Shown: piece after piece, positions 1 to 64,000 of the stretch
Layout: each line of letters begins with the position of its first letter
How positions within the stretch are numbered: position 1 is the stretch's first letter
Notes under the pieces: generated by a model
The model's input: the letters and a program-made list of their open reading frames with translations, nothing else
Told to the model about the DNA's origin: nothing
Databases searched by the model: none
Position numbers and translations under genes: made by a program
From: Deltaproteobacteria bacterium
GTDB lineage: Bacteria; Desulfobacterota; Desulfuromonadia; Desulfuromonadales; Geopsychrobacteraceae
NCBI GenBank assembly: GCA_024276905.1
Contig: JAJRWF010000148.1
Span: 9,821-73,820, forward strand
Direction of reading: 5' to 3'
Length of the DNA stretch: 64,000 nucleotides

Positions 1-653
1 ACCGGTGTAGTACTCACTGGGACTCGGGGAACCACCGGGGGAGGAATCCTGTTTCTCCCCGTTCCTCCTTGAGGGGAGACCGCTGGAATCGGGGTCCTCG
101 GTGCCTCGGAGACTGCAGGTTCCGGAGCTGCGTAGGGTGCAGGAGCGGGCGGAGGAGCCCATCCACCACCGTTATCCGGCAGGCCGCCACTTCCCCACTG
201 CGGCGCAGGTTCCTGATAAGACGACGGGTTCCCGGAATCAGAGTCTTCCCACTGTCCACCACCCTGATTGCCATACGGATCCCCATACCCGGCATTGTCC
301 GGAATCTCGCCCGCTGAGGGCGGCCAGTAGATACGAACACTGACGATGGAGCCGAGCATCGCCACCCCGGCGGCACCAGGGTCCTGAGAGATAACAGTCC
401 CCTCTTTACCCGCAAGATTTTCCCGGTAGTTCTTATCATAGCGGATTTCCGGTGCCAACCCGGCCTGCTGAAGGGTCGCCATGGCATCTTGCTCGTACAT
501 CCCCACAACACCGGGCACACGGAGCATGTCTTCAGCTGCCGGGTTATACCTCTGCTGCATCGGTCCCCGGTCAAGTGCTCCGGCCAACGCCGACGCAGGC
601 AAGAATAAGCAGGACATCGTCAAGGTCAGGACACCCGCAGTATAGAGTTTCAT
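1..653 (-). CDS. PASTA-domain secreted protein (C-terminus runs off the window edge)
   Basis: ATG at 653 follows AAGGAG. It is absent from the ORF track because there is no stop before position 1. My translation gives MKLYTAGVLTLTMSCLFLPASALA (signal peptide), then VPGVVGMYEQDAMATLQQAGLAPEIRY...GTVISQDPGAAGVAMLGSIVSVRIY (PASTA-like pattern), then a Pro/Gly-rich tail. Track ORF 14..574 is in another frame. Confidence 0.65.
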   Translation of the reverse strand, partial: MKLYTAGVLTLTMSCLFLPASALAGALDRGPMQQRYNPAAEDMLRVPGVVGMYEQDAMATLQQAGLAPEIRYDKNYRENLAGKEGTVISQDPGAAGVAMLGSIVSVRIYWPPSAGEIPDNAGYGDPYGNQGGGQWEDSDSGNPSSYQEPAPQWGSGGLPDNGGGWAPPPAPAPYAAPEPAVSEAPRTPIPAVSPQGGTGRNRIPPPVVPRVPVSTTP

Positions 654-687
654 GGTTTCTCCTTCCCATGCTGTTGCAGCGCCTGAT

Positions 688-1776
688 CTACCATCTGGGT
701 TTAGGCGGCAAAGGTGATCTCGGGTTAAACGTATCTCCAGGAAGCCGAGGTGGGTCTCTTTGCTCGACTCCACCCGCAGGTGGGATTGGCTCTCCCACGG
801 GTGAAGGTTTCACGCTTATATCTGACAGGCCTTTACTCTTCGTAAGCTTAAATGAAGATTTAGGCGGCCTGTAGCCCGACCCCTTACAGGTTCCAACAAC
901 AATTGAATAGGAATTATTGATCCGACCGCTACAGGTCACCCTGTCATTAAAGTTCCAGATAAAGGATTTATTGGCATCAAGCGTGGCATTGCCGGACACG
1001 CTGCCATACGTGATTCGCCCGTAACGTTTTGTCGCCGGTCCCTTGGTTGAATACCTGCCCTGTCTTTGTGACAAACTCGTTTTCGTGAACTGCCAGTCGC
1101 CGTCCCGACCGGCGATTCTGCTCGACAATTTCCACCAGCCCTGCATGTTGTGGGCTTGCGGTCCTGGCGGGGTTGGTCCTGGGCCTGGGCCGGGGCCGGG
1201 GTCTCTTGTCGAAGAGGAACCGCATTTAACCTTGGCGGCATATCGTAGCTGCGCCTTGTTCTTTGGTATCCCTCCTCCCGTACCCCCTTTTCTCCTCATA
1301 TCCCTGAGATAGGCAAGGTATGCCGAATCCTTGTTCCACGCCGTCACCAGACCATCGGCCAACAAACTCTGGTTTCCGGAGGAGACCCCCTGACAGACAC
1401 CACGTATCTCCTCATCACTGAAAGGCTGCACAATCAAGTTGATGTCAAAGAAACACTTACCCCTGCCGCCGAATCCTCCGTACCTTGTCAGAAGCTGTTG
1501 TTCATCAAGAGGAAATGGGTCCACTCCCTTGAGAACTTCGACTGCCTTTATTTTGTTGCATACGGAGGCAGTGCGCCCGACCTGGATCCGCTGGATACCG
1601 ACCTTTATGGTTTTGATGCCGGTAATCCCGCCGCGCGCATTGACGGCCAGGGACAGGGTTTGTGGACTTACTGAGGCCTGAAACCTGGCCTTTGCTGCCA
1701 GGGCTGTCGCCTGAAGCCCGAAAAGGATGCCCAAAGCGATAAACGTTGCGGTCACCATTGGAAATAGTTTCTTCAT
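688..1776 (-). CDS. hypothetical secreted protein
   Basis: 362-aa ORF with AAGGAGG before the ATG. Signal peptide MKKLFPMVTATFIALGILFGLQATALA. Internal GPGPGPGPGPTPPGP linker. No family recognised. Confidence 0.6.
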   Translation of the reverse strand: MKKLFPMVTATFIALGILFGLQATALAAKARFQASVSPQTLSLAVNARGGITGIKTIKVGIQRIQVGRTASVCNKIKAVEVLKGVDPFPLDEQQLLTRYGGFGGRGKCFFDINLIVQPFSDEEIRGVCQGVSSGNQSLLADGLVTAWNKDSAYLAYLRDMRRKGGTGGGIPKNKAQLRYAAKVKCGSSSTRDPGPGPGPGPTPPGPQAHNMQGWWKLSSRIAGRDGDWQFTKTSLSQRQGRYSTKGPATKRYGRITYGSVSGNATLDANKSFIWNFNDRVTCSGRINNSYSIVVGTCKGSGYRPPKSSFKLTKSKGLSDISVKPSPVGEPIPPAGGVEQRDPPRLPGDTFNPRSPLPPKPRW

Positions 1777-1787
1777 CTGTGCCTCCT

Positions 1788-2960
1788 TTATCTCGAAATT
1801 CTTATTTCTTTCACCCAGGCATCGCGCTCGGGTGCGCCATTACCGGACAGTTCAACACTGATCAGCCGCCGTAAATTCGGCTTCAGGGTCATGAAATCAA
1901 AGATGTATTGAAACCACTCATTGCTCGGTAAAAACACGATATCCCGCGGTTGATTTTGTGCGGCACCGCGTTGCAGGCCGAAATCTCTGCGAAATGCCGT
2001 TTCGCCGCAGTGGGTCATGCCCGCGGTATCTTCATAGCAAAGGGACAACGTCAGGGGACAGGGACCGCCAGATCGAGACGGGGCGGTTTGAGCCGCAATC
2101 ATGATTTCCATCGACAATTGCGCGGCTTTCCGATTTTTCGCCACTGCATCAATCTGTTGTATGACTCCTGCCGTTGCCGAGGTTTCATGACTCCAGATCC
2201 TGAGCTTTCCGTTGAACACCCCGACACCTTCGGCTGTGGCGGGGAGTAGTTGCCAGTCGACCAGGCCCTGACTGAAATCACCGTTCCTGATCAGATTGGG
2301 CTCCATTCTGCGTTGATCGTCCCGACCGGCACGGGAATAAGGTCTTTCGTACGGATATTCGACGAGGTACTCAACGGGCTCATTTGCCGGGGCAAGAGAC
2401 AGGTCAAGAGGCCCGCGCAGGTAGGTGATTCCTTCACCGGGCTGATGAATGGGCGAGATGGCCGGTGTGGTCAGATAGAGAGAATGACGAAAAGGGATCG
2501 CTGGCCCGGAAATACCCGTTTGTGCACCAACGGCCAGAAAGGCAATCCTCCCTTTGCTGCGGCTGGAAACCCCCAGGCGCCAGCGAAATTCGGTTTTCAC
2601 ATAATTGGTACGCACCACCGGACCCACCGGCAGCCGGTAGCTTTTCGCCGCCGCTTCCTGTGGCCAGCGATCAAACAATATGACTGAGGGTTTGTCCGTT
2701 ACTGCGCTCGAATAGCGCAGACCGAGGGTATAGTCGACGCCAGGGATCAACTCCAGCAGATAGAGTGAATAGTAACCGTAGGCATCGCCACGCTTCAGGA
2801 TCTCTGCTGATCGACCCATTGTCGGACCATCAAACCAACCGCCGCTGCCGGGCAGTTTCACAACCCGCCAGGGACGACTGTCAGCCAGGCCCGGACCAGG
2901 AACGCTCGTAAGTCCCAGAACGAGAACTATGGCAAAAATGCGGCAACCGAGTCCCCTCAC
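1788..2960 (-). CDS. hypothetical secreted protein with a CBM4/9-like (galactose-binding-like) C-terminal module
   Basis: 390-aa ORF with signal peptide MRGLGCRIFAIVLVLGLTSVPGPGLA. NLIRNGDFSQGLVDWQL resembles the start of CBM4_9-type modules. Packed 11 nt from the next gene. Confidence 0.55.
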   Translation of the reverse strand: MRGLGCRIFAIVLVLGLTSVPGPGLADSRPWRVVKLPGSGGWFDGPTMGRSAEILKRGDAYGYYSLYLLELIPGVDYTLGLRYSSAVTDKPSVILFDRWPQEAAAKSYRLPVGPVVRTNYVKTEFRWRLGVSSRSKGRIAFLAVGAQTGISGPAIPFRHSLYLTTPAISPIHQPGEGITYLRGPLDLSLAPANEPVEYLVEYPYERPYSRAGRDDQRRMEPNLIRNGDFSQGLVDWQLLPATAEGVGVFNGKLRIWSHETSATAGVIQQIDAVAKNRKAAQLSMEIMIAAQTAPSRSGGPCPLTLSLCYEDTAGMTHCGETAFRRDFGLQRGAAQNQPRDIVFLPSNEWFQYIFDFMTLKPNLRRLISVELSGNGAPERDAWVKEIRISR

Positions 2961-2969
2961 ACAACACTC

Positions 2970-3641
2970 CTATTCTTCGTACTTTGCGACTATTTGAGAA
3001 ATAGCCTCCTCGATACAGGCCTGGATGGCCTTGTCGACCCCCTCTTTTCGATCATGGGCAACGCCCAGATTAAGCCCTTTAAGTTTGGTTTTTGATAACA
3101 GTTTGCCGAGTCCGGTCGCGGAAAAGCCTCCTTCCGAAACCTTTTTGCTGACATGCACGGCATCAAGCACAACCGCCGTCTTCGCGTCCTGAACACTGAT
3201 GTCCAGACCGATTTCGGCCCGCTCACCGCTCGACTCTATGCCCACCCCCTCAAAGGCCCCGGCAATCCCTGTTTTGTCCGCCTGGGCATTCGCTTCGGTG
3301 ATAGTGACGACGAAAATAAAATCCGCCCCCAGCAAAAGGGAACTCGCCGCGTCACCCGTCGTCATGCCCTGCTGGTTCAACTGTTTTTCCGCATATACCG
3401 ACTTTTGTCTGTCCAGGACTTTGAACGCACCCGATTGCAGGAGCGTTGTGGTGACAAATTCGGTGTACGGTGTAGGATCGACTTCAGGAATAACGCTCTT
3501 GACCTCGTAGATCGCCACGGTCTTCCTGTTGTCCACTTTCTTGCTGCCCCAGGCCCAGGCAGACACCGAGGAAAACAGAACCGTACTCACTGCCAGAGTC
3601 AGTGACAGGTAAATCGCAGCATTTAAACTTTTCCGACTCAT
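2970..3641 (-). CDS. CsgG/HfaB-family periplasmic/outer-membrane protein
   Basis: KTVAIYEVKS...FVTTTLLQSGAFKVLDRQK...LLLGADFIFVVTITE...IGLDISVQDAKTAVVLDA follows the CsgG-family layout. The track ORF starts at 3680. I prefer the ATG at 3641 (GGAGAG upstream, then MSRKSLNAAIYLSLTLAVSTVLFSSVSAWA signal). Confidence 0.7.
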   Translation of the reverse strand: MSRKSLNAAIYLSLTLAVSTVLFSSVSAWAWGSKKVDNRKTVAIYEVKSVIPEVDPTPYTEFVTTTLLQSGAFKVLDRQKSVYAEKQLNQQGMTTGDAASSLLLGADFIFVVTITEANAQADKTGIAGAFEGVGIESSGERAEIGLDISVQDAKTAVVLDAVHVSKKVSEGGFSATGLGKLLSKTKLKGLNLGVAHDRKEGVDKAIQACIEEAISQIVAKYEE

Positions 3642-3712
3642 TGGTCTCTCCATTTTTCGCCTCGATAGACACCCATACAATTATTCTTCCTGACTGCGGG
3701 CAATTGCCATTT

Positions 3713-4117
3713 TCAATCCTTGCGACACTTAAGCCTCCCGGCTCCGTCGGATATGCAGCTGTAACCCTCAGGAAGGAGCCTTCGGACACTGGAATGGGTC
3801 TCGCTTCCCGAGGATCGAAGCCGATAAACACAATAAAAGTACTGCTCCTGAAGCTGGGATTTGACGAGGCGCGCAGGCTGCCCTTTATCTGTCGGTTCCC
3901 AATAGGTCGGCAGGAGCTCTCCCTTGATACCCACATAAGCGCTGGGACACTGAAGATCGAAACCTTGGGGCACCAGTTCAACCGGGCTGTGGATGGTGCC
4001 AATTTGTGGATTCCCCCCCTGCCATTGCGGTGAGGCGGCCCGGACGAGAGGACTCCAGAGAACTGCCTGGCCGATGAACAATGAAATCAAGATGGTCACT
4101 ATCCTCATCATTGACAT
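3713..4117 (-). CDS. small secreted hypothetical protein
   Basis: 134-aa ORF with signal peptide MSMMRIVTILISLFIGQAVLWSPLVRA. First gene of the minus-strand secreted-protein string 4117->1. Confidence 0.5.
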   Translation of the reverse strand: MSMMRIVTILISLFIGQAVLWSPLVRAASPQWQGGNPQIGTIHSPVELVPQGFDLQCPSAYVGIKGELLPTYWEPTDKGQPARLVKSQLQEQYFYCVYRLRSSGSETHSSVRRLLPEGYSCISDGAGRLKCRKD

Positions 4118-4291
4118 TCAGTCCTTTCACCGATCTGTTCCACTGCACTTCTGCAGCGGGGCCACCCGTTTCAGCTGCAGACAGCTTCGGGAACTCAACA
4201 TGGAGCGCTGGTTTTTCATTAAGATAATCAGCGGGGAACAGATCTGATACCCCCGATTGGGGGGTACGACTTTTTGCGGAGGGGATTTAAC

Positions 4292-4933
4292 TCAGAAAGG
4301 TTTGATAAGGCCCAGCCTCAGTCCTTCGTAAACAGCTTCGGCGCGGCTGGAAACATTTAATTTCTGATAAATAATCTTGGTGTAGCCTGCGATGGTGTTG
4401 GTGGTGAGCCCCAGCAGTTTGGCTACTTCGGGCCGCGAAAACCCTTTCGCGATAAGTTGCAGGACGTCGTTCTCCCGGGGAGTGAGCGCCTCAAAATCTT
4501 CCGATTTCCGCTCATGGAGAGAAAAATACTTAAGAATACGTTGAGCGATCCCGGGGGAGAGCGGCGGCTGCCCTTGCAGGACAGCCTTCAGCTGCTGGAT
4601 TTGAAGTTCGCGCGGCTGTTCCTTGCTGAGATAGCCTTTGGCGCCAGCCTGCAAAGCCGCGAAAATGTGGGCGTCATCCTCAAAAATGGTCGTGATCACG
4701 CAATAGGTTTGCGGATGTGTTTCCCCCATCTCACGAACAAGATCAATACCCGAGCCGTCCGGCAGGTTGATATCCACCAGGGCCAGCGAGAAGGTCTGCT
4801 CCTTCAGCAGCGCCCGAGCCTCTTCCAGGGTCACGGCACCAGCGGCAGCAGCCCCGGGAAACGCTTCTGAGATGTGGGTTTCCCACCAGAGTCTGGTATC
4901 ATGGTGGTCCTCAAGAACGAGAACTCTTTCCAT
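4292..4933 (-). CDS. LuxR/NarL-family response regulator
   Basis: Receiver domain (VLVLEDHHDT...VDINLPDGSG) plus a LuxR HTH (LTPRENDVLQLIAKGFSRPEVAKLLGLTTNTIAGYTKIIYQKLNV). Confidence 0.9.
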   Translation of the reverse strand: MERVLVLEDHHDTRLWWETHISEAFPGAAAAGAVTLEEARALLKEQTFSLALVDINLPDGSGIDLVREMGETHPQTYCVITTIFEDDAHIFAALQAGAKGYLSKEQPRELQIQQLKAVLQGQPPLSPGIAQRILKYFSLHERKSEDFEALTPRENDVLQLIAKGFSRPEVAKLLGLTTNTIAGYTKIIYQKLNVSSRAEAVYEGLRLGLIKPF

Positions 4934-4938
4934 CTCTG

Positions 4939-7110
4939 TTATCCTTCCGGATCCTGGCCCGGGGTGAGAGGCAGGCTGAGGCGGACTTCAAAAATCCCTT
5001 CCCGTGGAAACATCTGGTGCGAACAATCCCCACCAAGATCGGTTATCCGTCTTTCCATGTTGATAATCCCCTTGCCATAACGCAATGCGCTCTCCTGCTG
5101 TTGGACACCGTCATTGCGGATGAACCCGGTCAGTTGCTGCCCTTTTATTTTCCAGGCAACCCAGAGCAGTTCAGTTTTGGCATGGGTAAACGCGTTGCTT
5201 GAAGCCTCAAACAGGACCCTGGAGATATTGACCAGTTGCCGCGGGGTCAGCTGAAGGTTGCTCTCCAGCGAACCGACTTCCCAGTGCAGGGCGATACCGA
5301 TGTTTTCACAGCGATCATACAGCTCACGCCGCCAGACCGACAGGGCTTCATCGAGCGAGGTGCTGTCTTTTTGGTCGATGCTGTAGATGATATCACGCAG
5401 AGCCCTCAGCGCCTCACGAGCGAGCTGGGTCTCCTTGTGATTTGTTGTCGAATGGATCAAGGAAAGAAGCCGTCCGCCGATATCATCGTGCAGGTCACAC
5501 ATGATCCGCTCCCGCTCTTCATCAACGCCCAGATTATACGCAGCCAGCCGCTCTTCCACCTGACGGGCGATCTTATGGATTTCACCGGCCAGCTTTACAT
5601 CTGCCCGCGAAAAAAGCCGCACCCCGTTATCTGCAAATCCCAACTGAATTGTCCCCTTACCGCCAAAGTCGGGAACCAGTAAAATCTCTCCGTGCTTCTC
5701 CAGTCCCGGTGCCAAGATCTGATCGCTGCGTTTCTCGAATGAAAGGGGTTTGAAAATCTCTTTCAGGACCCTTTCCCAAGCGACACCACCAACGCGCTCT
5801 CTTGCGACAATACCGGCAACAATTGCGGAAAGGGAAAGTTCCAGACTCTTGGCGGACGTCGGGTAGACTCGGCCCCAGATCCATTGCCGGGCCGGAAAAT
5901 AAACCCAGCCGATCAGGAACAAGGCCAGAACCAGAGGAACGGTTTTACCCGAGAAAACAGTTGTGGCGAGAAGACCGTCCAGGAACAGAATGGCGCCTCC
6001 GGTAAGAAACCAGGCCCAGATACTGAACCACCAGCGGTCAATATCGAACAGACGGTACTTGAGGATGCCGAGCCCCATACCGATGTACATCATGGCCACC
6101 GCACCAAGCCCGGTACTGATGCCCGCAAAAGTGCGCTCGAAAACCAGAACCTGGAGAAAATAGATAATCAAACCGATACTGACCGAACCCATAAAGGACA
6201 ACAGCAGCCACTTGAGCGCGGCACGGCTGACAGGATCGCCCCTGGATAATCGCCACTGGGCACAGGCCACAACGGCGCCGATCAGATAATAAATAATGAC
6301 CTGGAGAAAGATCGTATGACCCGGGAAATCCGTCCATTCAAATTGCTCATTCAACCAGAAAAAAGAGACCAGCAGCGCCATCAGAACAGGCAGAGGAAAG
6401 GAACTCAGACGTTTCGGATAGGTGTAAAGCAGCGCTAAACCGAAAACCGTAAATATGTTGTTTCCGAGATGATACAGGGCGCGCATTGCCAGCATGAATC
6501 CGGGCTCCAGGGCGATCTCCCGGGTGACAATGACTGCGACAGGCAGCGTGCAGACAAGCAGGCCGAACCCTGTCGCAAAAAACAAGCGGGCCGGTGTGCT
6601 TTTCAGCCGCGCGGAAAGAACCCCGGAGCCGATCATGAAGACCAGCATTCCGATGCCATTAAGCAGCCAGAATTGTAAAGGGAGAGCCGCAAGGGGACGA
6701 ACAGATGCCGGTTGGACCCGAACTTGACGACCGTCTTCAAGATTCAGTTGCACAACCGGTTCCCGAAGAATTTCGGCGAATTTTGCCTGACGATCCAGAA
6801 AAACCCTGTACGCACCGAAGGTGGGGAAGATATCCGGGTCCTCCACCAGGTCAGAGGATTGCACCTCGACCGGCGCCCCGGTTACCACTTGCAGAGAAAG
6901 GATATTGTCACCCCGGGTAAGGATCAGCTCGGAAGGGCTGTGCAGCTGAACATTGTCCACAAGCATACCGACCGGACCGTCGGACGCCCTTAAGGCAAGA
7001 CCCAGCCAGGGCTGGTGCATTGCCAGCCAGGCAGACGTGAACAGACTCAATCCACAAAGAAGTGCCGCAACAGAAAGTACTTTGTAGGGTGAGAGTCCAA
7101 TTCTGTTCAC
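4939..7110 (-). CDS. membrane sensor histidine kinase (HisKA_3/NarX-DesK type)
   Basis: 723 aa. N-terminal periplasmic segment, many TM helices, H-box CDLHDDIGGRLLSL, C-terminal ATPase region. Lies 5 nt upstream of the LuxR regulator. Confidence 0.85.
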   Translation of the reverse strand: MNRIGLSPYKVLSVAALLCGLSLFTSAWLAMHQPWLGLALRASDGPVGMLVDNVQLHSPSELILTRGDNILSLQVVTGAPVEVQSSDLVEDPDIFPTFGAYRVFLDRQAKFAEILREPVVQLNLEDGRQVRVQPASVRPLAALPLQFWLLNGIGMLVFMIGSGVLSARLKSTPARLFFATGFGLLVCTLPVAVIVTREIALEPGFMLAMRALYHLGNNIFTVFGLALLYTYPKRLSSFPLPVLMALLVSFFWLNEQFEWTDFPGHTIFLQVIIYYLIGAVVACAQWRLSRGDPVSRAALKWLLLSFMGSVSIGLIIYFLQVLVFERTFAGISTGLGAVAMMYIGMGLGILKYRLFDIDRWWFSIWAWFLTGGAILFLDGLLATTVFSGKTVPLVLALFLIGWVYFPARQWIWGRVYPTSAKSLELSLSAIVAGIVARERVGGVAWERVLKEIFKPLSFEKRSDQILAPGLEKHGEILLVPDFGGKGTIQLGFADNGVRLFSRADVKLAGEIHKIARQVEERLAAYNLGVDEERERIMCDLHDDIGGRLLSLIHSTTNHKETQLAREALRALRDIIYSIDQKDSTSLDEALSVWRRELYDRCENIGIALHWEVGSLESNLQLTPRQLVNISRVLFEASSNAFTHAKTELLWVAWKIKGQQLTGFIRNDGVQQQESALRYGKGIINMERRITDLGGDCSHQMFPREGIFEVRLSLPLTPGQDPEG

Positions 7111-7241
7111 AGTAACTCCAGATTACTGAGAGAATTGCATCTGATTTCGATACAGAGCGCGGAGGGACACCGTTGACTTACACAACTAAAGATCTGCTTT
7201 CAATAAAACCCTAAGGGCTCCGAAAAGACTGGCACTTCTGC

Positions 7242-7919
7242 CTAACGACCAGCCTTCTCGCCCAATGCAATTCTGCGGACCTCGTCTATTCCAACCTCAT
7301 CGACCAGCTTACCGATCCGGCATTTGCGGTTGCAGGCGGTGAACCAGTTGATAAGTCGCTCGATAGCGGCCAAGGCCTCTTCTTCGGTCGGGATATGTTC
7401 CAGCAACCGCTGGCTGAGGCGTGGTGCCGAACCGCCGTTGCCGCCAACCTGCAGGTGCCAACCCTTCGGTGTCCCGAGCAGAGCAATGTCCTTGATACAC
7501 GCCTCGGCACAGTCGTTCATGCAGCCCGAAACCGATATTTTCAGTTTCCACGGCAACTCGCGTGCCTGATAGCGTTCGTCAATCTTCAGCCCCAGAGCAA
7601 CCGAATCCTGCTGTCCCCGCTTGCAGAAATCGGTGCCGGGACAGATTTTCACCGAACGGACACAGGGCCCGAACGGCCGCGCACGGCGCATCCCGTCAAG
7701 ATCTTCCCAGGCCGCATCGATATTCTCTTCGGCCAGACCGATAATGGCAATCCGTTGACCGCTGCCAACTTTGAGACGCGCACCATAATGCCGCGCCACA
7801 GCAGCAATCTGTTCGAGCTGCTCAGGCGTCGTCAAGCCTGCGGGAATGTGTGGAGTGATGGCATAGCTTTTACGATCGCGCTGGATAACAGCCCCCTTGT
7901 CGACGATATCGCGTTTCAT
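7242..7919 (-). CDS. nitrite/sulfite reductase-like 4Fe-4S/siroheme domain protein
   Basis: Cys clusters CPGTDFC and SGCMNDCAEAC in a NIR_SIR-like context. The track start 7928 is a TTG overlapping the upstream stop. ATG at 7919 gives MKRDIVDKGAVIQRD. Confidence 0.8.
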   Translation of the reverse strand: MKRDIVDKGAVIQRDRKSYAITPHIPAGLTTPEQLEQIAAVARHYGARLKVGSGQRIAIIGLAEENIDAAWEDLDGMRRARPFGPCVRSVKICPGTDFCKRGQQDSVALGLKIDERYQARELPWKLKISVSGCMNDCAEACIKDIALLGTPKGWHLQVGGNGGSAPRLSQRLLEHIPTEEEALAAIERLINWFTACNRKCRIGKLVDEVGIDEVRRIALGEKAGR

Positions 7920-7924
7920 CGTGT

Positions 7925-8533
7925 TCAATCGAATTTTCCGCGGTTCTTTTCGACCTGGCCGAACACCAGCAGGCCGCCGTAATGGCCGAGCATGGTCACA
8001 CAGAAGAGTGCAGCACCTGCGAGGGCCAGAAAAAACCAGGTTACACTGTCACCGGAAGTGAGCAGCTCAGGGTTATTGTAACGCAGCAGAAACATCTCGA
8101 AACTGATCAACACCAGACAACCGCCGAAGATCAGCTTGCGGTGAAAAATCCTGCCTTTAACTCCATCATAGTGGTGACGCCAACTGTAAATGCCCGTTAC
8201 CAGTGTGGCAAGGACACTTAAAGGAACCAGCCCCAGCAACAGATAGATCCCGTGATCAAGGGTTTCGAGTCCAACCGCCAGATAGAGGAACAGAAACAGC
8301 AGCAGCGTCGGCAGCAAAGCATTAGGAAAATGCGCCATTACCGCATGGGGCATGAAAGAATCGGCCATCTCCTGGAATATGCCCTTGTGGGCCGTAGAGG
8401 CGGGTTTACTATCGCCCTCATCCTCAAGCAGTTCAAACTTCCCGGCTCCGACCCCGCAAACCGGGCAGATCTCCGGGGCTGTTTCACCCCGGTGAATATA
8501 ACCGCAGACCGTACACCGCCAGCGTTTTTCCAT
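7925..8533 (-). CDS. rubredoxin-like domain fused to a DUF2231-like membrane domain
   Basis: RCTVCGYIH...CPVCG (rubredoxin knuckles) followed by about 4 TM helices. GGAGGTGG precedes the ATG at 8533 (track start 8545). Confidence 0.75.
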   Translation of the reverse strand: MEKRWRCTVCGYIHRGETAPEICPVCGVGAGKFELLEDEGDSKPASTAHKGIFQEMADSFMPHAVMAHFPNALLPTLLLFLFLYLAVGLETLDHGIYLLLGLVPLSVLATLVTGIYSWRHHYDGVKGRIFHRKLIFGGCLVLISFEMFLLRYNNPELLTSGDSVTWFFLALAGAALFCVTMLGHYGGLLVFGQVEKNRGKFD

Positions 8534-8684
8534 CGCCACCTCCATTGCCTCCCGGGCTGGTGTTTCAATTTGACTCCCCTGCGGGAACCTCTATAATCGT
8601 GACATTGTTTTCAGCTCTATAACCAACGTCTGTACTGGTCAACAGTGTGCCAGTTCCTTCATTGTCCTGCAAGGAGAGAGAAAA

Positions 8685-9671
8685 ATGAAAGCCGTTCTGA
8701 TCGATGAATTCGGCGCTGTCGACGTCCTGAAAGTCGGTGAATCCTAACGTCCGCAACCCAAAAGTGATGAAGTCCTGATCAAGGTGGTCGCCACCAGCAT
8801 CAACCGCCCTGATCTGGTTCAGCGTGCAGGAAAGTATCCCCCGCCGGCCGGTGATTCAGAAATCCTCGGCCTCGAAGTGGCCGGAACCATCGAAGCACTC
8901 GGCAGTGAAGTCAGCGGCTGGAAGGTCGGTGACCGGGTGATGTCGCTGGTCGGCGGTGGCGGCTACGCCGAATATGCGGTGGCCTATGCCTGTCACCTGA
9001 TGCCGATCCCCGAGAGCATGAGCTTTGAAGAGGCGGCCTGCGTCAATGAAAGCTACATCACTGCCTTTCTCAATGTCTTCATGATCGGCGATCTGCAGGA
9101 TGGACAGACCGCGATCCTGCACGGTGGTGGTGGTGGAGTCAACACCGCGGCGATCCAGCTGGCCAAGGCCTTGACCCCCAACGCCAAACTGATTGTCACC
9201 GCCCACCCGAGCAAGCTGGAGCGGGTCAAAAAGCTGGGAGCCGATCTGGTGATCGACTTTACAGAAACCCCTGATTTAAGCGATGCGGTCAAGGAATTCA
9301 CCAAGAAAAAAGGCGTCAGCGTCATCCTCGATCATGTCGGGGCCAAATATCTGAAACCGAACATGAGCAGCCTCGGTTACACCGGCAAACTGGTGATTAT
9401 CGGCATCATCAGCGGGATCAAGGCCGAACTCAACCTGGCCCTGATGATGGTCAAACGCCAGCAGATCATCGGCTCGGTGCTGCGCAGTCGCCCGGTCCCC
9501 GAAAAAGGCGAGATCGTTGCCGAATTCACCCGTCGTGCTCTGCCGAAGTTTGCTGACCGCTCTATTGTTCCGATCATCGAGAAGGTCTTTCCCATCGAAC
9601 AGATTCAGGCCGCTCACCGGATGATGGAAGAGGACAAGCACTTCGGCAAGATTGTGCTGAAAATCAGCTGA
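8685..9671 (+). pseudogene. qor: NAD(P)H:quinone oxidoreductase (MDR/zeta-crystallin family) interrupted by an in-frame TAA at 8745..8747
   Basis: AAGGAGAGAG then ATG at 8685 gives MKAVLIDEFGAVDVLKVGES*RPQPKSDEVLIKVVATSINRPDLVQRAGKYPPPAG.... The frame is continuous with track ORF 8784..9671, which starts at an internal GTG. Confidence 0.75.
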
Positions 9672-9776
9672 AGTCAGACAACCAAGTAAGTTTTAGCCTC
9701 AGGGTAGCCTCGGGATAAATGCCTGGATTTTGATTTTAAGTCCGGAGTCGTCCCGAGGCTATTTAACTTTCAGAAT

Positions 9777-10394
9777 TCACCCCAAAAGATACGGCTTCGC
9801 CAGCGTCAACGCAATCCCCCACATCACCAGACAAACCAGACCATCAAGAACTCGCCAGGCACTACGACGACGAAACAAGGGGGCCAGCAGCGGGCCGCCG
9901 AAACCAAGAGTAAAGAACCACAGAATTGATGCACTGACCGCCCCACCGCCAAAAACCAGCCGCTGATCGAGCGGAAATTGACCACCAATGCTGCCGATCA
10001 GTACCAGCGTATCGAGATAGGCGTGGGGATTCAAAAAAGTCACCGCCAGAGTCGACAGGATCAGGGCTCCGCGTGTCAGCGGTACGTTCCTCTCCACCTG
10101 CAAACCGGCGCTGCCACGCCAGGCAGAACGTAGGGATAAACTGCCGTAGGCCACCAGAAAAGATGCTCCCCCCAGCGCTGCATAGCGCATCAGATCAGGA
10201 TCTGTCGCCACCAGAGAACCAACACCGGCCAGTCCCAGCCCGATCAACAGCAGATCACTGCCGGAGCAGATTGCCGCAATCATCAATGGTCGGTTACCGC
10301 GCACTGCGTTCGACAGCACAAAAGCGTTCTGGGCCCCTATCGCGATGATCAATCCCGCCGTAACCAGAAAGCCCTGCAGATACACACTTAACAT
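9777..10394 (-). CDS. argO: LysE/ArgO-family basic amino-acid exporter
   Basis: 205 aa. MLSVYLQGFLVTAGLIIAIGAQNAFVL... matches the LysE/ArgO N-terminal signature. Divergent from an ArgP-like LysR regulator. Confidence 0.8.
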   Translation of the reverse strand: MLSVYLQGFLVTAGLIIAIGAQNAFVLSNAVRGNRPLMIAAICSGSDLLLIGLGLAGVGSLVATDPDLMRYAALGGASFLVAYGSLSLRSAWRGSAGLQVERNVPLTRGALILSTLAVTFLNPHAYLDTLVLIGSIGGQFPLDQRLVFGGGAVSASILWFFTLGFGGPLLAPLFRRRSAWRVLDGLVCLVMWGIALTLAKPYLLG

Positions 10395-10468
10395 TCGTCT
10401 TCTCTCCTTTTCAGGAGCAAGACTAACGACTGGACTGGTGCTTGTAAAATTAATTGTTTTGCATTGCC

Positions 10469-10483
10469 ATTAGCAGTGCTAAT
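10469..10483. promoter_or_regulatory. LysR-type T-N11-A palindrome in the argO/argP divergent intergenic region
   Basis: ATTAGCAGTGCTAAT is a perfect 7+1+7 palindrome located 9 nt before the regulator ATG. Confidence 0.5.
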
Positions 10484-10491
10484 ATCAACAA

Positions 10492-11388
10492 ATGATTGAT
10501 TATCGTCTGCTTGCGGCCCTGGCCGCCGTCATTGATGAGGGCGGCTTCGAGCGCGCCGCCCAGGTTCTGCATCTGACCCAGTCGGCAGTTTCCCAACGGG
10601 TGCGTCAGCTGGAAGAACGCCTGGGGCAGATATTGCTGGTACGCTCACAACCACCGCAGCCTACTGATACAGGTCGTCAGCTACACAAGCACTATCACCA
10701 GGTCCAGCTTCTCGAAAATGCCTTGCCCGCAACTCTGTTGAGTGATGGAGATGCGAAACCCCTGACTCTGGCCCTGGGGCTCAATGCCGACAGCCTGGCG
10801 ACCTGGTTCTGGCAGGCCGGAGAATTGCTACTCAAAAAACATGATCTGCTTTTTGACCTGCGGGTTGATGATCAGGATGTCACCCAGCAGATGCTCAAAA
10901 AAGCGGAGGTGGTTGGGTGCATCAGCGCCTCAGCAACGCCACTGCAAGGCTGCCGTTGTACCTACCTCGGCACCATGATCTATCGCCTGCTGGCCCGGCC
11001 GGACTTTGTTGCCCGCTGGTTCCCCGAAGGCCTGAGCATGAAAGCGATAGCGAAAGCCCCGGCCGCAATCTTCGGCCGCCAGGATGCTCTGCAGTTTCGT
11101 ATTCTGCGTCAAGCATTAGGAACAAAGCTTCCGGTTCTACCCGCCCACTACATCCCCTCCCCTGAAGCCTTTGCTGAAGCAGTGCGCTGCGGTCTGGCCT
11201 ACGGCGCCATTCCCGATCAGCAGAGTGAAGGCTGGCTGAAAAAGGGCGAATTAATTGAAGTCACCCCTGCCCGCGAGATGGTGCGTCTTTACTGGCATTG
11301 CTGGAATCTGTCCTCGGAACTGCTGGACGAGCTGGAAGGTTGCATTAAAAAGGTGGCGCGCGAAGTTTTGTTTCAAGAGGATGTTTAA
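10492..11388 (+). CDS. argP: LysR-family regulator, ArgP/IciA-like
   Basis: MIDYRLLAALAAVIDEGGFERAAQVLHLTQSAVSQRVRQLEERLGQILLVR closely parallels the ArgP N-terminus. Divergent from argO. Confidence 0.8.
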   Translation: MIDYRLLAALAAVIDEGGFERAAQVLHLTQSAVSQRVRQLEERLGQILLVRSQPPQPTDTGRQLHKHYHQVQLLENALPATLLSDGDAKPLTLALGLNADSLATWFWQAGELLLKKHDLLFDLRVDDQDVTQQMLKKAEVVGCISASATPLQGCRCTYLGTMIYRLLARPDFVARWFPEGLSMKAIAKAPAAIFGRQDALQFRILRQALGTKLPVLPAHYIPSPEAFAEAVRCGLAYGAIPDQQSEGWLKKGELIEVTPAREMVRLYWHCWNLSSELLDELEGCIKKVAREVLFQEDV

Positions 11389-11475
11389 CTCCCCCCGTAT
11401 GACGCCGCCGGAACGCAACAGCGCTTTTGAGAAATTCGAGGGAAGATGTTTGAGCCGCAGGCGAGTTTCTGAAGC

Positions 11476-12114
11476 TCAGCGCCGTTCCAACAGTAACCGC
11501 ACCCCCAACCCGAGCAGCAGCAGCCCGCAAACCCCTTCCAACCAGCGATGAAGCGCCGACGAAAGGAGTGCGACACGAAAGCGGTCAAGCAGCAGAGAAA
11601 GAAGACAGAGCCACAAAAAAGCCAGGGTAAAATGGATGGCGGCCAGAAAAAGCGACTTGAAGAGCACCGGATCGCTCGGATGGATAAACTGCGGCAGAAA
11701 CGCGAGATAGAAAATGGCTGTTTTGGGATTTAAAACATTACTCATCACCCCTTCGACAAAACTGCGCCGCAAAGAGCGAGGTCGCAGCTGACCAGCCGAA
11801 ACCTTTGCGTCTGACCCCGTTTTCAGAGCACAACGCAACGACATCAGACCGAGCCAGCCGAGATAGGCTGCCCCGGCAATTTTAAGCAGACCGTAGAGTG
11901 TCGCAGAGGCCATCAGGATCAGAGAAACGCCAAGCGCCGAGAGGGTTGCATGAAAAAAGAGTCCGCAACAGATCCCGGCGGTGGTTATTATCCCGCTACG
12001 AACATCGCCACCCAAAACATTGCGCATCACCAGCAGTGTATCGGCTCCCGGAGTCAGGGTCAGCACGGCGGCAAAAGCAATAAAGGTTAAAAGTGAAGTG
12101 TCGACCATTTTCAA
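11476..12114 (-). CDS. LysE/RhtB-family amino-acid efflux protein
   Basis: 212 aa with about 6 TM. N-terminus LLTFIAFAAVLTLTPGADTLLV is typical of the RhtB family. Confidence 0.8.
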   Translation of the reverse strand: MKMVDTSLLTFIAFAAVLTLTPGADTLLVMRNVLGGDVRSGIITTAGICCGLFFHATLSALGVSLILMASATLYGLLKIAGAAYLGWLGLMSLRCALKTGSDAKVSAGQLRPRSLRRSFVEGVMSNVLNPKTAIFYLAFLPQFIHPSDPVLFKSLFLAAIHFTLAFLWLCLLSLLLDRFRVALLSSALHRWLEGVCGLLLLGLGVRLLLERR

Positions 12115-12140
12115 CCATTGCCCCTGAATTCACTCATAGT

Positions 12141-12168
12141 CCTCACCTCTTACCCCTCACTCCTCACG
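12141..12168. repeat. heptad array (complement: CGTGAGG AGTGAGG GGTAAGA GGTGAGG)
   Basis: Four consecutive C-rich heptads, cctcacc tcttacc cctcact cctcacg. They overlap the last codons and the stop of the MFS gene. Same heptad family as at 20996, 25964 and 58667. Confidence 0.6.
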
Positions 12169-13370
12169 GTGTTTCTCAGCCTGAGTGTCAGCAGGGCCGC
12201 CAGGGCCGTCAGCCCGGCACTGACCAGATAGCTGGGAACAAAGGTTTTGGTAATCTCGGCCAGCAGCCCGGCACTGCCCGGTCCGATGATCTGTCCGGCG
12301 GCAAAAAATAATGTCAGGATACTGAAGCCGCTGGCGGCGCGTTCCAGTCCGAGATATTCGGCCACCGCAGCAGCCATGATCGTCGGCACGGCGAAGAGCA
12401 CCGAGCCATAAAAGATGACCGACAGCCAGAGAGCCCAGGAACCAAGATGCGCCCCAAGTCCGGCCAGCAAATAGGCACAGGTGAACATTCCGTAAACCAG
12501 TATCATCCCGTTACGGCGCCCGATACGGTCGGAAACACTGCCGAACAACACCCCTGAAAAAAGGGCAAAGAAACCGACCCAGGACCAGAGCTGACCGGCA
12601 CGCGCTGCACTGAAACCGAACTCATCGACCATGGTGGTGACAATAAAGGTGCCGTAGACCATATAAGTCAAACCGAAAATCAGGTAGATAATCCCGAGTT
12701 GCAGCAGAATCCTGCCGTTGGTGCTGCCGCCCAACTCAGACTGTTCAACCGCTTCGAAACGTCCGTAGGGCTCAAGGCCGAGTTCCCCCGGATCGTTGCG
12801 CACCACCAGCCAGGCAAACAGCGCCGCCAGCAGACTCACCAGTGCCAGTACCAGCCAACTGCTGCGCCAGCCGTAGGTCAGATTAAGCTGCGGTACTGTC
12901 AGCCCGGCAATAATGATTGCCAGCCCATTACCGGCGATCATCAAACCGGCGGCCATTCCACGTTTGTTGCGTCTGAACCAGTGGGAAACCAGCACCATAG
13001 ACGGGATATTGGCGAAACCACTGCCGACACCGACCAGACCATATAAAACGACCAATGAAACCAGGGTGTCGACACGGCTGATCGCAAACATGCAGAAACA
13101 GACCAGCAACAATCCGCTACAGATCACCACCCGCGGCCGATAACGTCGAATCAACCAGGGGGAAAGGGCCACCGACAGCAGGTACCCGATAAAATTTCCG
13201 GTACTGATCAGACCCATCTGATCATAACCGAGCGCCAACCCCTGACGCATCGCCGGCAGCAATAGACCAAAAGCAAAACGGGCCAGTCCCAGACAGGCGA
13301 ACAGAGTCAGACCACCTGACAGAATGATCAGCCAGCCGTAGTGAAATGGTATTTTTCGCGCCGAGATCAC
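12150..13370 (-). CDS. MFS transporter
   Basis: 406 aa with about 12 TM helices and a typical MFS layout. Confidence 0.8.
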   Translation of the reverse strand: MISARKIPFHYGWLIILSGGLTLFACLGLARFAFGLLLPAMRQGLALGYDQMGLISTGNFIGYLLSVALSPWLIRRYRPRVVICSGLLLVCFCMFAISRVDTLVSLVVLYGLVGVGSGFANIPSMVLVSHWFRRNKRGMAAGLMIAGNGLAIIIAGLTVPQLNLTYGWRSSWLVLALVSLLAALFAWLVVRNDPGELGLEPYGRFEAVEQSELGGSTNGRILLQLGIIYLIFGLTYMVYGTFIVTTMVDEFGFSAARAGQLWSWVGFFALFSGVLFGSVSDRIGRRNGMILVYGMFTCAYLLAGLGAHLGSWALWLSVIFYGSVLFAVPTIMAAAVAEYLGLERAASGFSILTLFFAAGQIIGPGSAGLLAEITKTFVPSYLVSAGLTALAALLTLRLRNTVRSEG

Positions 13371-14020
13371 GAGACCCTTTCATTATTCTGTTCGGCTGGC
13401 AGTTGCGCGGCAATCGCCGCCATCACCCGCTCGACAATTGCGATATGAGTCTCTTTACAGTTTTCGCGTTCAAACAGGTCGTCAAAGTTGATCGGAGCCC
13501 CGAAACTGACCCCGGCCTGCTGACCGAAACCAGGGAATTTCCAGCGATTCAAACCGCTGAGTGCGGTTGGAATCACGACCGGCCGGTGATCATAGATCAA
13601 CTTGCCGACACCGCGATTTCCCTTGCCGAGTTGACCATCCTTGTGTCTGGTTCCTTCCGGGAAAAGCATTACCTTTTCCGTTTCGAGTAGTCCGCCAAGG
13701 TGCTTGCCCGCCTTCAGATCACGTCCACGCCTTACCGGAAAAGCTCCCCAGCTACGAAATATCGCTACGAGCAAGGGATTGCGGAACAGTTCCTCCTTGG
13801 CCGGCGCCCAGAGCATCTGCAATGGAAAGGCACGTAACACGGCCCAGGGCAGAAAAATCGTCTCGTAGCCCGAAATATGATTTGATGCGATCAGGACTCC
13901 GCCGCGTTGTGGGATATGTTCAATACCTCTGACCCGAAAACGATTCACCCCCGAAGCATAAAAACCGACAACATAGGCCGAAATAAACGCCCACAGGCGT
14001 CTGATAAATGAAGTTTCCAC
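13367..14020 (-). CDS. plsC: 1-acyl-sn-glycerol-3-phosphate acyltransferase family protein
   Basis: Acyltransferase motifs NHISGYE (HX4D-like) and FPEGTR. 4-nt overlap with the MFS gene. Confidence 0.8.
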   Translation of the reverse strand: METSFIRRLWAFISAYVVGFYASGVNRFRVRGIEHIPQRGGVLIASNHISGYETIFLPWAVLRAFPLQMLWAPAKEELFRNPLLVAIFRSWGAFPVRRGRDLKAGKHLGGLLETEKVMLFPEGTRHKDGQLGKGNRGVGKLIYDHRPVVIPTALSGLNRWKFPGFGQQAGVSFGAPINFDDLFERENCKETHIAIVERVMAAIAAQLPAEQNNERVS

Positions 14021-14262
14021 GAGTTAAAAATCCTTTCAAATCGTTTTTGTCGGCACTCATTATAACCGATCATAACCGTGCAGGGTAAAATTCTTCCTTC
14101 GGCACAATCACGAGGTTTCACAGCAATGACCACACAGCGAAATCCTGCTTCAGCAGCGGGACAACACCCGAAACGAAGGCGGGGATAACGCTGAAAAAAA
14201 TCCGGCGGATGATATACTGACAACTGGAGGTTGCGACAACCCAAGGACAAAAGGAGAAACAG

Positions 14263-14754
14263 ATGTTGCCGAATTATAAATCGATTCTCGTCACCACCGA
14301 CCTGAGTCCACATTCCACGCACGTTTTCAAACATGCTGTGATGCTGGCGCGACAGAATAATGCCAGTATTCACCTGGTTCATGTTGTGCCGCAGGTCGAC
14401 TCGTCGGTACGCAGCTATGTCGCCACGGTCCTCGGCAGTGACAGCCTTGAAAAACTGGAACGCAGTCACCAGCAGGATGCCTTGCAAAAAATTCGCGCCG
14501 AACTCGAAGGATTTGCCAAAGCTGAACTGGCTGGACAGCCCGAAGACCTTAAACGTTTTGCGGGTGTCGATATTCGCATGGGCAACCCGATCGAACAGAT
14601 TCTGGCCTCTGCCGAGCAGTTCGAAGCTGACGTTATCGTCATGGGTACCCACAGCAAGGGGATCCTTGAACACGGTTTCCTCGGCAGTGTCGCCGAAAAA
14701 GTCCTGCACAAGGCCGGACGACCGACTTTCGTTATCCCGCTGCCGAAAAGCTGA
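14263..14754 (+). CDS. universal stress protein (UspA family)
   Basis: SILVTTDLS...[49 protein letters not shown] precedes the ATG. Confidence 0.9.
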
Positions 14755-14764
14755 TTTCACCTCG

Positions 14765-14801
14765 AAGGCTCTGCCCTGAATTCCGGTGCAGAGCCTTTTT
14801 T
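14765..14801 (+). terminator. rho-independent terminator after usp
   Basis: AAGGCTCTGC-13 nt-GCAGAGCCTT followed by TTTT. Confidence 0.8.
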
Positions 14802-14873
14802 GTAGCCCCATCCCGCCGATCCCGCTATTCTGCTCCATGCCCCCTTAAGATTCGAATTCTGCGGAGAAATACA

Positions 14874-16517
14874 ATGTCTGACCCGACAACACTTCCAGCC
14901 TGGCAAGCCCTCAGGGAAAATCGTCGTCAACTGACCGACGTCAGTTTACGAGCGCTGTTCCGGGACAACCCGCAGCGTTTCAATCAATTTTCCCTGCAAC
15001 TGGATGAACTGCTGTTCGACTTCTCGAAAAATCTGCTCACCGAACAGACCCTCAGCCTGCTGAGTGAACTGGCCGATCAAACCGGATTACGCACACGGAT
15101 CGACGCTCTTTTCAAGGGCGACAAAGTCAACACAACCGAAGGACGGGCCGCCCTGCATACTGCGCTGCGCAATCGCAGCAAACGGCCGGTCGTTCTTGAC
15201 GGGCAGAACCTGATGCCGCAGATCGAACAGGTCCTGAAGCAGATGGGTGATTTTTCCGATCAGGTTCGCAGCGGTGCCTGGCGTGGTTACAGCGGCCGAC
15301 CGATTACCGATATCGTTAATATCGGCATCGGCGGCTCAGACCTGGGGCCGTTGATGGTGACAGAGGCCCTCAAGCCCTACGCCAGCGATAATCTCCGGTG
15401 TCATTTCGTTTCGAACGTCGATGCCAGCCAGCTGTGCGAAACTCTCAAGCCGCTCAACCCGGAAACCTGTCTGTTTCTGATCGCATCAAAAACCTTCACC
15501 ACCCAGGAGACTCTGACCAACGCATATTCGGCGCGTCACTGGTTCTTGTCCCAGGCAAAAGATGAAAAACATATTGCGCGTCACTTTGTCGCCATTTCGA
15601 CCAACCCTGAACGGGTGGTCGAATTCGGCATCGACCCGGTCAACATGTTCGAGTTCTGGGAATGGGTCGGCGGTCGCTATTCGTTGTGGAGTGCTATCGG
15701 ACTGTCGATTGTACTGGCAATTGGAAAGGACAATTTTGCGGAACTGCTCAGTGGTGCCCACCTGGTCGATGAGCATTTTCGCACCGCGCCCTGGACCGAA
15801 AACATCCCGGCATTGATGGGCCTGATCGGGCTGTGGAATGCCAATTTTCTTGGTGCCGAAAGCCAGGCGATCCTCCCCTATGACCAGTACCTGCACCGTT
15901 TTCCCGCCTACCTGCAGCAGGCCGACATGGAAAGTAACGGCAAAAGCATCACAACGCAGGGCAAGGAGGTCAACTACACGACCGGCCCGATCATCTGGGG
16001 TGAGCCGGGAACCAACGGTCAACACGCCTTCTACCAGCTGATCCACCAGGGAACACGTCTGATCCCCTGCGATTTTCTCGCTGCTGCCAACAGTCAGAAC
16101 CCGCTGGGCGAACATCAACAGATTCTGCTGGCCAACTTTCTCGCTCAAAGTGAAGCACTGATGATGGGGAGAACTGCCGCCGAAGCACAGCAAGAAATGG
16201 AAAACACCGGGTTATCTGCAGCTGAAATCGAACGCTTGCTCCCCCATCGGACCTTTCCCGGAAATCGCCCGAGCAACAGCTTTTTATATCGCCGACTCGA
16301 TCCGAAAACCCTCGGCATGCTGATCGCTCTTTACGAACACAAAATCTTTGTTCAGGCGAGTATCTGGCAGATCAATCCTTTTGATCAATGGGGGGTTGAA
16401 CTCGGCAAACAACTGGCACAAAAAATTCTGCCCCTGCTGACCGGTGAGTCAACCATCGGAACGCACGACAGCTCGACCTGCGGACTGATTGAGAGAATTC
16501 ATCGGCTGCGTGAATAA
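14874..16517 (+). CDS. pgi: glucose-6-phosphate isomerase
   Basis: 547 aa with full-length PGI pattern ([10 protein letters not shown], ...[18 protein letters not shown]...). Confidence 0.95.
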
Positions 16518-16603
16518 CAGAAGCTCTGCATCTCGTTCACCAAGAGAACACCACCGCGTATCATGAACATCAACATTACCTGAACGCAGAACCCCGTCAG
16601 TCC

Positions 16604-17434
16604 TCAGCCTTTCAAGCGAATGCCGGTTTGCAACAATTCAATTTTTTTCTGCTTGTAAAGACTGCCGACCGACCGTTTGAACTGTTTTTTACTCAGTCCC
16701 AACACGCGACGGATCTCCTCGGGGGAGCTGTTATCGTTCAGCGGCAGGAACCCGCTACCGGCAAGTGCCTGCAGAATCTTGTCCCGGCCGATATCGGCCC
16801 CGGCCCGTCCTCCCGGATTAAGACTGAGATCAACCTTGCCATCCTCACGCAAACGCGCAACGTATCCGACTAGATGCTGGCCCGTCTGGACCTCGGTCAC
16901 CTCATCGCTGTAGAGCAACCCTTCACAACACCCGTCAATGATCATCTTGACCCCGAGATCTGTCTGCCGCCAGACCTGCAGATCAACCTGCTGGCCAACC
17001 CGCAACCCTTGCGCTGTTTCCAGAAAATCAGCGATCCGGCAGGAGCCGCAAAGCAACTCGTCCTCATCAAGCTCGACCCGCACCAGGGTTCTCTCGCCAG
17101 GACCTGGCCGAAAAGGGATTTCGTCAATTGCAACCGGCAGCTCAAAGCTCCGGCCCAGATCAAAAAGAACCCCCTCGGGCAGGATTTTCTTGACCCGCAG
17201 TGCAGCAAAACCACCCACCTCGGCCAGCGGCAGACGCAAGGTCGCCAGAAGATTGCGCTCCTGGTCCCGATAGACGAAAACCCGCAATCGCTCACCAACT
17301 GCCGGCGTCGCAGCAAGCTCCTGCTGCGGCAACAGCAAGGGGGCCGGTAATGACCGCAACCAGGCCCCCTGCTGATCAAGCCGCTCGATAATGACTTCGC
17401 TGATTCGACCGATGGGCGGTTTATTTTGTCTCAT
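16604..17434 (-). CDS. cvfB: S1-like RNA-binding protein, CvfB/YitL family
   Basis: 276 aa with repeated S1-like segments and a C-terminal winged-helix-like tail (SPEEIRRVLGLSKKQFKRSVGSLYKQKKI). Confidence 0.7.
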   Translation of the reverse strand: MRQNKPPIGRISEVIIERLDQQGAWLRSLPAPLLLPQQELAATPAVGERLRVFVYRDQERNLLATLRLPLAEVGGFAALRVKKILPEGVLFDLGRSFELPVAIDEIPFRPGPGERTLVRVELDEDELLCGSCRIADFLETAQGLRVGQQVDLQVWRQTDLGVKMIIDGCCEGLLYSDEVTEVQTGQHLVGYVARLREDGKVDLSLNPGGRAGADIGRDKILQALAGSGFLPLNDNSSPEEIRRVLGLSKKQFKRSVGSLYKQKKIELLQTGIRLKG

Positions 17435-17542
17435 AGTTGTTCGATCCTGTCCTTATCCACGCAATGCAGAGATTCTGCTTGAAATATCGGCCGCCCGCAA
17501 GTAGCTTTAAGACTGTCAAACACAGTAAAGGAGGGGCTGTTC

Positions 17543-17908
17543 ATGCAAAAACATATCGTTATCATCGATGATGATCATCTGATACTTACCATGGCCAGAG
17601 ATTTTCTGCAGGATGCGGGCTTTCAGGTTTCAACCTCGGACAGCGGTCTTTTCTCCAACCACCTCATCTACGCCAACAACCCTCCCGATCTGATCATCAT
17701 TGATGTCATGATGCCATTGATGAGCGGTGACCAGAAGATAAAAACACTCAAAAGCAAGGACCGCAGTCGTCATATCCCGGTGCTGCTGATGTCTTCAAAA
17801 AAAAGCGACGAACTTCAGCAGTTGGCGGATACGGCCGGGGCGGACGGTATTATAACCAAACCCTTCACCCCGACCAGCCTGGTTCAGTGCGTTCGTAATT
17901 ATCTGTAA
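17543..17908 (+). CDS. single-domain response regulator (CheY-like receiver)
   Basis: 121 aa. IVIIDDDHLI...IIIDVMMPLMSG...KPF. Confidence 0.85.
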   Translation: MQKHIVIIDDDHLILTMARDFLQDAGFQVSTSDSGLFSNHLIYANNPPDLIIIDVMMPLMSGDQKIKTLKSKDRSRHIPVLLMSSKKSDELQQLADTAGADGIITKPFTPTSLVQCVRNYL

Positions 17909-17978
17909 AACAGTTATACTTGACAACCTGTACCCTATATACGCCCTAAGGTCCTGAAAAACACGCAGGAGGTAACAG

Positions 17979-18623
17979 ATGAGTCTGAACGAGCTACTGA
18001 CCGCCATGAGCCAGGATTTTATTGCCAAGGCAGATCCCGATGTCCTGGCCATCATGAAAAACTCCCGCCAGCAACTTGAAGATTCCGGCCTGCATACGCA
18101 GGCACTCGGCGCCGGTGAAAAAATGCCCGATTTTGTGCTGCGCGACTCCTCAAATGGCGAATTCCACAGCCGTGAAGCGCTGAAAAAGGGTCCGCTGGTG
18201 GTCTGCTGGTATCGAGGGATATGGTGACCCTACTGTAACGCGGAGCTGGAAGCTCTGCAAAAGATCCTGCCCGAAATTGAAAAAACCGGCACCACCGTGG
18301 TTGCGGTTTCACCGATGCTGCAGAAATATACCGGCAATCTGCTCCGCGATCTGCAACTGACCTTTCCGCTGTTGCTCGATCCCGACAATCGGCTGGCTAA
18401 ACAGTTCCGCATGGTTTTCAAACTGCCGGAACCACTTCAGAAAGTTTATCAGGGGTTCGGCATTGACCTTGAGCGTTTCAATGGCAATGATCACTGGGAA
18501 CTGCCCCTGCCGGGACGTTTTGTGATTGACCGTGACGGCACCGTGATCAATGCCGACCTTCATCCTGACCACACCCGTCGACCGGAGCCGGAAGAAACCC
18601 TGGAGATTCTCAAAAAACTCTGA
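17979..18623 (+). CDS. peroxiredoxin/thioredoxin-fold (AhpC/TSA-like) selenoprotein candidate, in-frame TGA (Sec) at 18225..18227
   Basis: Track ORFs 17979..18227 and 18297..18623 share one frame. Read-through gives ...PLVVCWYRGIW-U-PYCNAELEALQKI..., so the TGA sits at the first Cys position of the WCPYC redox motif. A hairpin follows 12 nt downstream. AGGAGG precedes the ATG. Confidence 0.75.
18240..18258 (+). promoter_or_regulatory. candidate bacterial SECIS hairpin
   Basis: GCGGAGC-UGGAA-GCUCUGC forms 7 bp (one G-U) with a G-containing loop. It starts 12 nt after the UGA. Confidence 0.55.
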
Positions 18624-18785
18624 CTTTCACAGAAAAAAACTCTGGGAATTCACTCTCCCCAAACCAAAAGAGGTGCTGCACCCGAAAGGATGCGGGGCCT
18701 CTCTTGGTTTGCAGTGAGGAGGAATCGGCTGGACAGTATTTTTCCACCCTGCTACCTTGACTCAATCCAACTGAGGAGGTCAGCT

Positions 18786-19526
18786 ATGAGCCACGATGAA
18801 CAGATTCCGGCCTGCAGCAAATGCAGCCCACTCTGGCAAAAACAGGGGAAAACCAACTGCTGGAGTGAACCAGACCAGGGGCCTGATCGCCCGGCGCATT
18901 GTCCAGCAGGTTTGAACTCCGATATTGTGCAGGGATCTTTCGAACACTATGTCGATGACAGTGAAGATGCAACCCTGGCAAGAGTTGCGGCCCGGGTTGA
19001 AGGCCTGTGCTACCAGTCGATTCCCGGCAGCGATGCTGTCAACGCGCGCTGGACGCGGGTTGAAGACACCATTGCCTTGGCCAAATTGATGAATTACCGC
19101 AAAATCGGGATTGCAACCTGTATCGGCCTGCTGGATGAAACCTCACGCCTGGCAGATATTCTTACCGCCCAGGGACTTGAACCGGTCTCCGTATGCTGTA
19201 AGGCCGGGAGTCTGGACAAACTGGAACTGGGACTGAACGAAGATGAAAAAGTCCGGCCCGGAACCTTTGAACCCGCCTGTAACCCGATCGCCCAGGCCGG
19301 GGTCCTGAATCAGTACAAAACGGACATGAATCTGATTGTCGGTCTGTGCGTCGGTCACGACATGCTGTTTTCCAAACATTCGGCAGCCCCGGTTTCAACC
19401 CTTGTGGTTAAAGATCGGGTCACAGGCCATAATCCGATTGCAGTACTCTACGGACAGAATTTCTATTATAAACGGCTGCAAAAACAGCCCGTTATTCCTG
19501 CCGCTGACCTTTCGGATACCGATTAA
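18786..19526 (+). CDS. Cys-rich metal-binding protein (DUF1847-like, from memory)
   Basis: GAGGAGG precedes the ATG at 18786 (track ORF starts at 18690). CSKCSPLW...CW...CPAG and LCVGHD motifs. Confidence 0.55.
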   Translation: MSHDEQIPACSKCSPLWQKQGKTNCWSEPDQGPDRPAHCPAGLNSDIVQGSFEHYVDDSEDATLARVAARVEGLCYQSIPGSDAVNARWTRVEDTIALAKLMNYRKIGIATCIGLLDETSRLADILTAQGLEPVSVCCKAGSLDKLELGLNEDEKVRPGTFEPACNPIAQAGVLNQYKTDMNLIVGLCVGHDMLFSKHSAAPVSTLVVKDRVTGHNPIAVLYGQNFYYKRLQKQPVIPAADLSDTD

Positions 19527-19611
19527 TCCCGGCGGAAAAAACCACGGCGATCCCGAGACTTTCCTCGCAAAACGGACAAGCAGTTGCCTCGTATTTTTCT
19601 GTGGAATATTC

Positions 19612-19641
19612 TTGACACCAATAGTCGGCTATCCCTATAGT
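19612..19641 (+). promoter_or_regulatory. sigma-70-type promoter for the Rrf2-larE genes
   Basis: TTGACA-18 nt-TATAGT, 33 nt upstream of the Rrf2 ATG. Confidence 0.5.
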
Positions 19642-19673
19642 TTGAGACAAGTAAACCATGGAGGTATCAACCG

Positions 19674-20162
19674 ATGAAGCTTTCAACCAAGAGCCGCTAC
19701 GGTGTCCGCGCCATGTTCGATATGGCCTACCACGCAGGAACACTTCCAGCCCAAATCAAAGACATCTCCCGACGGCAGAACATTTCACCACGTTACCTTG
19801 AGCAAATCTTTCAGGATCTGAAGAAAGCCGGGCTTCTCAACAGCCGGCGCGGTCCCCAGGGGGGCTACAGCCTTGCGCGACCGGCCGAAGAAATCACGGT
19901 CAAGGATATTGTTCTGGCGGCTGAAGGAGAATTACAACTGGTCAATTGCGTCAAGGGCCTGCGCAAGTCAAAAGACCGCAAAGAGGGAGAGGAACAGCCC
20001 TGTCAATTCGACAACCGCTGTGTCACCCAGCAGATCTGGGCCAATGCCAGTAAACTTCTGGGTGATTATTTCGGAACCCTGTCGTTAAAAACCCTTTGCG
20101 ATCAGGCCAAGGAAATGGGACTCGAAAAAGAACTCGATCACCGCTTCATGTATTTCATCTAA
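19674..20162 (+). CDS. Rrf2-family transcriptional regulator
   Basis: MKLSTKSRYGVRAMFDMAYH...ISPRYLEQIFQDLKKAGLLNSRRGPQGGYSLARP. Confidence 0.9.
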   Translation: MKLSTKSRYGVRAMFDMAYHAGTLPAQIKDISRRQNISPRYLEQIFQDLKKAGLLNSRRGPQGGYSLARPAEEITVKDIVLAAEGELQLVNCVKGLRKSKDRKEGEEQPCQFDNRCVTQQIWANASKLLGDYFGTLSLKTLCDQAKEMGLEKELDHRFMYFI

Positions 20163-20183
20163 ACCGTCAGATTCGGACATCAG

Positions 20184-20999
20184 ATGTCGCTGGACACAAA
20201 AATGACCAACCTCCACAACCTGTTGCAGGAGATGCGACGGGTTGTGGTCGCATTTTCGGGCGGAGTCGACTCGACCTTTCTGCTCAAGGTCGCCTGTGAT
20301 TGCCTCGGCCCGCAGAATGTTGTTGCCCTCACGGCAACCTCCCCCACCTATCCCGAATACGAATATCAACAAGCCTGCGAACTTGCTGAAGAGATGGGCG
20401 TTGAGCAGATCGTGATTGAAAGCAATGAGCTTGAGATTCCCGGTTTTGCCGACAATCCACCACGCCGTTGCTACCACTGCAAGCACGAGCTCTTCAGCCT
20501 CTGCCTTGAGCAGGCTGAAGAACGCGGAATCGCTACAGTCCTCGACGGCTCGAACCTTGACGACGTGGGTGATTATCGCCCGGGCCGCGATGCGGTCAAG
20601 GAGCTTCAGGTGCGCTCCCCGCTCCTTGAAGCCGGGCTCGGCAAAGCGGATATTCGTGAACTGAGCCGCAAACTCGGATTACGAACCTGGGATAAACAGG
20701 CGTTTGCCTGTCTTTCGTCACGATTTCCTTATGGCATAAAGATTACCTCGGAGCGTTTACGCCAGATCGACAGCTGCGAAAACTTTTTACGCGAGAACGG
20801 ATTCAGTAACTACCGGGTTCGCTATCATGACGAAATAGCCCGCGTCGAAGTTGCTCCTGAAGAAATCAACAGACTGCTGGATCTCGAGCTACGCAACACT
20901 CTGGTCACGACATTTAAACAGGCCGGCTTTACCTTTGTAACCCTTGACCTGCAGGGTTATCGCACCGGCAGCATGAACGCAACCCTGCCCCAGGCGTGA
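20184..20999 (+). CDS. larE: PP-loop ATP-utilising sulfur transferase, LarE-like
   Basis: PP-loop VAFSGGVDS and a downstream CLSSRFPYG Cys motif. 271 aa. Confidence 0.75.
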   Translation: MSLDTKMTNLHNLLQEMRRVVVAFSGGVDSTFLLKVACDCLGPQNVVALTATSPTYPEYEYQQACELAEEMGVEQIVIESNELEIPGFADNPPRRCYHCKHELFSLCLEQAEERGIATVLDGSNLDDVGDYRPGRDAVKELQVRSPLLEAGLGKADIRELSRKLGLRTWDKQAFACLSSRFPYGIKITSERLRQIDSCENFLRENGFSNYRVRYHDEIARVEVAPEEINRLLDLELRNTLVTTFKQAGFTFVTLDLQGYRTGSMNATLPQA

Positions 21000-21077
21000 A
21001 GAGTGAGGCGAGAGGGGTGATGGCCTGTTTTTACTGCATTTTTTTATGCACCTCAGCCCTGACTCTTCACTCTTCAC
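20996..21077. repeat. palindromic heptad element (inverted arrays of GTGAAGA/GTGAGGC-type heptads)
   Basis: GTGAAGAGTGAGGCGAGAGGGGTGATGG ... CACCTCAGCCCTGACTCTTCACTCTTCAC. The terminal 11 nt are perfect inverted repeats. It overlaps the larE stop codon. Confidence 0.65.
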
Positions 21078-21102
21078 AGATCGACATGAAATGGAGATCG
21101 AT

Positions 21103-21525
21103 ATGCCGAAGAACAGTGCCCTGTTAGCTGTCTGTTTTGTCGGAGGACTGATTGGTGGCCTGGCCTGCAGTGTCTTCATCTGGATGATGGGTAACTGGGG
21201 GGTTACCTCAATGCTCAACGTGCAGATCACCCCCGAACTGACGGCGGGCTGGCTCTACCCGCGCCTGATCTGGGGCGGCATCTGGGGGATTCCCTATTTT
21301 CTCAGCGTCGGTGTTCCGCGCGCCCGCCGCCACTGGGTACGCAAAGGACTCTACCTGAGTCTGCTGCCGACCCTCTACATGCTCTTCTTCGTTTGCCCCT
21401 ACCAACTGGACAAAGGTCAGGCCGGCCTCGCTCTCGGCCTGTTGACTCCAGCTGTGGTTCTGGTCACCAATCTGGTCTGGGGCTTTTTTACCGGGGTCTT
21501 CACCCGCCTTTTCTGGGGAAGATAA
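21103..21525 (+). CDS. hypothetical integral membrane protein
   Basis: GGAG precedes the ATG at 21103 (MPKNSALLAVCFVGGLIGGLA...). The track start 21046 lies inside the palindromic element. About 4 TM helices. Confidence 0.55.
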   Translation: MPKNSALLAVCFVGGLIGGLACSVFIWMMGNWGVTSMLNVQITPELTAGWLYPRLIWGGIWGIPYFLSVGVPRARRHWVRKGLYLSLLPTLYMLFFVCPYQLDKGQAGLALGLLTPAVVLVTNLVWGFFTGVFTRLFWGR

Positions 21526-22043
21526 TGTCTGCGGGGCAGCGATTGCAGAAACGCTCTTGTGAAGCTCTGCTCGGGCTGCTGCTGATCTTGCTCTTCAGCG
21601 TCAGCGCTGGCGCCGAAACCCACAGCGGCAAAGTCAGCTGGATCTACGACGGCGACACCATAAAGGTCGCTGGAATCGGCAAGGTCCGGCTGCTCGGTAT
21701 CGATTCTCCCGAAAAAGAGGATTCGCCCCGCGATGACTATTACCTGAGGCGCCATCAGTTCAGTCGCGACAGTCTGCGGCGTATTGCTCAGCTGGCACTC
21801 AAATTTAATATCCGACAACTCAAAGGCCGCAGGATTGAACTGCAATTCGACCGGGAAAAAACCGACCGCTACGGCCGGACCCTTGCCTACGTCATCCTGC
21901 CGGACGGCCGCATGCTGAACCGTCTGCTGCTCGAACAGGGGCTGGCGACCGTCTACAGACGTTTTGATTTCCGCCTGAAAAAAGACTTTCTACGAGCAGA
22001 AAAAACAGCCCGTGACCAGAAACGAGGTTTGTGGCATAAATAG
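21525..22043 (+). CDS. thermonuclease (SNase-like) family secreted nuclease
   Basis: Start at the TAATG overlap (21525). The signal peptide is followed by GKVSWIYDGDTIKV...VRLLGIDSPE...DRYGRTLAYV. Confidence 0.8.
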   Translation: MSAGQRLQKRSCEALLGLLLILLFSVSAGAETHSGKVSWIYDGDTIKVAGIGKVRLLGIDSPEKEDSPRDDYYLRRHQFSRDSLRRIAQLALKFNIRQLKGRRIELQFDREKTDRYGRTLAYVILPDGRMLNRLLLEQGLATVYRRFDFRLKKDFLRAEKTARDQKRGLWHK

Positions 22044-22121
22044 TCCTGTGAGGCGTCAGGCGGAAGCATGAGCAGGAACCTCTGAGAGAGACCGGTCCTG
22101 ACTGTAACCGAGGAACTTATT

Positions 22122-23243
22122 GTGGAATCTTTGACCCAATTCAGCCAGTTGCTCGACCAGAGTTTTGCCGGGATCAGTATCGGTCGTATCCTGCTGGCCG
22201 GGACCGTCCTTTTCCTGGCCCTGCTGCTGCGTCACCTGCTGGCCCAGATGCTGGCTCGTACACTCTTTGCGACCGTGCGGCGGACCACCGGCGAGGTGGA
22301 CGATATCCTGCTGGAGCAACTGCGACGTCCGACCAGCTTTCTGGTCATGATCGGTGGGCTCTGGCTGGCAACCTCTCTCCTTTCGCTCCCCAGTGAGCCG
22401 GTCGATCTGGCTGCCAGGGCTGACGAAATCATCCGCCTGCTCTTCATCGTCAATATCGGCTGGTTTCTGTTCAACTTTGTCGGCCTGCTCGATGCCTGGC
22501 TTGGACACCTGACACAAAAAACCGAATCGACTCTTGATGACCACCTGCTGCCCTTTATTCGCAAGGGCCTGCGCACCTTTGTCGTGCTGATGATGTCACT
22601 GATGCTGGCCCAGACCCTCGGCTATCCGATCTCGGGTCTACTGGCATCCCTTGGTATCGGCGGCCTGGCCATCGCCCTGGCGGCCAAAGACAGTCTGGAA
22701 AATATTTTCGGGTCACTGATGATCATCCTGGATCGCCCCTTCCAGATCGGCGACTGGGTCAAAGCCGGAGAGATCGAAGGCACGGTTGAAGAAATCGGTT
22801 TTCGCTCAACGCGTATCCGCACCTTTGCCAAGACCCTGATCACCATTCCCAACAGCACCCTCACCAACCTGGCGATCAACAATTACAGCCGGATGCCGAA
22901 GCGCCGGATCAAAATGACCGTCGGCGTCAGCTATGCCACCACCCCGGCCCAGATGCGCGCCGCCGTCGAAAACATTCGACAACTACTGCGCGAACACCCC
23001 GCCATTGACCAGGAATTTTTTCTGGTTAACTTCACCGACTTCGGTGATTCCAGCCTCAATATCCTGATCTACTGCTTTACCCGGACAACCGTCTGGGGAG
23101 AATACCTCGATGCCCGACAAGATGTTTGTCTGAAGATCATGGATACTCTAGAGGCGATGAAGCTTGAGATTGCTTTTCCGAGCCGTACGATCTATCTCGA
23201 AGATCTCCGCAATCCGGATCAGGCAGAATCTGCAAACTCATGA
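22122..23243 (+). CDS. mechanosensitive ion channel (MscS family)
   Basis: 373 aa with a GTG start. TM helices followed by ...FQIGDWVKAGEIEGTVEEIGFRSTRIRT.... Confidence 0.9.
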   Translation: MESLTQFSQLLDQSFAGISIGRILLAGTVLFLALLLRHLLAQMLARTLFATVRRTTGEVDDILLEQLRRPTSFLVMIGGLWLATSLLSLPSEPVDLAARADEIIRLLFIVNIGWFLFNFVGLLDAWLGHLTQKTESTLDDHLLPFIRKGLRTFVVLMMSLMLAQTLGYPISGLLASLGIGGLAIALAAKDSLENIFGSLMIILDRPFQIGDWVKAGEIEGTVEEIGFRSTRIRTFAKTLITIPNSTLTNLAINNYSRMPKRRIKMTVGVSYATTPAQMRAAVENIRQLLREHPAIDQEFFLVNFTDFGDSSLNILIYCFTRTTVWGEYLDARQDVCLKIMDTLEAMKLEIAFPSRTIYLEDLRNPDQAESANS

Positions 23244-23303
23244 AACAAACCACAAAAAAAACCCTTACTTAATAAATTATAAGTGTTTGAAATCAAAGGC
23301 TTT

Positions 23304-23319
23304 TGGCAAATTTGTTGCA
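23304..23319 (+). promoter_or_regulatory. sigma-54 (-24/-12) promoter candidate upstream of the GGDEF-PilZ gene
   Basis: TGGCAA-ATTTG-TTGCA with canonical GG/GC spacing, about 140 nt upstream of the ATG at 23458. Confidence 0.6.
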
Positions 23320-23457
23320 CATCTCATCCTGTCTCCGCCCGTTTAATACTCTGCACAGCAAATAGCCGCAAGAATGCGTATACGCACCGCCATCTCACCG
23401 GAAAACGGCCTACGGAGGCAGTCTTGACTCAGTTCCGCAACAAGGAGGTCTTTGACG

Positions 23458-24612
23458 ATGGATACTGTTACCATGCGGGAAGGAATCCGGCAGATTTTCA
23501 GTGATTGCGGTGAAGATGACAATCGCCTGTTTGTCGCTATCGAAGCACTGGCGCAAACGCAGGGCGAACGAACCTATCACGAGACGCTGAGCTACCTGTT
23601 TGCCAAAGATTTCAGCCTCGATCGCGCCGGACATTACTGGCGCGAAGCAACAGCCTCCATCCGCAAACCGGATGGCAGCATTCATTCTTTTCGTGCCGCG
23701 CTGCTCGATTATCTGCGCCACAAAACCAATGAACTGACCGATCCTCGAATTATCGAATCGCACGAACTTGAAGAGATTCGTCGCTCTGCAATTACCGACG
23801 GCCTGACCTGTCTCTACAACCAGAGCTATTTCAAACAGCAATTGCAGCAAGCCACGGAACTCGCCAGCCGAGAACCCGGTCAGACCTTCAGTCTCATCCT
23901 CTTTGATCTCGACCACTTCAAACAGTTTAACGACCGTTGTGGCCACCTGCAGGGGGATCAGGTCTTGCGCCAGATCAGTGACATCATCCGTAGTCGCACC
24001 GAAGACCTCGATCTTCCGGCCCGTTATGGCGGTGAAGAGTTCGCCATTCTGCTGCCCGACTGCAACCTCGAAGAGGCTATCCAGCGGGCCGAATCGATTC
24101 GCAATGCTGTCGACGACGAGGTCTTCACCGGTCAGGAGCGCCTCGACAGCAACAATCTCACTCTCAGTGGCGGGGTTTCCAGCTACCCTTTGCATGGCAC
24201 CGACTGCGGAGAACTGATTGAGGCCGCTGACCGGCATCTTTACGAGGCCAAGGCGACCCGCAACAGCATCCTGCCCCGACTCGATGACACCCGTACCGCC
24301 AGTCGTCATCAATTTCGCAATATCGTGGAACTTCGATTTGCTGATCAGGAACAGTATCGCTCAACCCTGTCGGCGGATATCAGTCGTTCAGGCCTGTCAC
24401 TCAAATGCGACCGTTCGCCAGAGATCGGAACCAGAGTTGAACTACGCTTTTGCTACCCTTTCTGGCCGCAAAACCTTGAGGTCGCCGGCACCGTCCGTCA
24501 CATCGGCGGAACCTCAACCGCGGGAGCCTTCAGGCTCGGCATCCAGTTTGACCGTCCCCTGGATGACTTCTGCCACCTGCTGCTACCAGAATCGATCGGC
24601 AGTCAGGACTGA
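23458..24612 (+). CDS. diguanylate cyclase (GGDEF) with C-terminal PilZ-like domain
   Basis: RYGGEEFAILL active-site motif. C-terminal RFADQEQYRSTLSADISRSGLSL resembles PilZ. AAGGAGG precedes the ATG at 23458 (the track start 23452 is a TTG). Confidence 0.85.
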   Translation: MDTVTMREGIRQIFSDCGEDDNRLFVAIEALAQTQGERTYHETLSYLFAKDFSLDRAGHYWREATASIRKPDGSIHSFRAALLDYLRHKTNELTDPRIIESHELEEIRRSAITDGLTCLYNQSYFKQQLQQATELASREPGQTFSLILFDLDHFKQFNDRCGHLQGDQVLRQISDIIRSRTEDLDLPARYGGEEFAILLPDCNLEEAIQRAESIRNAVDDEVFTGQERLDSNNLTLSGGVSSYPLHGTDCGELIEAADRHLYEAKATRNSILPRLDDTRTASRHQFRNIVELRFADQEQYRSTLSADISRSGLSLKCDRSPEIGTRVELRFCYPFWPQNLEVAGTVRHIGGTSTAGAFRLGIQFDRPLDDFCHLLLPESIGSQD

Positions 24613-24819
24613 TTTTCACCACCAAGACGCTGAGGCTCGTGTTGCGTGCGGTGAGTTTTGCCTTCGAATTCTGGCCATTTCGATTTTCTTTATGCCCATA
24701 GTGACTTCGGGTAAATACAGAATTTGCCCCTGCGCAAAATCGGCTCTCGACTTACCGCTTAAACCTGCCTATCCTGTATTTCACACCACCGACAAGACAG
24801 AACAAGGGGAAGATAGCAT

Positions 24820-25947
24820 ATGGCGGCAACAGTCTGGATGGCGGACCTTCGCGCTGGAAACCGCGAGAACATGTTCAGCAAGCTCGAACGTCTTCTTGAG
24901 CAGGCAGGTCTTTCCAGGGTCATCAGCAAGGAGGATCTCAGTGCAATCAAGATTCACTTCGGTGAGAAGGGCGGCCATGCTTACATCCGTCCGGTCTTTA
25001 TCCGCCGGATCGTCGATGCAATTCGGGCCCTTGGCGGCAAACCCTTTCTCACTGACAGTTGCACTCTTTATCCGGGACAGCGCAAGGAAGCGGTTTCAGC
25101 GCTAGGCAACGGAATTGAAAACGGCTTTGCCTACGCCGTAGTCGGGGCGCCGCTGCTTATGTGCGATGGCTTGCGCGGACATTCTTCACGCCGGGTTTCG
25201 ATTCCGGGTGAACTGCTGCAGAGTGCGGATATCGGGCTGGAAATTCTGGAGGCCGACACCCTGATCGCAGTCAGCCATTTCAAGTGTCACGAACTGACCG
25301 GTTTCGGTGGCACGATCAAAAATTTGGCCATGGGGTGCTCAAGTCGAGAAGGCAAACTGGAGCAGCATTCGACCGTTGCCCCGGTCGTGGCCGACAAACA
25401 TTGTACCCGCTGCGCAGCCTGCCTGCCCGGCTGCGCCCATGACGCCATCGAGATCAATCAGAAAGCAGCATTTGTCGATTCGCAACGTTGTACCGGTTGC
25501 GGCCGCTGCATCAGCCTCTGTCCGACCGGAGCGCTTCAGATCCAGTGGAACGAAGAAGCAGGTAAGGTGATGCGCAAGATGGCCGAATATGCCTTTGCGG
25601 CTCTGAAAGACAAACAAAACAAAACCCTTTTCATCAATTTCATCACCCAGGTCAGCCCTTCATGTGACTGTTACGGACACTCCGACGCCGCGATTGTCCC
25701 GGATATCGGTATTCTCGCCGCAGACGACCCGGTTGCTCTCGATCAAGCCTGCGCCGATCTGGTCAATCAGGCCCAGGGTCTGTCCGGAACTGCACTGAGC
25801 AGCGGTCATGAACCGGGTGGAGACAAGTTTCGCGGCGTTCATCCCGCGATTGACTGGGAAATTACCCTTGAGCATGGTGAAAAAATCGGACTGGGGTCAA
25901 GGAAATATGAACTGAAAAGATTGGAGCCGAAGGGCAAAGGCTGGTGA
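24820..25947 (+). CDS. DUF362-like protein with 2x[4Fe-4S] ferredoxin insert
   Basis: CTRCAACLPGCAHDAI and CTGCGRCISLCPTGAL within a 375-aa ORF. Confidence 0.75.
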   Translation: MAATVWMADLRAGNRENMFSKLERLLEQAGLSRVISKEDLSAIKIHFGEKGGHAYIRPVFIRRIVDAIRALGGKPFLTDSCTLYPGQRKEAVSALGNGIENGFAYAVVGAPLLMCDGLRGHSSRRVSIPGELLQSADIGLEILEADTLIAVSHFKCHELTGFGGTIKNLAMGCSSREGKLEQHSTVAPVVADKHCTRCAACLPGCAHDAIEINQKAAFVDSQRCTGCGRCISLCPTGALQIQWNEEAGKVMRKMAEYAFAALKDKQNKTLFINFITQVSPSCDCYGHSDAAIVPDIGILAADDPVALDQACADLVNQAQGLSGTALSSGHEPGGDKFRGVHPAIDWEITLEHGEKIGLGSRKYELKRLEPKGKGW

Positions 25948-25963
25948 GAGAAAGACTTGATTC

Positions 25964-25997
25964 GTGAGGGGTGAGGCGAAAAGAGTTAGGGGTTCAG
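25964..25997. repeat. heptad-type G-rich element
   Basis: GTGAGGG GTGAGGC GAAAAGA GTTAGGG GTTCAG, directly after the DUF362 gene. Confidence 0.45.
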
Positions 25998-26073
25998 AAT
26001 CGGCAAATCCCTGCGGGTCGCCACGGTACACACCCCTTGGCCACGTAACCTTGCGGGTCGGGGCTCGACGAAC

Positions 26074-27387
26074 TTAAAGTTTTTTATTCGATGTCGCATC
26101 TAACTTACGTACAATCTCACCCAGCATTTCCTTGCCGCTATCTCCCCTAAAACCATGCAGCGGCAGTAGATAAAACGCATCTTCAAAACGCCGGATGCCG
26201 ACCGCACGATAGGGGATAATAAACGCGGCACAGAGCCCGAGAATCAATATTACCGAGGCAATCCAGACAATGACCTCTCCCGGATCTTTCGACAACTGGA
26301 ACCCGGTGGTCCAGAAACCGGATTTGTCGCGGCCGTAGGCCGTCTGGTAGATTTTTACTCCGCGCCAGGTCAAAGGTTCATTGACTCGAATCGTCCCCTG
26401 CTTGACCACACGGCCTTTTTCAACAATCGCAACATCGCTTTCTATCTGCTTGACGATCGGATCGCGAAACTGAATATTCTTAGCCTGAAAACCGGGGTTT
26501 TTCAATCCTCCGAACCGCTCGCCGTCAGCAAACAGCAGGTAATCACCGACAAAAGCTCCACCACGGAAGATCCCCAGAGTCAGCACCTTGTCATCAGGAT
26601 TAAAATGTTTGACCAACACCCGCCAACGGCCGGCGGCCAACGCAATCGATTCTCCCTCCAGACGGGTGAATGTCCCGATTTTCTGTCCTTCTGCCGGGTC
26701 GACCAGATCAAAACGCAAAGTCATCGGGTAGTAGTGCAACTCAAAGCGGTCGACGCGCAGTGCAAAACCAAGCGGCTTGTCACTCTGACTGTCCCAATCG
26801 AAATAAATCCGGTTTTCATCGTGCAGATAGGTATTGATGGTGCCGACAAAACCTTGCTGACCAAGAACAGCGCCGAACATGATCGCCAGCAGACTACAAT
26901 GAACCAGGGTTGAACCCCAGCGTCCGGTGCGGCCACGCCGGGCCCAGAGCCGGTTCCCGGTCAGATCACCGCGATAACCGAGCCCGGCAAGAACGCTCTG
27001 CAGATCATCAAGGGATTCGTTCTTCAGCCGGATCGCGGCAGCGGGCAGTTGCGCCAGTTGTTCGGCAAAGCGCTGGCGGTCGCGCAGATTCCGACTTATC
27101 GTTCGGATAGTGCAAACCAACAGGTTCAGCGCCAGCAATAGCAACAGACCCCGAAACCAGGGGGATTGGTAGAAAAGATCGTAACGTCCCATTTCGGGAC
27201 GAACCACTGTCCCGGGAATCGCCACGACCGCCATCCCCAACAGCAGGGTGATTGTCAATTTAACCGAGCTGAAAAAACGCCAGAGAACCAAAATAGACCG
27301 TTTGCATGAGAAGAGCAGAACCAAACAGAACCTGCGCAAATGGTAACAGAAGGGCTGCGCCAGGTCATCATTTTTATCCTGTATCAT
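26074..27387 (-). CDS. ResB/Ccs1-like cytochrome c biogenesis protein (System II)
   Basis: 437 aa. N-terminal FSSVKLTITLLLGMAVVAIPGTVV TM, a large periplasmic segment, C-terminal TM. No ccsA/resC partner next to it. Confidence 0.65.
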   Translation of the reverse strand: MIQDKNDDLAQPFCYHLRRFCLVLLFSCKRSILVLWRFFSSVKLTITLLLGMAVVAIPGTVVRPEMGRYDLFYQSPWFRGLLLLLALNLLVCTIRTISRNLRDRQRFAEQLAQLPAAAIRLKNESLDDLQSVLAGLGYRGDLTGNRLWARRGRTGRWGSTLVHCSLLAIMFGAVLGQQGFVGTINTYLHDENRIYFDWDSQSDKPLGFALRVDRFELHYYPMTLRFDLVDPAEGQKIGTFTRLEGESIALAAGRWRVLVKHFNPDDKVLTLGIFRGGAFVGDYLLFADGERFGGLKNPGFQAKNIQFRDPIVKQIESDVAIVEKGRVVKQGTIRVNEPLTWRGVKIYQTAYGRDKSGFWTTGFQLSKDPGEVIVWIASVILILGLCAAFIIPYRAVGIRRFEDAFYLLPLHGFRGDSGKEMLGEIVRKLDATSNKKL

Positions 27388-27513
27388 TATCCCCCGGACC
27401 CGGTTGCCGAGCTTAATGTTCTGGTCTATCCTTCGACAATCCTCTACAATAACAGCGCGGATTTACTCAACCTGGCGACAACAAGCCAATCGTTTTCCAG
27501 ACAAGGCTTCTCC

Positions 27514-28269
27514 ATGAAAAAGTACCTCTATCTTCTGCTCGTCTGCAGCCTGTTTTTTACGGCCTGCCAATCTGAAAACACCGACCATTCCGCTTCGTTG
27601 TCACAAACAAGCAGCCCGGTAACAACCAGTGAAGCAACCAGCGACAAGACAAAAGAGAACCCGGCCCCGCAAGCAGTACCGCCATCCCCGCCGCTGTATG
27701 AAAATTTTCAGTCACGCCCGCAATTATCACTCTTTCCACGGGCCGGTGCTTTCCGGCCGGAGGACGATGATGAACAAGGACTCCAGTTCTGGCGTACCTA
27801 TATTGACCATATGGTCCGCACCTCTGGACCGATCAAGCCGGACGCAGATGCTGAAAATATCGTTTTTGGTTTTCGGGCGATCAAGGGACTTGATTCGGTC
27901 GGTGTTTTTGCTACAATCGCAGTCAAGCCGAGCACGTCTTACGCTGTCAGTGCCCGCTTCACCTGCAACCTGACCGAAGGTGCCAGCACCGGAATCGGCC
28001 TGCAGGAATTCAACAAGTTCATGTGGATAGGGGAACAATACTCCGAGTCTTTGGCCCGTCAAACGCAACTCGGAACGCAACAAGGTTTCAGTCTGAGCGG
28101 AAAGGTCGAAAAGCAGTTAAATACCTTCACTTTCACCACCGGCCCGGAAACAAGGATGGTCCACCTGATTTTCTTTCGTGATGGCAGCCATGACCGCAAT
28201 CCTGTCCTGATCGATGATATTGAAATCAAGGTTTCAGGCTCCAGTCAACATGCCCCGGAACAGAAATAA
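27514..28269 (+). CDS. hypothetical lipoprotein
   Basis: MKKYLYLLLVCSLFFTAC lipobox at the internal ATG 27514 (the track ORF starts at 27340, overlapping the ResB-like gene). Confidence 0.6.
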   Translation: MKKYLYLLLVCSLFFTACQSENTDHSASLSQTSSPVTTSEATSDKTKENPAPQAVPPSPPLYENFQSRPQLSLFPRAGAFRPEDDDEQGLQFWRTYIDHMVRTSGPIKPDADAENIVFGFRAIKGLDSVGVFATIAVKPSTSYAVSARFTCNLTEGASTGIGLQEFNKFMWIGEQYSESLARQTQLGTQQGFSLSGKVEKQLNTFTFTTGPETRMVHLIFFRDGSHDRNPVLIDDIEIKVSGSSQHAPEQK

Positions 28270-28342
28270 ATCCTGCGACCTGCCGACCCTGATTTCCCAT
28301 CCCGCCGAGTGCTCTGTTCCTGGTTTCTGCCCGCATCGCGGA

Positions 28343-29374
28343 CTACCACATTTCTTCAACCAGCAGATCTATGCCACGCAGTGCCTGTCCGGTCTTGATC
28401 TGAATGGAGCTGTCCTGACTGCCGATATAACGACCGTAAAGTTCGCCCGGCCCCGGCGCACCCCCCAACTTATCACGTGCCGCCAGATAGTAGGTCCCAC
28501 CCTTCGGAAAGCTGAGAACGTACTCTCCTGCAGCGTTTGAGGGTTGTGAAACATAACGTGGTCGATTGAGCATCACTGCATCTGCGTAGAGCAGAACCCG
28601 GACTCCGGCAACCGGCGATCCGACGGCGTTGAGAATACGACCACGGACGCTGGTCTGACCGAACAGTTTGCCTGCCAGACGTTCGACCTTCTGTGGCACC
28701 TCGACCATGTCAATACCGATTCGCGCAACCTCGCCCTCTTTAATAACCAAGGGGTTTCCGGCGTAATAGCCGAAGAAATCTCCGGCCTGCAAGGGGCCGG
28801 AAAACTGGCCACTGTTGCGCTTGCGTGCCACCAGGTAATAGGTCCCTGCTGACAGCGCCATCTCGACGTATCCGGTTTCGTCAGACGGTGCCGTCATCCC
28901 CAGTCCCATTCCTTTCAGCTGGGTATTTAGATCGGTATATACCGTCAGCACGACCCCGGTGATCGGTTGGCCATGCAGACTGATCCTGCCGAGCACCCCG
29001 GTTTCAACCATGGGCTCATCTTCCGGTATGGGGGGCTGCCGCAACGACAGGGTCAGTTTAAGATCATGGGTTCCCTGGTGATTAATGTTGATCGGATTGC
29101 GTCCGTAGTAACCGAACTCGGACGCACCAGCAGCAATAAAATAGTATTCCCCGGGCTCCACATCGAGTTCGAAGCGACCGGCTTTGTCGGAAGGAGCAGA
29201 CAGGTAGGGAGCCTCACCCGTAAAATCAGTCGCTGACACCGGCCAGGCACTGACCCTTATTGCGGCAATTCCCTGGCCGGCAACCGCAACCTTGCCCGAG
29301 ACAGGGACGAGTCCGGCCACTACCGGAGTCACAAGAGACAGCATAAGGATAACAATTGAGAGGCTCAACTTCAT
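28343..29374 (-). CDS. secreted protein with repeated carboxypeptidase-regulatory-like (CarboxypepD_reg) domains
   Basis: Signal peptide, then three repeats of the type G.V...G.pi.g..V......fel.v.pG.Yyl.A. Confidence 0.65.
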   Translation of the reverse strand: MKLSLSIVILMLSLVTPVVAGLVPVSGKVAVAGQGIAAIRVSAWPVSATDFTGEAPYLSAPSDKAGRFELDVEPGEYYFIAAGASEFGYYGRNPININHQGTHDLKLTLSLRQPPIPEDEPMVETGVLGRISLHGQPITGVVLTVYTDLNTQLKGMGLGMTAPSDETGYVEMALSAGTYYLVARKRNSGQFSGPLQAGDFFGYYAGNPLVIKEGEVARIGIDMVEVPQKVERLAGKLFGQTSVRGRILNAVGSPVAGVRVLLYADAVMLNRPRYVSQPSNAAGEYVLSFPKGGTYYLAARDKLGGAPGPGELYGRYIGSQDSSIQIKTGQALRGIDLLVEEMW

Positions 29375-29418
29375 AAGATACTCACACTTTTCAAAATATC
29401 AGAATGCATTTTAACCCT

Positions 29419-29457
29419 GACGAGAAAAGGCCGGGAATATCCCGGCCTTTTCTCGTC
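29419..29457 (-). terminator. strong hairpin terminator after 18-codon ORF copy 1
   Basis: GACGAGAAAAGGCCGGG-5 nt-CCCGGCCTTTTCTCGTC, a perfect 17-bp stem. Confidence 0.75.
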
Positions 29458-29476
29458 ATAACGCTTACATTGTGCT

Positions 29477-29533
29477 TCAGCAGGGATGAACGTTACTGCT
29501 GCCCACAACTTTAGGCTTCATGTACTTTTTCAT
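29477..29533 (-). CDS. 18-aa peptide MKKYMKPKVVGSSNVHPC (copy 1)
   Basis: AAGGAGG lies 5 nt before the ATG. Paralog of 31297..31353. Differences between the copies are synonymous or conservative. Too short for the ORF track. Confidence 0.55.
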   Translation of the reverse strand: MKKYMKPKVVGSSNVHPC

Positions 29534-29668
29534 CTTGGCCTCCTTGATCTGTGGTTATCGGTTAATCCGTGGTAGTCGGTGATAAAACGTAATTAACGCG
29601 GTAAGTTTACTTCTTTTCACGGCAGATTTCTACTGTTTCTACGAAATTTTCTATTGCTGATGAGATCT

Positions 29669-29684
29669 TGCAAAAAACAAACCA
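29669..29684 (-). promoter_or_regulatory. sigma-54-like -24/-12 element upstream of peptide copy 1
   Basis: The minus strand reads TGGTTT-GTTTT-TTGCA with correct GG/GC spacing, about 135 nt upstream of the ATG at 29533. The -24 half is weak. Confidence 0.4.
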
Positions 29685-29771
29685 GTGGTCAATTATCGAC
29701 CTTCCCTCTTTCGCCTGATTGCTCAAACCTCTATACTCGTATCTTCAAAATAACGCTATTTAGGAGTTTTT

Positions 29772-31073
29772 ATGTACCGCTACCTGCTGCTCTCCCTCTG
29801 CGTCACTTTATCCTTCCTCCCCATATCAGTTTCAACATCTTATGGAGGGGAAAAGATCCTCCTGAAAGATTCCATCAATGCCACAGTGTACGAAAGCGAC
29901 ACTGAAGCGCTCCTCAGTTGGCGAATGAACCTTCCTGGCAGGCCGACCCTTGTTCTGCTTTCAAACAACCCGTTCCTGACCCCACTCCCGGAAACAATCA
30001 AGACAGATATCAAGGATCTTGTTTTGCGAGGATCATCAGAACAGATCCGGCGCAAAGCTGTTATGACTGGCAGTGACCCTCTCCTTTACCCCGGCATGGG
30101 CCTCTCCGCCGCCCTGGACGCCAAACTTTTTTCTGAAGTCATCTGGATCATACCTCTCACCAAAGAACGTCCCTTACCAGAGTTGGAGATATTGAGCCAA
30201 CAACTGCGCGACCATGGCGTTATGTCCAAAACAGAACTCTCCAGCTTAAAGAAAGTTGATGATCATGTGAGCGGCAAGGTTCGTGGGATAGCATTCAGCA
30301 TATACGCGTCTCACTCTCTCCCGAAGCTCAAAAAAAATCTGGTGATGCACCTTGACCTTAGCTACTTTTCTGCCCTGTATCGCAACGAAATCAAAACCCC
30401 CATATACCCATTGATTGGGCAGCAATTGCGCAGCTGGAAAAACCAGAACTGGCCTGTTAAGCAAATCAGTATTTCACTGGGAAACCTGCTGGGAAACGTG
30501 CCTCTCGGAAGCCGCTTTATGGGAGACAACCTGCGGACCCTTTTTAACAAACCCAACATCCTGATGGATCAACTCCCACAAATCTGGCGTCTTCGAGCCA
30601 AGGCACTTTATCTCGAAAATTTCTTTAAAAAAGAAGAAATGCTGGAGATTTTCCAAAAAATGGATCAACTTGAACCGGAAAATGCGGCAACTCAATATGG
30701 TCTCTATCAGGTTCAAAGACGCTTCAAGAATGGGGACAAGGCCCTGCAGCACCTCGCCGAGGCAGTCCGTATAGACCCTGGATACGCCCTCGAATACTAC
30801 ACTCTTGCTGAGACCGCCCTCAAAAAGAAGCGACCGGCAGCCGCCCTGCAAATGCTCTCACTGGCATCAGCCCAGCAACCTGCCAACCCTGGCCCCTTGC
30901 TGCGACAGCTAGATATCCTCGTGCAAATCAACCACCCACAACCAATGGCGGGGCTGCTTGAACAATTAAACAAAATGACCTGGTCTGAGATCTATTACCC
31001 GGGCATGGGTAAGCACTTACAGCACTATCAGGACATCCTGGAGAAAAGTGCAGCGAAAAATGTTGTCGAATAA
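29772..31073 (+). CDS. hypothetical secreted protein with TPR-like C-terminal region
   Basis: 433 aa, N-terminal signal-like MYRYLLLSLCVTLSFLPISVS. The helical C-terminal third (...ALQHLAEAVRIDPGYALEYYTLAETALKKK...) looks TPR-like. Visibly more AT-rich than its neighbours. Confidence 0.6.
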   Translation: MYRYLLLSLCVTLSFLPISVSTSYGGEKILLKDSINATVYESDTEALLSWRMNLPGRPTLVLLSNNPFLTPLPETIKTDIKDLVLRGSSEQIRRKAVMTGSDPLLYPGMGLSAALDAKLFSEVIWIIPLTKERPLPELEILSQQLRDHGVMSKTELSSLKKVDDHVSGKVRGIAFSIYASHSLPKLKKNLVMHLDLSYFSALYRNEIKTPIYPLIGQQLRSWKNQNWPVKQISISLGNLLGNVPLGSRFMGDNLRTLFNKPNILMDQLPQIWRLRAKALYLENFFKKEEMLEIFQKMDQLEPENAATQYGLYQVQRRFKNGDKALQHLAEAVRIDPGYALEYYTLAETALKKKRPAAALQMLSLASAQQPANPGPLLRQLDILVQINHPQPMAGLLEQLNKMTWSEIYYPGMGKHLQHYQDILEKSAAKNVVE

Positions 31074-31256
31074 TCGCGATATCCGGACAGGAAAGACCTT
31101 TACGGAGAAACACAGGTCTTTTGCCTAATTGTGGCTCTATCCCTTGATAATTTCAACGGCATCTATAAAGAAGGGGTGCTGCAGCGGCTTGGTTTAATGT
31201 GAAACACCCGAAGATAACCGGGGTTAGCATACCTTCACTACTGCAATCAGGAAAAC

Positions 31257-31289
31257 AGAAGAGGGCCGGGAAAATCCCGGCCCTCTTCT
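31257..31289 (-). terminator. terminator closing the megacytochrome operon / peptide copy 2
   Basis: AGAAGAGGGCCGGG-AAAA-TCCCGGCCCTCTTCT. On the minus strand it is followed by a T-rich stretch (GTTTTCC). The core GGCCGGGA..TCCCGGCC is shared with the 29419 terminator. Confidence 0.75.
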
Positions 31290-31296
31290 TTGTGTA

Positions 31297-31353
31297 TCAG
31301 CAGGGATGAACGTTACTGCTCCCTACTATCCGTGGTTTGACATACCTTTTCAT
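31297..31353 (-). CDS. 18-aa peptide MKRYVKPRIVGSSNVHPC (copy 2), last cistron of the cytochrome operon
   Basis: GAGGAG precedes the ATG at 31353, 20 nt after the stop (31374) of the 2330-aa gene. The last 8 codons plus stop are identical to copy 1. Confidence 0.55.
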   Translation of the reverse strand: MKRYVKPRIVGSSNVHPC

Positions 31354-31373
31354 CTTATTCTCCTCACGTAAGC

Positions 31374-34300
31374 CTACCATGGGGTAACCGTGTTCCAACC
31401 TTTACCGTCCATATCTCCCAAGCCATCACCACCGCGGCCCAATTCGCCGACAGCACCGACACGGTGACAGTTCTGCGAAGTCGACCAGTTAGAAGCGCGC
31501 CAGCCGTCAGAACGAGACGGCGTCTGAGTGGAGGTGTCAGTATCCGCAGACATCCCTGTTGCATCGTCCCAACTGTTATGTTGGGTGTCGAGGCAGTTGG
31601 TAATCATCAGCTTCGGCAACCGCGATGCATGCGGATTATGACACTTGGAGCAGGTGAACTGATGGTACTGATTCACCAATTGCGGACTGGGATTGCCAGG
31701 GTTAGCACTCTGATCACCAGCCGCCATAATGAAGCCCCACTCAAACCAGTTATTTTTGTACGGCTCGGGCTCTTTGAAGCCATGCGAGGGTGCATAAGCT
31801 GGTGTGTAACTACCATCATCCCGATAACCATATCCCTCAGGACGATCGTAGTTGGCTCCGTCGCCACCGGAATGGCCCATTTCGATAGTATAACCTTTAG
31901 AATTTATCTCATTGGCACTACGATCCAGGATATCGGTCGCATTGCCGCTGGCTGTTCCGGTACCACCAATAACGGCGTTGGCGTGACCATTGGTTCCGAC
32001 CCACATGTTATCTCCGGTCGGCGCATAGTCCATGGTATTTACACTGGTTCCATGACACAGGGTACACAATCCAGCTATTTCACCGACGGTATCATAAGCG
32101 GTATTAGAGCTGACCGGATAGGTTCCGACACCCTGAGCCGTCATATTCTGGTCAATCCAGTACCCGCCTTTGGCCTGACTGGACGCGTTAAAGAAATCTT
32201 CACTGATACTGCCACGCGGAACCCGGTTGTAGTTGGTCGTCGTTTCAAAGGTCGTGGAGCCACTCAAGTTCTGCGGTGCACCATCCTCAAAGTAGGGATT
32301 GCCGAACCAGCTACCGCGCAGGTAAGGCTTACCGGTCATCGTATCACTCGTCGCTTGATTCCGGTTATGTACGTCATGACAATAACTGCAGCGAATCTTG
32401 GCCACCGCATCCGGACTCTCAGTGCGTCCGTAAGCCGCCCCTGTCACGGCACTGCTACCGGCCGCATTAACCGTGTGCGTTGACTGGATGGCTGCTTCCT
32501 TGTATGTGAAGTTCGCACTCTGCCAGGTACCGACCAACCAGTTCGAGTTACCGGTACTCATCTGACCGAAATTATAGTCAGGATAAGCCCCGTTGGTATC
32601 AGTATTGAGACCCCACTCACTGATGCCATTGATATCATGACATGTCCAGCAGATTTCAGCCTCTGTGGTTTTTGCACCCGTTGCGGTTCCACCCAACCAG
32701 ATACCGCCATGGGTCGTGTAGTTGATTCCAACCGTAGTGTTGTTGGCAACCTGGACATCGCCACTATGGAAACCATGACACTTCTGGCACTGCAATGACC
32801 AGTCGGTGGTTCCATTCACAACATCTGCAGTCACAGCCTTCAGGTGAGAACCGTAAAGCTCGCCAGTAAAGCCACTGTTCCCGGCCGGGTAAACAACTGT
32901 CGGCCCGGTGCCACCAGGTGCATGGCAAAGATCGCAGCTACCGCCGCCGAAGTCACCGAACCCGACACCCCAACTCGAATCAGCCAGGTTATGACTGGTC
33001 GATGCGCCACCGTGACAAGCATTGTCGCAGCCCCAGTTGGTGGAGTTGTAACCGGCACCGGTACTCGGCGTCGGCCCATTCATGGTGATCAGACCGTTAC
33101 CATGGTCTCCGGTCCCCCAGGTTGCGGTGTAGTTAGCGTTGGTTGCGCCCGGTGCAAAGCCGTGGCAGGTTTCGCACTCAGCATGGTTGGCCTGCACTTC
33201 GGGAGTGCCATCGGTATCCCAGTCATTGGCATGGTTGACCAGAACATTAGCGCGCCAGCTACCCCAGATCCCGTGACAGGTTTTACACTCATCTCCGGCA
33301 GCACCGCCGCCCGAGGCCCAAGTCTTGTTATTCAGGCGTGCCCAGGGAGTACTGACGCCACGACTGGCGTCAAGGCCTTCCTTATGGCAGGACATGGCAC
33401 AGGTATCAAGGTCTGAACTGGTTCCAAGGGTTATCCCGGCAACAAAGTCGGTCACAGCAGGGCGATTCATGGCACTGGACGCCAGACCTGTGTCACTGAA
33501 GTGGTTCGCCGGTTGGCCATTATGGCAGGAGGTACAGGCGACACTGGAACCATGATTCTGACCACTGACGACACCAGTGATGCCGTGCATACCACTGGTC
33601 GCGCTGTTGTATTCGGTCGCGACACTTTCCGCCTTGTGGCAGCTGGTACACTGCGTATTGGCGTCAATGGTACCGGTCCAGGCCGGGGTGATCTGGCCGC
33701 CGTGGCAGCTGATGTTGCTGCACTGGGTTGTGTATGCCGGAGTCCCGGCTGACAAATCATCGTAGGTGGCAGCGACACTGACCTGCACCGTGCCGTCAGC
33801 ATGGGTGTTGCCAGTATGGCAATAATCACATTTGGCCTGGACCGCAGTACCGTTATTCACCTGGGTTGAAAGTGAAACACCGAGGGCCGTAAAGTGCGCA
33901 TTGTGTGCGCCTGTAGAAGGCCATGGCTCTCCGGCACCGTTGTTGTGACAGCTTGCGCAGCCATTACTCAATGCTCCGCCCCAGGTCGGTGTGCTGGTGA
34001 AGTGACAATAGACGTTGGAACAGTTACCGTACACAGCACTGGGCGCCAGACCACCGGTATTACCGGTCGTTGTCCCAGCATAAGTTGCACTACCGGCAGC
34101 ATTGGTCGGCAAAGCGCTGACGTCCCATTGTACGTTACCGTTCATATGACCAGCCGCACCGGCAGTCGCACCGTGGCACTGGTTACAGGCCAGAGCCAGC
34201 GTACCGGCATGCGTCGCATGGCTGCTGGTACTCGGCGGAGTCACTGCGGTGGCTCCGTGGCAATCACCACAAACAACTGCGGCATCCCAGACCGGGCCGC

Positions 34301-37300
34301 TGCCTCCGATAGATCCACCATGACAGTAAACAGCAGCGCAGGTTTTTGTCCCATCACCTGCAACACTCCCGTTATTGTAGTTAACCCCGGTTTGACCAGA
34401 GTACGTTCCGGTAACAGAAGTGCCTCCACCACCGGCACTGAAATCGGCGTTGAAGTGGATATCAATATCGCCGCCGTTAGGCATCGCATTACCATTGTGG
34501 CAGGTATTGCAATCTGTATAGCCCTGAACATTGACGTGAGCATCATGGGCACCAGGGGTTACGCTGCCCGTAACTACCGGACTCCAGGCCAGACCAGTCT
34601 GGGTACTACCATCTGCATCGGCTGTAGTCGGCGGGTTGCCGTGACACGCGTCGCAAGCGGTCGGCTTGAAGCCCTGCTTGTGATTGTGACAGTTCATGCA
34701 ATCGGTGCTCAATTGGTGGTTCTGGTTGGTCGCCGTCGCGGCACTCATATCAAAAGCGTGGTGCTGTACCCCGTTGACCCGAGTTTCGTCCAGGGAGTGA
34801 CAGACTTCGCAGACACCGGAGCTTGCAGTATGTCCGCCGACAGCATCACCATAGTCACTTGTGGTGTCGCGAGTATCCGTCAAGGTGACGGCACTGGAGA
34901 TGGCACCGTTAGGCATGGTACTGCCATCGGGAAAGCTGATCGTCTGTCTGATCCGCTTGATATTGGTTGTTGTATCTACGTGACAGGTATCGCAGGTGAA
35001 TTCGCCATATTTGGCCCCTGCCAGACCCCAGCCACCCAGTGAATTCCACTTGCTGGAACCAGTCGCCGCCGAGTTATGCAACATTGAGTTGCTCGGCACC
35101 TGATCGGTGAAGATCTGAACCGCGTTACCGGTAACCCCATCGACAGCGTCAATGTAGGTGACACGCACCTGGTAAACCTGACCGTTAGTCAGCCCGGGAA
35201 TACTGTAACCATAGGGGCTGGCGGCATGGGCAATAACACCCGAGGTATTGGGGAAGGAGGTACTGTCGCAGTTGGTGAGCGACGGACAGGTTCCCCATTC
35301 AACGGTCAGGGTGTTGTCCGTATTGAAGTCACCACTGTACGGTGCACTGATATCGACCGACTTGTTTTTACTTGCGACCTGGACCACACCGGCTGCGGTA
35401 TCGAGAGCGTTATTAACCGAAATACTGTTACTGGTCGGACCAACAACTGAACCGCCGCAGTCAGGATCAGTACCGGTCACCTCAAAAGTTACCACCTGCG
35501 GACCAGTGGTGCCAAAGGCAGTGCTGTCCCAGGGGCTGGTGACCGTAGCACCGTTAATTTTGTAAGTGAAGCCCGTAGCATTCCCGGGAGCAGGGATGCT
35601 GAACAGAGTGGTCAGATCAACCGTACTGCCGCCAACAGTCTGCGACGGCGGAATAACAATTGACGAGGGGGTCGCGTCAGTACAGGTATTATCAATTGAA
35701 ACCGCTGTGATCTGCGGGGCAGAGACAGCATCACTACAATCGGGGTCACTACCATTAACATCGATAGTGATGTTGTTTTCAACCGCGGCAGTACCGCAGG
35801 CACTGGTATCCCAACTGTATTCCCAACGCGTGGTGCCAGCGTTCCAGGTCATGGCGGCGGCAGCAACATTACATGCGCTACTGCCAGCGACCGACACCTG
35901 CATTCCGCTCATGGTCGCCGGTGTTGTTTCCACACCGACCGCGGTCTGCAGAGTTACAACTCCGGTAGCAGGGTTGGGGTCACTGGTGGTCAGGGTCGCC
36001 AGGTCCTTGTCTGTGGTGTCAAAGGCTGTAGCAGCCGTCTGGGCATTCAGTATACCGCAGTCACCGGTTCCCTGGGCACGGAAGATGACGTTACCCGTAA
36101 TACAGGAAGTCGGAGTGTAGGTCGAACCATTAGCAACCCAGGCGCTCCAGCTCGTGCCGCCATCTTCGCTCCAGCTGACCTGGATTCCAGTAGCGGTGCC
36201 ACCAGCAGTCACGGTTACTGCACCAGTAATCGGCGTGGTACTCGGGGCTATGACTGGAGCAGTCAGGGTTGATGTTTCGGTACATGAACTCCAGGTAAAG
36301 CTCTGACTGGTACCCGGAAGAGCAGTACCGCCGACATAGTAAACTGTTCCACATTCAGGATCAGTTCCACGCGCGTAGAGATTGTAGCTGTTGCCCGTGG
36401 TTAAAACTGCAGTCGCTTCTTGCGGATCAAGGTTCCAGGCCAGGCGCTCTACTTCTGAGGATCGGGGTGTTCCAGTAAACGCAAGGTTGTCAAAAGAGAT
36501 GTCATTCTGATAGCCGGAGGCCGTTCCAACGACATAGCGGAAGCGCAGTTTAAAATCTGCGTTGGTATAGGCACTCAGGTCAATCGGGCCCTCGGAATAC
36601 CACTGAGCACCACCATCGCCAAGACGCACCATCCCATTAGCGACAACATATACATCCGCCACCCAACTGGTGCCGTTCCATGCGTCAAGGTGCAGCTCTG
36701 CATCTGCGTTAGTGCCACCGAGATCCATCATATAATCAAAATTGAAAGTAAGCGAATACTGACTTGCATCCTTAACGTTACTTTCCAGATACTGTGAACT
36801 TCCTGTGGTCGTGCCAGTCGCACAAGCATTCTGTCCGTTGGCAGACGCCTCAAGGTAAATCCAAGGACGTGGATTGCCAGCAACGGTTCCAGTGCCGCCG
36901 GAAGCTGTCCCGTTTGCATTATCCGCATAGCACCACGAATTAGTTCCATCACTCCCATTCACACCAATCCAGTTTGTCCAGCCGGTCTGAGCGGTATAGA
37001 GCGTTAAATCACCACCTGATGCTGCTGAAAAATCGTCAGTCTGAGGTGTAAACGGCGGGGCAAAACTACCTTCCGTCACCCGAAATTCCAGACTGGTCAA
37101 GTCAACCGGAGTAACAAAACTGGACCCAGTAAAATCACCTGCTGCGGAGGTCGTCCCGTTGAAGCTGATGGAAGATGGCGTTAGTTCGGTACAAGTCGGA
37201 GTTGTTACATTAGCCGTATTGGAATCAGCGCTGTCACAGGCGCCAGCAGTATTGTGCCCACGGACTGTATAGGAATAAGTGGTCCCAGCCGCTGCAGTTG

Positions 37301-38366
37301 CATCTGTATAAGAACCAACCGTTATGTTAGTCGCTATTTGCGCACCATCACGAAAAATCGTGTAATAATCGTTATTTGTCCCATCATAGGTCCAGGTCAG
37401 ATTGACCTGAGTAGAAGATGGTGCGTTGGCTGCTAAATCAGAGGGAGCAGTCGCTACACAGGGTGGCGTCTCAACGCAAGGAACAGCATTGGTGTAGGTA
37501 TCGTCTCGCTTCAACGTACGCTGAACCCGATCATTAATGTTATTGGCCTGCCATTTGACGAAACCCCAGTCTCCGTTGGCAATTCCGGCACCGGCAAAAT
37601 CTGCCGGAAAGGAAAACTGCCAGGTGGTACCAGTCTGAGTCACGTTAGTTGAAGCCGTCACATCAACCTTGGTTCCAAAATAATCGTTCAGTTCAACTTT
37701 TTTCAACTGGTTGTCTGAATTCGTAACAGTGACAGTTGCGTACACAGTGTCGCCATTCCCGAAAGTATCGGTCTGATTTGTCCGCGCGGCATCACTGTAA
37801 AACCACATTCCAGTTGCTGGAGAACCAAGCTGAACAAAACCACCAGCTTTATAATTGCCGTTATTGGCGTCCGAAACTTCAACCGCATAAAAATCGACGT
37901 TTGCGCCGCCGGTATTCCAACTGTAGCTATAGGTGTAGAATCCCCCTGTATGACCCGTTTCGGTCATAGCGACTTTGTCGAGAATTTTATTCTTCAGTGA
38001 GTCATCAACTTTCAATTCAAAAGCATCACGGTTGGCAGTAGGCACCTTGAAGGAAATCACGACCGTGTCTCCAACAGTGAACGCAATGCCAGCGGTCCCA
38101 CCGACGCTAGTCGTAAGCTGCTCACCGCTGCCGAGAGTAAAATCACCCGTCGACTGACAAACTGCAGCGAAGAGACTGCCGGCCGAAAGCATTACCGCCA
38201 AAACGGCCACCAAAGCCAGGTGTGCAAATCTGAACATCGGGGGGGTCCTCCAGATTCCATCCTTCATAGCCGTCCTCACCTCATTCCCAGTCACTTTATT
38301 CCCAATTAGATCATTCACTTGTCGATTACATGTGCCAAAGAAAACTTCCCGTAGTCGTTTCATCAT
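31374..38366 (-). CDS. 2330-aa chimeric surface protein: heme-free Ig/FN3/MAM-like N-terminal half plus C-terminal multiheme cytochrome (about 19 CxxCH and 5 CX3-4CH)
   Basis: Signal-like MFRFAHLALVAVLAVMLSAGSLFAA begins at residue 44 (alternative starts 38267 and 38237). FN3-like PSDLAANAPSSTQVNLTW...YSYTVRGHN. MAM/ConA-like ...FKLRFRYVVGTASGYQNDISFDNLAF. The first heme motif, CDTCH, appears only at about residue 1120. Confidence 0.9.
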   Translation of the reverse strand: MMKRLREVFFGTCNRQVNDLIGNKVTGNEVRTAMKDGIWRTPPMFRFAHLALVAVLAVMLSAGSLFAAVCQSTGDFTLGSGEQLTTSVGGTAGIAFTVGDTVVISFKVPTANRDAFELKVDDSLKNKILDKVAMTETGHTGGFYTYSYSWNTGGANVDFYAVEVSDANNGNYKAGGFVQLGSPATGMWFYSDAARTNQTDTFGNGDTVYATVTVTNSDNQLKKVELNDYFGTKVDVTASTNVTQTGTTWQFSFPADFAGAGIANGDWGFVKWQANNINDRVQRTLKRDDTYTNAVPCVETPPCVATAPSDLAANAPSSTQVNLTWTYDGTNNDYYTIFRDGAQIATNITVGSYTDATAAAGTTYSYTVRGHNTAGACDSADSNTANVTTPTCTELTPSSISFNGTTSAAGDFTGSSFVTPVDLTSLEFRVTEGSFAPPFTPQTDDFSAASGGDLTLYTAQTGWTNWIGVNGSDGTNSWCYADNANGTASGGTGTVAGNPRPWIYLEASANGQNACATGTTTGSSQYLESNVKDASQYSLTFNFDYMMDLGGTNADAELHLDAWNGTSWVADVYVVANGMVRLGDGGAQWYSEGPIDLSAYTNADFKLRFRYVVGTASGYQNDISFDNLAFTGTPRSSEVERLAWNLDPQEATAVLTTGNSYNLYARGTDPECGTVYYVGGTALPGTSQSFTWSSCTETSTLTAPVIAPSTTPITGAVTVTAGGTATGIQVSWSEDGGTSWSAWVANGSTYTPTSCITGNVIFRAQGTGDCGILNAQTAATAFDTTDKDLATLTTSDPNPATGVVTLQTAVGVETTPATMSGMQVSVAGSSACNVAAAAMTWNAGTTRWEYSWDTSACGTAAVENNITIDVNGSDPDCSDAVSAPQITAVSIDNTCTDATPSSIVIPPSQTVGGSTVDLTTLFSIPAPGNATGFTYKINGATVTSPWDSTAFGTTGPQVVTFEVTGTDPDCGGSVVGPTSNSISVNNALDTAAGVVQVASKNKSVDISAPYSGDFNTDNTLTVEWGTCPSLTNCDSTSFPNTSGVIAHAASPYGYSIPGLTNGQVYQVRVTYIDAVDGVTGNAVQIFTDQVPSNSMLHNSAATGSSKWNSLGGWGLAGAKYGEFTCDTCHVDTTTNIKRIRQTISFPDGSTMPNGAISSAVTLTDTRDTTSDYGDAVGGHTASSGVCEVCHSLDETRVNGVQHHAFDMSAATATNQNHQLSTDCMNCHNHKQGFKPTACDACHGNPPTTADADGSTQTGLAWSPVVTGSVTPGAHDAHVNVQGYTDCNTCHNGNAMPNGGDIDIHFNADFSAGGGGTSVTGTYSGQTGVNYNNGSVAGDGTKTCAAVYCHGGSIGGSGPVWDAAVVCGDCHGATAVTPPSTSSHATHAGTLALACNQCHGATAGAAGHMNGNVQWDVSALPTNAAGSATYAGTTTGNTGGLAPSAVYGNCSNVYCHFTSTPTWGGALSNGCASCHNNGAGEPWPSTGAHNAHFTALGVSLSTQVNNGTAVQAKCDYCHTGNTHADGTVQVSVAATYDDLSAGTPAYTTQCSNISCHGGQITPAWTGTIDANTQCTSCHKAESVATEYNSATSGMHGITGVVSGQNHGSSVACTSCHNGQPANHFSDTGLASSAMNRPAVTDFVAGITLGTSSDLDTCAMSCHKEGLDASRGVSTPWARLNNKTWASGGGAAGDECKTCHGIWGSWRANVLVNHANDWDTDGTPEVQANHAECETCHGFAPGATNANYTATWGTGDHGNGLITMNGPTPSTGAGYNSTNWGCDNACHGGASTSHNLADSSWGVGFGDFGGGSCDLCHAPGGTGPTVVYPAGNSGFTGELYGSHLKAVTADVVNGTTDWSLQCQKCHGFHSGDVQVANNTTVGINYTTHGGIWLGGTATGAKTTEAEICWTCHDINGISEWGLNTDTNGAYPDYNFGQMSTGNSNWLVGTWQSANFTYKEAAIQSTHTVNAAGSSAVTGAAYGRTESPDAVAKIRCSYCHDVHNRNQATSDTMTGKPYLRGSWFGNPYFEDGAPQNLSGSTTFETTTNYNRVPRGSISEDFFNASSQAKGGYWIDQNMTAQGVGTYPVSSNTAYDTVGEIAGLCTLCHGTSVNTMDYAPTGDNMWVGTNGHANAVIGGTGTASGNATDILDRSANEINSKGYTIEMGHSGGDGANYDRPEGYGYRDDGSYTPAYAPSHGFKEPEPYKNNWFEWGFIMAAGDQSANPGNPSPQLVNQYHQFTCSKCHNPHASRLPKLMITNCLDTQHNSWDDATGMSADTDTSTQTPSRSDGWRASNWSTSQNCHRVGAVGELGRGGDGLGDMDGKGWNTVTPW

Positions 38367-38393
38367 CTGTAATCCTCCTGGCGGGAAGTCGCC

Positions 38394-38425
38394 GCCAACC
38401 GGGGAGTCGAAGCCCTCCGGTTGGC
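38394..38425 (-). other. stable intercistronic hairpin between the two giant cytochrome genes
   Basis: GCCAACCGGGG-10 nt-CCTCCGGTTGGC (11 bp including one G-U). No T-run. It sits between the stop at 38477 and the AGGAGG/ATG at 38366. Confidence 0.5.
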
Positions 38426-38476
38426 ATTTTGGCTGATCTTCCCAAGTTGATTCAAGTTGCGCATCAAACTTGCTCC

Positions 38477-41400
38477 TTACTTGGGAAGCTGGGTATGGCA
38501 GAGGTCACAAGAGGCCCCCGCAGTACCCCAGGTTGCGGTATTGCCGTTATGGCAGGTCACCGTACAATTCTTGGTTGCACCGGTCCACATGGTCGCCGTA
38601 TTGAGGGCAACACCTTGATCGTGCGACGTGGTGCCCGCCTTGTAGCCGTTGGTCCGCGTCCAGTTGTTGTTCAACTCAGGCTCACCCGGGGTGAAATCCC
38701 GTACCTGGGCTTTGGACCTTAGCGGATTAACCGGAGCAAAGGTGACATCCCTGGTTCCGTTGACATGGAACGACTTATCAAGATCAGCCTGAACAATGAC
38801 TGTCTTGTCAGTCGCCACACCTGCGGTCCCATGACAGCTGACGCATGCCGTGTTGTTGCCGTTGAACCACTGACTGACGGTGCTGTTGTGGCAGACCGCA
38901 CAGGTAATGGTCAGCGCGGTAGTCACGTCACCATGACCGGCTCCACTGGCTCCCGCCTCGTTAAGCTTGGCATTGGTGCCATCGTAGATGTCATCACTGT
39001 GGATACCGATAACATGTTTCGGGTGGCTGCCCGTCAGCGGCTGATTGCCATGACAGTTCTGGCAGTAGTCGCCATTCGGATTAGTGAAAGTCCCCGTCAA
39101 GAAGTCGGGGCTGTTGCCAGGCGTGACACCATCACCATGACAGTAGACCGCCGAGCAGGTTCCGCCGGAATAAGCTGCGGTTGCACCATTCTGACCCTTG
39201 ATACTGCTCGGAGCATCAGTCGGGTCAAGAATCAGATCAAGGACTCCGTTCTGGTGATTGCTGGCATTCGCCGGGTGACAGAGGGCGCAACCAAAGTCGT
39301 AATCTGTCGCCGTAGAATGATCCACAGTGTCGCCATAGCTGCTGGCTGCCGACAGGACATGCTTGCCATGAGCGCCAGTCCGGGCGTTGAAAGTGTAGGT
39401 GCCGACGGTATTGAGATTATTACTGCCGCCAGTTGCCAGGTGGCAGGCGTTACAATCTGCCGCCGGACCAGCAAGACCGTTGGCCGGGAAGTGGGCCGAG
39501 GTTCCAAGGGTATGCGGGGCATCGTTGATATGGCAGATATTTGTACAGTTTCCGTTGGCCATGTCATAGCCGACCGAATCATTCAGTTCGACGGCGTGTC
39601 CCGGTGCGGAAAGTTCTGTCGGGGTACCGAGAGTCGAATTGGTGTCGTGATAGGTCGCCACATCATATGGCGCATTCGGCCGAACATGACAGGTCGCGCA
39701 GTTACTGTGCGTGCCGTCATTGATTGCTGTTTTGGTGCTGTGGTCCGGTGTCATCCCGGTCCGCCAGTTATTGAGATAACCGTGACAAACGTTACAGCGC
39801 GGATCGCCAACCGTATTGGAAACCGAATCGGCATCCTTGCTCCAAAGACGCTGCCAATTCCCAGCATCGCTGTGACAGCTGGAAGCACAGGAATCGCTGG
39901 TGCCGACGGCCGCCTGGGTGAATACGGTGATATTACCGCTGGCGCTGATACCACGATCATTATTGACCGCTGAATCAGTGGCGAAAGTGCCGTTGATATG
40001 GGTAGAACCAGCCGTATTTCCTATCACTGGCATACTGTTGTGACATTCGACACAACCGGTACCAAGAGTCGCGTCATGAACCTGGACCTCAGTCGGGTTG
40101 TTGACCACAGTGTGCAATCCGGTAGTCGGGTTGGCACCAGCAACACCTGGTGAATGACACATGGTACAGGTGCTGGCTCCGGCATCAGCCCAACCGAAGG
40201 TCCCGGTACCTGTGACTTTACTGTTGTGACAATCGATATTAGAGCAACTGCCCGCAGCAAAAGCAGCGTCGCTGTCAAGCGCGCCCCAGAGGCTCTTGGC
40301 GTGACGGATATTATCTTTATCAACAAAGACTTCGGCCGGCAGATTAGCCGTCGAACCATGATCACTGTCGTTCGTATTCGCTGCATGACAGTACTCACAG
40401 AGAGCCTTCTGATCAGAATCAGCAGTCGTACGGTTGAGCACTGCTGCGGCGCTGACACCGTAGACCCGCTGCGCGAGAACGTTCATATGTGTGAGGTGAC
40501 GTCCGGCATCGTCCGGTCCGGCTGCGCCGTCGTTGCCGTCCGGCCAGTAATTGCTGGCATTGGTGCCGACAGTGCCGCCACCGTGACAACCGTTACAACC
40601 GCTGGGTTTAAAGATCGGCGTGCTGGTATGGCTGTGACAGGTGGTGCATATCTGACCAGCGTTATGGGTTGCCAGTTCCTCAGTGGTGCGGTTGAAGTGC
40701 AGAACTTCGGTCGCATCGTGGCAAACCTGACAGACACCGTTGTTGGCTGCATTTCCGTAGCTGGCCCGCAGCGTACGATCCGTAAAGCCACTGACCGGGT
40801 GTGCCTGGATGGTTGACGCAATCATCGCATCCTGGTTGCCATTCTGACCATGCTGATCGTGACAGGTGACACAGATCAATGCATCATCAGAAGTGCCGCC
40901 GGCGGTCTGGGTATTGCCAAAGTGTGCCGCCGAGTTAGGAACGCCGGTGTGGCAGGCGTTACAGAAACCATTCGGATCAACATTGTAATCCTTGGTAGCG
41001 ATAGTATTCAGCCGGTTGGTGGTGTATCCGATATGGTCACCGGCATGATTGTGACAATCGACGCAAGCCTTGGCAACACCGGCCTTGCCGTGACCACTGT
41101 TGTCATAAGCCGTTCCGGCACGAACTGGTGCTAGAGCACCGTTGACATTTGCTTGATTGTAATCACCGTGACAGGTTTCACAAGCGACCGGCCCACCGGC
41201 ACTCCAGACCGCCTTGGCACCAATAGTGGCAAGATTCACCGCCGTGGTTCCACCATGACAGGTATCGCAAACCGTCACCGTGGCATCTCCGGCGATAGCG
41301 CCTGTTGCCAGTTCTTGTGCACCGGCAAAGCTGATCGTACCGTTTATGTGGGTTGCCTGACCGGCCATACTGACATTACCGGCATTAGCGGCGTGGCAGA

Positions 41401-44400
41401 GACCACAGTTGGTGCTGCCACCAGTACTTGCAAACGGACCGTACCTGATGTTGACATCAAGGTGTGTCGCATGGCCACCAGTGGTCGGCATATTGTTGTG
41501 GCAGAGCAGACAGTTCTGAATATTGGTGGTTCCCCAGGTGTAGGTACTGTTGTTCGGGGCACCGCCCTGACCGTTATTGTGACAGACAGTGGTTCCGCAA
41601 CTGCCGACACCAGAGTCGGGTAGCGCCACTTCACCTGAGTACTTGCCGTCCACCACCGGGCTGATCTGTGCACCGGTAATCACCGTGCCACCAAACTGGA
41701 CCGCCTGGTTAACAGTCGTCGGACCGGTGGTGGCAATGAAGTGCCCGTTGTTGACGTTGGTCGGGTGGCACTTGTCGCAACTGATGGTAATACCGAAGGT
41801 CGCCGTAGCATTGAGGTGGTTGGCATGAGTTCCTGTCGCCATCTTGGTGCCGACCTGATCATCACCATGACAGAGGGTACAGGAAGCAGTATCGGTGTCC
41901 CAATCTGCAGTCTTTGTGCTGTTGGATGGATCGTGGCAATAGGTGTTAGAGCAGGTATTGTTTACATCATCAAAGGTAATTCCTGCCTGGTCGAAACTGC
42001 TGTCATCAACCAAAGCATTATCCGCAATCGGGGTTGCTTTATTGGTCAGAGTCTCACCCTGATTGGCACCGGCAGCACCGGCAGCATCGAGACCGCTGAT
42101 ATGGCTGGTATCAGTCGGCAGTGCCGTCCCGGCATCATGACAATTGTCGCAAGTCAGACTTTGCGTCGTCACGTGACCGACATGAGCACCCGCTACTGGA
42201 GCAGCATTGGCTATATTATTATCATTGGTCCCGTTGTTATGACACGCGGTACAATTCAACCCGTTGGTATCAGTCCAAAAACCATCGGCAGCGCTGGAAG
42301 CATGACATGCCGAAGCGCAGCCTGCAGTCGCCGTGGAAAGACCGGTTTGAAGCTGAATAGTGCCATCCTGGTGGGTGTTGCTGCCACCGTCTCCACCTGT
42401 TGGAGTATATCCATTGACATCAGCACCATGACAGACAACGCACTCGCTGACGTCAAGCTGAATACTGCCGGCGATGTCAAGGTGCGCAGTATGTGTTGTC
42501 CCTACATAACTGAGATCCCCATGACAGGCTTCGCAGGAAGCGGCATTGGTCCAGGTTTTCGGATTTACCTGGTGACAGCTGACAGTACAACTTGACGGCG
42601 CCCCCTGGGTGTAGGAGAGAGTAACCGCCGACCCATTATAATTACCGCCTGCAACGACGTCGTTAAAACCGCTGACATTGGCTACAGCATTGAGATGGTT
42701 TCCGCCAGGCGTAATCTGGAAGCCCGGAGTCGCGGTACCACCATGGCAACTTTGACAACTGAGTCCATTCGACTGGCGCAAGGCACTCCAATGACTCTGG
42801 TGATCGCCAGTGACAGGGGGCTTCAGGTGACAGATCGTACACTTGTCAGCAGCCGTGTTATCGCCCCATACCGGGGATGGTACATACGCGAAGTAGGGAG
42901 CAGCAGTATCATCGTTAATACTATGACACTGCGAGGTTGAGCAGCTTCCGACACCGGTTGTGGGAATGCCGACTTCACCGCTGTAGGTCAGGCCAGCCAG
43001 AACTTCTAGAGTTCCATTACGGTGAGCGGTATTGATGCCGTTGTCGGTATGACACTCGGTACAGACGACATTATCACCTATCAAGGTCGCATTGTTCACA
43101 TGCTCCGAGTGACTGCCGGTCGCCATCGGCGTAGTGGCAGCAGTATCGTTGTGGCAGAGAGTACAGCTGGCGACGCTGACTCCCCACTGAGCCGACTTCG
43201 GATCTCCAGCATCATTTGACGGATTGTGACAAGTTGTATTGGAACACGTATTGGTGGTGTCGTTGAAACTATTTACGCCACCATTGAAGGCCTGATCATT
43301 GACAGTCGCCTCATCCGCCAAAGCAGTTCCCATATCGGTGAGGATGTTGGCGTCAGTATCTGCCAACAGCGCGGTACTGACAACATCATCAATGTGAGTC
43401 AGCGGATGAGTACCGGCAGAGTCAACGCTGCCATGACAGTCAGTACAGCTCAGCCCTGCGGTGATATGTTTGGCATGAGCTCCGCTTGCTGGTGGCTGGG
43501 CGTGACAGGCCGTACAATCGAGACCGTTAACGTCACCCCAGTTACCATCAGTTATTGATGAGGTATGACAGGCGTTGGTACAGGTCAGATCGGCCTGGAA
43601 ACCGACGGCAACATCCACATTTATCGTACCATTGCGGTGATTGCTGCCATTCCCGGTTGGAATAATCGAAGTGGTGTAGAAATCAACATCAGTGCCGTGA
43701 CAAAGAACACATTCGGACCGATCATCCTCAATCTTGGTGTTGAAGGTGTTCTTGTTGACATGCGACAGGTGCGGCTCGGTCGCCAGCAGGGTATCGTGAC
43801 AGGCGCCGCAGCTGTTGGCGTTGGGCTGGAAGATCGGAGTGTCGGTGTGTTTGTGGCACGAAGTACAAACGTTACCGGCGAAGTGCGTAGTATCTTCGTT
43901 GCCGATACGGTTGAAGTGGGTGACCTCACCGGGATCATGACAGACCTGGCAGATACCGCTGTTGTCGGCCTCCCAGTAACTGGCGCGCAGAGTCTTGTCC
44001 GTGAAATTGTTGACTGTCCGTCCACCAATGGTCCCCAGAATCATGGCATCGGTATTGGTTCCCATTCCCTGACCGTGGGGATTATGGCAGGTCGCGCAAT
44101 TCAGAGCATCATCGGAGGTGCCTCCGGCAGTCAGCGTATTGGCATAGTGAACTGAGCTGGTATGGCAACTGGTACAGAACGTGTTATCTGCAACCGCGGC
44201 TCCGATCAACTGTGGATCACCAGATGTGCCATCGAAGTGCTTGCCGGCACTGGTGTCGTGACAACCAATACAGTCCGGAGCGCCAGTCAGGGTCGAATCA
44301 CCATGGCCGGTGATATCAAAAGTATCTTTTGCCGGAGCCGTCGGGCCACTGATAACGGCAAAATCCGCCAGGGTTCCCTGGTGGCAGGTACGACAATTGA

Positions 44401-46726
44401 CACTGGCGGGAGTTACCCAGTCAGGCTCAGCGTCAACACCGGTCCCGGCCGCAGTAGCACCGTGACAGCTGTCACAGACTGTAGCTTTATAAGCAGCACC
44501 ACCCTGCAAGCTGGCAAAACCGTCAACGTGATCGACAGCATTGGTATCAGTGGCATTCCCATTGTGGGTGTGGCAGACATTACAAGCCAGCTGTGGACCA
44601 GTGATGTCGAAAACATGCTTGCCATGCGCGCCGGTCAGAGCGGCACCGGTGTCACCAGTCGCATTGACCTGGTGACAACTGCCACACTGTCCGCTGGCGG
44701 CGAGATCCCAGTCCGGAATAACCGAGACCGTTGCATTGGGTCCGGCTGAGTGGCAATAGATATTCTGGCAGGTACCATCAGTTCCGTAAACACCTGCACT
44801 TGCATTGAACTGGGTCAGACTCGAACCGTCAAAAACAACATCAGCTGTGCCGTTGACGTGCGTACCACCGATGGCACCGGTGGCGAGAGTCGTTGAGCTT
44901 GTAGCGGTAGAGGTATGACAAACCGCGCAATTATAACCTTTAGCCAAGTGCTTGAGGTGTGTTGCAGAGTTGCTCCGGTCGATGGGGTTGGTATCAGAAG
45001 GAGCACCGGGTGCATCCATAGTGTCTGAACTGTTCCCGTGACAGGCGTCGCAGGCGGTGGCCGCAATGGCATCATTAAAACTGCCGTTCTGCCAGGCGCC
45101 CGGATTGGCCAATACGGGTGCTGCCGCACGAGCTCCGCCATTACTGTGACAATACACTGCAGAGCAGGTTCCACTATCTCCGTCACCATCTGTTCCGGTC
45201 GGTGCATAGGCAGGAACCAGCCCATCGGTTGTTGCCAGACCGGTCAAGGTGCCGAAATCGACCTCCTGGAACGAACCTGAATTATGCCCGGCATGGCTGG
45301 CAGTGACAGAACCGGCGGGGTGACACTGATCGCAACTGAAACGGTAATCGGTTCCATTTACGTGTGCCGCGTGAGGTGTGTTTGACTCGTTGAATGCACT
45401 GGAGGATGTGGAATAATCGTTCCCGGTTCCAGAATCAAAGGCGTAGCCGTCGGGACCTCCGGGTGTATTTGCGCTGGGAGCATACCCATGACAAGTATTA
45501 CAGGCGCCGCCGAAGCTGCCGCTTGAGTTGTCGTGACTGTGGCATGCCGCACAAGTTGCGGCCGTACCAACAGCCAGATTGTTGTGCTTACCGGCACCAT
45601 CGACAGGAATCGTGTGACAATTCTGACAATAACCGGTGCCACCAGCATTGAACCACTCAGTCGTTGGGGATGTATAGTCCAGTCCCGACACGTTCCCCGT
45701 ACCGACACCGGCAGGGCTGTTGAGGGGGAGATCGACATTGGTAATGTTCTTGCGCAGAACATAGTAGTTGGGGCTTGTCTGATCGAAAGAGTGCCCGCTG
45801 TGGCAATCAAGGCAGCCGACCTTACTGGTGGGGCCGTGTGATTTGTAGGTGTGACAGGTCTGACAAAGACTGTTTTTATCGCCCGTCAAACGGCCACTGC
45901 CCTTGAGCATGCGGCCATCGCCGACACTGAGGGTCTGGCCCACGCCATCGACAGTCGCAGCATCGGAATCGGTAAAGTGAGCGCCATGACAGGTAGAACA
46001 GGTCATGTTGCCTGTTGCATCGAGTGCCATACCACTGTTCAGATTGGGAGTGAACGCCTGGAACCTGTTCGTTCCATCAGTGACATAACTGGCGTAATTC
46101 ACTTCCAGGGGGTGCGTCAGCCAGGCGTGTTCATTCGGGTTTGCTACGGTATTTCGGTCCCATTGAGTATGACAGTCAACGCACATGGCGTCTTTGGAAT
46201 CAACCCCCAGCTTGAGCAGTTTGGGGTTCGCCTTGATGGTGGAAAAATCGACTGCCAGGCCATGAGGATCGTGACAGCGCGCACAAGTCACCATGGAGCC
46301 CGACAGATTCTGGTTCCCATAAAATGCTTTAGCCGTTGGTGCCGAAGCGCCAGCAGCCGGATTGGTATCAGAAGCACTCCAGTTATGTGAAGATTCAGAA
46401 CCCGCCACAGCCCCCAGGGGACCCACCTTGGCAGTTCTTGAACCCAGGGCATCCGATGCCATATCTACCGAGAAGCTCCGCGACGGAGTCATCACAGGCC
46501 CACCGATATTTCTCAAATGGGCCAGACCCGCGCCACTGGTGGAACTCTGATCATGACAGTTCAGACAGATATTCCCTGTCAGGGCCGTCATGTCAGCTCC
46601 ATTTTTATGGCAGTTATCGCAGGCGAAATCGTGCACATAATAGTAGCTGGCCGCCGCTGCATTTTCCGCAGTGAAGCAGCAAATGACCGCCATTAAAACC
46701 AGAGGCAACAGAACTCTCATCTTCAT
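38477..46726 (-). CDS. 2749-aa giant multiheme c-type cytochrome (about 57 CxxCH and 14 CX3CH/CX4CH by manual count)
   Basis: Signal peptide MKMRVLLPLVLMAVICCFTAENAAA, GGGAGAG RBS. Heme motifs run end to end, including repeated C-x4-CH...CxxCH pairs (CSAVYCH, CQNIYCH, CSNTTCH...), as in the Geobacter CxxxxCH...CXXCH domain. Confidence 0.95.
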   Translation of the reverse strand: MKMRVLLPLVLMAVICCFTAENAAAASYYYVHDFACDNCHKNGADMTALTGNICLNCHDQSSTSGAGLAHLRNIGGPVMTPSRSFSVDMASDALGSRTAKVGPLGAVAGSESSHNWSASDTNPAAGASAPTAKAFYGNQNLSGSMVTCARCHDPHGLAVDFSTIKANPKLLKLGVDSKDAMCVDCHTQWDRNTVANPNEHAWLTHPLEVNYASYVTDGTNRFQAFTPNLNSGMALDATGNMTCSTCHGAHFTDSDAATVDGVGQTLSVGDGRMLKGSGRLTGDKNSLCQTCHTYKSHGPTSKVGCLDCHSGHSFDQTSPNYYVLRKNITNVDLPLNSPAGVGTGNVSGLDYTSPTTEWFNAGGTGYCQNCHTIPVDGAGKHNNLAVGTAATCAACHSHDNSSGSFGGACNTCHGYAPSANTPGGPDGYAFDSGTGNDYSTSSSAFNESNTPHAAHVNGTDYRFSCDQCHPAGSVTASHAGHNSGSFQEVDFGTLTGLATTDGLVPAYAPTGTDGDGDSGTCSAVYCHSNGGARAAAPVLANPGAWQNGSFNDAIAATACDACHGNSSDTMDAPGAPSDTNPIDRSNSATHLKHLAKGYNCAVCHTSTATSSTTLATGAIGGTHVNGTADVVFDGSSLTQFNASAGVYGTDGTCQNIYCHSAGPNATVSVIPDWDLAASGQCGSCHQVNATGDTGAALTGAHGKHVFDITGPQLACNVCHTHNGNATDTNAVDHVDGFASLQGGAAYKATVCDSCHGATAAGTGVDAEPDWVTPASVNCRTCHQGTLADFAVISGPTAPAKDTFDITGHGDSTLTGAPDCIGCHDTSAGKHFDGTSGDPQLIGAAVADNTFCTSCHTSSVHYANTLTAGGTSDDALNCATCHNPHGQGMGTNTDAMILGTIGGRTVNNFTDKTLRASYWEADNSGICQVCHDPGEVTHFNRIGNEDTTHFAGNVCTSCHKHTDTPIFQPNANSCGACHDTLLATEPHLSHVNKNTFNTKIEDDRSECVLCHGTDVDFYTTSIIPTGNGSNHRNGTINVDVAVGFQADLTCTNACHTSSITDGNWGDVNGLDCTACHAQPPASGAHAKHITAGLSCTDCHGSVDSAGTHPLTHIDDVVSTALLADTDANILTDMGTALADEATVNDQAFNGGVNSFNDTTNTCSNTTCHNPSNDAGDPKSAQWGVSVASCTLCHNDTAATTPMATGSHSEHVNNATLIGDNVVCTECHTDNGINTAHRNGTLEVLAGLTYSGEVGIPTTGVGSCSTSQCHSINDDTAAPYFAYVPSPVWGDNTAADKCTICHLKPPVTGDHQSHWSALRQSNGLSCQSCHGGTATPGFQITPGGNHLNAVANVSGFNDVVAGGNYNGSAVTLSYTQGAPSSCTVSCHQVNPKTWTNAASCEACHGDLSYVGTTHTAHLDIAGSIQLDVSECVVCHGADVNGYTPTGGDGGSNTHQDGTIQLQTGLSTATAGCASACHASSAADGFWTDTNGLNCTACHNNGTNDNNIANAAPVAGAHVGHVTTQSLTCDNCHDAGTALPTDTSHISGLDAAGAAGANQGETLTNKATPIADNALVDDSSFDQAGITFDDVNNTCSNTYCHDPSNSTKTADWDTDTASCTLCHGDDQVGTKMATGTHANHLNATATFGITISCDKCHPTNVNNGHFIATTGPTTVNQAVQFGGTVITGAQISPVVDGKYSGEVALPDSGVGSCGTTVCHNNGQGGAPNNSTYTWGTTNIQNCLLCHNNMPTTGGHATHLDVNIRYGPFASTGGSTNCGLCHAANAGNVSMAGQATHINGTISFAGAQELATGAIAGDATVTVCDTCHGGTTAVNLATIGAKAVWSAGGPVACETCHGDYNQANVNGALAPVRAGTAYDNSGHGKAGVAKACVDCHNHAGDHIGYTTNRLNTIATKDYNVDPNGFCNACHTGVPNSAAHFGNTQTAGGTSDDALICVTCHDQHGQNGNQDAMIASTIQAHPVSGFTDRTLRASYGNAANNGVCQVCHDATEVLHFNRTTEELATHNAGQICTTCHSHTSTPIFKPSGCNGCHGGGTVGTNASNYWPDGNDGAAGPDDAGRHLTHMNVLAQRVYGVSAAAVLNRTTADSDQKALCEYCHAANTNDSDHGSTANLPAEVFVDKDNIRHAKSLWGALDSDAAFAAGSCSNIDCHNSKVTGTGTFGWADAGASTCTMCHSPGVAGANPTTGLHTVVNNPTEVQVHDATLGTGCVECHNSMPVIGNTAGSTHINGTFATDSAVNNDRGISASGNITVFTQAAVGTSDSCASSCHSDAGNWQRLWSKDADSVSNTVGDPRCNVCHGYLNNWRTGMTPDHSTKTAINDGTHSNCATCHVRPNAPYDVATYHDTNSTLGTPTELSAPGHAVELNDSVGYDMANGNCTNICHINDAPHTLGTSAHFPANGLAGPAADCNACHLATGGSNNLNTVGTYTFNARTGAHGKHVLSAASSYGDTVDHSTATDYDFGCALCHPANASNHQNGVLDLILDPTDAPSSIKGQNGATAAYSGGTCSAVYCHGDGVTPGNSPDFLTGTFTNPNGDYCQNCHGNQPLTGSHPKHVIGIHSDDIYDGTNAKLNEAGASGAGHGDVTTALTITCAVCHNSTVSQWFNGNNTACVSCHGTAGVATDKTVIVQADLDKSFHVNGTRDVTFAPVNPLRSKAQVRDFTPGEPELNNNWTRTNGYKAGTTSHDQGVALNTATMWTGATKNCTVTCHNGNTATWGTAGASCDLCHTQLPK

Positions 46727-46786
46727 CAGACTCTCCCGGAGGCAAAAAACCCCAGATACTCGACTGTGTATCTCAATTAAACGGAC

Positions 46787-47542
46787 TTACTTAATATGGC
46801 ACGACAGGCACATGGCACTGCCCGTATTCGGCATAGCAAGAAACGGATCGTATGTCGGATCAGCAATATAATCAACATGCGGGTCATGACAGGTGCCGCA
46901 CTCAAGACGGTCTGTCCCGCCGAAAAAGTGCAGATCCGAGTTCACAGAAGCAACATCAACAAACTCAGCCGGCTTTTCTGCCTGCACTGCTGAATAACTG
47001 AAAGAAATCGGATGGTCATCACTCAGATCAGCGGTATCTGCAATATTCACGCGGGTTGCACCTATGCGCGCCGTTCCCTGAATGAAGTTCAGTGCCGTAT
47101 CGGGCGTCCCATTTGATGCATTGATCAAATCACCGACCGCGATACTGCCATCGTGGCAGGAAAGACAGAGCAGCGATTCGGTATTGACCGCACGATTACT
47201 GATTCCCTTGAGGTAAGTCGAAAGCGTCGAGCTGTCATAGTGGGTATAGGCTTTCCCTGTCAAGGATGACAGGTTACGGTTCCACAGGGGGGTGTTCAAC
47301 TCACCGCCGTGCGGGGTATGACAAAAGACACAGATACGGTCTTCGACGCCCTCGAGATAAGCTCCAGGAACGCCGAGCCACGCCGGATTCGCCGGATTGG
47401 TACTGGGACCCGACGTAGAAAGGTTGTGGACAGTGGAATATACGTTACTGGCACCACGTGCATATGCATTTCCCGTGCACAAAACGCCCACCACCAAGCA
47501 CAGAAGCAACACCCTGAACGGTACTTTTTCAAACATTGTCAA
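46787..47542 (-). CDS. tetraheme c-type cytochrome (paired-CXXCH type)
   Basis: CVFCHTPHG, CLSCH, CGTCH, CLSCH. Signal peptide present. Track start 47542 is a TTG, and an ATG lies at 47536. Confidence 0.9.
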   Translation of the reverse strand: MTMFEKVPFRVLLLCLVVGVLCTGNAYARGASNVYSTVHNLSTSGPSTNPANPAWLGVPGAYLEGVEDRICVFCHTPHGGELNTPLWNRNLSSLTGKAYTHYDSSTLSTYLKGISNRAVNTESLLCLSCHDGSIAVGDLINASNGTPDTALNFIQGTARIGATRVNIADTADLSDDHPISFSYSAVQAEKPAEFVDVASVNSDLHFFGGTDRLECGTCHDPHVDYIADPTYDPFLAMPNTGSAMCLSCHIK

Positions 47543-47584
47543 GACCCTTTCTTGACTGAAAAATAAACATCCGCTAATTATAGA

Positions 47585-50383
47585 TCAATTCAAAATATTG
47601 GCAAGTTCATTTACGGCAACTGCTGCCGGGCTGCCCGCACCAAGCAGGGCAGCGAGTTGTTCGGCTTTTTTCTGGGCCGAAACATACTTGGCACGCCCGA
47701 CACGACTGGCGATATTGGCCACCCGACCAATCAGGCCCGGAGCCTGCGCCAAGACTTGCTGCTCGACATCTGCAAGCTTGGTCAGCAATGCCTGTTTATA
47801 GGCCGGAGCAAAACCGCCCTGCTGACCGTTTGCGACGACAAGCGAACCACTTGTGGTCCCGAAAACCAGATCATTATAGTTGCTGCCTGCAAAGTTCAAG
47901 ACAAAAACACTGCTGGCTCCGGTGATGCTCACGCCGGTGGGCAGCAGTGAAGCGACCTGACCGCTACTCATAACGGCCTCAAACAGTTCCCCCTGAATGA
48001 GCAACATCAATTCGCGGACACCATCGGCGTCCCAGTCGGTGAAAAGAGGGACCGCAGGCGCGGTCAAAACACCGATCGTAACCTGAGAATTCAGCAGCGG
48101 CGAAGCATCATCTCCAACGTTATCAAAAAGCAGAAGATCGTTACCGGAACCGACAATCAGATCCTTGTCGCCATCATTATCCAGATCAGCAACTGCCGGA
48201 AAAGCTTGCGATCCGACCGTAACCAGCCATTGGCCAACAGTGGAAAAGAAGTTGGGGCTTGCATCACCGAGGAAAAGCTTGACCGAACCATCAGCCCCGC
48301 CGACCAAGAGGTCAAGCCGGTCGTCATTGTTCCAGTCAACCAGGCAGGGGGCTGCACCCGCAATCTGAGCCAACGGGAGTTGCTGACCAGCGGCCGCAAA
48401 GACAACCCGATTCGGGGTGGAACTCGACCCGGTCATTTTACCCGCAGTCAGATCTTCAATCGTGTCATTACTTTGTGGGTTCTGGATCGAAGCGCCCGGA
48501 TAGAATTTGATATAGCCATTGTCAGCCAGAAGCAGATCAAGGATACCGTCCCGGTCAAGATCAGCAACCACCGGTGCGATATCAGTACCCGATATCGCCT
48601 GCCCTGCCAGGTTCAGATCGTGAGTGGCAAACCCGCTCGCGATACGCGCCCCGGACAGATCGGCAACGACGTCGACAGAACCATTCTGTGCAAGTGCAAC
48701 CGTTACGACATAAGGCTCAAACCCAGCGGCTTCGACAACGATTGAATAGCTTCCTTCAGTCAAATCACGTATCTCGACCGGAGCAATTCCCAGGGCACGG
48801 CCTGCATAGCCATGGTGACCGCTGAGATAAACCCTGGAACCCGCGACACTGGAGGATACCCTGAGGACTGAAGGCTGATAAATGAAATTACCGCTGTTGG
48901 TCGATACAGTTTCAAGCGCAGTATTATCAATCGCAACAACCTGCCAATTATAACTGTTTCCTGGAGTCAGTCCGGACGAAAGGCTGGCAACCGCAGCGCT
49001 GGTACCGGTATAGACACCACTTGCAAGCGGTGCCCCCCCGGCAGAGATTTCGACACGGTAACTGAGAGCAAAGTTGGGGTCGGGATCGCTCGACGCAGTC
49101 CAGCTCAGCACGTCAGCCCCTCCGGCAGCCCCGCCGGCCAGAAATGTCGTCAGGACGGGCGCCGCGGGAGCTTCCTCGACAGCGTTGATGTCAATGGGGG
49201 TTGCCGCAGACCAGCTCGATGTCAGCAGACCATCGTCAGCCTGAACCTGCCAAGTATAACTGGCATTTTCCACCAAAGTAACATTGACGGTAGCCAGGGT
49301 CGGATTTGCTCCCTCGGCAACACTGAATGCGGCGACTGAAACACCGCCAGCATCAAGCACGCGCACATTGTAAGTCAGGGGGTTATTTTCAGCATCACTG
49401 GCATTGTTGAATTGCAGTACGGGAGTTGCACTGGCTACTTCACCGAATGTTACCGGCACCGGAACACTCGGCGGTGTATTGGCCTGAACGGGAGTCGACC
49501 CGCCATCAACACCGTAAACATCCACACGGTTACCCGCCCAAATCACAAAAAGACGGTTGGTCAGTCTGTCGTAGGCCATCGAGGCAGGACGGTTGATCGT
49601 CCCGTTGTCAAAGGTCCCCAACAAGGTCGAGGGAAGCGCCATGACTCGGATATTGCCAGACTCAGAATCTCCTACATAGAGCCGGTTGGCACCATCAAAT
49701 GCCAACCCGCCGAAAAACTGGAGCCGGGTACCGAAAGCAGTCGCTGCATCAAACTGACTTTTGAATGTATAGTCTGAATGAAAAACATAAAGCTGGGGGG
49801 TCTGGGTCCCCTCAAAAACCGGGTCTGCAACATAGATGTCACCCAGCGCCGGATCGACCCCGATATTGGAAATACCGCCAAAATTAACCCCCGCCAGCAA
49901 ATTCACACCGCCAGCAGCCGGGAAAATCTTGACCTGCCGCGTACTGGTGTCGGAGCAAAGGACATCACCATTCGCTCCAATGGCAATAACACCCGCATCC
50001 TGAAATTCACCGGCGCCACTGCCAAGGTAGCCCTGCAATGCCCCGTTGGCATTCAGCACCGCAACCTTGTCGCCTGCCGAAGCGTAAATCGCACTACCAT
50101 CTGCTGCGACCGCCAGTCCAAGGCCCGAAATCGTCACAGCGTTAAAACTGGCCACGCGGGTACCGAACTTATCGAACTTGACGATATTTTTGCCGCCGGT
50201 ATTGGCCACGTAGAGATTGCCCGCATCGTCCACGGCAACCCGACTGGGCCGGAACAAACCATCGGTTATCTGGCCCAAAGGCTGGATCACTGGCATGGCA
50301 GCGTAGGCGGAGCCTTGCCATATCACTCCAAATAACAGCGATATCACCGCAAGCAGGCAGATATTGATGCAGGACCGGGTCAT
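47585..50383 (-). CDS. secreted NHL-repeat beta-propeller / Ig-like / PEGA / FG-GAP(VCBS)-repeat protein
   Basis: GGAGG lies 8 nt before the ATG at 50383 (MTRSCINICLLAVISLLFGVIWQGSAYA); the track ORF extends to 50566. NHL-like RPSRVAVDDAGNLYVANTGG. PEGA-like SYSIVVEAAGFEPYVV. FG-GAP-like DLDRDGILDLL, DWNNDDRLDLLVGG, DLDNDGDKDLIVG. Confidence 0.85.
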   Translation of the reverse strand: MTRSCINICLLAVISLLFGVIWQGSAYAAMPVIQPLGQITDGLFRPSRVAVDDAGNLYVANTGGKNIVKFDKFGTRVASFNAVTISGLGLAVAADGSAIYASAGDKVAVLNANGALQGYLGSGAGEFQDAGVIAIGANGDVLCSDTSTRQVKIFPAAGGVNLLAGVNFGGISNIGVDPALGDIYVADPVFEGTQTPQLYVFHSDYTFKSQFDAATAFGTRLQFFGGLAFDGANRLYVGDSESGNIRVMALPSTLLGTFDNGTINRPASMAYDRLTNRLFVIWAGNRVDVYGVDGGSTPVQANTPPSVPVPVTFGEVASATPVLQFNNASDAENNPLTYNVRVLDAGGVSVAAFSVAEGANPTLATVNVTLVENASYTWQVQADDGLLTSSWSAATPIDINAVEEAPAAPVLTTFLAGGAAGGADVLSWTASSDPDPNFALSYRVEISAGGAPLASGVYTGTSAAVASLSSGLTPGNSYNWQVVAIDNTALETVSTNSGNFIYQPSVLRVSSSVAGSRVYLSGHHGYAGRALGIAPVEIRDLTEGSYSIVVEAAGFEPYVVTVALAQNGSVDVVADLSGARIASGFATHDLNLAGQAISGTDIAPVVADLDRDGILDLLLADNGYIKFYPGASIQNPQSNDTIEDLTAGKMTGSSSTPNRVVFAAAGQQLPLAQIAGAAPCLVDWNNDDRLDLLVGGADGSVKLFLGDASPNFFSTVGQWLVTVGSQAFPAVADLDNDGDKDLIVGSGNDLLLFDNVGDDASPLLNSQVTIGVLTAPAVPLFTDWDADGVRELMLLIQGELFEAVMSSGQVASLLPTGVSITGASSVFVLNFAGSNYNDLVFGTTSGSLVVANGQQGGFAPAYKQALLTKLADVEQQVLAQAPGLIGRVANIASRVGRAKYVSAQKKAEQLAALLGAGSPAAVAVNELANILN

Positions 50384-50466
50384 AGTGATGCCTCCTGAAA
50401 ATAAGAGTCGCGGGCCATCTGAGGCCCCTGGCGCTCCAAGTGTCTGGTTTCCTGCATGCGTTGGAT

Positions 50467-50482
50467 TGCAAAGATGATACCA
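50467..50482 (-). promoter_or_regulatory. sigma-54 -24/-12 promoter of the megacytochrome operon
   Basis: The minus strand reads TGGTAT-CATCT-TTGCA with exact consensus spacing (GG..N10..GC). It lies 84 nt upstream of the ATG at 50383 and directly downstream of the sigma-54 activator gene. Confidence 0.6.
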
Positions 50483-50522
50483 GTCACAAAAAAAGCCAAA
50501 CTCCAGCACATCACAGACAAAT

Positions 50523-50557
50523 AAGTGGCCGCTGAAATGCTGAAACAGCGGCCACTT
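50523..50557 (-). terminator. 12-bp perfect hairpin after the activator gene (terminator and/or activator-binding palindrome)
   Basis: AAGTGGCCGCTG-11 nt-CAGCGGCCACTT, located between the stop at 50594 and the -24/-12 element. The downstream T-run is weak. Confidence 0.45.
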
Positions 50558-50593
50558 GGGGAACATCCGAGAGCAAATTAAAATTGGGGGGAG

Positions 50594-51964
50594 CTATAAA
50601 AACTTGAACTTTTTCATCCGGTAGCGGAATGCGTCAATTCCAAGATTCAGTTTTTTCGCGGCCTTCGATTGGTTACCGTCTGAAGACTCCAGGGCCTGTC
50701 TGATCAGTTCACGCTCAACATCCTCAATATCGATCCCCTCCGGCGGCAATGCAAACACAAGAGGGCTGCCGCCTGCCGGGACTGCACGCGATACCAGTTC
50801 ACGCGGCAGATGTTCGGCCTCCATCATCTCATCATCCTCAAGGATCACGGCTCGTTCAATAACGTTGCGCAGTTCACGAATATTTCCCGGCCAATCATAT
50901 TCAGTGAGAATTTTCTCGGCGGCCTGCGATATTCCTCGAACATTCTTCCCGAATTCCTTGTTGAAGTTTTCGATAAAGCTTTGTGCAAGCACCAGAATAT
51001 CGCCGCGCCGCTCACGTAGCGGCGGCAGGAAAATCGGGATGACCTGTAAACGGTAGTACAGATCATTACGAAAGATTGTTTCTTCGATCGCCTGCAGCAG
51101 ATCGCGGTTTGTCGCTGAAACGATTCGGATATCGACATGAATATCCCGGGTTCCGCCAACACGGCGGAAAGTCCGATCTTCAAGGACTCGCAACAGTTTC
51201 GCCTGAATCGGCATCGGCATGTCGCCGATTTCATCAAGAAATACCGTGCCGCCATTCGCCATCTCAAAGAGGCCCTTTTTCTGGCTTTTGGCGTCAGTAA
51301 AGGCGCCTTTTTCATGTCCCATCAACTCACTTTCAAGCAGAGTTTCCGGCACTGCGGCACAGTTGATCGCCATAAAGGGCTTGTCAGCACGGCCACTTTC
51401 ATAATGAAGGGCCTTGGCGATCAACTCCTTACCGGTACCACTCTCACCCTGAATCAGTACGGTTCCGGCATCGCTCTGGGCAATCTTACGCACCATACTC
51501 AGCACATGCTGCAAATCACTGCTGGCACCGATAATACTGTCGATACTGAAACGCTTGGGCTGAACGGCTCGCAGGTGCGCGACCTCGCGTTTAAGTTCGC
51601 GGGTCTCAAGGGCCTTCTTGATGACAATTGCCAGTTCGTCAAGATTGAACGGCTTATTTATATAGTCGTAGGCACCAAGACGCATCGCCTTGACCGCAGT
51701 TTCAAGCACACCCAGGGCGGTGACCATGATCACGATCACTTCATCTTCGAGGTCCTTGACTTTTTCGAGAACCTCCATGCCATTCATCCCCGGCAACTGA
51801 ATATCGAGCAGCATCAGATCGGGCGGATCTTCCTGCAACAGACGCAAGGCATCTTCTCCGGACCCTGCCGTACTGACCTCATAGCCCTGCTTCTTGAGGT
51901 TCTGCTCAAGCGACCAACGAATCAAATGCTCATCATCAACTACCAGGATCTTGCTCTTCGTCAC
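50594..51964 (-). CDS. sigma-54-dependent response regulator (NtrC family enhancer-binding protein)
   Basis: Receiver (ILVVDDEHLI...LLDIQLPGMNG), AAA+ domain (GESGTGKE, GAFTDA, ...RELRNVIERA) and a C-terminal Fis-type HTH. Confidence 0.95.
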   Translation of the reverse strand: MTKSKILVVDDEHLIRWSLEQNLKKQGYEVSTAGSGEDALRLLQEDPPDLMLLDIQLPGMNGMEVLEKVKDLEDEVIVIMVTALGVLETAVKAMRLGAYDYINKPFNLDELAIVIKKALETRELKREVAHLRAVQPKRFSIDSIIGASSDLQHVLSMVRKIAQSDAGTVLIQGESGTGKELIAKALHYESGRADKPFMAINCAAVPETLLESELMGHEKGAFTDAKSQKKGLFEMANGGTVFLDEIGDMPMPIQAKLLRVLEDRTFRRVGGTRDIHVDIRIVSATNRDLLQAIEETIFRNDLYYRLQVIPIFLPPLRERRGDILVLAQSFIENFNKEFGKNVRGISQAAEKILTEYDWPGNIRELRNVIERAVILEDDEMMEAEHLPRELVSRAVPAGGSPLVFALPPEGIDIEDVERELIRQALESSDGNQSKAAKKLNLGIDAFRYRMKKFKFL

Positions 51965-52012
51965 AATAGTGTCTCCTTATCCCAGCGCGGGAGAACTCCT
52001 CCCGAGGCTCGA

Positions 52013-53491
52013 CTATCCCCTGCCCGGCCGATCATTCAGCACCGGCAGCATCAGGGTGAATTGCGTCCCCTTGCCGAGCTCACTCTCAACTTCCAGACTT
52101 CCGCCATTATTCTCCATCAACTGCCGACAGATCGGCAGGCCAAGTCCTGTTCCTTGTGTTTTTGTGGTAAAAAACGGCGTAAATATTTTTGCCCGCACCT
52201 CAGCAGTCATCCCCGGCCCGGTGTCCGAGATACAAATCTGCACCCAGTCGTTTTTGTCGATATGGATACGATCTGTCTGGACCGTCAACATGCCGCCATC
52301 AGTCATTGCCTGCACGGCATTGAGGGCAATATTGAGCACGACCTGCTGGATCTGCTTGTGATCAATCCAGACCGGGGGCAAGTCACGGGTCAACTCATCG
52401 ACCCGATTGACCTTCTTGGACTCGGGGTGCTGAGCGACAAAGAGCAGGGTCTGCTTGAGCAGCTCGTTGATATCGGCAAAGGCAAATTCCGGCTTGCCGG
52501 GCTTGCCGAAATAGAGCAGATCATTGACGGTCTTATCAAGTCGCCCGATCTGTCCCTGAATCTGCAGCATGATTTCACGACGCTGATCACCTTCGGGGTA
52601 ATCATCAGAAAGGACATTAATCGCGCCACTGATACCGGCCAGAGGATTCTTGATTTCATGCGCCAGTCCGGCAGCCATCTCCCCGACCGAAGCAAGACGG
52701 TCAACCCGTTCCATCTGCTGGTAATGAAACCGCTCAAGTTCATTCTGTGCCGTTGAGAGATGATCGACCATCGAATTAAAGCCGGTCATCAACTGACCGA
52801 TCTCATCGTCCTGCAGCGGCTGCATCCGCACCGTCAGATCACCATCTTCGACCTGTGCCATGCATTGGGTGATCTTTTCCAGCGGTCGCCGCAGAAAGCG
52901 GATCATGACCACCGAGATACCGGCAGCCAGCGATCCAAGGATGACCAGAGTCGAAACGATAAACAACTGGCTGGTTTCACGCAACTGCAGGTACATCTCG
53001 GCCAGAGAAAAATTCATATTGAGCACACCGATGACCCGCCGCCCATTTCCATGGCAACGAAAACACCGCTCGTCCGAAATAATCGGCCGCACCATCGCCA
53101 GAACCCGGCCACCACCCTGATCCTGAATAACCCCTTCCGAAACCTTGTTTTTAAACAGGGCAAAGTCATGGACGCCGATACGTGTCCCGATTTCACTTGG
53201 ATTCGCCGACTTGAGGATAACCCCTTCCGGGCTGAAAATCCGCACCCCGAGCATACCGTGACCATGACCGACCGTCTCAAGAGTCGCCTGGACTTCAGAC
53301 GTGTTACCGAGCCGCATCGAATTAAAAATGGACTTTTCGATGGTCCCAAGCAACATGTTGGCGTGATGACGGGTGGTCGTAATCAGATGGGTCTGCTCAC
53401 GATAAAGATGAAACAAGGTGAAGATGCCGACACCGAGGGCAAGCAGCAGCACATTGAACAGAATGATGCGGCTGATCAGGCTTTTAAACAT
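52013..53491 (-). CDS. sensor histidine kinase with periplasmic CxxCH motif, HAMP, HisKA and HATPase domains
   Basis: Two TM helices flank a roughly 150-aa periplasmic loop containing CFRCH (53051..53065). HAMP domain, H-box GLAHEIKNPL, ATPase G-boxes (DTGPGM, GTGLGL). Confidence 0.9.
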   Translation of the reverse strand: MFKSLISRIILFNVLLLALGVGIFTLFHLYREQTHLITTTRHHANMLLGTIEKSIFNSMRLGNTSEVQATLETVGHGHGMLGVRIFSPEGVILKSANPSEIGTRIGVHDFALFKNKVSEGVIQDQGGGRVLAMVRPIISDERCFRCHGNGRRVIGVLNMNFSLAEMYLQLRETSQLFIVSTLVILGSLAAGISVVMIRFLRRPLEKITQCMAQVEDGDLTVRMQPLQDDEIGQLMTGFNSMVDHLSTAQNELERFHYQQMERVDRLASVGEMAAGLAHEIKNPLAGISGAINVLSDDYPEGDQRREIMLQIQGQIGRLDKTVNDLLYFGKPGKPEFAFADINELLKQTLLFVAQHPESKKVNRVDELTRDLPPVWIDHKQIQQVVLNIALNAVQAMTDGGMLTVQTDRIHIDKNDWVQICISDTGPGMTAEVRAKIFTPFFTTKTQGTGLGLPICRQLMENNGGSLEVESELGKGTQFTLMLPVLNDRPGRG

Positions 53492-53530
53492 GCGCGCCCT
53501 CCGGACATAAGACCTGTTTCGGCATCGCGA

Positions 53531-54133
53531 TCAACGCTGCGGCGTTTCGCGATTACCAGGCCGGGGTGGTGAACTTTCAACCGACGGTGCGCCCCCCTGA
53601 GAACCCGGTTTCGCAGCAGGCTGTTTTTTCTTGGGGACATAGACAAACTCCCACTCGCTGTAAAATCCACGGCCCTCAAAATCCTTATTCTCCTCAGAAA
53701 AGTTGCCCTGCTTAAATGGTTCCTCTTCAAGCGAAGAACGCACCCCCTTGATCCGCCCACCCTTGTCCTTGAGCAAGACCCAGTCGTCACCCGTCATCGG
53801 GTCAGCATATAGGCGGCGCAGATGTCTTCGTGTCTGCAGAAAACGTGGATCCTTGAGCAGATACTCAAGTTTCGAGGGATAAAGGCTCGGAGCACCCTGC
53901 CCATGGGAAGAACGGTAATAGGAACCGATAGCCTTGCGGATCTGCCCCCCCTTCCAGAGCAGATCGGCTTCACGCGCCCGCTGGGTCAAACTGCTCCAGG
54001 TCGCCCCGGCAACTCCCATTGAAAGCCCGAGAATCGACATCAAAACCAATACCGGCACCAAGGACACACCGGACTCACTCCTGAACAGGCTCAAGGGCGC
54101 TATTGTAGAGATGACTGGCTCAGCTTTTATCAT
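53531..54133 (-). CDS. pseudopilin-like (GspG-like) protein lacking the canonical Glu5
   Basis: SG|VSLVPVLVLMSILGL hydrophobic N-terminus, then ...IRKAIGSYY...YPSKLEYLLKD...ADPMTGDDWVLL, a GspG-like pattern. Position +5 is Pro rather than Glu. Confidence 0.5.
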   Translation of the reverse strand: MIKAEPVISTIAPLSLFRSESGVSLVPVLVLMSILGLSMGVAGATWSSLTQRAREADLLWKGGQIRKAIGSYYRSSHGQGAPSLYPSKLEYLLKDPRFLQTRRHLRRLYADPMTGDDWVLLKDKGGRIKGVRSSLEEEPFKQGNFSEENKDFEGRGFYSEWEFVYVPKKKQPAAKPGSQGGAPSVESSPPRPGNRETPQR

Positions 54134-54797
54134 TGCCCCCCGTCAGATAGGAGAAAATCAGGTCATCAAGTGCCTCCGAGACATCCTGTCGCGGATCCCG
54201 ATCCTCAGCACTTGGTGGCTCAAATGCCGGTTCAATCGCCGCAGGGAGGTCATCGGCAACTGACGGCATTTCGGGCTCATCACTCGCATCAGGCAACACC
54301 TCCCGTTCTACCCTGGCGGCAACAACAGGCAAATCGAGCGGAACCGCATCAAGTTCTTCGATTTCCGCGCCGAGCAGAGGTTCTTCACCCGCCGCGCCAT
54401 CAGAAGCGACAGCCGTCACGGCAGACTGCTTTTCACCGGCCTCAGCGCCGGAGACGACCTCAGGAGCGGGAGCAGTTTCGGCGCCGGCCGGTTCAGCGGG
54501 ACATGATGGCGGCTCCCCCTCAATTTCAATCCCGAACTCGCGAATACGTGCGTCGAATTCCCCCTTGGTCAGCCGTCGCAGCATCCCCTTGTGTTGCTCT
54601 TTGGCAAGATCTTCAACCACCTGATTGAGATTATCGACCCCAAGGATATCGGCGTATGAGGTTTTCTGTGAAGAGATAATTATGCCGCCATGATAGAGCA
54701 GGGTCACCAGACTCGGACTCTTCAGCCCACCGTCTTCTGTCTGGACATGAAAACTGACCCCCAGATAAAGAACATTATGATTAAAACCAACTATCAT
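54120..54797 (-). CDS. hypothetical protein (structured N-domain, acidic low-complexity tail)
   Basis: 225-aa ORF overlapping the next gene by 14 nt. No family recognised. Confidence 0.5.
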   Translation of the reverse strand: MIVGFNHNVLYLGVSFHVQTEDGGLKSPSLVTLLYHGGIIISSQKTSYADILGVDNLNQVVEDLAKEQHKGMLRRLTKGEFDARIREFGIEIEGEPPSCPAEPAGAETAPAPEVVSGAEAGEKQSAVTAVASDGAAGEEPLLGAEIEELDAVPLDLPVVAARVEREVLPDASDEPEMPSVADDLPAAIEPAFEPPSAEDRDPRQDVSEALDDLIFSYLTGGNDKS

Positions 54798-54979
54798 GCC
54801 GACCCCTTGGTAAAGCCCTGAACACGACCAGGCTCAATTCTTAGAATACTTAAATATCACGTTCCGCCATATGACACAATGACTCATTTATCCGCCCGAA
54901 ATAACAGCGGTATTTTTTCAACTTTCTGACCGCCATAAGCTCACACACGGTGCAGTTTTCCCGGTATGCACTGCAGGTC

Positions 54980-55591
54980 CTACTCTGACGTATCGGGGGC
55001 AGGAATATTCAATGGTGTCACTGGTGACGGTTCTTCCTCGTCCTGTTTTTCCGGTGCATGGCTGTAACGAAATTCAGCCTTGACAGGCCGAGAAATATCG
55101 ACGTGCCCTTTCAAGGTCGGCTCAACCTGGCCCTCAACCAGAATCTGCAACTGACGCAGATAGGGAAAATTAACCGCCAGAGTGTTGGCCAGCCCATAGA
55201 CAGTCAGCAATTCCGACAGACTGCCCCCGGGATGCATATCGACAAGTTCGCGACTGAAATTGATCCGTGCCAGGTCCTTTTCGATCTCGACACCGAGGAC
55301 ACGCGTCCGCTCGGGAATCACCGGTTGCAGCTGTTGTGATCCCGCAGCTAAAGCTTCAATTGTCTGGGCGATACATTGCCGCTCATCGTTACACCCGGCA
55401 ATCCTCTGCTCCTCGGAAACCAGATAAAGTCCCAGCGGATCAGCAAAATAAAGAACAACGTCGCGAGGCTCATAAGCAACCGGGGGCGCAACCGCTGGTA
55501 CGGATTGCGTCTGTCGTGCTGGCCAGACAGCCCAGAGAATCAGCAACAGCACAAGGGCAAAAAAACCTATCAGTAAAATCAGTCTGTTCAT
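54980..55591 (-). CDS. GerMN-domain protein
   Basis: N-terminal TM, then VVLYFADPLGLYLVSEEQRI...RVLGVEIEKDLARINFS...LTVYGLANTLAVNFPYLRQLQILVEG. Confidence 0.7.
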   Translation of the reverse strand: MNRLILLIGFFALVLLLILWAVWPARQTQSVPAVAPPVAYEPRDVVLYFADPLGLYLVSEEQRIAGCNDERQCIAQTIEALAAGSQQLQPVIPERTRVLGVEIEKDLARINFSRELVDMHPGGSLSELLTVYGLANTLAVNFPYLRQLQILVEGQVEPTLKGHVDISRPVKAEFRYSHAPEKQDEEEPSPVTPLNIPAPDTSE

Positions 55592-55599
55592 TGGATAAC

Positions 55600-56394
55600 T
55601 CAGCCTATATGAACCTGGGTCACGACGTGCAGTTCTGCACCAAGAAAACTGCTGCCGATTCTTCTGAAGCGGGTGGGAACATCCGTCACAAAAAACTGCT
55701 GTTCGCCCTCTCCCTCTCCAGCCATAAGCCCTTCAGAGTACAACAAATCCGCGACCTCTGTTGCGGTCGATGCCGCAGAATCGACAAGCTCAATGTCTGG
55801 CCCGACAGTGCTACGAATTGCTTTTCTGAGCAAGGGATAATGCGTACAACCAAACACCAGCGTATCAATTTTTTTACGCAACAATGGAGCAAGATATTCC
55901 CCGGCAACATCCCGGGTCACCGGGTGCTCAGCCCAACCCTCCTCAGCCAGCGGAACAAAAAGAGGACAAGCCGCAGAAAACACCGTTGCTTCCGGGGCCA
56001 GACTACGTAATGACCGTTCGTACGAACCGCTATTGATCGTTCCTTCGGTCCCCACCACACCAATCCGGCAGCCCCCCCCGGCAACAGCAGCACGAGCGCC
56101 GGGTTCAAGCACCCCGATAACCGGCAATTTAAGTTTTTCACGTAACTCCGGCAACGCAACCGCCGAAGCGGTATTGCAGGCGACAACCAGAAGCTTGATT
56201 CCCTGCCCCTGAAGAAAAGTAGCGGCCTCAAGAGCATATTGGGTCACGGTTGCCGGGCTTTTAGTCCCGTAAGGAACCCGTGCGGTATCACCAAGGTATA
56301 TGAATCGCTCATTCGGCAGACGCCGAATCAGTTCATGACAAACCGTGAGGCCTCCGACTCCGGAGTCGAATATTCCTATCGCATGCTGTTTCAT
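55600..56394 (-). CDS. murI: glutamate racemase
   Basis: IGIFDSGVGGLTV, LVVACNTAS, GCTHYP. ATG at 56394 (the track ORF extends to 56502). Confidence 0.9.
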   Translation of the reverse strand: MKQHAIGIFDSGVGGLTVCHELIRRLPNERFIYLGDTARVPYGTKSPATVTQYALEAATFLQGQGIKLLVVACNTASAVALPELREKLKLPVIGVLEPGARAAVAGGGCRIGVVGTEGTINSGSYERSLRSLAPEATVFSAACPLFVPLAEEGWAEHPVTRDVAGEYLAPLLRKKIDTLVFGCTHYPLLRKAIRSTVGPDIELVDSAASTATEVADLLYSEGLMAGEGEGEQQFFVTDVPTRFRRIGSSFLGAELHVVTQVHIG

Positions 56395-56615
56395 AATCCT
56401 GGAGTCAGGTCCTTCTCCGAGAAATCCCGGCCTGGCCGCTGCACCTGGCCTAAATAAGCGAGACAAGAGAGCTATCGTAGATAAGCCACCGAATGAAGTC
56501 AAGATTTTGCCCGTCGGAAGTCTTTCAACTTCACGAAAAACCTGCTAACCTTTGACAATTGAGTTCACGGTTGTGGACAGTATCCGCGAAGAGTCCGCGG
56601 TGAAGGAGGGCACAA

Positions 56616-56948
56616 ATGCACTGGCAGGATTTTCTGGATTTCATGACCAACTTCCGCACTGACCGGATCATGGAACAGCTGGCCGCCTGGAATATCGGCA
56701 ATCTGAGCCAGAACCCCTACGTGCTGGCAGGCCTGGTTCTGGCCATTGCGATTACCTTCTTTCTTGGCTGGAAAGCGATTTCGGGGTTTATTGCCGGTCT
56801 CGGTGGATTCACCTATGCTCTCTCATATGCCGTCTCTAAAGGAACGGGAACCGAAGGCCTGTCAGGTGGCGGAGTCTGGGTTCTGGTCGGCGGCGGCGGC
56901 GTAGCCATCATTCTATTCATTTATCTGCTTTTCATCCGTTCAGAGTAA
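56616..56948 (+). CDS. small hypothetical membrane protein
   Basis: 110 aa with 2-3 TM helices. No family recognised. Confidence 0.45.
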   Translation: MHWQDFLDFMTNFRTDRIMEQLAAWNIGNLSQNPYVLAGLVLAIAITFFLGWKAISGFIAGLGGFTYALSYAVSKGTGTEGLSGGGVWVLVGGGGVAIILFIYLLFIRSE

Positions 56949-57074
56949 CAGGGTGACAAAGCTGACTCGTCACCTGGTTACTGGTCACAAGTCACCGCCC
57001 TGCAGATTGACCCTGGCCTGTCATTCAGGTCATAAGTATGCAATCCGCTTATGCTCACGACCCAAGGAGACCCC

Positions 57075-57329
57075 ATGAAAAAACGTGATATTCTGGTACT
57101 GATCGGAGGACTGATCATCATTGCAATCCTCTGGATGGCCCCGGAAGAGACGACCAAACATCTCCCCAAAGATGAAATCCATTCGAAATTTTACCCCCTG
57201 GTACAGAAAGAGGGGAAAAAAGCCGCCGAGAAATTCTGCCAGAACTGCCATAACAAAAACCAGATTCCCTTTCCGGCGGACCACCCTCCGAAATTTCGCT
57301 GTATCTTCTGTCACAAACTCGACAGCTGA
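57075..57329 (+). CDS. membrane-anchored diheme c-type cytochrome
   Basis: AAGGAG precedes the ATG at 57075. MKKRDILVLIGGLIIIAILW anchor, then CQNCH and CIFCH. Confidence 0.75.
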   Translation: MKKRDILVLIGGLIIIAILWMAPEETTKHLPKDEIHSKFYPLVQKEGKKAAEKFCQNCHNKNQIPFPADHPPKFRCIFCHKLDS

Positions 57330-57376
57330 TCCTCTGCACAAGACCTGATATTCGCTTCGAGCCGCCAAAAAACCAA

Positions 57377-57411
57377 AAAAGGCCGTCACCCATCAAAGGT
57401 GACGGCCTTTT
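57377..57411 (+). terminator. rho-independent terminator after the diheme cytochrome gene
   Basis: AAAAGGCCGTCACC-7 nt-GGTGACGGCCTTTT. Confidence 0.8.
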
Positions 57412-57731
57412 ACTCGGCCTTCCAGCCCACCTAAACCACCTGAAACAAAAGAGATTTACTTTTAATGAGGATCAAAACACAGCGCGGCACTCCTTTTGCA
57501 ATAACTGCTATTTATCAATCTGTCTCTTGTTGACCGGCATTAATTTCCCGGCCTGAATGGATTTCACAAATACGCCATGCCTCTATCATCGCGACAGAAA
57601 AACCGCAGCACCCTCGATTACCTGCTTTACATTATGGCAGGTGCTGTTATCGGCACACTCTGCTTCAGCGCTCTGCTCTGGCTGACGTTCTGACATCAAC
57701 ACCGCCCACGGTCACGGAACGGGGCAAAAAA

Positions 57732-57758
57732 AAGCCGCAACACTAAGGTTGCGGCTTC
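57732..57758 (-). terminator. terminator after nrdG
   Basis: AAGCCGCAAC-7 nt-GTTGCGGCTT, followed on the minus strand by a T8 run. Confidence 0.75.
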
Positions 57759-57800
57759 AAAAATCCCTCCCGGATATTGCATTTTAAAACCCGTACACAA

Positions 57801-58493
57801 CTACCAGCCACGACCCTCGACCCTCTGCGCATAGGGTTCGGCCACCCGTTGCAACCGAACAAACTCTGCGGCAGGATAAGCCTGCAACGGTGCTTCACCC
57901 AGCATTTCCTGGCGCGGAATAAACTGCTGCAACACCCAGCGCCGAGCCCCGGATATCTGCGCACCAATCGCCACCAGCTCGGCCTCATCAACCAGGCCCG
58001 GCACACAGGTTGTACGAAATTCATAATCCGGCGCAACGGCAATCGCCAAACGACAACTCTCCATAAGGGCACCGATATCAACCGGGCGATCATAAAGCTC
58101 CGCATAGCGTGCCGGCGCGGTCTTGAGATCTATCGCCAGATAATCAACCAGTCCGCGTTCCAGAAATCGTTCCAGAACCCGGGGCAACAAACCGTTAGTG
58201 TCAAGCTTGACCTGCAGCCCCAATCCCTTGATCCGTTTCAGAAAATCTTCCAGCCCGGCCGCCAGGGTTGGCTCGCCACCGGAAACAACGACGCCATCAA
58301 TGAAGGTACTGCGTTGTTTTAAATCTACGAACAACTCCTCAAGCGGATAATCAGGGTACTGGTCAGGATCGAGAACCAGCCCGGGATTGTGGCAGAAGGA
58401 ACAGCTGAGGTTGCAGCCCCCGGTAAAAACCAGCGAGGCAACGCGGCCGGGAAAATCGAGCAAACTGGTGCCCTGAAAACCTTTAACGCGCAC
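57801..58493 (-). CDS. nrdG: anaerobic ribonucleoside-triphosphate reductase activating protein (radical SAM)
   Basis: GGCNLSCSFCHNP radical-SAM cluster. GTG start at 58493. Located downstream of nrdD. Confidence 0.9.
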   Translation of the reverse strand: MRVKGFQGTSLLDFPGRVASLVFTGGCNLSCSFCHNPGLVLDPDQYPDYPLEELFVDLKQRSTFIDGVVVSGGEPTLAAGLEDFLKRIKGLGLQVKLDTNGLLPRVLERFLERGLVDYLAIDLKTAPARYAELYDRPVDIGALMESCRLAIAVAPDYEFRTTCVPGLVDEAELVAIGAQISGARRWVLQQFIPRQEMLGEAPLQAYPAAEFVRLQRVAEPYAQRVEGRGW

Positions 58494-58498
58494 CCTGT

Positions 58499-58642
58499 TC
58501 AGTCTTTTCTCTCCCCGGCAACAACATATTCCGAGCGATCACGAAACTCTTCTTTCTTGCCGCGGTTCCACTGTTGAACCGGACGAAAAAATCCACAAAC
58601 ACGTGAATAAACTTCGGTTTTTGCATCACATTTGGTCGCCAT
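58499..58642 (-). CDS. 47-aa stand-alone glycyl-radical tail of class III RNR
   Basis: AGGAGG lies 8 nt before the ATG at 58642. MATKCDAKTEVYSRVCGFFRPVQQWNRGKKEEFRDRSEYVVAGERKD carries the RVCGF(Y) glycyl-radical motif normally at the NrdD C-terminus. Too short for the ORF track. Confidence 0.75.
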   Translation of the reverse strand: MATKCDAKTEVYSRVCGFFRPVQQWNRGKKEEFRDRSEYVVAGERKD

Positions 58643-58765
58643 AGTTGATACCTCCTGTATTCATAAGGGGTGAAGAGTGAGGGGAGAGGTGAGAAAGGAC
58701 AAACTCCTTACAGCACCCACCTTACACCTCACGGCATATCAAGCCGCCTGTCCATCCTGGTGGTG
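58634..58765. repeat. 132-nt in-frame insertion carrying a palindromic heptad element that splits nrdD
   Basis: It lies between ...FSCP and KCDAKTEVY. It contains the stop TGA (58739), inverted heptad arrays (GGTGAAGAGTGAGGGGAGAGGTGAG / CTCCTTACAGCACCCACCTTACACCTCACGG), and an AGGAGG plus ATG. The boundaries are inferred. Confidence 0.5.
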
Positions 58766-60727
58766 TGGACAGGAAAAATGCTCACCACTGATATATCCGT
58801 GCTCCGGACAGATCGTAAATGTTGGACTCAGGGTGAAATAAGGCAGGTGGAAATTTTCGGCAATCCTGCGCACCAGCAGACGTGCACTGCGCCAGTCCTC
58901 CAACCGCTCGCCGAGGAAACCGTGGAAGACCGTACCTCCGGTATAAAGTGTCTGCAGAGCGTCCTGATGCTGCAAGGCCGAAAAAATGTCCTCGGTCGTC
59001 CCGACCGGCAACTGGGTCGAATTGGTGTAGTAGGGCTCATCGCTGCCGGCAGTGACAATGTCGGGGAATCGCTTGCGGTCACGGTTGGCCAACCGATAGC
59101 TGGTCCCCTCAGCCGGCGTGGCCTCCAGATTATAAAGATGGCCGGTTTCTTCCTGAAAAGCCTCGAGTTGCTTGCGCATGAAATCGAGTGTTGCTTTGGA
59201 CAGCGACTGCCCCTCGTCACTGTCGATACCGGTACCGATCAGGTTGAGAGAAGCCTCATTCATCCCGATCAGACCAATGGTCGAAAAATGATTGTCCCAG
59301 AAGTGCCCTGTACGCTCACGGATACCGGAAAGATAAAACTTGCTGAACGGATAGAGTCCATCTTCGGTAAAGCGTTCAAGCTGTTTACGTTTGAGCTCCA
59401 GGGACTCAAATGCAAGTTTCATCATGCGCCCGATTCGCTCAAAAAAATCGGTCATGCTGTCGGCAATATAGGCCGCACGCGGCAGATTGATAGTGACCAC
59501 ACCGATCGAACCGGTCAGTGGATTCGAGCCGAAAAGCCCGCCCCCGCGGCGGCGCAACTCACGGTTATCGAGCCGCAGACGACAACACATCGAACGTGCA
59601 TCCTCTGGATCCATATCAGAGTTCATGAAATTGCTGAAATAAGGGATTCCGTAACGTGCTGTCATCTCCCAGATCGGCTCGAATCGTGGATCTTCCCAAT
59701 CAAAACCGGCGGTAATATTGTAGGTTGGGATCGGAAAAGAAAAAATGCGTCCCGATGAATCACCATCCATCATGACCTCACAAAAAGCACGATTCAGCAG
59801 ATCCATCTCGGCCTGAAACTCTCCATAAGTCCGCTCCTGCAACTCACCGCCGATAACCACGGCCTCATTTGCCATATTATTCGGCACCATCATGTCCATG
59901 GTGATATTGGTGAACGGGGTCTGAAAGCCGACACGGGTCGGCACGTTCATATTGAAAACGAACTCCTGCAGACACTGCTTGATTTCAGGATAGGTAAGGC
60001 CGTCATAGGCAATAAAGGGCGCAAGCAGGGTATCGAAATTGGCAACAGCCTGGGCACCGGCGGCCTCTCCCTGCAAGGTATAAAAGAAGTTGACCGACTG
60101 TCCGAGCGCGGTACGGAAATGACGTGCCGGGCCACTCTGGACCTTGCCATAGGCACCGGTAAAGCCTTTGAGCAGCAGGTCTTTTAGATCCCAGCCACAA
60201 CAGTAAACCGACAACATCCCCAGATCGTGGATGTGGTAGTCCCCTTCACGATGGCCGTTGGCGACATCGGCGGGATAGATTTTGTTCAGCCAGTAATTGC
60301 TGGTAATGTTGGCGGCAATATGATTGTTGAGCCCCTGCAGTGAGTAGCCCATATTGGCATTTTCGTTGACTCGCCAATCCTCCTGCACCAGATAGGAATC
60401 GATCGCCTCGATCGATTCCTTCATGAACTCGCGCGTTTCACGCAGGCCTTCGCGCTGCTTACGATAAATTATGTAGGCTTTGGCGGTTTGTGCATGTCCA
60501 TTTTCGATCAGAATCTTTTCCACCAGATCCTGAACATTTTCAACCGTCGGCACCCGACCGTCCTTATAGAGGACACCGAGAATACCGCAGATTTGCCTGC
60601 TGATGTCCGCTGCCCGGGTAAAATCAGTCCCGCCGACAGCCTCTACAGCCTTAACAATGGCATAAGAGATCTTCTCTTCTTCGAATGGAACCAGACGGCC
60701 GTCGCGCTTGCGGATAAAATCAATCAT
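58739..60727 (-). CDS. nrdD: anaerobic ribonucleoside-triphosphate reductase, large fragment lacking the glycyl-radical tail
   Basis: GGAGGGAGG precedes the ATG at 60727 (MIDFIRKRDGRLVPFEEEKI is an ATP-cone; the track ORF extends to 60922). It ends ...ICPEHGYISGEHFSCPHHQDGQAA* inside the C-terminal Zn-ribbon. Confidence 0.9.
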   Translation of the reverse strand: MIDFIRKRDGRLVPFEEEKISYAIVKAVEAVGGTDFTRAADISRQICGILGVLYKDGRVPTVENVQDLVEKILIENGHAQTAKAYIIYRKQREGLRETREFMKESIEAIDSYLVQEDWRVNENANMGYSLQGLNNHIAANITSNYWLNKIYPADVANGHREGDYHIHDLGMLSVYCCGWDLKDLLLKGFTGAYGKVQSGPARHFRTALGQSVNFFYTLQGEAAGAQAVANFDTLLAPFIAYDGLTYPEIKQCLQEFVFNMNVPTRVGFQTPFTNITMDMMVPNNMANEAVVIGGELQERTYGEFQAEMDLLNRAFCEVMMDGDSSGRIFSFPIPTYNITAGFDWEDPRFEPIWEMTARYGIPYFSNFMNSDMDPEDARSMCCRLRLDNRELRRRGGGLFGSNPLTGSIGVVTINLPRAAYIADSMTDFFERIGRMMKLAFESLELKRKQLERFTEDGLYPFSKFYLSGIRERTGHFWDNHFSTIGLIGMNEASLNLIGTGIDSDEGQSLSKATLDFMRKQLEAFQEETGHLYNLEATPAEGTSYRLANRDRKRFPDIVTAGSDEPYYTNSTQLPVGTTEDIFSALQHQDALQTLYTGGTVFHGFLGERLEDWRSARLLVRRIAENFHLPYFTLSPTFTICPEHGYISGEHFSCPHHQDGQAA

Positions 60728-60916
60728 GTGCCTCCCTCCGGAGATGGCAGGATCTCCTGAAACCCGAACCCGGTACAAGTGCAGGCTCAGACTAAATACA
60801 AACAGAGACGATTGCCGCCTCATGAAAGACCATCGCCGGTGCATGGCAGAAACTGCAGCACCGTGACAGCTGGACAAAAATTTAACATGGTTTTGTTTTG
60901 GATGAAAAGGCCTAAA

Positions 60917-60963
60917 ACACAATATCTAGAGTTTTTTTTCGATTGATGCACTATATCTTGTTA
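60917..60963. promoter_or_regulatory. tandem NrdR boxes upstream of nrdD
   Basis: ACACAATATCTAGAGT matches 14/16 positions of acaCwAtATaTwGtgt, and GCACTATATCTTGTTA matches 12/16. The two boxes start 31 bp apart. Confidence 0.55.
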
Positions 60964-61094
60964 GGGGGTTGTGCGTAAGCTGTGGATCAAAATCCCTAAG
61001 TTTCGGTAAATACGCCAGGTTTCTTGTCGTCAATCAGTGACTGTGTTAAACAGGAGATTATCCTCATAAAAATACCATTCTCCAAGGAGCCTGC

Positions 61095-61514
61095 ATGGCC
61101 GATCTGACCCGCTTCGGAATCTCAATCGATGCTCGCCTGCTTGAACAGTTTGACCAACTGATCGACGGCAAGGGCTACAGCAACCGTTCCGAGGCCATTC
61201 GGGACCTGATTCGTGGCGCCCTTGTTGAACAACAGTGGGGCGACCTGGCGCGTGAAATCGTGGCAACAGTGACCCTGGTGTACGATCATCATACGCGTGA
61301 CCTGGCCGACAAATTGACCGAGCATCAGCACTCTCACCATCAAGAGATTATTTCGACCCTGCACATTCACCTCGACACCCACCACTGCCTTGAAGTTGTG
61401 GTCATCAAGGGACCGGCGGACCGGGTGCGCCGAATAGCCGATGAGCTGATCGGCACCAAGGGGGTCAAGCACGGCAAGCTGGTGGCGACAACGACGGGCC
61501 GGGATCTGGGATAG
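61095..61514 (+). CDS. nikR: nickel-responsive regulator NikR
   Basis: Ribbon-helix-helix N-terminus [35 protein letters not shown], plus a His-rich metal-binding domain (HHTRD...HQHSHHQE...HIHLD.HHC). Confidence 0.9.
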
Positions 61515-61583
61515 CGTTGGGCGTTGGGCGTTGGGCGTTGGGCGTTGGGCGTTGGGCGTTGGGCGTTGGGCGTTGGGCGTTGG
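61514..61583. repeat. perfect tandem heptamer array (GCGTTGG)x10
   Basis: Ten uninterrupted copies, starting on the last base of the nikR stop codon. Confidence 0.95.
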
Positions 61584-61620
61584 GAAGAATAGGTTGAGTC
61601 AGGTGTTGCTTCAACAAAAA

Positions 61621-61659
61621 AGAGCAGGTCCGGCTTACGCCGGACCTGCTCTTTTTTTC
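61621..61659. terminator. bidirectional rho-independent terminator
   Basis: AGAGCAGGTCCGGC-TTAC-GCCGGACCTGCTCT, flanked by A6 and T7, between convergent genes. Confidence 0.85.
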
Positions 61660-61680
61660 GTTGTAATGTCAGGTCTCTCG

Positions 61681-62574
61681 TTATCTGGCGCGCGTCAATC
61701 GATCCATCGCGGCCTTGAGGCTGACCCGCAAACGCTCCAGCACGTCGGCCAGCTGACCGATCTCGTCATCACTCTGTCTTTCGATCTTCTCATCAACCCG
61801 GCCATCGGCGAGGTTTGCGGCGATACGGGTCAATTTGGTCAAGGGTGCCAGCGCGCCGTTAACAATGATGAAAACCAGAATTGTCGACAGCAGCAGAATA
61901 CCGATCATAATCGCACTGAGCTTAACCGTCAGATCTGACTTGGCCTGCTGGGTCTTGTTCAGCGAGAAACCGATACGAAACCCGCCCCAGTGCTTGCCCT
62001 TGACCAAAATCGGGGAAGAGATATCCCACATCGTCTCACCGGTATCGCGGTGATAGACCTGGCGCAACAGCGGCTCCTTGTTTTGCGCGGCCCTGATCCC
62101 GACCGGATCGTTAAAGATGCGCTTGGTCCGGTTACCAACCAGGTCTTTCTGTTTGTCGCCGGTAATCGGCTTCTGATAACGGGTGTTATGGGTCGGCAGA
62201 TAGCCGTTACTATCAACTGCCACTGCAAAAACGACAGATTCATCCTGCAAAAACTCATCTTCCATGGCCAGAATCGCTTTGTCGAGATAGGAATCATACT
62301 TGGTATGATACTTCTCCGGCTCGAATCCGGGAATCGGCACATAGTTCTGGTCAAAGGCATCCTTGACCGAAAAAACTCCGTTATCAATCGCCTCATCCAT
62401 AACCTTGCCGATCAGCTTGGCCCCGACCAGTGCCTCGATCCGCCCCCGCTCGAGCAACTGGTTTTCCAGACTCTGTCCCTGCTGATCCACGATATACCAG
62501 GTACCGGCAGACATCACGACCAGCAGCACCAGATTGGCCATGACAGCCACCTTGACTCCAACTTTCTTAAACAC
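61681..62574 (-). CDS. membrane sensor: Cache-like periplasmic domain + TM + HAMP, with no output domain
   Basis: 297 aa. TM, then a periplasmic domain (...VFAVAVDSNGYLPTHNTRY...NRTKRIFNDPVG...HRDTGETMWDISSPI...GKHWGGFRIGF), TM, HAMP (PLTKLTRIAANLADGRVDEKI...DEIGQLADVLERL), then the stop. Confidence 0.75.
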   Translation of the reverse strand: MFKKVGVKVAVMANLVLLVVMSAGTWYIVDQQGQSLENQLLERGRIEALVGAKLIGKVMDEAIDNGVFSVKDAFDQNYVPIPGFEPEKYHTKYDSYLDKAILAMEDEFLQDESVVFAVAVDSNGYLPTHNTRYQKPITGDKQKDLVGNRTKRIFNDPVGIRAAQNKEPLLRQVYHRDTGETMWDISSPILVKGKHWGGFRIGFSLNKTQQAKSDLTVKLSAIMIGILLLSTILVFIIVNGALAPLTKLTRIAANLADGRVDEKIERQSDDEIGQLADVLERLRVSLKAAMDRLTRAR

Positions 62575-62615
62575 GTTTGACCTCCTGGAATTTCGAGCAA
62601 ATAAAGCGGCAGAAT

Positions 62616-63203
62616 CTACTTCTGCCGGTAGCCGATCCGGACTGCACCCCAGTGGCGGTTCTGGATTATGATCGGCACGGATAGATCACTCATCACTTCA
62701 CCGGTGTCCCGGCTGTAACGTTGCAGCAAAAAAGGTTTTTTATTGCGGGCCGCGGCCAGACCGGTCCGGTCACTGAAAAGCCGCTTGGTCCGATTCCACT
62801 TGGTATCGGCATCACCAACCCCGGTCAGCGGGCGCGAATATCGGCTGTTGTGCGTCGGCAGGTAACCATTGCTATCGACCGGCACGACAAAAACCAGGCG
62901 TTTATCCAGCGCAAGATATTTATCGATAATCGGTCGCAGCACTCCGTCAGTCACACGATCATACTGGGTGTGAAATTTCTGAGGCGAGGTATCGGGAATC
63001 GGGATATAGAAGGTGTCAAAAAGCTGGGGCACCGAAAGCTTTCCCGAGGTCAACAAGAGATTGAATTGGCCCTTGATCTCATCCCGACAGGACTCGGCCC
63101 AATGCCTGACTTTCTGATCAAAGGCGTCAAGTTCAACCGCCTGCGACGGGGCGGGCAGCAGCAGCACGAACAGCACCAACAAATGGATCAAGCGCATGAG
63201 CAT
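62616..63203 (-). CDS. secreted stand-alone paralog of the Cache-like sensor domain
   Basis: Signal peptide MLMRLIHLLVLFVLLLPAPSQA. ...VFVVPVDSNGYLPTHNSRY...NRTKRLFSDRTG...SRDTGEVMSDLSVPI...NRHWGAVRIGY parallels 61681..62574. Confidence 0.7.
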   Translation of the reverse strand: MLMRLIHLLVLFVLLLPAPSQAVELDAFDQKVRHWAESCRDEIKGQFNLLLTSGKLSVPQLFDTFYIPIPDTSPQKFHTQYDRVTDGVLRPIIDKYLALDKRLVFVVPVDSNGYLPTHNSRYSRPLTGVGDADTKWNRTKRLFSDRTGLAAARNKKPFLLQRYSRDTGEVMSDLSVPIIIQNRHWGAVRIGYRQK

Positions 63204-63260
63204 CTTCCTCCCTGAACAGCAGCCAAACCTACAAACCTCACCCTGTTTCCCACAATGAGG

Positions 63261-63620
63261 CTAACCTTCTTCCGGCGGGCTACCGGTCGTCACTCGACCG
63301 ATCAACCTCAACACCGCCTGCAACATATCGGGCACATAGCATTCCGGTGTCTGCAACACCCCGAGATAAAATTTGTCAATTGGGAACAGATGAAAGTGCT
63401 GTTTCCCGTCACGATTAAAACTCAGATACCGGCAGTAGCTGAAACCGACTTTATCCATGATTTCACGTGCAGAGGTCCCCCCGAGAATCATCAGGGTCGC
63501 ATAAAGATCCGGATCCTCCAGACTCCGACCAACAATTTCGCCATCCTCTCTGATCAGGACACAACCTGACACGCCATCTATTTCACCGATCCGCGCTACA
63601 AATTCCTTGGCTGTTGCCAT
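63261..63620 (-). CDS. Roadblock/LC7 (MglB-like) domain protein
   Basis: 119 aa. ...IDGVSGCVLIREDGEIVGRSL...ATLMILGG... fits the Roadblock/LC7 pattern. Confidence 0.6.
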   Translation of the reverse strand: MATAKEFVARIGEIDGVSGCVLIREDGEIVGRSLEDPDLYATLMILGGTSAREIMDKVGFSYCRYLSFNRDGKQHFHLFPIDKFYLGVLQTPECYVPDMLQAVLRLIGRVTTGSPPEEG

Positions 63621-63632
63621 ATCCCCCTCCCT

Positions 63633-63959
63633 TTATGCCTGCAGCAACGGCGCTGTCAGAGATTCAAAGGTTGCAATCTTGTCCGGATCACCGATCTCCC
63701 GATTGAGCATCTCTATCAACTCCGGCAGTCGTGCGGCTGTTGCCCCCTGCTGTGCCCACTCCTGCTGGATTTCATCGAAAATGATCCCGGCCATCGGTCC
63801 GAGAACCTTGGCCAACAGGGTCTTCAGTTCGGTGATGATCGGCTCAAGTTCTGCCCCGACGGACAGGCTCTCCGAAAGCGTTGCGGTTGAAGCTGTTACC
63901 TGCTGAGCCTCCGGTTGATCACGCAGTTCTTCCTGCAGCAGATTAAGCGACATGGTCAA
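63633..63959 (-). CDS. hypothetical protein
   Basis: 108-aa ORF, 12 nt upstream of the Roadblock gene. Helical and acidic. No family recognised. Confidence 0.45.
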   Translation of the reverse strand: MTMSLNLLQEELRDQPEAQQVTASTATLSESLSVGAELEPIITELKTLLAKVLGPMAGIIFDEIQQEWAQQGATAARLPELIEMLNREIGDPDKIATFESLTAPLLQA

Positions 63960-64000
63960 CAGGTTGTGATTAAAGGATGGATCACAAATAGCAAAAACCG

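Follow-up and report, generated by a model that had tools for sequence, protein, structure and literature searches.

Two short paralogous reading frames were pointed out in a preliminary description of the DNA analysed here, a stretch of 64 kb (the window), and the question raised by this locus is whether they encode a peptide and, if so, what that peptide would be for. Both frames, and the strong Shine-Dalgarno sequences in front of them, are present as described and both are located on the minus strand. Copy 1 (29477-29533) runs from the ATG at 29533 to a TGA stop (29479-29477) and encodes MKKYMKPKVVGSSNVHPC; its Shine-Dalgarno sequence AAGGAGG (29539-29545, minus strand) lies 5 nt 5' of the ATG, and the gene is solitary with its own upstream spacer of 238 nt, beyond which a divergent TPR gene follows. 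Copy 2 (31297-31353) runs from the ATG at 31353 to a TGA stop (31299-31297), encodes MKRYVKPRIVGSSNVHPC and is preceded at 6 nt by the Shine-Dalgarno sequence GAGGAG (31360-31365, minus strand). Upstream of it the gene of a 2330-aa multihaem cytochrome ends with a TAG stop (31376-31374); copy 2 begins 20 nt past this stop as the last cistron of the operon, and the gene layout thus agrees with the earlier view of one copy ending an operon and the other standing alone.

Together the copies make up a direct repeat of 75 nt with 76% identity. Nine of the codons 1-11 differ between them, five synonymously (codons 4, 6, 7, 10 and 11) and four conservatively (K>R, M>V, K>R, V>I), as had been counted before. 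The last 24 nt are, as claimed, identical in both copies, and this sequence occurs only twice in the window even when up to three mismatches are allowed (shuffled sequences give an expectation of 0); it is confined to this genome and is not a feature of the family, since 31 paralogue pairs elsewhere are without the 24-nt identity and 1-5 of the 8 last codons differ between paralogues in other genomes. The AGCAG...CTGCT inverted repeat singled out within it is likewise local, as the Ser codons and the stop codon vary elsewhere. The possibility that the 24 identical nucleotides contain an RNA element was considered and ruled out by the codon drift, the 31 paralogue pairs and a search of Rfam, where nothing came near threshold for the element.

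Look-alike terminators had been noticed after both copies, and GC-rich hairpins built on GGCCGGGA...TCCCGGCC were indeed identified there. Read from the sequence, the hairpin after copy 1 (29419-29457, minus strand) consists of GACGAGAAAAGGCCGGGA, a loop and TCCCGGCCTTTTCTCGTC, and its core stem GGCCGGGA/TCCCGGCC followed by TTTTCT makes it a likely intrinsic terminator, possibly bidirectional; it is missing from the consensus terminator scan because the T run falls inside the extended stem. The scan did reveal the intrinsic terminator after copy 2 (31257-31289, minus strand), with a 15-bp stem, a 3-nt loop and GTTTTCC. Such a 3' GC hairpin is a family trait (75 of 115 copies fold below -25 kcal/mol over 70 nt; among control windows 12 of 119 do so) and the hairpin sequences are not alike from locus to locus.

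A translated and unannotated peptide family

The search for related loci and their neighbours that the preliminary description had suggested was performed with a degenerate codon pattern (41 bits) scanned over a genome collection of 596 Gb, and gave at least 117 further loci, with radical SAM and cytochrome genes as neighbours, against about 0.5 chance matches expected in 596 Gb (an estimate for uniform base composition). The loci retrieved are at most 74% identical to the window, and the carriers among the matches listed are Desulfuromonadales, Geobacter, Nitrospirota and a few other MAGs. In all 120 instances were examined. The search pattern imposed neither an ATG start nor a stop; every one of the 120 has an in-frame ATG-K-[KR] at a constant distance and a stop codon immediately past the Cys (TGA 66, TAA 48, TAG 6), none has a frameshift or an internal stop, and an SD-like motif is found 5' of 111 of 118 family members. 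The consensus is M-K-[KR]-Y-x-K-P-[KR]-V-V-G-S-[SAG]-[NS]-V-H-P-C with a length of 17-20 residues.

A codon-level check, also proposed earlier, gave the pattern expected of a coding sequence: amino acids stay fixed while wobble bases drift, unconstrained codons change, all four Val codons are in use and Ser is written with both AGY and TCN codons (AGC 51, TCA 16, TCC 15, TCT 12, TCG 10, AGT 9). Drift at the wobble position together with the AGY/TCN switching argues for a translated peptide, and what had been suspected from two copies holds over 120 instances; both reading frames are translated genes of one conserved peptide family. Conservation of nucleotides or structure without a codon pattern, as in a noncoding terminator or small RNA, is not what was found.

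The family has never been annotated and is missed by gene callers. When the peptides were run against NCBIfam and Pfam with E values up to 10, only a KR domain (E 0.25) and DUF5972 (E 0.22) appeared, nothing meaningful, and none of ten 20-aa variants looked up by exact match is present in a collection of 15 billion proteins. The gene is uncalled in the annotations of the complete genomes of Desulfuromonas versatilis (AP024355.1) and Geoalkalibacter halelectricus (CP092109.1). In the searchable literature no description of GeoRSP (the system treated below), of the peptide motif or of the TIGR families was found; one Desulfuromonas genome paper lists only an antiSMASH 'RRE-containing region'.

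GeoRSP cassettes and cytochrome operons

When analysing the neighbourhoods two contexts appeared. At 37 of the 117 loci listed the peptide gene is located between a gene for a 334-aa radical SAM/SPASM protein and one for a 315-aa SPASM-only protein, with a PqqD gene upstream. The radical SAM protein passes the model TIGR04303 (421-449 bits, cutoff 400) and its homologues are named 'GeoRSP system radical SAM/SPASM protein' by NCBI. The PqqD protein has its best match in TIGR04302 ('GeoRSP system PqqD family peptide chaperone') with 91-95 bits, or 43 bits in locus L120, against a cutoff of 100, and the best match of the SPASM-only protein is TIGR04304, where it reaches 75-114 bits (cutoff 300); this protein is homologous but divergent. 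After TIGR04303 the radical SAM protein is best matched by AhbD (208 bits), MftC (199) and NirJ (184), and it reaches at most 109 bits with the models of sactipeptide and ranthipeptide maturases, far under their cutoffs.

Cassettes were also fetched by a second route, through radical SAM homology instead of the peptide pattern, and in four cassettes of Desulfuromonadales type retrieved in this way, those of the two complete genomes among them, an uncalled peptide is located in the same gap. The best 120 radical SAM homologues all belong to Desulfuromonadales-type organisms or metagenome contigs, and a search among representative sequences gave metagenome proteins. Two more distant cassettes with PqqD, radical SAM and methyltransferase genes (loci L123 and L130) have a Shine-Dalgarno-preceded small ORF adjoining PqqD (MKHYKKPKVRRVICNTTQ and MKMQYSKPKAEKLNYKLLTD), in which the MK..Y.KPK start is common and the C-termini differ. 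No such ORF was found in the gap between the radical SAM and SPASM genes of two types of GeoRSP-like cassettes, L122 and L127/L128. A candidate upstream promoter, seen as a recurring 'SALLEI' in the upstream frame, was dismissed when it proved to be the conserved radical SAM C-terminus PHCWK, followed by its stop codon, in another frame.

The Y-x-K-P start had been taken as a PqqA- or RiPP-like mark, and the 37 loci with PqqD, radical SAM/SPASM and SPASM-only neighbours bear this out. A short ORF beside a maturase was found, together with a leader common to systems with other cores; a leader protease or a dedicated exporter was not found among the conserved neighbours of the listed loci. The further idea of an AviCys-type ring is not supported, as neither the LanD-type (HFCD) flavoprotein decarboxylase nor the Ser/Thr dehydratase is present among the conserved neighbours, around the 117 listed loci or in the window.

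In the second context, at 52 of the 117 loci listed, the peptide gene is the last cistron behind a giant multihaem cytochrome or an FG-GAP protein, which agrees with the suggestion that the family is linked to cytochromes. In the window the 2330-aa multihaem c-type cytochrome (31374-38366, minus strand), directly 5' of copy 2, has a TIGR01904 domain and 19 CxxCH motifs, and its C-terminal module reads FTCSKCH.PHA..LP.LMITNCLD...QNCHR...GWNTVTPW up to the stop codon; the module ...NCLD...QNCHR...GWNKVTPW at the C-terminal end is common to about 26 cytochromes upstream of peptide genes elsewhere. The sole lone CH of the protein is at residue 2300, and pairing of this CH with the peptide Cys was considered and rejected, since the tail owns an upstream Cys (ITNCLD) and a long CXnCH motif is therefore the simpler reading. 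Of the giant genes in this operon the first encodes a 2749-aa multihaem cytochrome with 57 CxxCH (38477-46726, minus strand). Several recurrent neighbours are found around the copies: a 433-aa TPR protein between them (29772-31073, plus strand; cluster C22, 12 loci), a 343-aa CarboxypepD_reg-domain protein downstream of copy 1 (28343-29374, minus strand; cluster C11, 23 loci), a 309-aa conserved protein without family match (27340-28269, plus strand; cluster C20, 14 loci) and a 437-aa ResB-like cytochrome c biogenesis protein (26074-27387, minus strand; 7 loci).

The two contexts are connected by the peptides themselves. Identical peptides, e.g. MKKYMKPRVVGSSNVHPC, occur in both cassette and cytochrome contexts, and among the matches listed 10 assemblies harbour a cassette copy plus copies elsewhere, and the 20-residue forms of Geobacter and Nitrospirota were seen only beside cytochromes and never in a cassette. 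The preliminary description saw no maturase gene in the window, and no GeoRSP gene was found in its 64 kb either; the link to GeoRSP therefore rests on other genomes.

Proposed function and known systems

The gene has a fixed slot in the GeoRSP cassettes and the same peptides recur beside the cytochromes; any role together with the cytochromes we infer. The peptide is probably the ribosomal precursor, or substrate, on which GeoRSP acts, made up of a leader resembling that of PqqA and a C-terminal core that is invariant. The PqqD-family chaperone of GeoRSP would bind the leader, N-terminal MK..Y.KP[KR]V, and hand the core, VGSSNVHPC, over for modification by the radical SAM/SPASM enzyme of the system, probably in concert with the adjacent SPASM-only protein. 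The hairpin 3' of the gene may keep the precursor transcript above those of the enzymes. The window copies would then be extra precursor genes, one with two giant extracellular cytochromes and one solitary, and co-transcription with the giant cytochromes implies that the peptide would be made alongside those redox proteins. The substrates of AhbD, MftC and NirJ are modified at carboxylates or at the residue that forms the C-terminus, and by analogy with these relatives a modification at or near the C-terminal His-Pro-Cys is favoured.

A close parallel in organisation is the PQQ system, whose precursor PqqA has about 23-29 aa and an aromatic-x-K-P start. Both have a very short ribosomal peptide, a separate PqqD chaperone and a radical SAM/SPASM enzyme for a conserved C-terminal part. 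In PQQ biosynthesis PqqA attaches to PqqD through its N-terminal leader, and its C-terminal part falls to PqqE (PMC10906245). Unlike PqqA, the family peptide has no Glu, no E-x3-Y motif and no match to the PqqA model; with the PqqE model the radical SAM enzyme of GeoRSP reaches only 98-124 bits (cutoff 381), and the cassette is without PqqB, PqqC and PqqF homologues and has the SPASM-only protein in addition. Mycofactocin is similar in its PqqD-like chaperone and in MftC, one of the characterised proteins nearest to the radical SAM enzyme of GeoRSP, although this enzyme stays under the MftC cutoff (162-199 bits, cutoff 265). MftA is a short peptide with chemistry at its extreme C-terminus and a product that serves redox enzymes (PMC3023750). 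The family peptide differs in ending with VHPC and not GVY, MftD, MftE and MftF homologues are missing, and the partners are cytochromes instead of nicotinoprotein dehydrogenases.

A further comparison is with the quinohaemoprotein amine dehydrogenase, where the small peptide QhpC is cross-linked by the radical SAM/SPASM enzyme QhpD and then works in a complex with a c-type cytochrome subunit. QhpC is encoded alongside a cytochrome gene, contains several Cys and has a dedicated protease and exporter. It is much longer than the family peptide, and no sequence kinship is claimed. From ranthipeptides (SCIFF) the family is set apart by its single Cys and by the lack of a matching maturase family. 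Compared with the system as curated in NCBIfam, the radical SAM protein passes TIGR04303 and the PqqD and SPASM-only proteins have TIGR04302 and TIGR04304 as best matches, but both of these partners are under the curated cutoffs.

The core is near-invariant, in contrast to typical antimicrobial RiPPs, and this counts against a GeoRSP substrate, as do the missing leader protease and exporter, the partner proteins under their cutoffs, the cassette types without such an ORF and the 20-residue forms seen only beside cytochromes. As with PQQ, so constant a core points to a product of cofactor type and not to a variable antibiotic. We put forward as a tentative and rather doubtful extension that the matured peptide might be a new peptide-derived redox cofactor or prosthetic partner, possibly with extra S/Se, which GeoRSP would produce and the giant extracellular multihaem cytochromes of metal-reducing bacteria would use or have attached to them; if true, this would account for the near-invariant core, the copies at operon ends and the conserved C-terminal module of the cytochromes.

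Alternative explanations and implications

A peptide that is last in line behind giant cytochromes or FG-GAP proteins at so many loci could instead be an unmodified accessory of the extracellular redox machinery, which might act as a subunit, help in assembly or bind haem or a metal through His-Pro-Cys, with the placement in GeoRSP cassettes reflecting shared regulation and no enzyme-substrate relation. The C-terminal module shared by about 26 of these cytochromes, the recurrent ResB-like and CarboxypepD_reg genes, the purely cytochrome-borne copies of Geobacter and Nitrospirota among the matches listed and a near-invariant core suited to a fixed binding partner all speak for it. We nevertheless consider it unlikely, because this reading does not fit well with the exact placement of the gene, flanked by those for the radical SAM and SPASM-only proteins and close to a dedicated peptide chaperone, at 37 pattern-derived and four independent loci, nor with related PqqD-radical SAM cassettes that hold ORFs with the same leader; the peptide also has no signal sequence, and export to extracellular cytochromes would therefore need additional machinery. 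A leader-peptide attenuator, a repeated terminator cassette or a small RNA, with a functionless peptide, is already disfavoured and most improbable. The short ORF, strong hairpin, T run and downstream genes of the cassette loci do resemble an attenuator, and the window copies share 24 nt and similar terminators, but the full amino-acid sequence is kept across phyla despite codon drift, no same-strand gene follows downstream in the window and at many other loci, the hairpins vary in sequence by locus, and neither the paralogue pairs nor Rfam give any sign of a conserved element.

A specific variant of the GeoRSP-substrate explanation would make the peptide a carrier or acceptor of S or Se, its C-terminal Cys being loaded by the cysteine desulfurase or selenocysteine-lyase-like enzyme of the same operon and the YedE transporter with the SPASM proteins participating, as a persulfide, a selenide or by S/Se insertion. 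Flanking the cassette at about 25-31 loci are a putative selenium transporter of the YedE family (TIGR04112, 400 bits, cutoff 200) and a cysteine desulfurase family protein (TIGR01977, 405-430 bits, cutoff 377), for which the next best match is the selenocysteine lyase SclA. In D. versatilis the packing is tight, the SPASM-only gene ending at 8196 and the desulfurase gene starting at 8198; L122 has an additional PF11823 Se_S_carrier gene, and NosD-like and PhnD-like genes are located upstream. Against this, YedE and the desulfurase are missing from L120 and L127/L128, which do have the genes for PqqD, the radical SAM enzyme and the SPASM-only protein, so that the S/Se genes fall outside the minimal cassette and may be lineage synteny, and we regard this variant as quite improbable.

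With the peptide as its probable substrate, GeoRSP, a curated system without a recorded substrate and with no NCBIfam model of a substrate peptide, gains a concrete candidate of 18 residues. The selenium and sulfur genes in the cassette suggest chemistry undescribed for this enzyme class, and the repeated occurrence of copies behind giant multihaem cytochromes in Desulfuromonadales, Geobacter and Nitrospirota suggests that extracellular electron transfer has in this peptide a small component so far overlooked.

The two peptide genes and selection on the encoded peptide

The window harbours two peptide genes on the minus strand, copy 1 (29533 to 29477), encoding MKKYMKPKVVGSSNVHPC and preceded by AAGGAGG, and copy 2 (31353 to 31297), encoding MKRYVKPRIVGSSNVHPC and preceded by GAGGAG, and a search with relaxed peptide patterns revealed no third copy in the window. 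The preliminary description had noted that nine of codons 1–11 differ between the copies, five synonymously and four conservatively, and that the final 24 nt are the same; both counts were correct, and the shared 24 nt have no other occurrence in the window when up to three mismatches are allowed. Copy 2 is, as noted there, the terminal cistron of the cytochrome operon, its ATG lying 20 nt past the stop codon of the gene for a 2330-aa multihaem cytochrome which in turn is preceded by the gene for a 2749-aa cytochrome, and the solitary position of copy 1, with a divergent TPR gene 238 nt away, was likewise found. The terminator-like structures described after both genes are present as a GC-rich hairpin 3' of each, the one of copy 2 appearing in the terminator scan and the one of copy 1 being read from the sequence.

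The motif Y-x-K-P-x3-G-x2-N-V-H-P-C was back-translated to degenerate DNA (41 bits) and one genome per species was scanned, for which ~0.5 matches are expected by chance in 596 Gb (an estimate for uniform base composition). At least 117 stretches matched, and those listed belong to Desulfuromonadales, Geobacter and Nitrospiraceae/Thermodesulfovibrionia together with single MAGs labelled Chitinophagales and Phycisphaerae. In all 120 listed instances an ATG lies in frame 3–5 codons 5' of the Tyr, with K and then K/R as the next residues, and a stop codon (TGA, TAA and TAG all occur) comes directly behind the Cys; neither feature was demanded by the pattern. The first Ser is encoded by AGC, AGT and all four TCN codons and the two Val positions by all four GTN codons, the residue being kept while the codon varies, and an SD-like motif is found 5' of 111 of 118 copies. 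Two variants lying outside the search pattern carry Ser for Asn before V-H-P-C, and Rfam gave no match near threshold in the peptide-gene region of the window. Since the start and stop are fixed without being required, the codons drift while the residues stay and the SD-like motif recurs, the conservation, judged from sequence, is the signature of selection on the peptide and not on an RNA. This supports the earlier claim of a translated peptide, and the codon pattern for which a check in homologues had been suggested is seen at the free positions of the 120 listed instances.

The 24 identical nucleotides, with their AGCAG...CTGCT inverted repeat, were compared with 31 paralogue pairs from 17 other assemblies, counting synonymous differences per comparable codon. 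Within genomes the mean was 0.58 in the 5' half vs 0.38 in the 3' half, and between genomes 0.63 vs 0.46 per codon, so that codon bias is everywhere somewhat stronger in the 3' half; codon preference and a constraint at the mRNA level are both possibilities here. The favoured family-wide codons for N-V-H-P-C are AAC GTT CAT CCC TGC. The window pair is the most extreme, with 5/5 synonymous differences in the 5' half vs 0/8 in the 3' half, and as a family trait the identity and the repeat were not borne out by the less extreme pairs elsewhere; both are local to the genome of the window. A local gene conversion event, or chance acting together with codon preference, would account for both.

Genomic contexts of the peptide gene

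When all ORFs of the 117 listed loci were clustered and the recurrent clusters annotated, three main contexts appeared, class A (37 loci), class B (52) and class C (7), while the other 21 belong to none. In class A the order is NosD-like beta-helix proteins, PhnD-like binding protein, a 180-aa protein, YedE (TIGR04112), PqqD, radical SAM/SPASM protein (334 aa), the peptide, SPASM-only protein (315 aa), TIGR01977 cysteine desulfurase family protein, a small lipoprotein, PhoH and TsaD. The radical SAM protein contains the CX3CX2C motif and scores 432–449 bits against TIGR04303, "GeoRSP system radical SAM/SPASM protein", passing the curated cutoff of 400; its homologues in Desulfuromonas, Geoalkalibacter, Geopsychrobacter and Geothermobacter carry the same name at NCBI. 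For the PqqD and SPASM-only proteins the GeoRSP models are also the best match, with scores under their cutoffs.

In class B, which includes the window type, the peptide gene is the final cistron, placed behind a giant multihaem cytochrome in 42 loci and behind an FG-GAP protein in 11, and the cytochrome link proposed in the preliminary description is thereby upheld. A CarboxypepD_reg protein, a conserved 309-aa protein and a TPR protein are frequent 3' neighbours, and a ResB-like protein is found in seven loci. A GC hairpin and T run follow the gene in class A as in class B. Class C loci have the gene flanked by an HD-domain-like protein on one side and a membrane protein on the other (labels from reading the sequences alone). 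The same peptide sequence was found in both class A and class B, and ten assemblies harbour a class A copy plus copies in other contexts. The 20-residue Geobacter and Nitrospirota forms are, among the matches listed, cytochrome-adjacent only. The window itself contains no GeoRSP gene, in agreement with the earlier statement that no maturase is visible there.

About 26 of the giant cytochromes encoded immediately 5' of the peptide gene have a C-terminal module in common, FTCSKCH.PHA..LP.L.ITNCLD, 20 to 45 variable residues, (A)QNCHR and GWNKVTPW followed by the stop, with an isolated CH inside. It forms the C-terminus of the 2330-aa cytochrome (31374–31560), where its CH is the only one of 25 outside a short CXnCH motif, and occurs in the upstream cytochromes of L013, L017, L055, L061, L062, L075, L103, L108 and other loci; it is absent from the neighbouring 2749-aa cytochrome. 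From its sequence this CH may be a long-spacer haem-binding site.

Other features of the window include a ResB-like cytochrome c biogenesis gene (26074–27387, minus strand) with no CcsA-like gene adjoining, an arrangement found 3' of the peptide gene in seven loci; its product could be a dedicated haem-attachment factor for unusual cytochrome motifs. The window also encodes a DUF362 protein carrying a 4Fe-4S dicluster domain (24820–25947, plus strand), whose gene has 70–74% DNA identity with genes close to the peptide gene in L031, L043, L074, L087 and L108. Upstream of the cytochrome operon (47585–53491, minus strand) are a 993-aa NHL/PEGA/FG-GAP protein, a sigma-54-dependent response regulator and a HAMP histidine kinase, and a sigma-54 regulator likewise precedes the GeoRSP operon of D. 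versatilis (L118, 1–410). A perfect tandem array of ten GCGTTGG heptamers is located at 61514–61584 (TRF score 142).

Independent GeoRSP cassettes, proposed leader and core

As an independent test, GeoRSP cassettes were fetched by radical SAM homology instead of by the peptide pattern. In all four Desulfuromonadales-type cassettes (D. versatilis AP024355.1, Geoalkalibacter halelectricus CP092109.1, an ENA contig and a Logan contig, the last with the variant MSYMKPKVVGSSSVHPC) the peptide is encoded between the radical SAM gene and the SPASM-only gene, in every case uncalled as a gene. In two more divergent cassette types, L122 and the high-GC L127/L128, no peptide ORF was found at this position. 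The L122 cassette has a PF11823 Se_S_carrier gene behind the desulfurase gene, and its intergenic spacers (630–990, 3500–3690 and 5041–5624) are full of short tandem motifs such as GGAATCT and GTGGAAA/GTGGAAG.

Two more distant PqqD-radical SAM-methyltransferase cassettes, L123 and L130, whose radical SAM proteins share 43% and 36% identity with that of GeoRSP, each contain a small uncalled ORF with a strong SD just 5' of PqqD, MKHYKKPKVRRVICNTTQ (L123, 1620–1676) and MKMQYSKPKAEKLNYKLLTD (L130, 3502–3564). Both share the MK..Y.KPK start with the window family and diverge thereafter, which is the picture expected if the start is a leader read by this PqqD clade and the last 8–10 residues are the core; the PqqA-like, RiPP-like start pointed out earlier recurs beside PqqD. 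Each of the two ORFs probably encodes the precursor of a further, so far undescribed system with this leader. In the PQQ system the N-terminal leader of PqqA is bound by PqqD and its C-terminal part is handled by PqqE (PMC10906245). Adjoining another PqqD-radical SAM pair, an SD-preceded ORF with aromatic residues at its end, MKEDIKLPYESPDDGGGGDLPIFY (L129, 1190–1264), may be a further precursor type.

Putative modification and significance

The peptide is probably the substrate of GeoRSP: PqqD would hold its leader, and the radical SAM/SPASM enzyme, probably together with the SPASM-only protein, would modify the invariant VGSSNVHPC stretch at its C-terminus. Beyond TIGR04303 itself, the models that match the enzyme best are those of haem b synthase AhbD, the mycofactocin maturase MftC and NirJ, whose chemistry is oxidative decarboxylation or action on a C-terminal residue, and by analogy with these relatives an alteration of the C-terminal Cys or of a position close to it is favoured. 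Sulfur or selenium chemistry on the peptide is a possibility, because a protein of the YedE selenium-transporter family and the TIGR01977 desulfurase, for which selenocysteine lyase SclA is the next best match, are in many genomes packed closely together with the cassette. Both fall outside the minimal set since the cassettes L120 and L127/L128 lack them. With its near-invariant core and extra precursor copies behind extracellular redox proteins, the family looks more like cofactor-type peptides than like antibiotic RiPPs.

This kind of system, in which a radical SAM/SPASM enzyme works with a PqqD chaperone on a short peptide made by the ribosome, is well known. The peptide itself has no family model in NCBIfam release 20 or Pfam, ten 20-residue variants looked up gave no hit in a collection of 15 billion proteins, the gene is uncalled in the annotated genomes examined (D. 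versatilis and G. halelectricus), and the literature searchable without a subscription did not contain it. As the inferred substrate, the peptide would fill the missing-substrate gap of the orphan GeoRSP system, and the family suggests a connection to extracellular electron transfer.

Follow-up and report, generated by a model that had tools for sequence, protein, structure and literature searches.

A recurrent Desulfuromonadales gene cluster with a predicted heme-sensor two-component system, a conserved sigma-54-type promoter and giant multiheme cytochromes next to an OmcE-like protein

The tetraheme cytochrome of the locus described here belongs to the OmcE family of nanowire cytochromes, so that among known systems the omcE cluster of Geobacter and Desulfuromonas comes closest. 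These genera belong to the same bacterial order, and in canonical omcE clusters OmcE is accompanied by two multiheme cytochromes and by beta-propeller proteins (Petersen et al., bioRxiv 10.1101/2025.10.22.684050). Other described systems share single traits with the locus. Grouped multiheme cytochromes, presumed to carry electrons outward, are found in the porin-cytochrome conduits (MtrCAB, PccF/OmbB-OmaB-OmcB, Ext); triheme repeats of the form CX3-4CH/CXXCH/CXXCH on a single chain occur in the GSU1996-family polymeric c7 cytochromes (TIGR01904); and a periplasmic sensor of ~125 residues with one CXXCH is known from the Geobacter chemoreceptors GSU0582 and GSU0935 (3B42, PF21563). The gene order itself, noted in a preliminary description of this DNA, is not known as a characterized, named system: the literature holds only passing mentions of DSOUD_0664 of Desulfuromonas soudanensis WTL, with 69 hemes and predicted to be extracellular (PMC4914508), and of the OmcE-like tetraheme DSOUD_0663, which has the adjacent locus tag (PMC4914508, PMC7096707). 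Judging by locus tags and heme count, these two are probably the orthologous pair of the tetraheme and 71-heme genes found here.

The following features were located in the window, i.e., the whole 64-kb stretch of DNA that was analyzed.

54120..54797, minus strand: conserved upstream gene, 225 aa, RomY N-terminal domain (NCBIfam NF053858)
53531..54133, minus strand: conserved upstream gene, 200 aa, no assigned family
52013..53491, minus strand: sensor histidine kinase with a predicted periplasmic heme-c PAS-like sensor domain (Pfam, PDB 3B42)
50594..51964, minus strand: NtrC-family sigma-54 activator with receiver, Sigma54_activat (AAA+) and HTH_8 (Fis-type HTH) domains
50523..50557, minus strand: terminator-like hairpin after the regulator genes (folding energy, U-rich tail)
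50467..50482, minus strand: predicted sigma-54 -24/-12 promoter, TGGTAT-N5-TTGCA (pattern match, conservation)
47585..50383, minus strand: secreted NHL six-blade propeller/fn3 (Ig-like)/PEGA/FG-GAP protein, 932 aa (Pfam, PDB)
47577..47604, minus strand: candidate internal sigma-70-type promoter, TTGCCA-16-TATAAT (11/12 positions)
46787..47536, minus strand: OmcE-family tetraheme cytochrome, 249 aa, 4 CXXCH (PDB 7TFS, 9YUQ)
38477..46726, minus strand: 71-heme cytochrome, 2749 aa (TIGR01904, Pfam)
31374..38366, minus strand: 24-heme cytochrome, 2330 aa (heme motifs, fn3 and MAM-like modules)
31297..31353, minus strand: micropeptide gene, copy 1, 18 codons (Shine-Dalgarno [SD] GAGGAG, homologs)
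31257..31289, bidirectional: intrinsic terminator closing the operon (stem, folding energy)
29477..29533, minus strand: micropeptide gene, copy 2 (tblastn; own SD and terminator, 29425-29451)

All listed elements of the cluster lie on the minus strand, and the preliminary description agrees with them almost to the base. Its string of five close-set cistrons, from the propeller gene to the 18-codon open reading frame (ORF), was recovered with gaps of 48, 60, 110 and 20 nt, a ribosome-binding site (RBS) for every cistron and only one strong terminator, and its estimate of roughly 100 heme-binding motifs in about 19 kb compares with 99 (4 + 71 + 24) counted in 19.2 kb. A domain search of the unit found no beta-barrel gene, so that the reported absence of a porin stands, and no porin, secretion or anchoring gene was found in the cluster.

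The synteny search that had been proposed recovered this gene arrangement from 13 additional loci, among them those of the cultured organisms Geopsychrobacter electrodiphilus, Geothermobacter hydrogeniphilus and Desulfuromonas sp. DDH964. The order kinase-activator-propeller-tetraheme-giant cytochrome was found via the large cytochrome in L001, L003, L006, L009, L010, L012 and L013, and independently via the tetraheme protein in L094 (the complete genome of strain DDH964), L095, L098 and L099; L097 also matches, but its contig stops just past the tetraheme gene. Among the loci compared, the order propeller-tetraheme-giant cytochrome is invariant. The cluster is real, and its conservation spans metal-reducing bacteria from marine and subsurface settings. 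The preliminary description had not recognized it as recurrent, or as one that cultured Desulfuromonadales also carry. Conservation extends upstream of the kinase: homologs of the RomY-domain gene (NF053858, E 4.5e-34, 116.7 bits versus a cut-off of 50) precede it in the same seven loci found via the large cytochrome, and the 200-aa gene, which overlaps the RomY-domain gene by 14 nt, stops 39 nt short of the kinase gene and has no Pfam or NCBIfam match, has homologs in the equivalent position in L001, L006, L010, L012 and L013.

The kinase contains HAMP, HisKA, HATPase_c and, above its cut-off, Mcp40H-20_sensor (PF21563) domains. Its residues 43-168 match PDB 3B42 (E 1.5e-4), and its CFRCH motif, previously described as periplasmic, lies at residue 143, between two predicted membrane helices; the CXXCH is kept in 7/7 orthologs checked. 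In contrast to the chemoreceptors GSU0582 and GSU0935, the sensor here is mounted on a HAMP-HisKA-HATPase kinase that would feed a sigma-54 activator. The assignment of the neighboring gene as an NtrC-type activator was equally borne out (Sigma54_activat, E 7.6e-71; GESGTGKE at residue 173, GAFTDA at 220), with G(A/S)FTDA present in all seven orthologs checked. The canonical sigma-54 activator loop is GAFTGA, and the departure from it counts against the proposed wiring. No rpoN gene lies in the 64-kb window.

Between the activator gene and the promoter, the hairpin reported earlier was recovered at 50523-50557 (-22.6 kcal/mol, z -5.4), followed by the U-rich tail CUUAUUUGU, and hairpins occupy the equivalent place in L001, L003, L009 and L095. 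The -24/-12 element that had been claimed at 50467-50482 (TGGTATCATCTTTGCA) is the sole match to TGGYAY-N5-TTGCW in the window, which with a chance expectation of 0.35 is not significant alone; it becomes convincing because it is conserved, TGG(T/C)AT-N5-TTGCA being present in 10/10 loci examined, at 91 to 134 nt from the propeller ATG in the eight loci measured and ~99 nt in L094. A search by the promoter for an upstream activator site or an IHF site found neither. At the far end, the strong terminator said to close the string (31257-31289; 15-bp stem with 10 GC pairs, -31.4 kcal/mol, z -7.6) is the only one within 31000-50700. Overall, the predicted heme-sensor/sigma-54 wiring is well supported by the comparison across genomes.

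The first cistron was confirmed as an NHL/PEGA/FG-GAP protein by its Pfam domains and by NHL propeller matches in PDB over residues 40-300. Its true start is the ATG at 50383, which has an RBS (CAGGAGG) and a Sec signal peptide ending in AYA, without a lipobox, giving 932 aa; a 993-aa ORF from 50566 was rejected as an upstream artifact running across the promoter.

The tetraheme cistron carries the four CXXCH motifs expected of it and matches the OmcE filament subunits 7TFS (E 1.4e-21) and 9YUQ (E 1e-19), to which it is 34 to 40% identical, the two being 44% identical to each other. All eight heme-ligating histidines and the C-terminal CxxCHxK end are kept, and none of 47 homologs departs from the four CXXCH or from His37, His76, His175 and His220. 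By these features, the protein is assigned to the OmcE family, a relationship that had been missed previously. OmcE is seen as filaments (7TFS, 9YUQ). The D. soudanensis filament study reports that its map was not matched by the OmcE-like paralog DSOUD_0663, and polymerization has therefore never been seen in the subfamily of the tetraheme protein (DSOUD_0663 type). An AF2 model of the protein was of low quality (pLDDT 54), and a fold search with it returned nothing.

For the 2749-aa cytochrome, previously given about 70 hemes, 57 CXXCH, 6 CX3CH and 8 CX4CH motifs were counted. The family profile searches returned TIGR01904 (156 bits over 10 stretches), Cytochrome_C7 (eight times) and MtrC/MtrF II-IV (seven times), so that an N-terminal module is followed by c7-like triheme (CX3-4CH/CXXCH/CXXCH) and MtrC-domain-like modules. 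Nine orthologs of 39 to 65% identity have 70 or 71 motifs, which speaks for selection on the complete set of hemes. That the first ~190 residues are OmcE-like is only suggestive: hhalign against the tetraheme family gives a probability of 98.7%, but with the N-terminal profile, MtrA, octaheme nitrite reductase and ActA reach scores similar to that of OmcE. The GSU1996-family proteins differ in having 12 to 27 hemes and being mostly periplasmic, versus 71 hemes, MtrC-like modules and a possible OmcE-like head here.

The "adhesin-fused" cytochrome of the preliminary description does contain 24 heme motifs (19 CXXCH, 2 CX3CH, 3 CX4CH), all within residues 1125-2239. Preceding them are an extended signal peptide of ~67 aa and a non-heme N-terminal half of ~1,050 aa with fn3 and MAM-like modules; L001 and L003 share the N-terminal extension, and the gene has the RBS CCAGGAGG. 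In fold comparisons, an AF2 model covering residues 300-700 matches both fn3 (3MPC, TMt 0.77) and MAM (5L73, TMt 0.57), and the nearest homologs carry Pfam MAM. The half contains no recognizable adhesin, and that label over-reads its beta-sandwich modules.

Taken together, we consider it fairly probable that the cluster is a conserved two-unit Desulfuromonadales regulon whose products form an inducible outer-surface apparatus for electron transfer and attachment related to omcE systems. The first unit would comprise the two small conserved proteins, the membrane histidine kinase and the activator, ending at the hairpin. The periplasmic domain of the kinase is predicted to bind c-type heme and may respond to a heme ligand or to redox conditions in the periplasm; the kinase would then phosphorylate the activator, leading to opening of the sigma-54 promoter ~99 nt upstream of the propeller gene and, with RpoN, to expression of the second unit, the 19.2-kb operon of the NHL and FG-GAP propeller, the OmcE-family tetraheme, the 71-heme and 24-heme cytochromes and the 18-residue peptide, which may also have a role. 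The 71-heme chain, with its possibly OmcE-like head followed by triheme and pentaheme modules, and the 24-heme protein, with fn3/MAM-like parts as putative binding modules, would be very long single-chain heme wires standing where a canonical omcE cluster has two ordinary multiheme cytochromes, and would be exported via machinery encoded elsewhere. Extracellular electron transfer is a plausible role because the tetraheme protein is of the OmcE family and the second giant cytochrome has fn3/MAM modules. The earlier proposal that a two-component system controls an electron-transfer and attachment apparatus is partly supported: the wiring has good comparative support and electron transfer is plausible, but the "adhesin" is not borne out.

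The giant cytochromes could instead stay in the envelope as capacitors or periplasm-spanning wires, with the OmcE-like protein as a non-polymerizing redox partner in the periplasm or on the outer surface. Most of the 71-heme protein consists of c7-like triheme modules (TIGR01904 ten times, Cytochrome_C7 eight times), and modules of the GSU1996 type are established as periplasmic, which also counts against an extracellular apparatus; in addition, no beta-barrel or secretion gene lies within the cluster, and the subunit of the filament studied in D. soudanensis was not DSOUD_0663. We nevertheless regard this as unlikely, since both solved tetraheme relatives are extracellular filaments, outer-surface cytochromes typically contain MtrC-domain-like modules, the second cytochrome has an extended signal peptide as well as fn3/MAM modules, and an extracellular location is predicted for DSOUD_0664 (PMC4914508). 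It is likewise improbable that the activator acts mainly on the propeller gene, with the tetraheme and giant cytochrome genes transcribed from the sigma-70-type site at 47604-47577. This site matches 11/12 positions and precedes the tetraheme start by 41 nt, and the region holds 23 sigma-70-like matches versus 13.5 expected. However, eight orthologous loci lack the site in the equivalent spacer, whereas the sigma-54 element was found in 10/10 loci, no terminator was found between the propeller and tetraheme genes, and the order of the propeller, tetraheme and giant cytochrome genes never varies.

A plain copy of a known system is very improbable. An OmcE homolog with all heme-binding and distal histidines does adjoin a beta-propeller protein and two multiheme cytochromes, as in omcE clusters, but the large beta-barrel gene of those clusters is missing, and the chromosomal flanks are murI-like, GerMN, TPR and ResB-like rather than purHDE/resB/ccsB...ffh. 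One fused NHL and FG-GAP secreted protein without a lipobox stands in place of two propeller lipoproteins, the cytochromes, with 71 and 24 hemes, are not ordinary multiheme proteins, and a micropeptide gene marks the 3' end. In the account of omcE clusters in bioRxiv 10.1101/2025.10.22.684050, no dedicated heme-sensor kinase, sigma-54 activator or sigma-54 promoter is described. Neither of two defining features of canonical omcE clusters that were tested was found, which already contradicts membership, and a porin-cytochrome conduit would differ by its porin-like beta-barrel gene and lipoprotein cytochrome signature, both lacking here. We describe the locus as a putative OmcE-type extracellular electron-transfer cluster without a beta-barrel, outside the canonical locus.

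The last cistron, correctly called as an 18-codon ORF with the SD GAGGAG, encodes MKRYVKPRIVGSSNVHPC, and homologous ORFs are placed immediately 3' of giant cytochrome genes in L005, L006, L011 and L012. It is not merely the tail of the operon, as had been overlooked, and belongs to a genuine, widespread and unannotated multi-copy micropeptide family, with the consensus MKKYxKPxVVGSSNVHPC, 66 copies counted, and no match in Pfam, NCBIfam, Rfam or the literature; the pattern was matched at 69 metagenome loci. The second copy in the window (MKKYMKPKVVGSSNVHPC) lies 1.8 kb from the first, upstream of a CarboxypepD_reg-domain gene, and is followed by its own terminator hairpin at 29425-29451 (-20.7 kcal/mol, z -5.1); a peptide identical to it is encoded in L001 at 27531.

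We classified the minus-strand gene cluster of the window as a variant of the OmcE-type extracellular electron-transfer clusters. Between positions 31257 and 53491, we found exactly the elements that the preliminary description had listed, namely, a sensor kinase gene and an NtrC-type activator gene, a hairpin followed by a sigma-54-type element, and a string of five cistrons coding for a beta-propeller protein, a tetraheme cytochrome, a 71-heme cytochrome of 2,749 amino acids, a second cytochrome of 2,330 amino acids, and an 18-residue micropeptide, closed by a strong terminator.

Features of the cluster and its surroundings (coordinates, strand, and feature)
52013-53491, minus: sensor kinase with HAMP, HisKA, and HATPase domains
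50594-51964, minus: NtrC-type activator with receiver, sigma-54 interaction domain (Sigma54_activat, E 7.6e-71), and Fis-type HTH
50523-50557, minus: terminator-like hairpin after the activator gene (-22.6 kcal/mol, z -5.4, U-rich tail)
50467-50482, minus: predicted sigma-54 -24/-12 element TGGTATCATCTTTGCA (TGGTAT-N5-TTGCA), GG/GC with exact spacing
47577-47604, minus: sigma-70-like site (pattern match in this genome, 11/12 positions), 41 nt before the tetraheme gene
38166-38366, minus: N-terminal extension of the 24-heme cytochrome, MKRLREVF...NEVRTAMKDGIWR...MFRFAHLALVAV, ~67 residues
31257-31289, strand unassigned: terminator closing the operon (-31.4 kcal/mol), the sole strong terminator in 31000-50700
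29477-29533, minus: second micropeptide copy, MKKYMKPKVVGSSNVHPC, between a TPR gene and a CarboxypepD_reg-domain gene, with a terminator at 29425-29451

To follow the gene order across genomes, we searched the contigs of the 71-heme orthologs, which were found at 39 to 65% identity over their full length, and scanned one genome per species. The order small gene-small gene-kinase-activator-propeller-tetraheme-giant cytochrome-second giant cytochrome was found in G. electrodiphilus (L001), in Geothermobacter hydrogeniphilus HR-1 (L003), and in the Desulfuromonadales metagenome-assembled genomes (MAGs) L006, L009, L010, L012, and L013, and the portion from the propeller to the second cytochrome was seen in a further locus (L005). 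Sampling the tetraheme subfamily independently gave the same arrangement for all five members, one of them in the complete genome of Desulfuromonas sp. DDH964 (L094) and another on a contig that stops just past the tetraheme gene (L097), so that the synteny across Desulfuromonadales that the preliminary description had proposed to search for was recovered from both the 71-heme and the tetraheme sides. In D. soudanensis, the OmcE-like DSOUD_0663 and DSOUD_0664, a predicted extracellular protein with 69 heme motifs (PMC4914508), have adjacent locus tags, from which the tetraheme/giant-cytochrome pairing is very probably present there as well. A Nitrospirota MAG (L015, 6274-24481) has the tetraheme, propeller, and giant cytochrome genes and lacks both regulators. 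Two Acidobacteriota loci (L017 and L021), also without kinase and activator, have an OmcE-like gene (~497 amino acids) beside propeller and giant cytochrome genes. The propeller gene itself was assigned a start at 50383, where a good ribosome-binding site (RBS) and a signal peptide are found, in preference to the ORF-list position 50566, and its product combines NHL and FG-GAP repeats in one chain with a Sec signal and no lipobox.

The region of the kinase between its two hydrophobic segments matches the Pfam family Mcp40H-20_sensor (PF21563; 29.2 bits versus a cut-off of 27), and the periplasmic domain (residues 43 to 168) is similar to PDB 3B42, the heme c-containing PAS-like sensor of a Geobacter chemoreceptor (E 1.5e-4). 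The single CFRCH motif, described earlier as periplasmic, lies inside this sensor domain at residue 143, and the CXXCH is kept in 7/7 orthologs checked. By its 3B42-homologous periplasmic domain and its one CXXCH, the kinase is predicted to carry a PF21563 sensor of the GSU0582/GSU0935 type. The activator contains both motifs reported for it, GESGTGKE and, at residue 220, a GAFTDA loop in place of the canonical GAFTGA; from the motif LLDIQLPG, its receiver aspartate is predicted to be Asp54. Given that the G(A/S)FTDA variant was found in all seven activator orthologs checked, we regard it as a trait of the lineage and not as a lesion, and its conservation suggests that it is functional. Directly upstream of the kinase gene are two small genes (53531-54797, minus strand), one with a RomY N-terminal domain (E 4.5e-34) and the other without a family; in most orthologous loci, both are conserved alongside the kinase and activator genes, and the four may therefore form one regulatory operon.

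In the 64-kb window, the pattern TGGYAY-N5-TTGCW has one match only, the element at 50467-50482, and as 0.35 matches are expected by chance, this match on its own proves little. The main evidence that the putative sigma-54 promoter is real is its phylogenetic footprint: TGG(T/C)AT-N5-TTGCA is present in 10/10 loci with a readable activator-propeller spacer, 91 to 134 nt from the start codon in the eight measured loci and at a distance of about 99 nt in Desulfuromonas sp. DDH964, and is usually preceded by a terminator hairpin, with the remainder of the spacer not alignable across loci. Upstream of the promoter, we found no shared k-mer, inverted repeat, activator-binding site, or IHF consensus, and the 64-kb window contains no rpoN gene. 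The sigma-70-like site before the tetraheme gene is missing from the orthologous spacers. A hairpin at 38395-38424 (minus strand, -16.7 kcal/mol) in the 110-nt spacer between both giant cytochrome genes has no U-tract and is not a terminator; it may act in RNA stability or processing.

A sequence search of the tetraheme cytochrome against the PDB returned two matches only, the G. sulfurreducens OmcE filament 7TFS (E 1.4e-21) and the D. soudanensis OmcE bundle 9YUQ (E 1e-19). The protein is 34 to 40% identical to these two over the aligned region, compared with 44% between 7TFS and 9YUQ. Its four CXXCH motifs (C69, C124, C213, and C243) and the four histidines expected to complete bis-His ligation, H37, H76, H175, and H220 (in HNLS, CHTPH, DHP, and CHDPH) are invariant in 47 homologs, with the reservation that only residues 36 to 232 are visible in 7TFS, so the N-terminal histidine cannot be aligned to OmcE. 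As in OmcE, the chain stops right past the last heme motif (...CLSCHIK). By similarity and motifs, the tetraheme protein is thus assigned to the OmcE family of nanowire-type cytochromes, which has more than 6,000 members at E <= 1e-10. An AlphaFold2 (AF2) model built from the 47 homologs without hemes had a pLDDT of 54 and gave no Foldseek matches, as expected for a mostly coil fold that depends on its hemes.

The two giant cytochromes contain 71 (57 CXXCH, 6 CX3CH, and 8 CX4CH) and 24 (19, 2, and 3, respectively) heme motifs, which together with the 4 of the tetraheme protein gives 99, in agreement with the roughly 100 that had been claimed to lie behind one promoter. Both proteins also score above the cut-off of 27 for TIGR01904 (CxxxxCH/CxxCH domain), an HMM search of the kind suggested earlier, with 156 bits for the 71-heme and 66.5 bits for the 24-heme protein. 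In the 71-heme protein, the motif spacing resolves into about 13 triplets of CX3-4CH / CXXCH / CXXCH, in agreement with its domain matches (10 stretches of TIGR01904, 8 of Cytochrome_C7, and 7 of MtrC/MtrF domain II-IV); this module pattern was taken from the spacing, self-BLAST having yielded nothing usable on internal repeats. Each of the nine full-length orthologs has 70 or 71 motifs, and the chain terminates in CHTQLPK, or CHNQLPK in the case of P0003. Such strict conservation of all 70 to 71 motifs across deep divergence argues that the entire heme chain is in use. The first ~190 residues resemble the last three-heme part of the tetraheme family (hhalign probability 98.7%, E 2.3e-16), and a profile of this N-terminal part found 9YUQ (E 3.9e-6) and 7TFS (E 1e-4) in the PDB. 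Given that MtrA, octaheme nitrite reductase, and ActA score similarly, these matches are suggestive of an OmcE-like head.

Orthologs of the 24-heme protein retain the heme half and a GWNxVTPW C terminus, and their non-heme N-terminal half ranges from ~720 to 1,850 residues. We placed the start at 38366, which has a strong RBS, and rejected one at Met44, since the upstream extension of ~67 residues is kept in two other genera (Geopsychrobacter and Geothermobacter); we read it as an extended signal peptide. The preliminary description had called this protein an adhesin-fused cytochrome with ~24 hemes. The heme number was borne out. For the N-terminal half, only 16 homologs were detectable among 5.8 billion proteins, the closest of which bear a Pfam MAM domain; a Pfam scan gave a weak fn3 match only, and searching the PDB by sequence produced no significant match. 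An AF2 model of residues 300 to 700 (pLDDT 68) matched fn3 domains with TMt values of up to 0.77 and MAM domains with 0.51 to 0.57. As modeled, the N-terminal half holds beta-sandwich modules of the binding type, for which "adhesin" is an interpretation.

The 18-codon ORF that had been proposed as the last cistron is genuine. We considered the possibility that it was spurious, as G. electrodiphilus has no similar ORF after its second cytochrome; this reading was overturned by tblastn and a metagenome scan. With tblastn, eight copies were found in the window and related loci, each of which has a Shine-Dalgarno sequence and a terminator of its own and shows synonymous changes at third positions, and copies lie directly after giant cytochrome genes in four of the fetched loci (L005, L006, L011, and L012). 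Scanning with a degenerate DNA pattern gave 69 metagenome loci with the micropeptide, and a six-frame count with a peptide pattern over the window and all fetched loci gave 66 copies (63 nucleotide sequences and 32 peptides), 64 of them with a Shine-Dalgarno sequence. The codon-position entropies of the 62 copies with exactly 18 residues were 0.24, 0.25, and 1.06, to be read with the search pattern in mind, which constrains the first and second positions of codons 6 to 18, so that unbiased evidence comes from the eight copies found by tblastn. Invariant residues are Y4, K6, P7, G11, S12, V15, H16, P17, and C18. The recurring contexts of the copies are a position immediately 3' of giant cytochromes (about 20 loci), one following FG-GAP/ASPIC proteins (14 loci), one flanked by an HD-domain gene and a Bax-inhibitor-like gene (about 15 loci), and one upstream of CarboxypepD_reg-domain proteins, as with the second copy in the window.

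A precursor of a RiPP or cofactor, similar to PqqA or a lasso leader, would be expected near a maturase. The recurrent neighbors in the 69 metagenome loci are cytochromes and FG-GAP/ASPIC, HD, DjlA, BaxI, CarboxypepD_reg, and TPR proteins, with none of the maturase families (radical SAM, RRE/PqqD, cyclase, or protease) among them, and we therefore rejected this reading. The micropeptide has no match in Pfam, NCBIfam, or the literature, and Rfam gave only subthreshold chance matches on terminator hairpins over 29300-31500. Judged by its sequence conservation, the family is real, widespread, present in multiple copies per genome, strongly conserved, and overlooked by both gene-calling programs and family libraries. 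No more can be said of the product than that it is predicted to be a small Cys/His-terminated cytoplasmic peptide coproduced with envelope redox proteins.

Among described systems, the omcE cluster comes closest; in addition to OmcE and a large beta-barrel, it always encodes two each of multiheme cytochromes and beta-propeller lipoproteins, and it is located between purHDE/resB/ccsB and tRNA-modification/ffh genes (Petersen et al. 2025, bioRxiv 10.1101/2025.10.22.684050). An OmcE homolog, a propeller protein, and two multiheme cytochromes are common to both clusters. However, the present one has a single NHL and FG-GAP protein without a lipobox instead of two propeller lipoproteins, its multiheme cytochromes carry 71 and 24 hemes, and a large beta-barrel gene was found neither in 31257-54797 nor in the immediate flanks or the orthologous loci, which makes it an OmcE-type cluster without the usual beta-barrel. 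The location also differs from purHDE/resB/ccsB...ffh, the flanks being racemase, GerMN, and nrdD/nrdG genes on one side and TPR, CarboxypepD_reg, lone ResB-like, and DUF362 genes on the other. Beyond the omcE cluster, it adds the two-component system, the predicted sigma-54 promoter, the giant cytochromes, and the micropeptide. As claimed before, no porin-like beta-barrel gene is adjacent, and a porin-cytochrome conduit was therefore rejected. Kinship to the recently described pentaheme selenoenzyme for sulfur respiration was considered, and the two are unrelated. In the searchable literature, we found no named system with this gene order and no sigma-54 control of OmcE-type clusters, and the 69-heme protein receives passing mentions only.

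The cluster had been proposed to encode an electron-transfer/attachment apparatus switched on by a two-component system. The regulatory half of this proposal is backed by strong comparative evidence, and the function is a homology-based assignment. On balance, we lean toward an inducible outer-surface apparatus of heme wires and attachment modules, the main rival being an electron store confined to the envelope. A bolder and rather unlikely reading, supported at the level of sequence resemblance, is a composite nanowire, in which OmcE-like tetraheme subunits and the 71-heme protein would form one wire with the peptide as a dedicated factor. The tetraheme protein would stack onto the OmcE-like N-terminal module of the 71-heme protein through the head-to-tail heme/His interface of OmcE, and the 71-heme protein would act as a covalent heme cable of tens of nanometers, at the base or tip of the filament. 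The fn3/MAM modules of the 24-heme protein would attach the assembly to its target (a mineral, an electrode, or another cell), the periplasmic heme sensor would turn on production through sigma-54, and the peptide would serve as an assembly or regulatory peptide or as a small metal- or heme-binding cofactor. If true, such a wire would answer the question of the filament preprint about the tip or start of OmcE wires and would provide the first function for a protein with more than 70 hemes. On polymerization of this tetraheme subfamily, the D. soudanensis filament study modeled the paralog DSOUD_0663 against its map, found that it did not fit, and chose DSOUD_2954 instead (bioRxiv 10.1101/2025.10.22.684050).

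Genomes have been noted since 2016 to encode proteins with about 70 c-type hemes, and a 2019 review described their roles as undetermined and their full heme complement as in doubt (PMC7096707). The cluster makes this question testable, as it offers a conserved operon, a defined promoter, and a sensor and activator usable to force expression, with orthologs in the cultured or genome-sequenced strains D. soudanensis WTL, Desulfuromonas sp. DDH964, G. electrodiphilus, and Geothermobacter hydrogeniphilus. The link to the OmcE family ties the giant cytochromes to nanowire biology.

Elsewhere in the window, a lipoprotein without a known family (27340-28269, plus strand; probable start near 27511, lipobox LFFTAC) and the CarboxypepD_reg-domain protein (28343-29374, minus strand) both recur beside micropeptide copies in metagenome loci, and the lone ResB-like gene (26074-27387) follows this pair. 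A minus-strand cluster at 688-7110 encodes a CsgG-like secretion component (2970-3680), a LuxR-type response regulator (4292-4933), and, all without family matches, three signal-peptide proteins and a 723-amino-acid protein; it may be a curli-like secretion locus. At 23452-24612 (plus strand), a GGDEF diguanylate cyclase fused to a C-terminal PilZ domain adjoins a gene for an MscS-type channel.

Follow-up and report, generated by a model that had tools for sequence, protein, structure and literature searches.

Giant single-chain multiheme cytochromes have been noticed repeatedly in the genomes of metal- and electrode-respiring bacteria, and to our knowledge none has been purified, localised or solved. 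Published examples carry 69 to 87 heme motifs. In a survey of the Desulfuromonadia, long heme wires made of a single chain are predicted, and CX3CH and CX4CH are included among the heme sites (PMC11492766). In Desulfuromonas soudanensis, DSOUD_0664 carries 69 motifs for heme binding and is predicted to be extracellular (PMC4914508). Its neighbour DSOUD_0663 is an OmcE-like paralogue and differs from the subunit that makes up the organism's solved filament (bioRxiv 10.1101/2025.10.22.684050). Compared by published description, the locus presented here, found in a window of 64 kb (the whole stretch of DNA analysed), is alike: in both cases a giant of about 70 hemes lies beside an OmcE-like tetraheme paralogue in marine or subsurface Desulfuromonadales. 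The DSOUD_0664 count used the pattern Cxx(x)CH (PMC4914508), which gives 63 for the window protein. Since the counts on this pattern are 69 versus 63, the architecture of DSOUD_0664 probably differs in detail.

The dodecaheme 'nanowire' cytochrome GSU1996 of G. sulfurreducens is a single chain of tandem triheme c7-type units with an elongated heme chain. Each of its domains has one His-Met heme. The window protein has 71 heme motifs against the 12 hemes of GSU1996. Its units measure about 100 aa and have a CX3-4CH centre, whereas those of GSU1996 measure about 75 aa and are all CxxCH. With 3 invariant Met only for 15-16 units, its predicted ligation is almost entirely by His. Sequence and profile searches of the PDB gave marginal matches only, to reaction-centre cytochromes (E 3e-4) and, with a profile of the 12-heme supermodule described below, to GSU1996 (PDB 3OV0, 3ov0_A; E 1e-3, 21.5 bits). 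The single-sequence PDB search found no GSU1996 match.

OmcS, OmcE and OmcZ share with the 71-heme protein the presumed task of long-range electron transfer along stacked hemes. However, they are polymers of 4- to 8-heme subunits with inter-subunit His ligation, whereas the length of the 71-heme chain is encoded in one polypeptide of fixed size, and a PDB sequence search found no match to 7TFS, 6EF8-type or OmcZ chains. The canonical omcE cluster encodes a large beta-barrel together with lipoproteins of the beta-propeller type (bioRxiv 10.1101/2025.10.22.684050), whereas the window operon has no beta-barrel gene. As for MtrC, OmcA and MtrF, the profile of their domains II/IV (PF22113) matches several segments of the 71-heme protein, the best being aa 845-981 (44 bits on fragment); this match is to a generic pentaheme packing module. 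The 71-heme protein differs from them in having neither a lipoprotein signal nor MtrA/MtrB-type partners nearby, and no sequence match to MtrC, MtrF or OmcA was found in the PDB. Nor does the locus resemble a porin-cytochrome conduit of the MtrCAB, Pcc or Ext kind, where a cytochrome gene accompanies those of an outer-membrane beta-barrel porin and a periplasmic multiheme partner, as no porin-like gene was found in the window's conserved cluster or its syntenic counterparts.

The gene and its heme motifs

The gene occupies positions 38477..46726 on the minus strand of the window, as do all features given below except the hairpin at the end of the operon. It forms an intact, uninterrupted frame of 2749 aa, with a ribosome-binding site (GGGAGAG) 5 nt 5' of the ATG. 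An exact regular-expression count gave 71 heme motifs, namely 57 CxxCH, 6 CX3CH and 8 CX4CH, in agreement with the approximate 57 plus 14 of the sequence-only reading; every motif string listed there was present, CSAVYCH twice. In 2000 shuffles of the protein the motif count averaged 1.3 and never exceeded 6. Each of the 71 CH dipeptides is part of a motif, and 142 of the 144 Cys belong to one, the remaining two being within the signal peptide. Motifs begin at aa 36 and continue to aa 2740-2744, 5 residues from the C-terminus (residue ~35 to the last 10 residues in the sequence-only reading). The density is one site per 38.7 aa. The mature apoprotein is predicted to weigh ~278 kDa, or ~322 kDa with 71 hemes, and to have a pI of 5.4.

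A predicted Sec-type signal peptide, MKMRVLLPLVLMAVICCFTAENAAAAS (aa 1-27, 46646..46726), is a hydrophobic segment and is followed by an Ala-rich region with the putative cleavage site. Equivalent N-termini were found in the orthologs, which have no Cys there, and the signal peptide contains no conserved lipobox. With such an N-terminus the protein is expected to be exported to the periplasm, where c-type cytochromes receive their heme.

The protein is a CxxxxCH/CxxCH-domain c-type cytochrome (TIGR01904 / PF09698). TIGR01904.2 matched it in 10 stretches, scoring 156 bits where the cutoff is 27 (E 1.5e-46), and PF09698 (GSu_C4xC__C2xCH) matched with 45.2 bits (cutoff 21.7). Among the other Pfam matches, Cytochrome_C7 (PF14522) was found along the whole chain and MtrC/MtrF_II-IV (PF22113) in several segments. 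NCBI or JGI annotation gives close homologs, two together with many MAG proteins, the name 'CxxxxCH/CxxCH domain c-type cytochrome'. The repeated pattern that defines the family, CX4CH or CX3CH followed by CxxCH within ~20-40 residues, was present at 14 of 14 non-canonical motifs, with the CxxCH at +18 to +38 residues.

The unusualness implied by the sequence-only reading found no support, since the family is already annotated and its published and database relatives have as many hemes or more, those in the databases reaching 103 to 151 heme motifs. Given such relatives, with up to ~150 sites, the protein is a fine example within a known family of giant Desulfuromonadales cytochromes and no new kind. 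It leaves current concepts unchanged, as its family and motif types were known before and still larger numbers of hemes have been recorded.

Repeats, orthologs and the age of the duplications

The non-canonical motifs all occupy the middle position of triheme units of ~100 aa with the pattern CxxCH ... H-x-N-G ... CX3-4CH ... W ... CxxCH. Fourteen copies have a CX3-4CH centre and two have a CxxCH centre (aa 715/751/778 and 1774/1820/1849). The regular interleaving described earlier holds exactly: all 14 non-canonical motifs are flanked on both sides by CxxCH within one such unit.

The chain is built of modules: the signal peptide is followed by a 10-heme N-terminal region and then by triheme arrays, with an all-CxxCH hexaheme segment present in two copies between them. 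The N-terminal region (aa 28-455, 45362..46645) has 10 CxxCH and, as a fragment, matches Pfam Paired_CXXCH_1 and Cytochrome_C7; conservation is lowest here, column identity to the orthologs being 31-46%. Triheme units T1 and T2 (44636..45361; CxxCH-CX4CH-CxxCH at aa 465/521/559 and 600/653/681) are covered by the PF09698 match in 2 stretches. Nine-heme segment A (aa 698-977, 43796..44635) comprises a triheme-like unit with a canonical centre (715/751/778) and six CxxCH, and bears the MtrC/MtrF_II-IV domain match of 44 bits on the fragment. Supermodule B (aa 998-1420, 42467..43735) contains four triheme units with 12 hemes. It is duplicated in tandem as B' (aa 1421-1858, 41153..42466), also with 12 hemes, the last unit having a CxxCH centre; the two copies are 38% identical overall. 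Segment A' (aa 1749-2048, 40583..41482) is a nine-heme copy of A whose first unit overlaps the end of B'. The C-terminal region (aa 2095-2749, 38480..40444) is well conserved and contains triheme units T11-T15 with an extra CxxCH at aa 2609. Within the supermodule, all motif Cys and His are invariant, together with H32, H95, H98, H214, H217, H242, H332, H335 and H373 (module numbering).

BLASTP of the whole protein against itself returned the diagonal only, and fragments were compared with the whole protein in its place. Residues 998-1098 matched 1421-1530 (45% identity, E 1e-15), 1060-1194 matched 1481-1622 (40%, E 6e-25) and 1129-1268 matched 1560-1716 (40%, E 3e-30). These matches and the overall identity bear out the tandem supermodule of ~425 aa that had been noticed by reading. 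A recurring module of ~135 aa, judged by eye about half identical, was likewise recovered as aa 845-968 against 1916-2041 (59% identity, E 4e-44); it extends beyond the bounds first given, into a nine-heme duplication spanning aa 698-977 and 1749-2048 (30-59% identity, E 3e-10 to 4e-44). The nucleotide coordinates originally assigned to the repeats were right within ~20 nt.

No repeat longer than 35 nt was found at the DNA level, and the copies are therefore old and not an artefact of assembly. Both duplicate copies are present in 8 of 8 orthologs, and B and B' are 33-42% identical in every one of them. Orthologous supermodule copies are 38-85% identical, and thus mostly closer than the two copies within one protein. 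By these sequence comparisons, the duplications are older than the split of the 8 orthologs and the growth of the protein is ancient. Growth by segmental duplication, as the sequence-only reading proposed, is supported by the alignments in a nested form: the unit would have given rise to the 4-unit supermodule, and this to the tandem supermodule, with a separate 9-heme duplication in addition.

The 8 full-length orthologs (2695-2780 aa, 39-65% identity) come from independent isolates and MAGs and are colinear with the window protein at 99-100% query coverage. All 71 sites are kept in place: the 57 CxxCH stay CxxCH and the 14 non-canonical sites stay non-canonical. The orthologs of Geopsychrobacter electrodiphilus (2706 aa, 65% identity) and Geothermobacter hydrogeniphilus (2744 aa, 61%) have the same heme-site count, order and operon, and differ solely by sequence divergence of species or genus level. 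A scan of 185,579 species representatives revealed no match above 61% identity. Outside the motifs, 66 His and 3 Met (M895, M1787, M1968) are invariant across the orthologs for 71 hemes, leaving about 2-5 hemes with no identified invariant distal ligand; the protein has 86 non-motif His in total. With 71 fixed sites and 66 invariant non-motif His, very probably all sites are heme-loaded and mostly bis-His ligated.

The locus is a clean, intact example with cultured relatives in G. electrodiphilus and G. hydrogeniphilus. It offers a practical target, with 71 sites fixed across orthologs down to 39% identity, about one invariant distal His per heme and a conserved operon with its own regulator. 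It could be used to ask whether nature builds fixed-length protein wires tens of nm long, and how CX3-4CH sites mature. One site varies in form among the orthologs: two of them have a longer spacer at aa 2280, giving CX8CH and CX9CH.

The operon, its putative role and the alternatives

The genes are arranged in the order heme-motif sensor kinase, sigma-54 regulator, beta-propeller protein, OmcE-like tetraheme cytochrome, 71-heme gene and 24-heme gene, and two small unknown proteins precede the kinase. Synteny of the cluster extends to at least 9 Desulfuromonadales genomes, those of Geopsychrobacter and Geothermobacter together with at least 7 MAGs. In the window and the syntenic loci, no porin, lipobox or secretion gene was found in this conserved cluster.

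The sensor histidine kinase (52013..53491, identified by Pfam) has two transmembrane segments. Its periplasmic sensor domain contains a CxxCH motif, CFRCH (aa 143-147, nt 53051-53065), which is conserved in 8 of 8 syntenic loci and would make it a likely redox sensor. The adjacent sigma-54-dependent response regulator (50594..51964), with receiver, AAA+ and HTH_8 profile matches, is 74-87% identical in syntenic loci. A candidate sigma-54-type promoter element, TGGTATCATCTTTGCA (50467..50482), lies ~85 nt upstream of the propeller gene. The relaxed pattern TGGYAY-N5-TTGCA matched just once in the 64-kb window, where chance would give 0.2 matches; at least one match arose in 17 of 100 shuffles. 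As this pattern was drawn from the window's own intergenic sequence, the match is not independent, and the evidence is conservation: the same element occurs in the corresponding position of the Geopsychrobacter and Geothermobacter loci. The strict consensus TGGCAC-N5-TTGC, with one mismatch allowed, gave no more matches than chance and none rightly placed.

The first gene of the operon (47585..50383; start taken at the ATG after AGGAGG) encodes a 932-aa secreted beta-propeller protein with NHL, Ig-like, PEGA and FG-GAP domains, assigned by Pfam, signal peptide and synteny. Immediately upstream of the 71-heme gene, the 251-aa tetraheme cytochrome (46787..47542), syntenic in at least 9 genomes, is an OmcE homolog. 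Its PDB matches include 7TFS, the OmcE filament of G. sulfurreducens (E 1.1e-21), and 9YUQ (E 1e-19), and its four CxxCH and the TPH, DHP and DPH histidines align with those of OmcE. The downstream gene (31374..38366), also syntenic, encodes a 2330-aa protein with 24 heme motifs in its C-terminal half (19 CxxCH, 2 CX3CH, 3 CX4CH). Its N-terminal ~1100 aa contain no heme motif, and a domain search with this half gave only a weak, sub-threshold FN3 signal. A 15-bp GC-rich hairpin (31257..31289), terminator-like on both strands by pattern match, lies 85 nt past the last gene and likely marks the end of the operon. The 71-heme protein would be co-expressed with the OmcE-like cytochrome, the secreted propeller protein and the 24-heme protein, with transcription starting at the sigma-54 promoter under the adjacent two-component system. 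A ResB-like gene ~4 kb beyond the operon could encode a dedicated heme lyase for the non-canonical sites, but this idea found no support: the gene has no adjacent CcsA-like gene and lies outside the conserved synteny.

The best explanation, in which we have moderate confidence, is a Sec-exported single-chain 71-heme cytochrome that would conduct electrons over tens of nm, heme-loaded at every site and encoded in a sigma-54 regulated operon. Heme would be attached at every site by the periplasmic cytochrome c maturation machinery. A conserved His would serve as sixth ligand of nearly all hemes, giving a dense chain of low-spin bis-His hemes. The heme density and the ~1 invariant distal His per heme, as read from the alignments, would be consistent with an unbroken chain of hemes. 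If solved multiheme 'nanowire' cytochromes are taken as analogues, conduction could extend over tens of nm (roughly 55-75 nm if the chain is extended), and a heme-wire role is plausible. The protein may act on the outer surface, or beyond it, in a Desulfuromonadales bacterium that respires metals or electrodes; this extracellular location rests on analogy, since neither a porin or secretion gene nor a lipobox is present in the operon. AlphaFold2 prediction of the 12-heme supermodule (23 sequences) was unusable (pLDDT 39.8). A two-unit hexaheme piece (66 sequences) reached pLDDT 61.5 and pTM 0.48, and Foldseek found 0 matches to this model in the PDB.

More speculatively, and with rather low confidence, the conserved eight-gene cluster may be a distinct, uncharacterised extracellular electron-transfer apparatus, in which fixed-length single-chain heme wires of ~60 nm work with, or are primed or capped by, the OmcE-like paralogue. 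If so, it would differ from polymeric nanowires and from porin-cytochrome conduits, and the triheme unit with its obligatory CX3-4CH centre would be a fold without a solved representative.

The 71 hemes could instead act as an electron store, a biological capacitor, periplasmic or at the cell surface, that buffers charge when an acceptor is lacking, as proposed for GSU1996-type poly-c7 cytochromes. We consider this unlikely, though worth keeping in mind. The triheme repeats resemble the c7-domain array of GSU1996, in line with the chain-wide Cytochrome_C7 matches and the marginal profile match to 3OV0, the operon has no porin or secretion gene, and the Desulfuromonadia survey offers two rationales for chains very rich in heme, storage being one of them (PMC11492766). 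However, storage and conduction are compatible. The gene moreover adjoins the OmcE-like gene and that of a protein whose N-terminal part is large, free of heme motifs and possibly adhesive; this arrangement points outward, and a chain of ~322 kDa, probably longer than the periplasm is wide, is a poor fit to that compartment.

It is improbable that the protein works as a redox enzyme, or as a terminal reductase that binds substrate, in which the other hemes feed one or a few with open coordination. The 66 invariant His and 3 invariant Met do leave ~2 of the 71 hemes with no identified invariant sixth ligand, and the CX8CH/CX9CH forms at aa 2280 recall the long spacers that mark special hemes in MccA-type enzymes (PMC11492766). 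However, the missing ligands may be non-invariant His among the 86, and profile and PDB searches revealed no similarity above noise to the catalytic modules of NrfA, HAO, MccA or OTR.

A further reading, in which only the 57 CxxCH sites bind heme and the 14 CX3CH/CX4CH sites are structural (disulfide or other metal) or unoccupied, appears very improbable, even though direct biochemical evidence of occupancy in the family was not found in the literature searched. All 14 sites are conserved in position in the 8 orthologs, always as C-Xn-C-H with the His kept, and each lies in the same register of the repeated unit with its own conserved His nearby. The paralogous centre at aa 1820, an ordinary CxxCH, aligns with the CX3CH at aa 1380, and attachment of heme c at CX3CH and CX4CH is well established for other cytochromes (PMC11492766). 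Finally, an artefact of assembly or annotation (a repeat that is collapsed or chimeric, or a pseudogene), which nothing beyond the repetitiveness of the protein suggests, deserves practically no credence, and both it and a recent duplication are ruled out by the absence of long DNA repeats between copies that are ~38-59% identical at the protein level, by the uninterrupted frame with its ribosome-binding site, and by the same 71 sites in colinear full-length orthologs from independent isolates and MAGs.

Heme motifs of the giant cytochrome and their conservation

The ORF at 38477-46726 (minus strand) is intact and encodes a protein of 2749 aa, with a ribosome-binding site (GGGAGAG) 5 nt upstream of its ATG. 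An exact regular-expression count detected 71 heme motifs (57 CxxCH, 6 CX3CH and 8 CX4CH), or one heme site per 38.7 aa, whereas 2000 shuffles of the protein averaged 1.3 motifs and never exceeded 6. All 71 CH dipeptides lie inside these motifs, as do 142 of the 144 cysteines; the two others are located within the signal peptide. The approximate numbers obtained by eye in a sequence-only reading (about 57 CxxCH and 14 CX3CH/CX4CH) were thus confirmed; its motif strings were correct, and its coordinates were accurate to within about 20 nt.

A search covering 5.8 billion proteins revealed full-length, colinear orthologs in Geopsychrobacter electrodiphilus (2706 aa, 65% identity), in Geothermobacter hydrogeniphilus (2744 aa, 61%) and in six metagenomic sequences (2695-2780 aa, 39-59%). 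In the alignment of these eight orthologs with the giant protein, all 71 heme sites were in place. The 57 CxxCH motifs were all kept as such, and the 14 non-canonical sites all stayed non-canonical, their spacing sometimes switching between three and four residues. The CX3CH motif at aa 2280 (CASSCH, nt ~39872-39889) was replaced by CX8CH (CMPSGALSACH) and CX9CH (CGGTGGILGACH) in the orthologs P0007 and P0009, a lengthening of the spacer in a heme site that is otherwise conserved. Besides the 71 proximal histidines, 66 non-motif histidines and three methionines were invariant, and about one conserved candidate sixth ligand is available per heme site. Together with the conservation of the 71 sites, these candidate ligands provide strong, if indirect, evidence that all sites, CX3CH and CX4CH included, would carry heme, with overwhelmingly bis-His ligation. 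Conservation increases along the chain: column identity with the orthologs was 0.31-0.49 in the N-terminal half (aa 1-1400) and 0.55-0.66 in the C-terminal half (aa 1400-2749).

Nested and ancient duplications

BLASTP comparison of 150-aa fragments with the full-length sequence detected internal repeats. A supermodule (aa 998-1420) directly precedes its own copy (aa 1421-1858); the two are 38% identical overall, with segments at 33-45% and E-values down to 3e-30. A module of about 135 aa recurs at aa 845-968 and 1916-2041 (59% identity, E 4e-44) and belongs to a longer, nine-heme duplication (aa 698-977 and 1749-2048). The sequence-only reading had proposed both a tandem supermodule of about 425 aa and the recurring 135-aa module, as well as growth by segmental duplication; all three proposals hold, the duplication being nested and ancient.

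Alignment around each non-canonical motif revealed a basic triheme unit of about 100 aa, CxxCH ... (T)H-x-N-G ... CX3-4CH ... W ... CxxCH. The centre is CX3-4CH in 14 copies of this unit and canonical in two more (T*a and T*b; motifs at aa 715/751/778 and 1774/1820/1849); four units, and hence 12 hemes, make up one supermodule. From the N-terminus, with T1-T15 designating the numbered triheme units, the order is: signal peptide, ten CxxCH, T1 T2, T*a and a hexaheme segment, T3-T6, T7-T9 and T*b, a second hexaheme segment, T11-T14, one CxxCH and T15, giving 71 hemes in total.

Repeats at the DNA level do not exceed 35 nt in the gene, indicating that the copies are old and ruling out an assembly artefact as their source. 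Within each ortholog the two supermodule copies share 33-42% identity, whereas orthologous copies are 38-85% identical and mostly closer than paralogous ones. This result indicates that the supermodule duplication is older than the ortholog group and that no concerted evolution took place.

A widespread family of giant cytochromes

NCBIfam TIGR01904 ('CxxxxCH/CxxCH domain c-type cytochrome') matched ten stretches of the protein (156 bits for a cutoff of 27), and Pfam matches (PF09698, Cytochrome_C7, Cytochrom_c3_2 and MtrC/MtrF_II-IV) extended across all modules. Several orthologs are already named after the CxxxxCH/CxxCH domain. The giant protein is a new species-level ortholog in a known, annotated and widespread family, within which it is ordinary. 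Searching 1.84 billion representatives with a supermodule profile recovered 3797 clusters (50% identity) with E-values of 1e-3 or less, 1008 of them with 1e-30 or less. Motif counts reached 103 among the first 102 homologs. When the homologs from the ortholog search were combined with the best 150 profile matches, 55 of the 233 proteins had at least 71 motifs and six at least 100, the highest count being 151 in a 5264-aa protein.

A 69-motif cytochrome predicted to be extracellular, DSOUD_0664, has been described in Desulfuromonas soudanensis (PMC4914508). In a 2024 survey of 84 Desulfuromonadia genomes, which included CX3CH and CX4CH among the recognised heme motifs and presented long single-chain 'nanowire' cytochromes as AlphaFold models, the tail of motif counts reached 87 (PMC11492766). 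Six supermodule relatives of 3815-5341 aa stand well above this maximum, with 151 (P0105), 126 (P0108), 111 (P0133), 108 (P0103 and P0106) and 103 (P0039) C-X2-4-CH motifs per chain.

Gene cluster and possible role

The giant gene lies in an operon-like cluster kept in Geopsychrobacter, Geothermobacter and at least seven Desulfuromonadales MAGs, with a looser version in one Nitrospirota MAG. The cluster encodes, in order, two small proteins, a sensor kinase, a sigma-54-dependent response regulator, a propeller protein, a tetraheme cytochrome, the 71-heme protein and a 24-motif protein. It lacks porin and secretion genes and any lipoprotein signal.

The two small genes (53531-54797, minus strand) are conserved directly upstream of the kinase in syntenic loci; their products, of 200 and 225 aa, have no Pfam match. 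The former has a single N-terminal hydrophobic segment, and the latter is acidic and rich in Ala, Pro and Glu. The sensor histidine kinase (52013-53491, minus strand) carries a CxxCH motif (CFRCH, aa 143, nt 53051-53065) in a periplasmic Mcp40H-20/dCache-like sensor domain, and this motif is kept in all eight syntenic loci. The conserved motif suggests a heme-based redox sensor, which may control the cytochrome operon. A sigma-54-type element (TGGTATCATCTTTGCA, 50467-50482, minus strand), matched by pattern some 85 nt ahead of the propeller gene, is conserved in position in the two isolates, Geopsychrobacter and Geothermobacter. The propeller protein itself (932 aa, NHL/PEGA/FG-GAP) is secreted. 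Pattern matching also gave a putative sigma-70-like promoter that fits the consensus at 11 of 12 positions (47577-47604, minus strand); it lies immediately ahead of the tetraheme gene and overlaps the propeller gene's end. A strong 15-bp hairpin, terminator-like on both strands and likewise a pattern match, follows the last cluster gene (31257-31289).

The tetraheme cytochrome (251 aa; 46787-47542, minus strand), encoded directly upstream of the giant gene, is a homolog of OmcE, a nanowire subunit; it matches the PDB entries 7TFS (E 1e-21) and 9YUQ (E 1e-19), with its motif and distal histidine positions in alignment. In D. soudanensis the OmcE-like gene DSOUD_0663 likewise adjoins DSOUD_0664, so that the pairing recurs; the filament subunit observed there is DSOUD_2954 and explicitly not DSOUD_0663 (bioRxiv 10.1101/2025.10.22.684050). 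The 251-aa protein is therefore best regarded as an OmcE paralogue. Downstream of the giant gene, a 2330-aa protein (31374-38366, minus strand) consists of a non-heme, Cys-containing N-terminal part of about 1100 aa followed by 24 heme motifs, five of them CX3-4CH. The N-terminal part gave only a sub-threshold FN3 signal; a MAM match occurs in the Geothermobacter ortholog. The protein may join a heme chain to a domain for binding or adhesion.

The giant protein is a modular, exported, heme-dense polypeptide whose gene shares a regulated operon with those of other multiheme proteins. Every site would probably be loaded, and a continuous bis-His heme chain would run along the protein. Solved heme wires advance 0.8-1.0 nm per heme, and at this spacing the protein would be elongated, roughly 55-75 nm, and would transfer electrons beyond the outer membrane. 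By analogy with these structures, a heme-wire function is plausible. The main alternative is that the protein stores charge, although the two roles are not mutually exclusive. AlphaFold2 produced no usable model of the supermodule (pLDDT 39.8) or of the hexaheme pair (pLDDT 61.5; no Foldseek match). Searching the PDB with sequences and profiles yielded only marginal matches (GSU1996, E 1e-3), with no close template for the triheme unit by sequence. The giant gene is of modest interest, and would be of more only should the conserved cluster prove to encode a distinct electron-transfer apparatus.

Elsewhere in the window, a ResB-like gene (System II cytochrome c biogenesis; 26074-27387, minus strand) is found some 4 kb past the operon, outside the conserved synteny and with no adjoining CcsA/ResC-like gene. 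The minus strand of 688-3680 encodes a CsgG-like curli-type secretion channel lipoprotein (2970-3680) and, after it, two ORFs (390 and 362 aa) without Pfam match.
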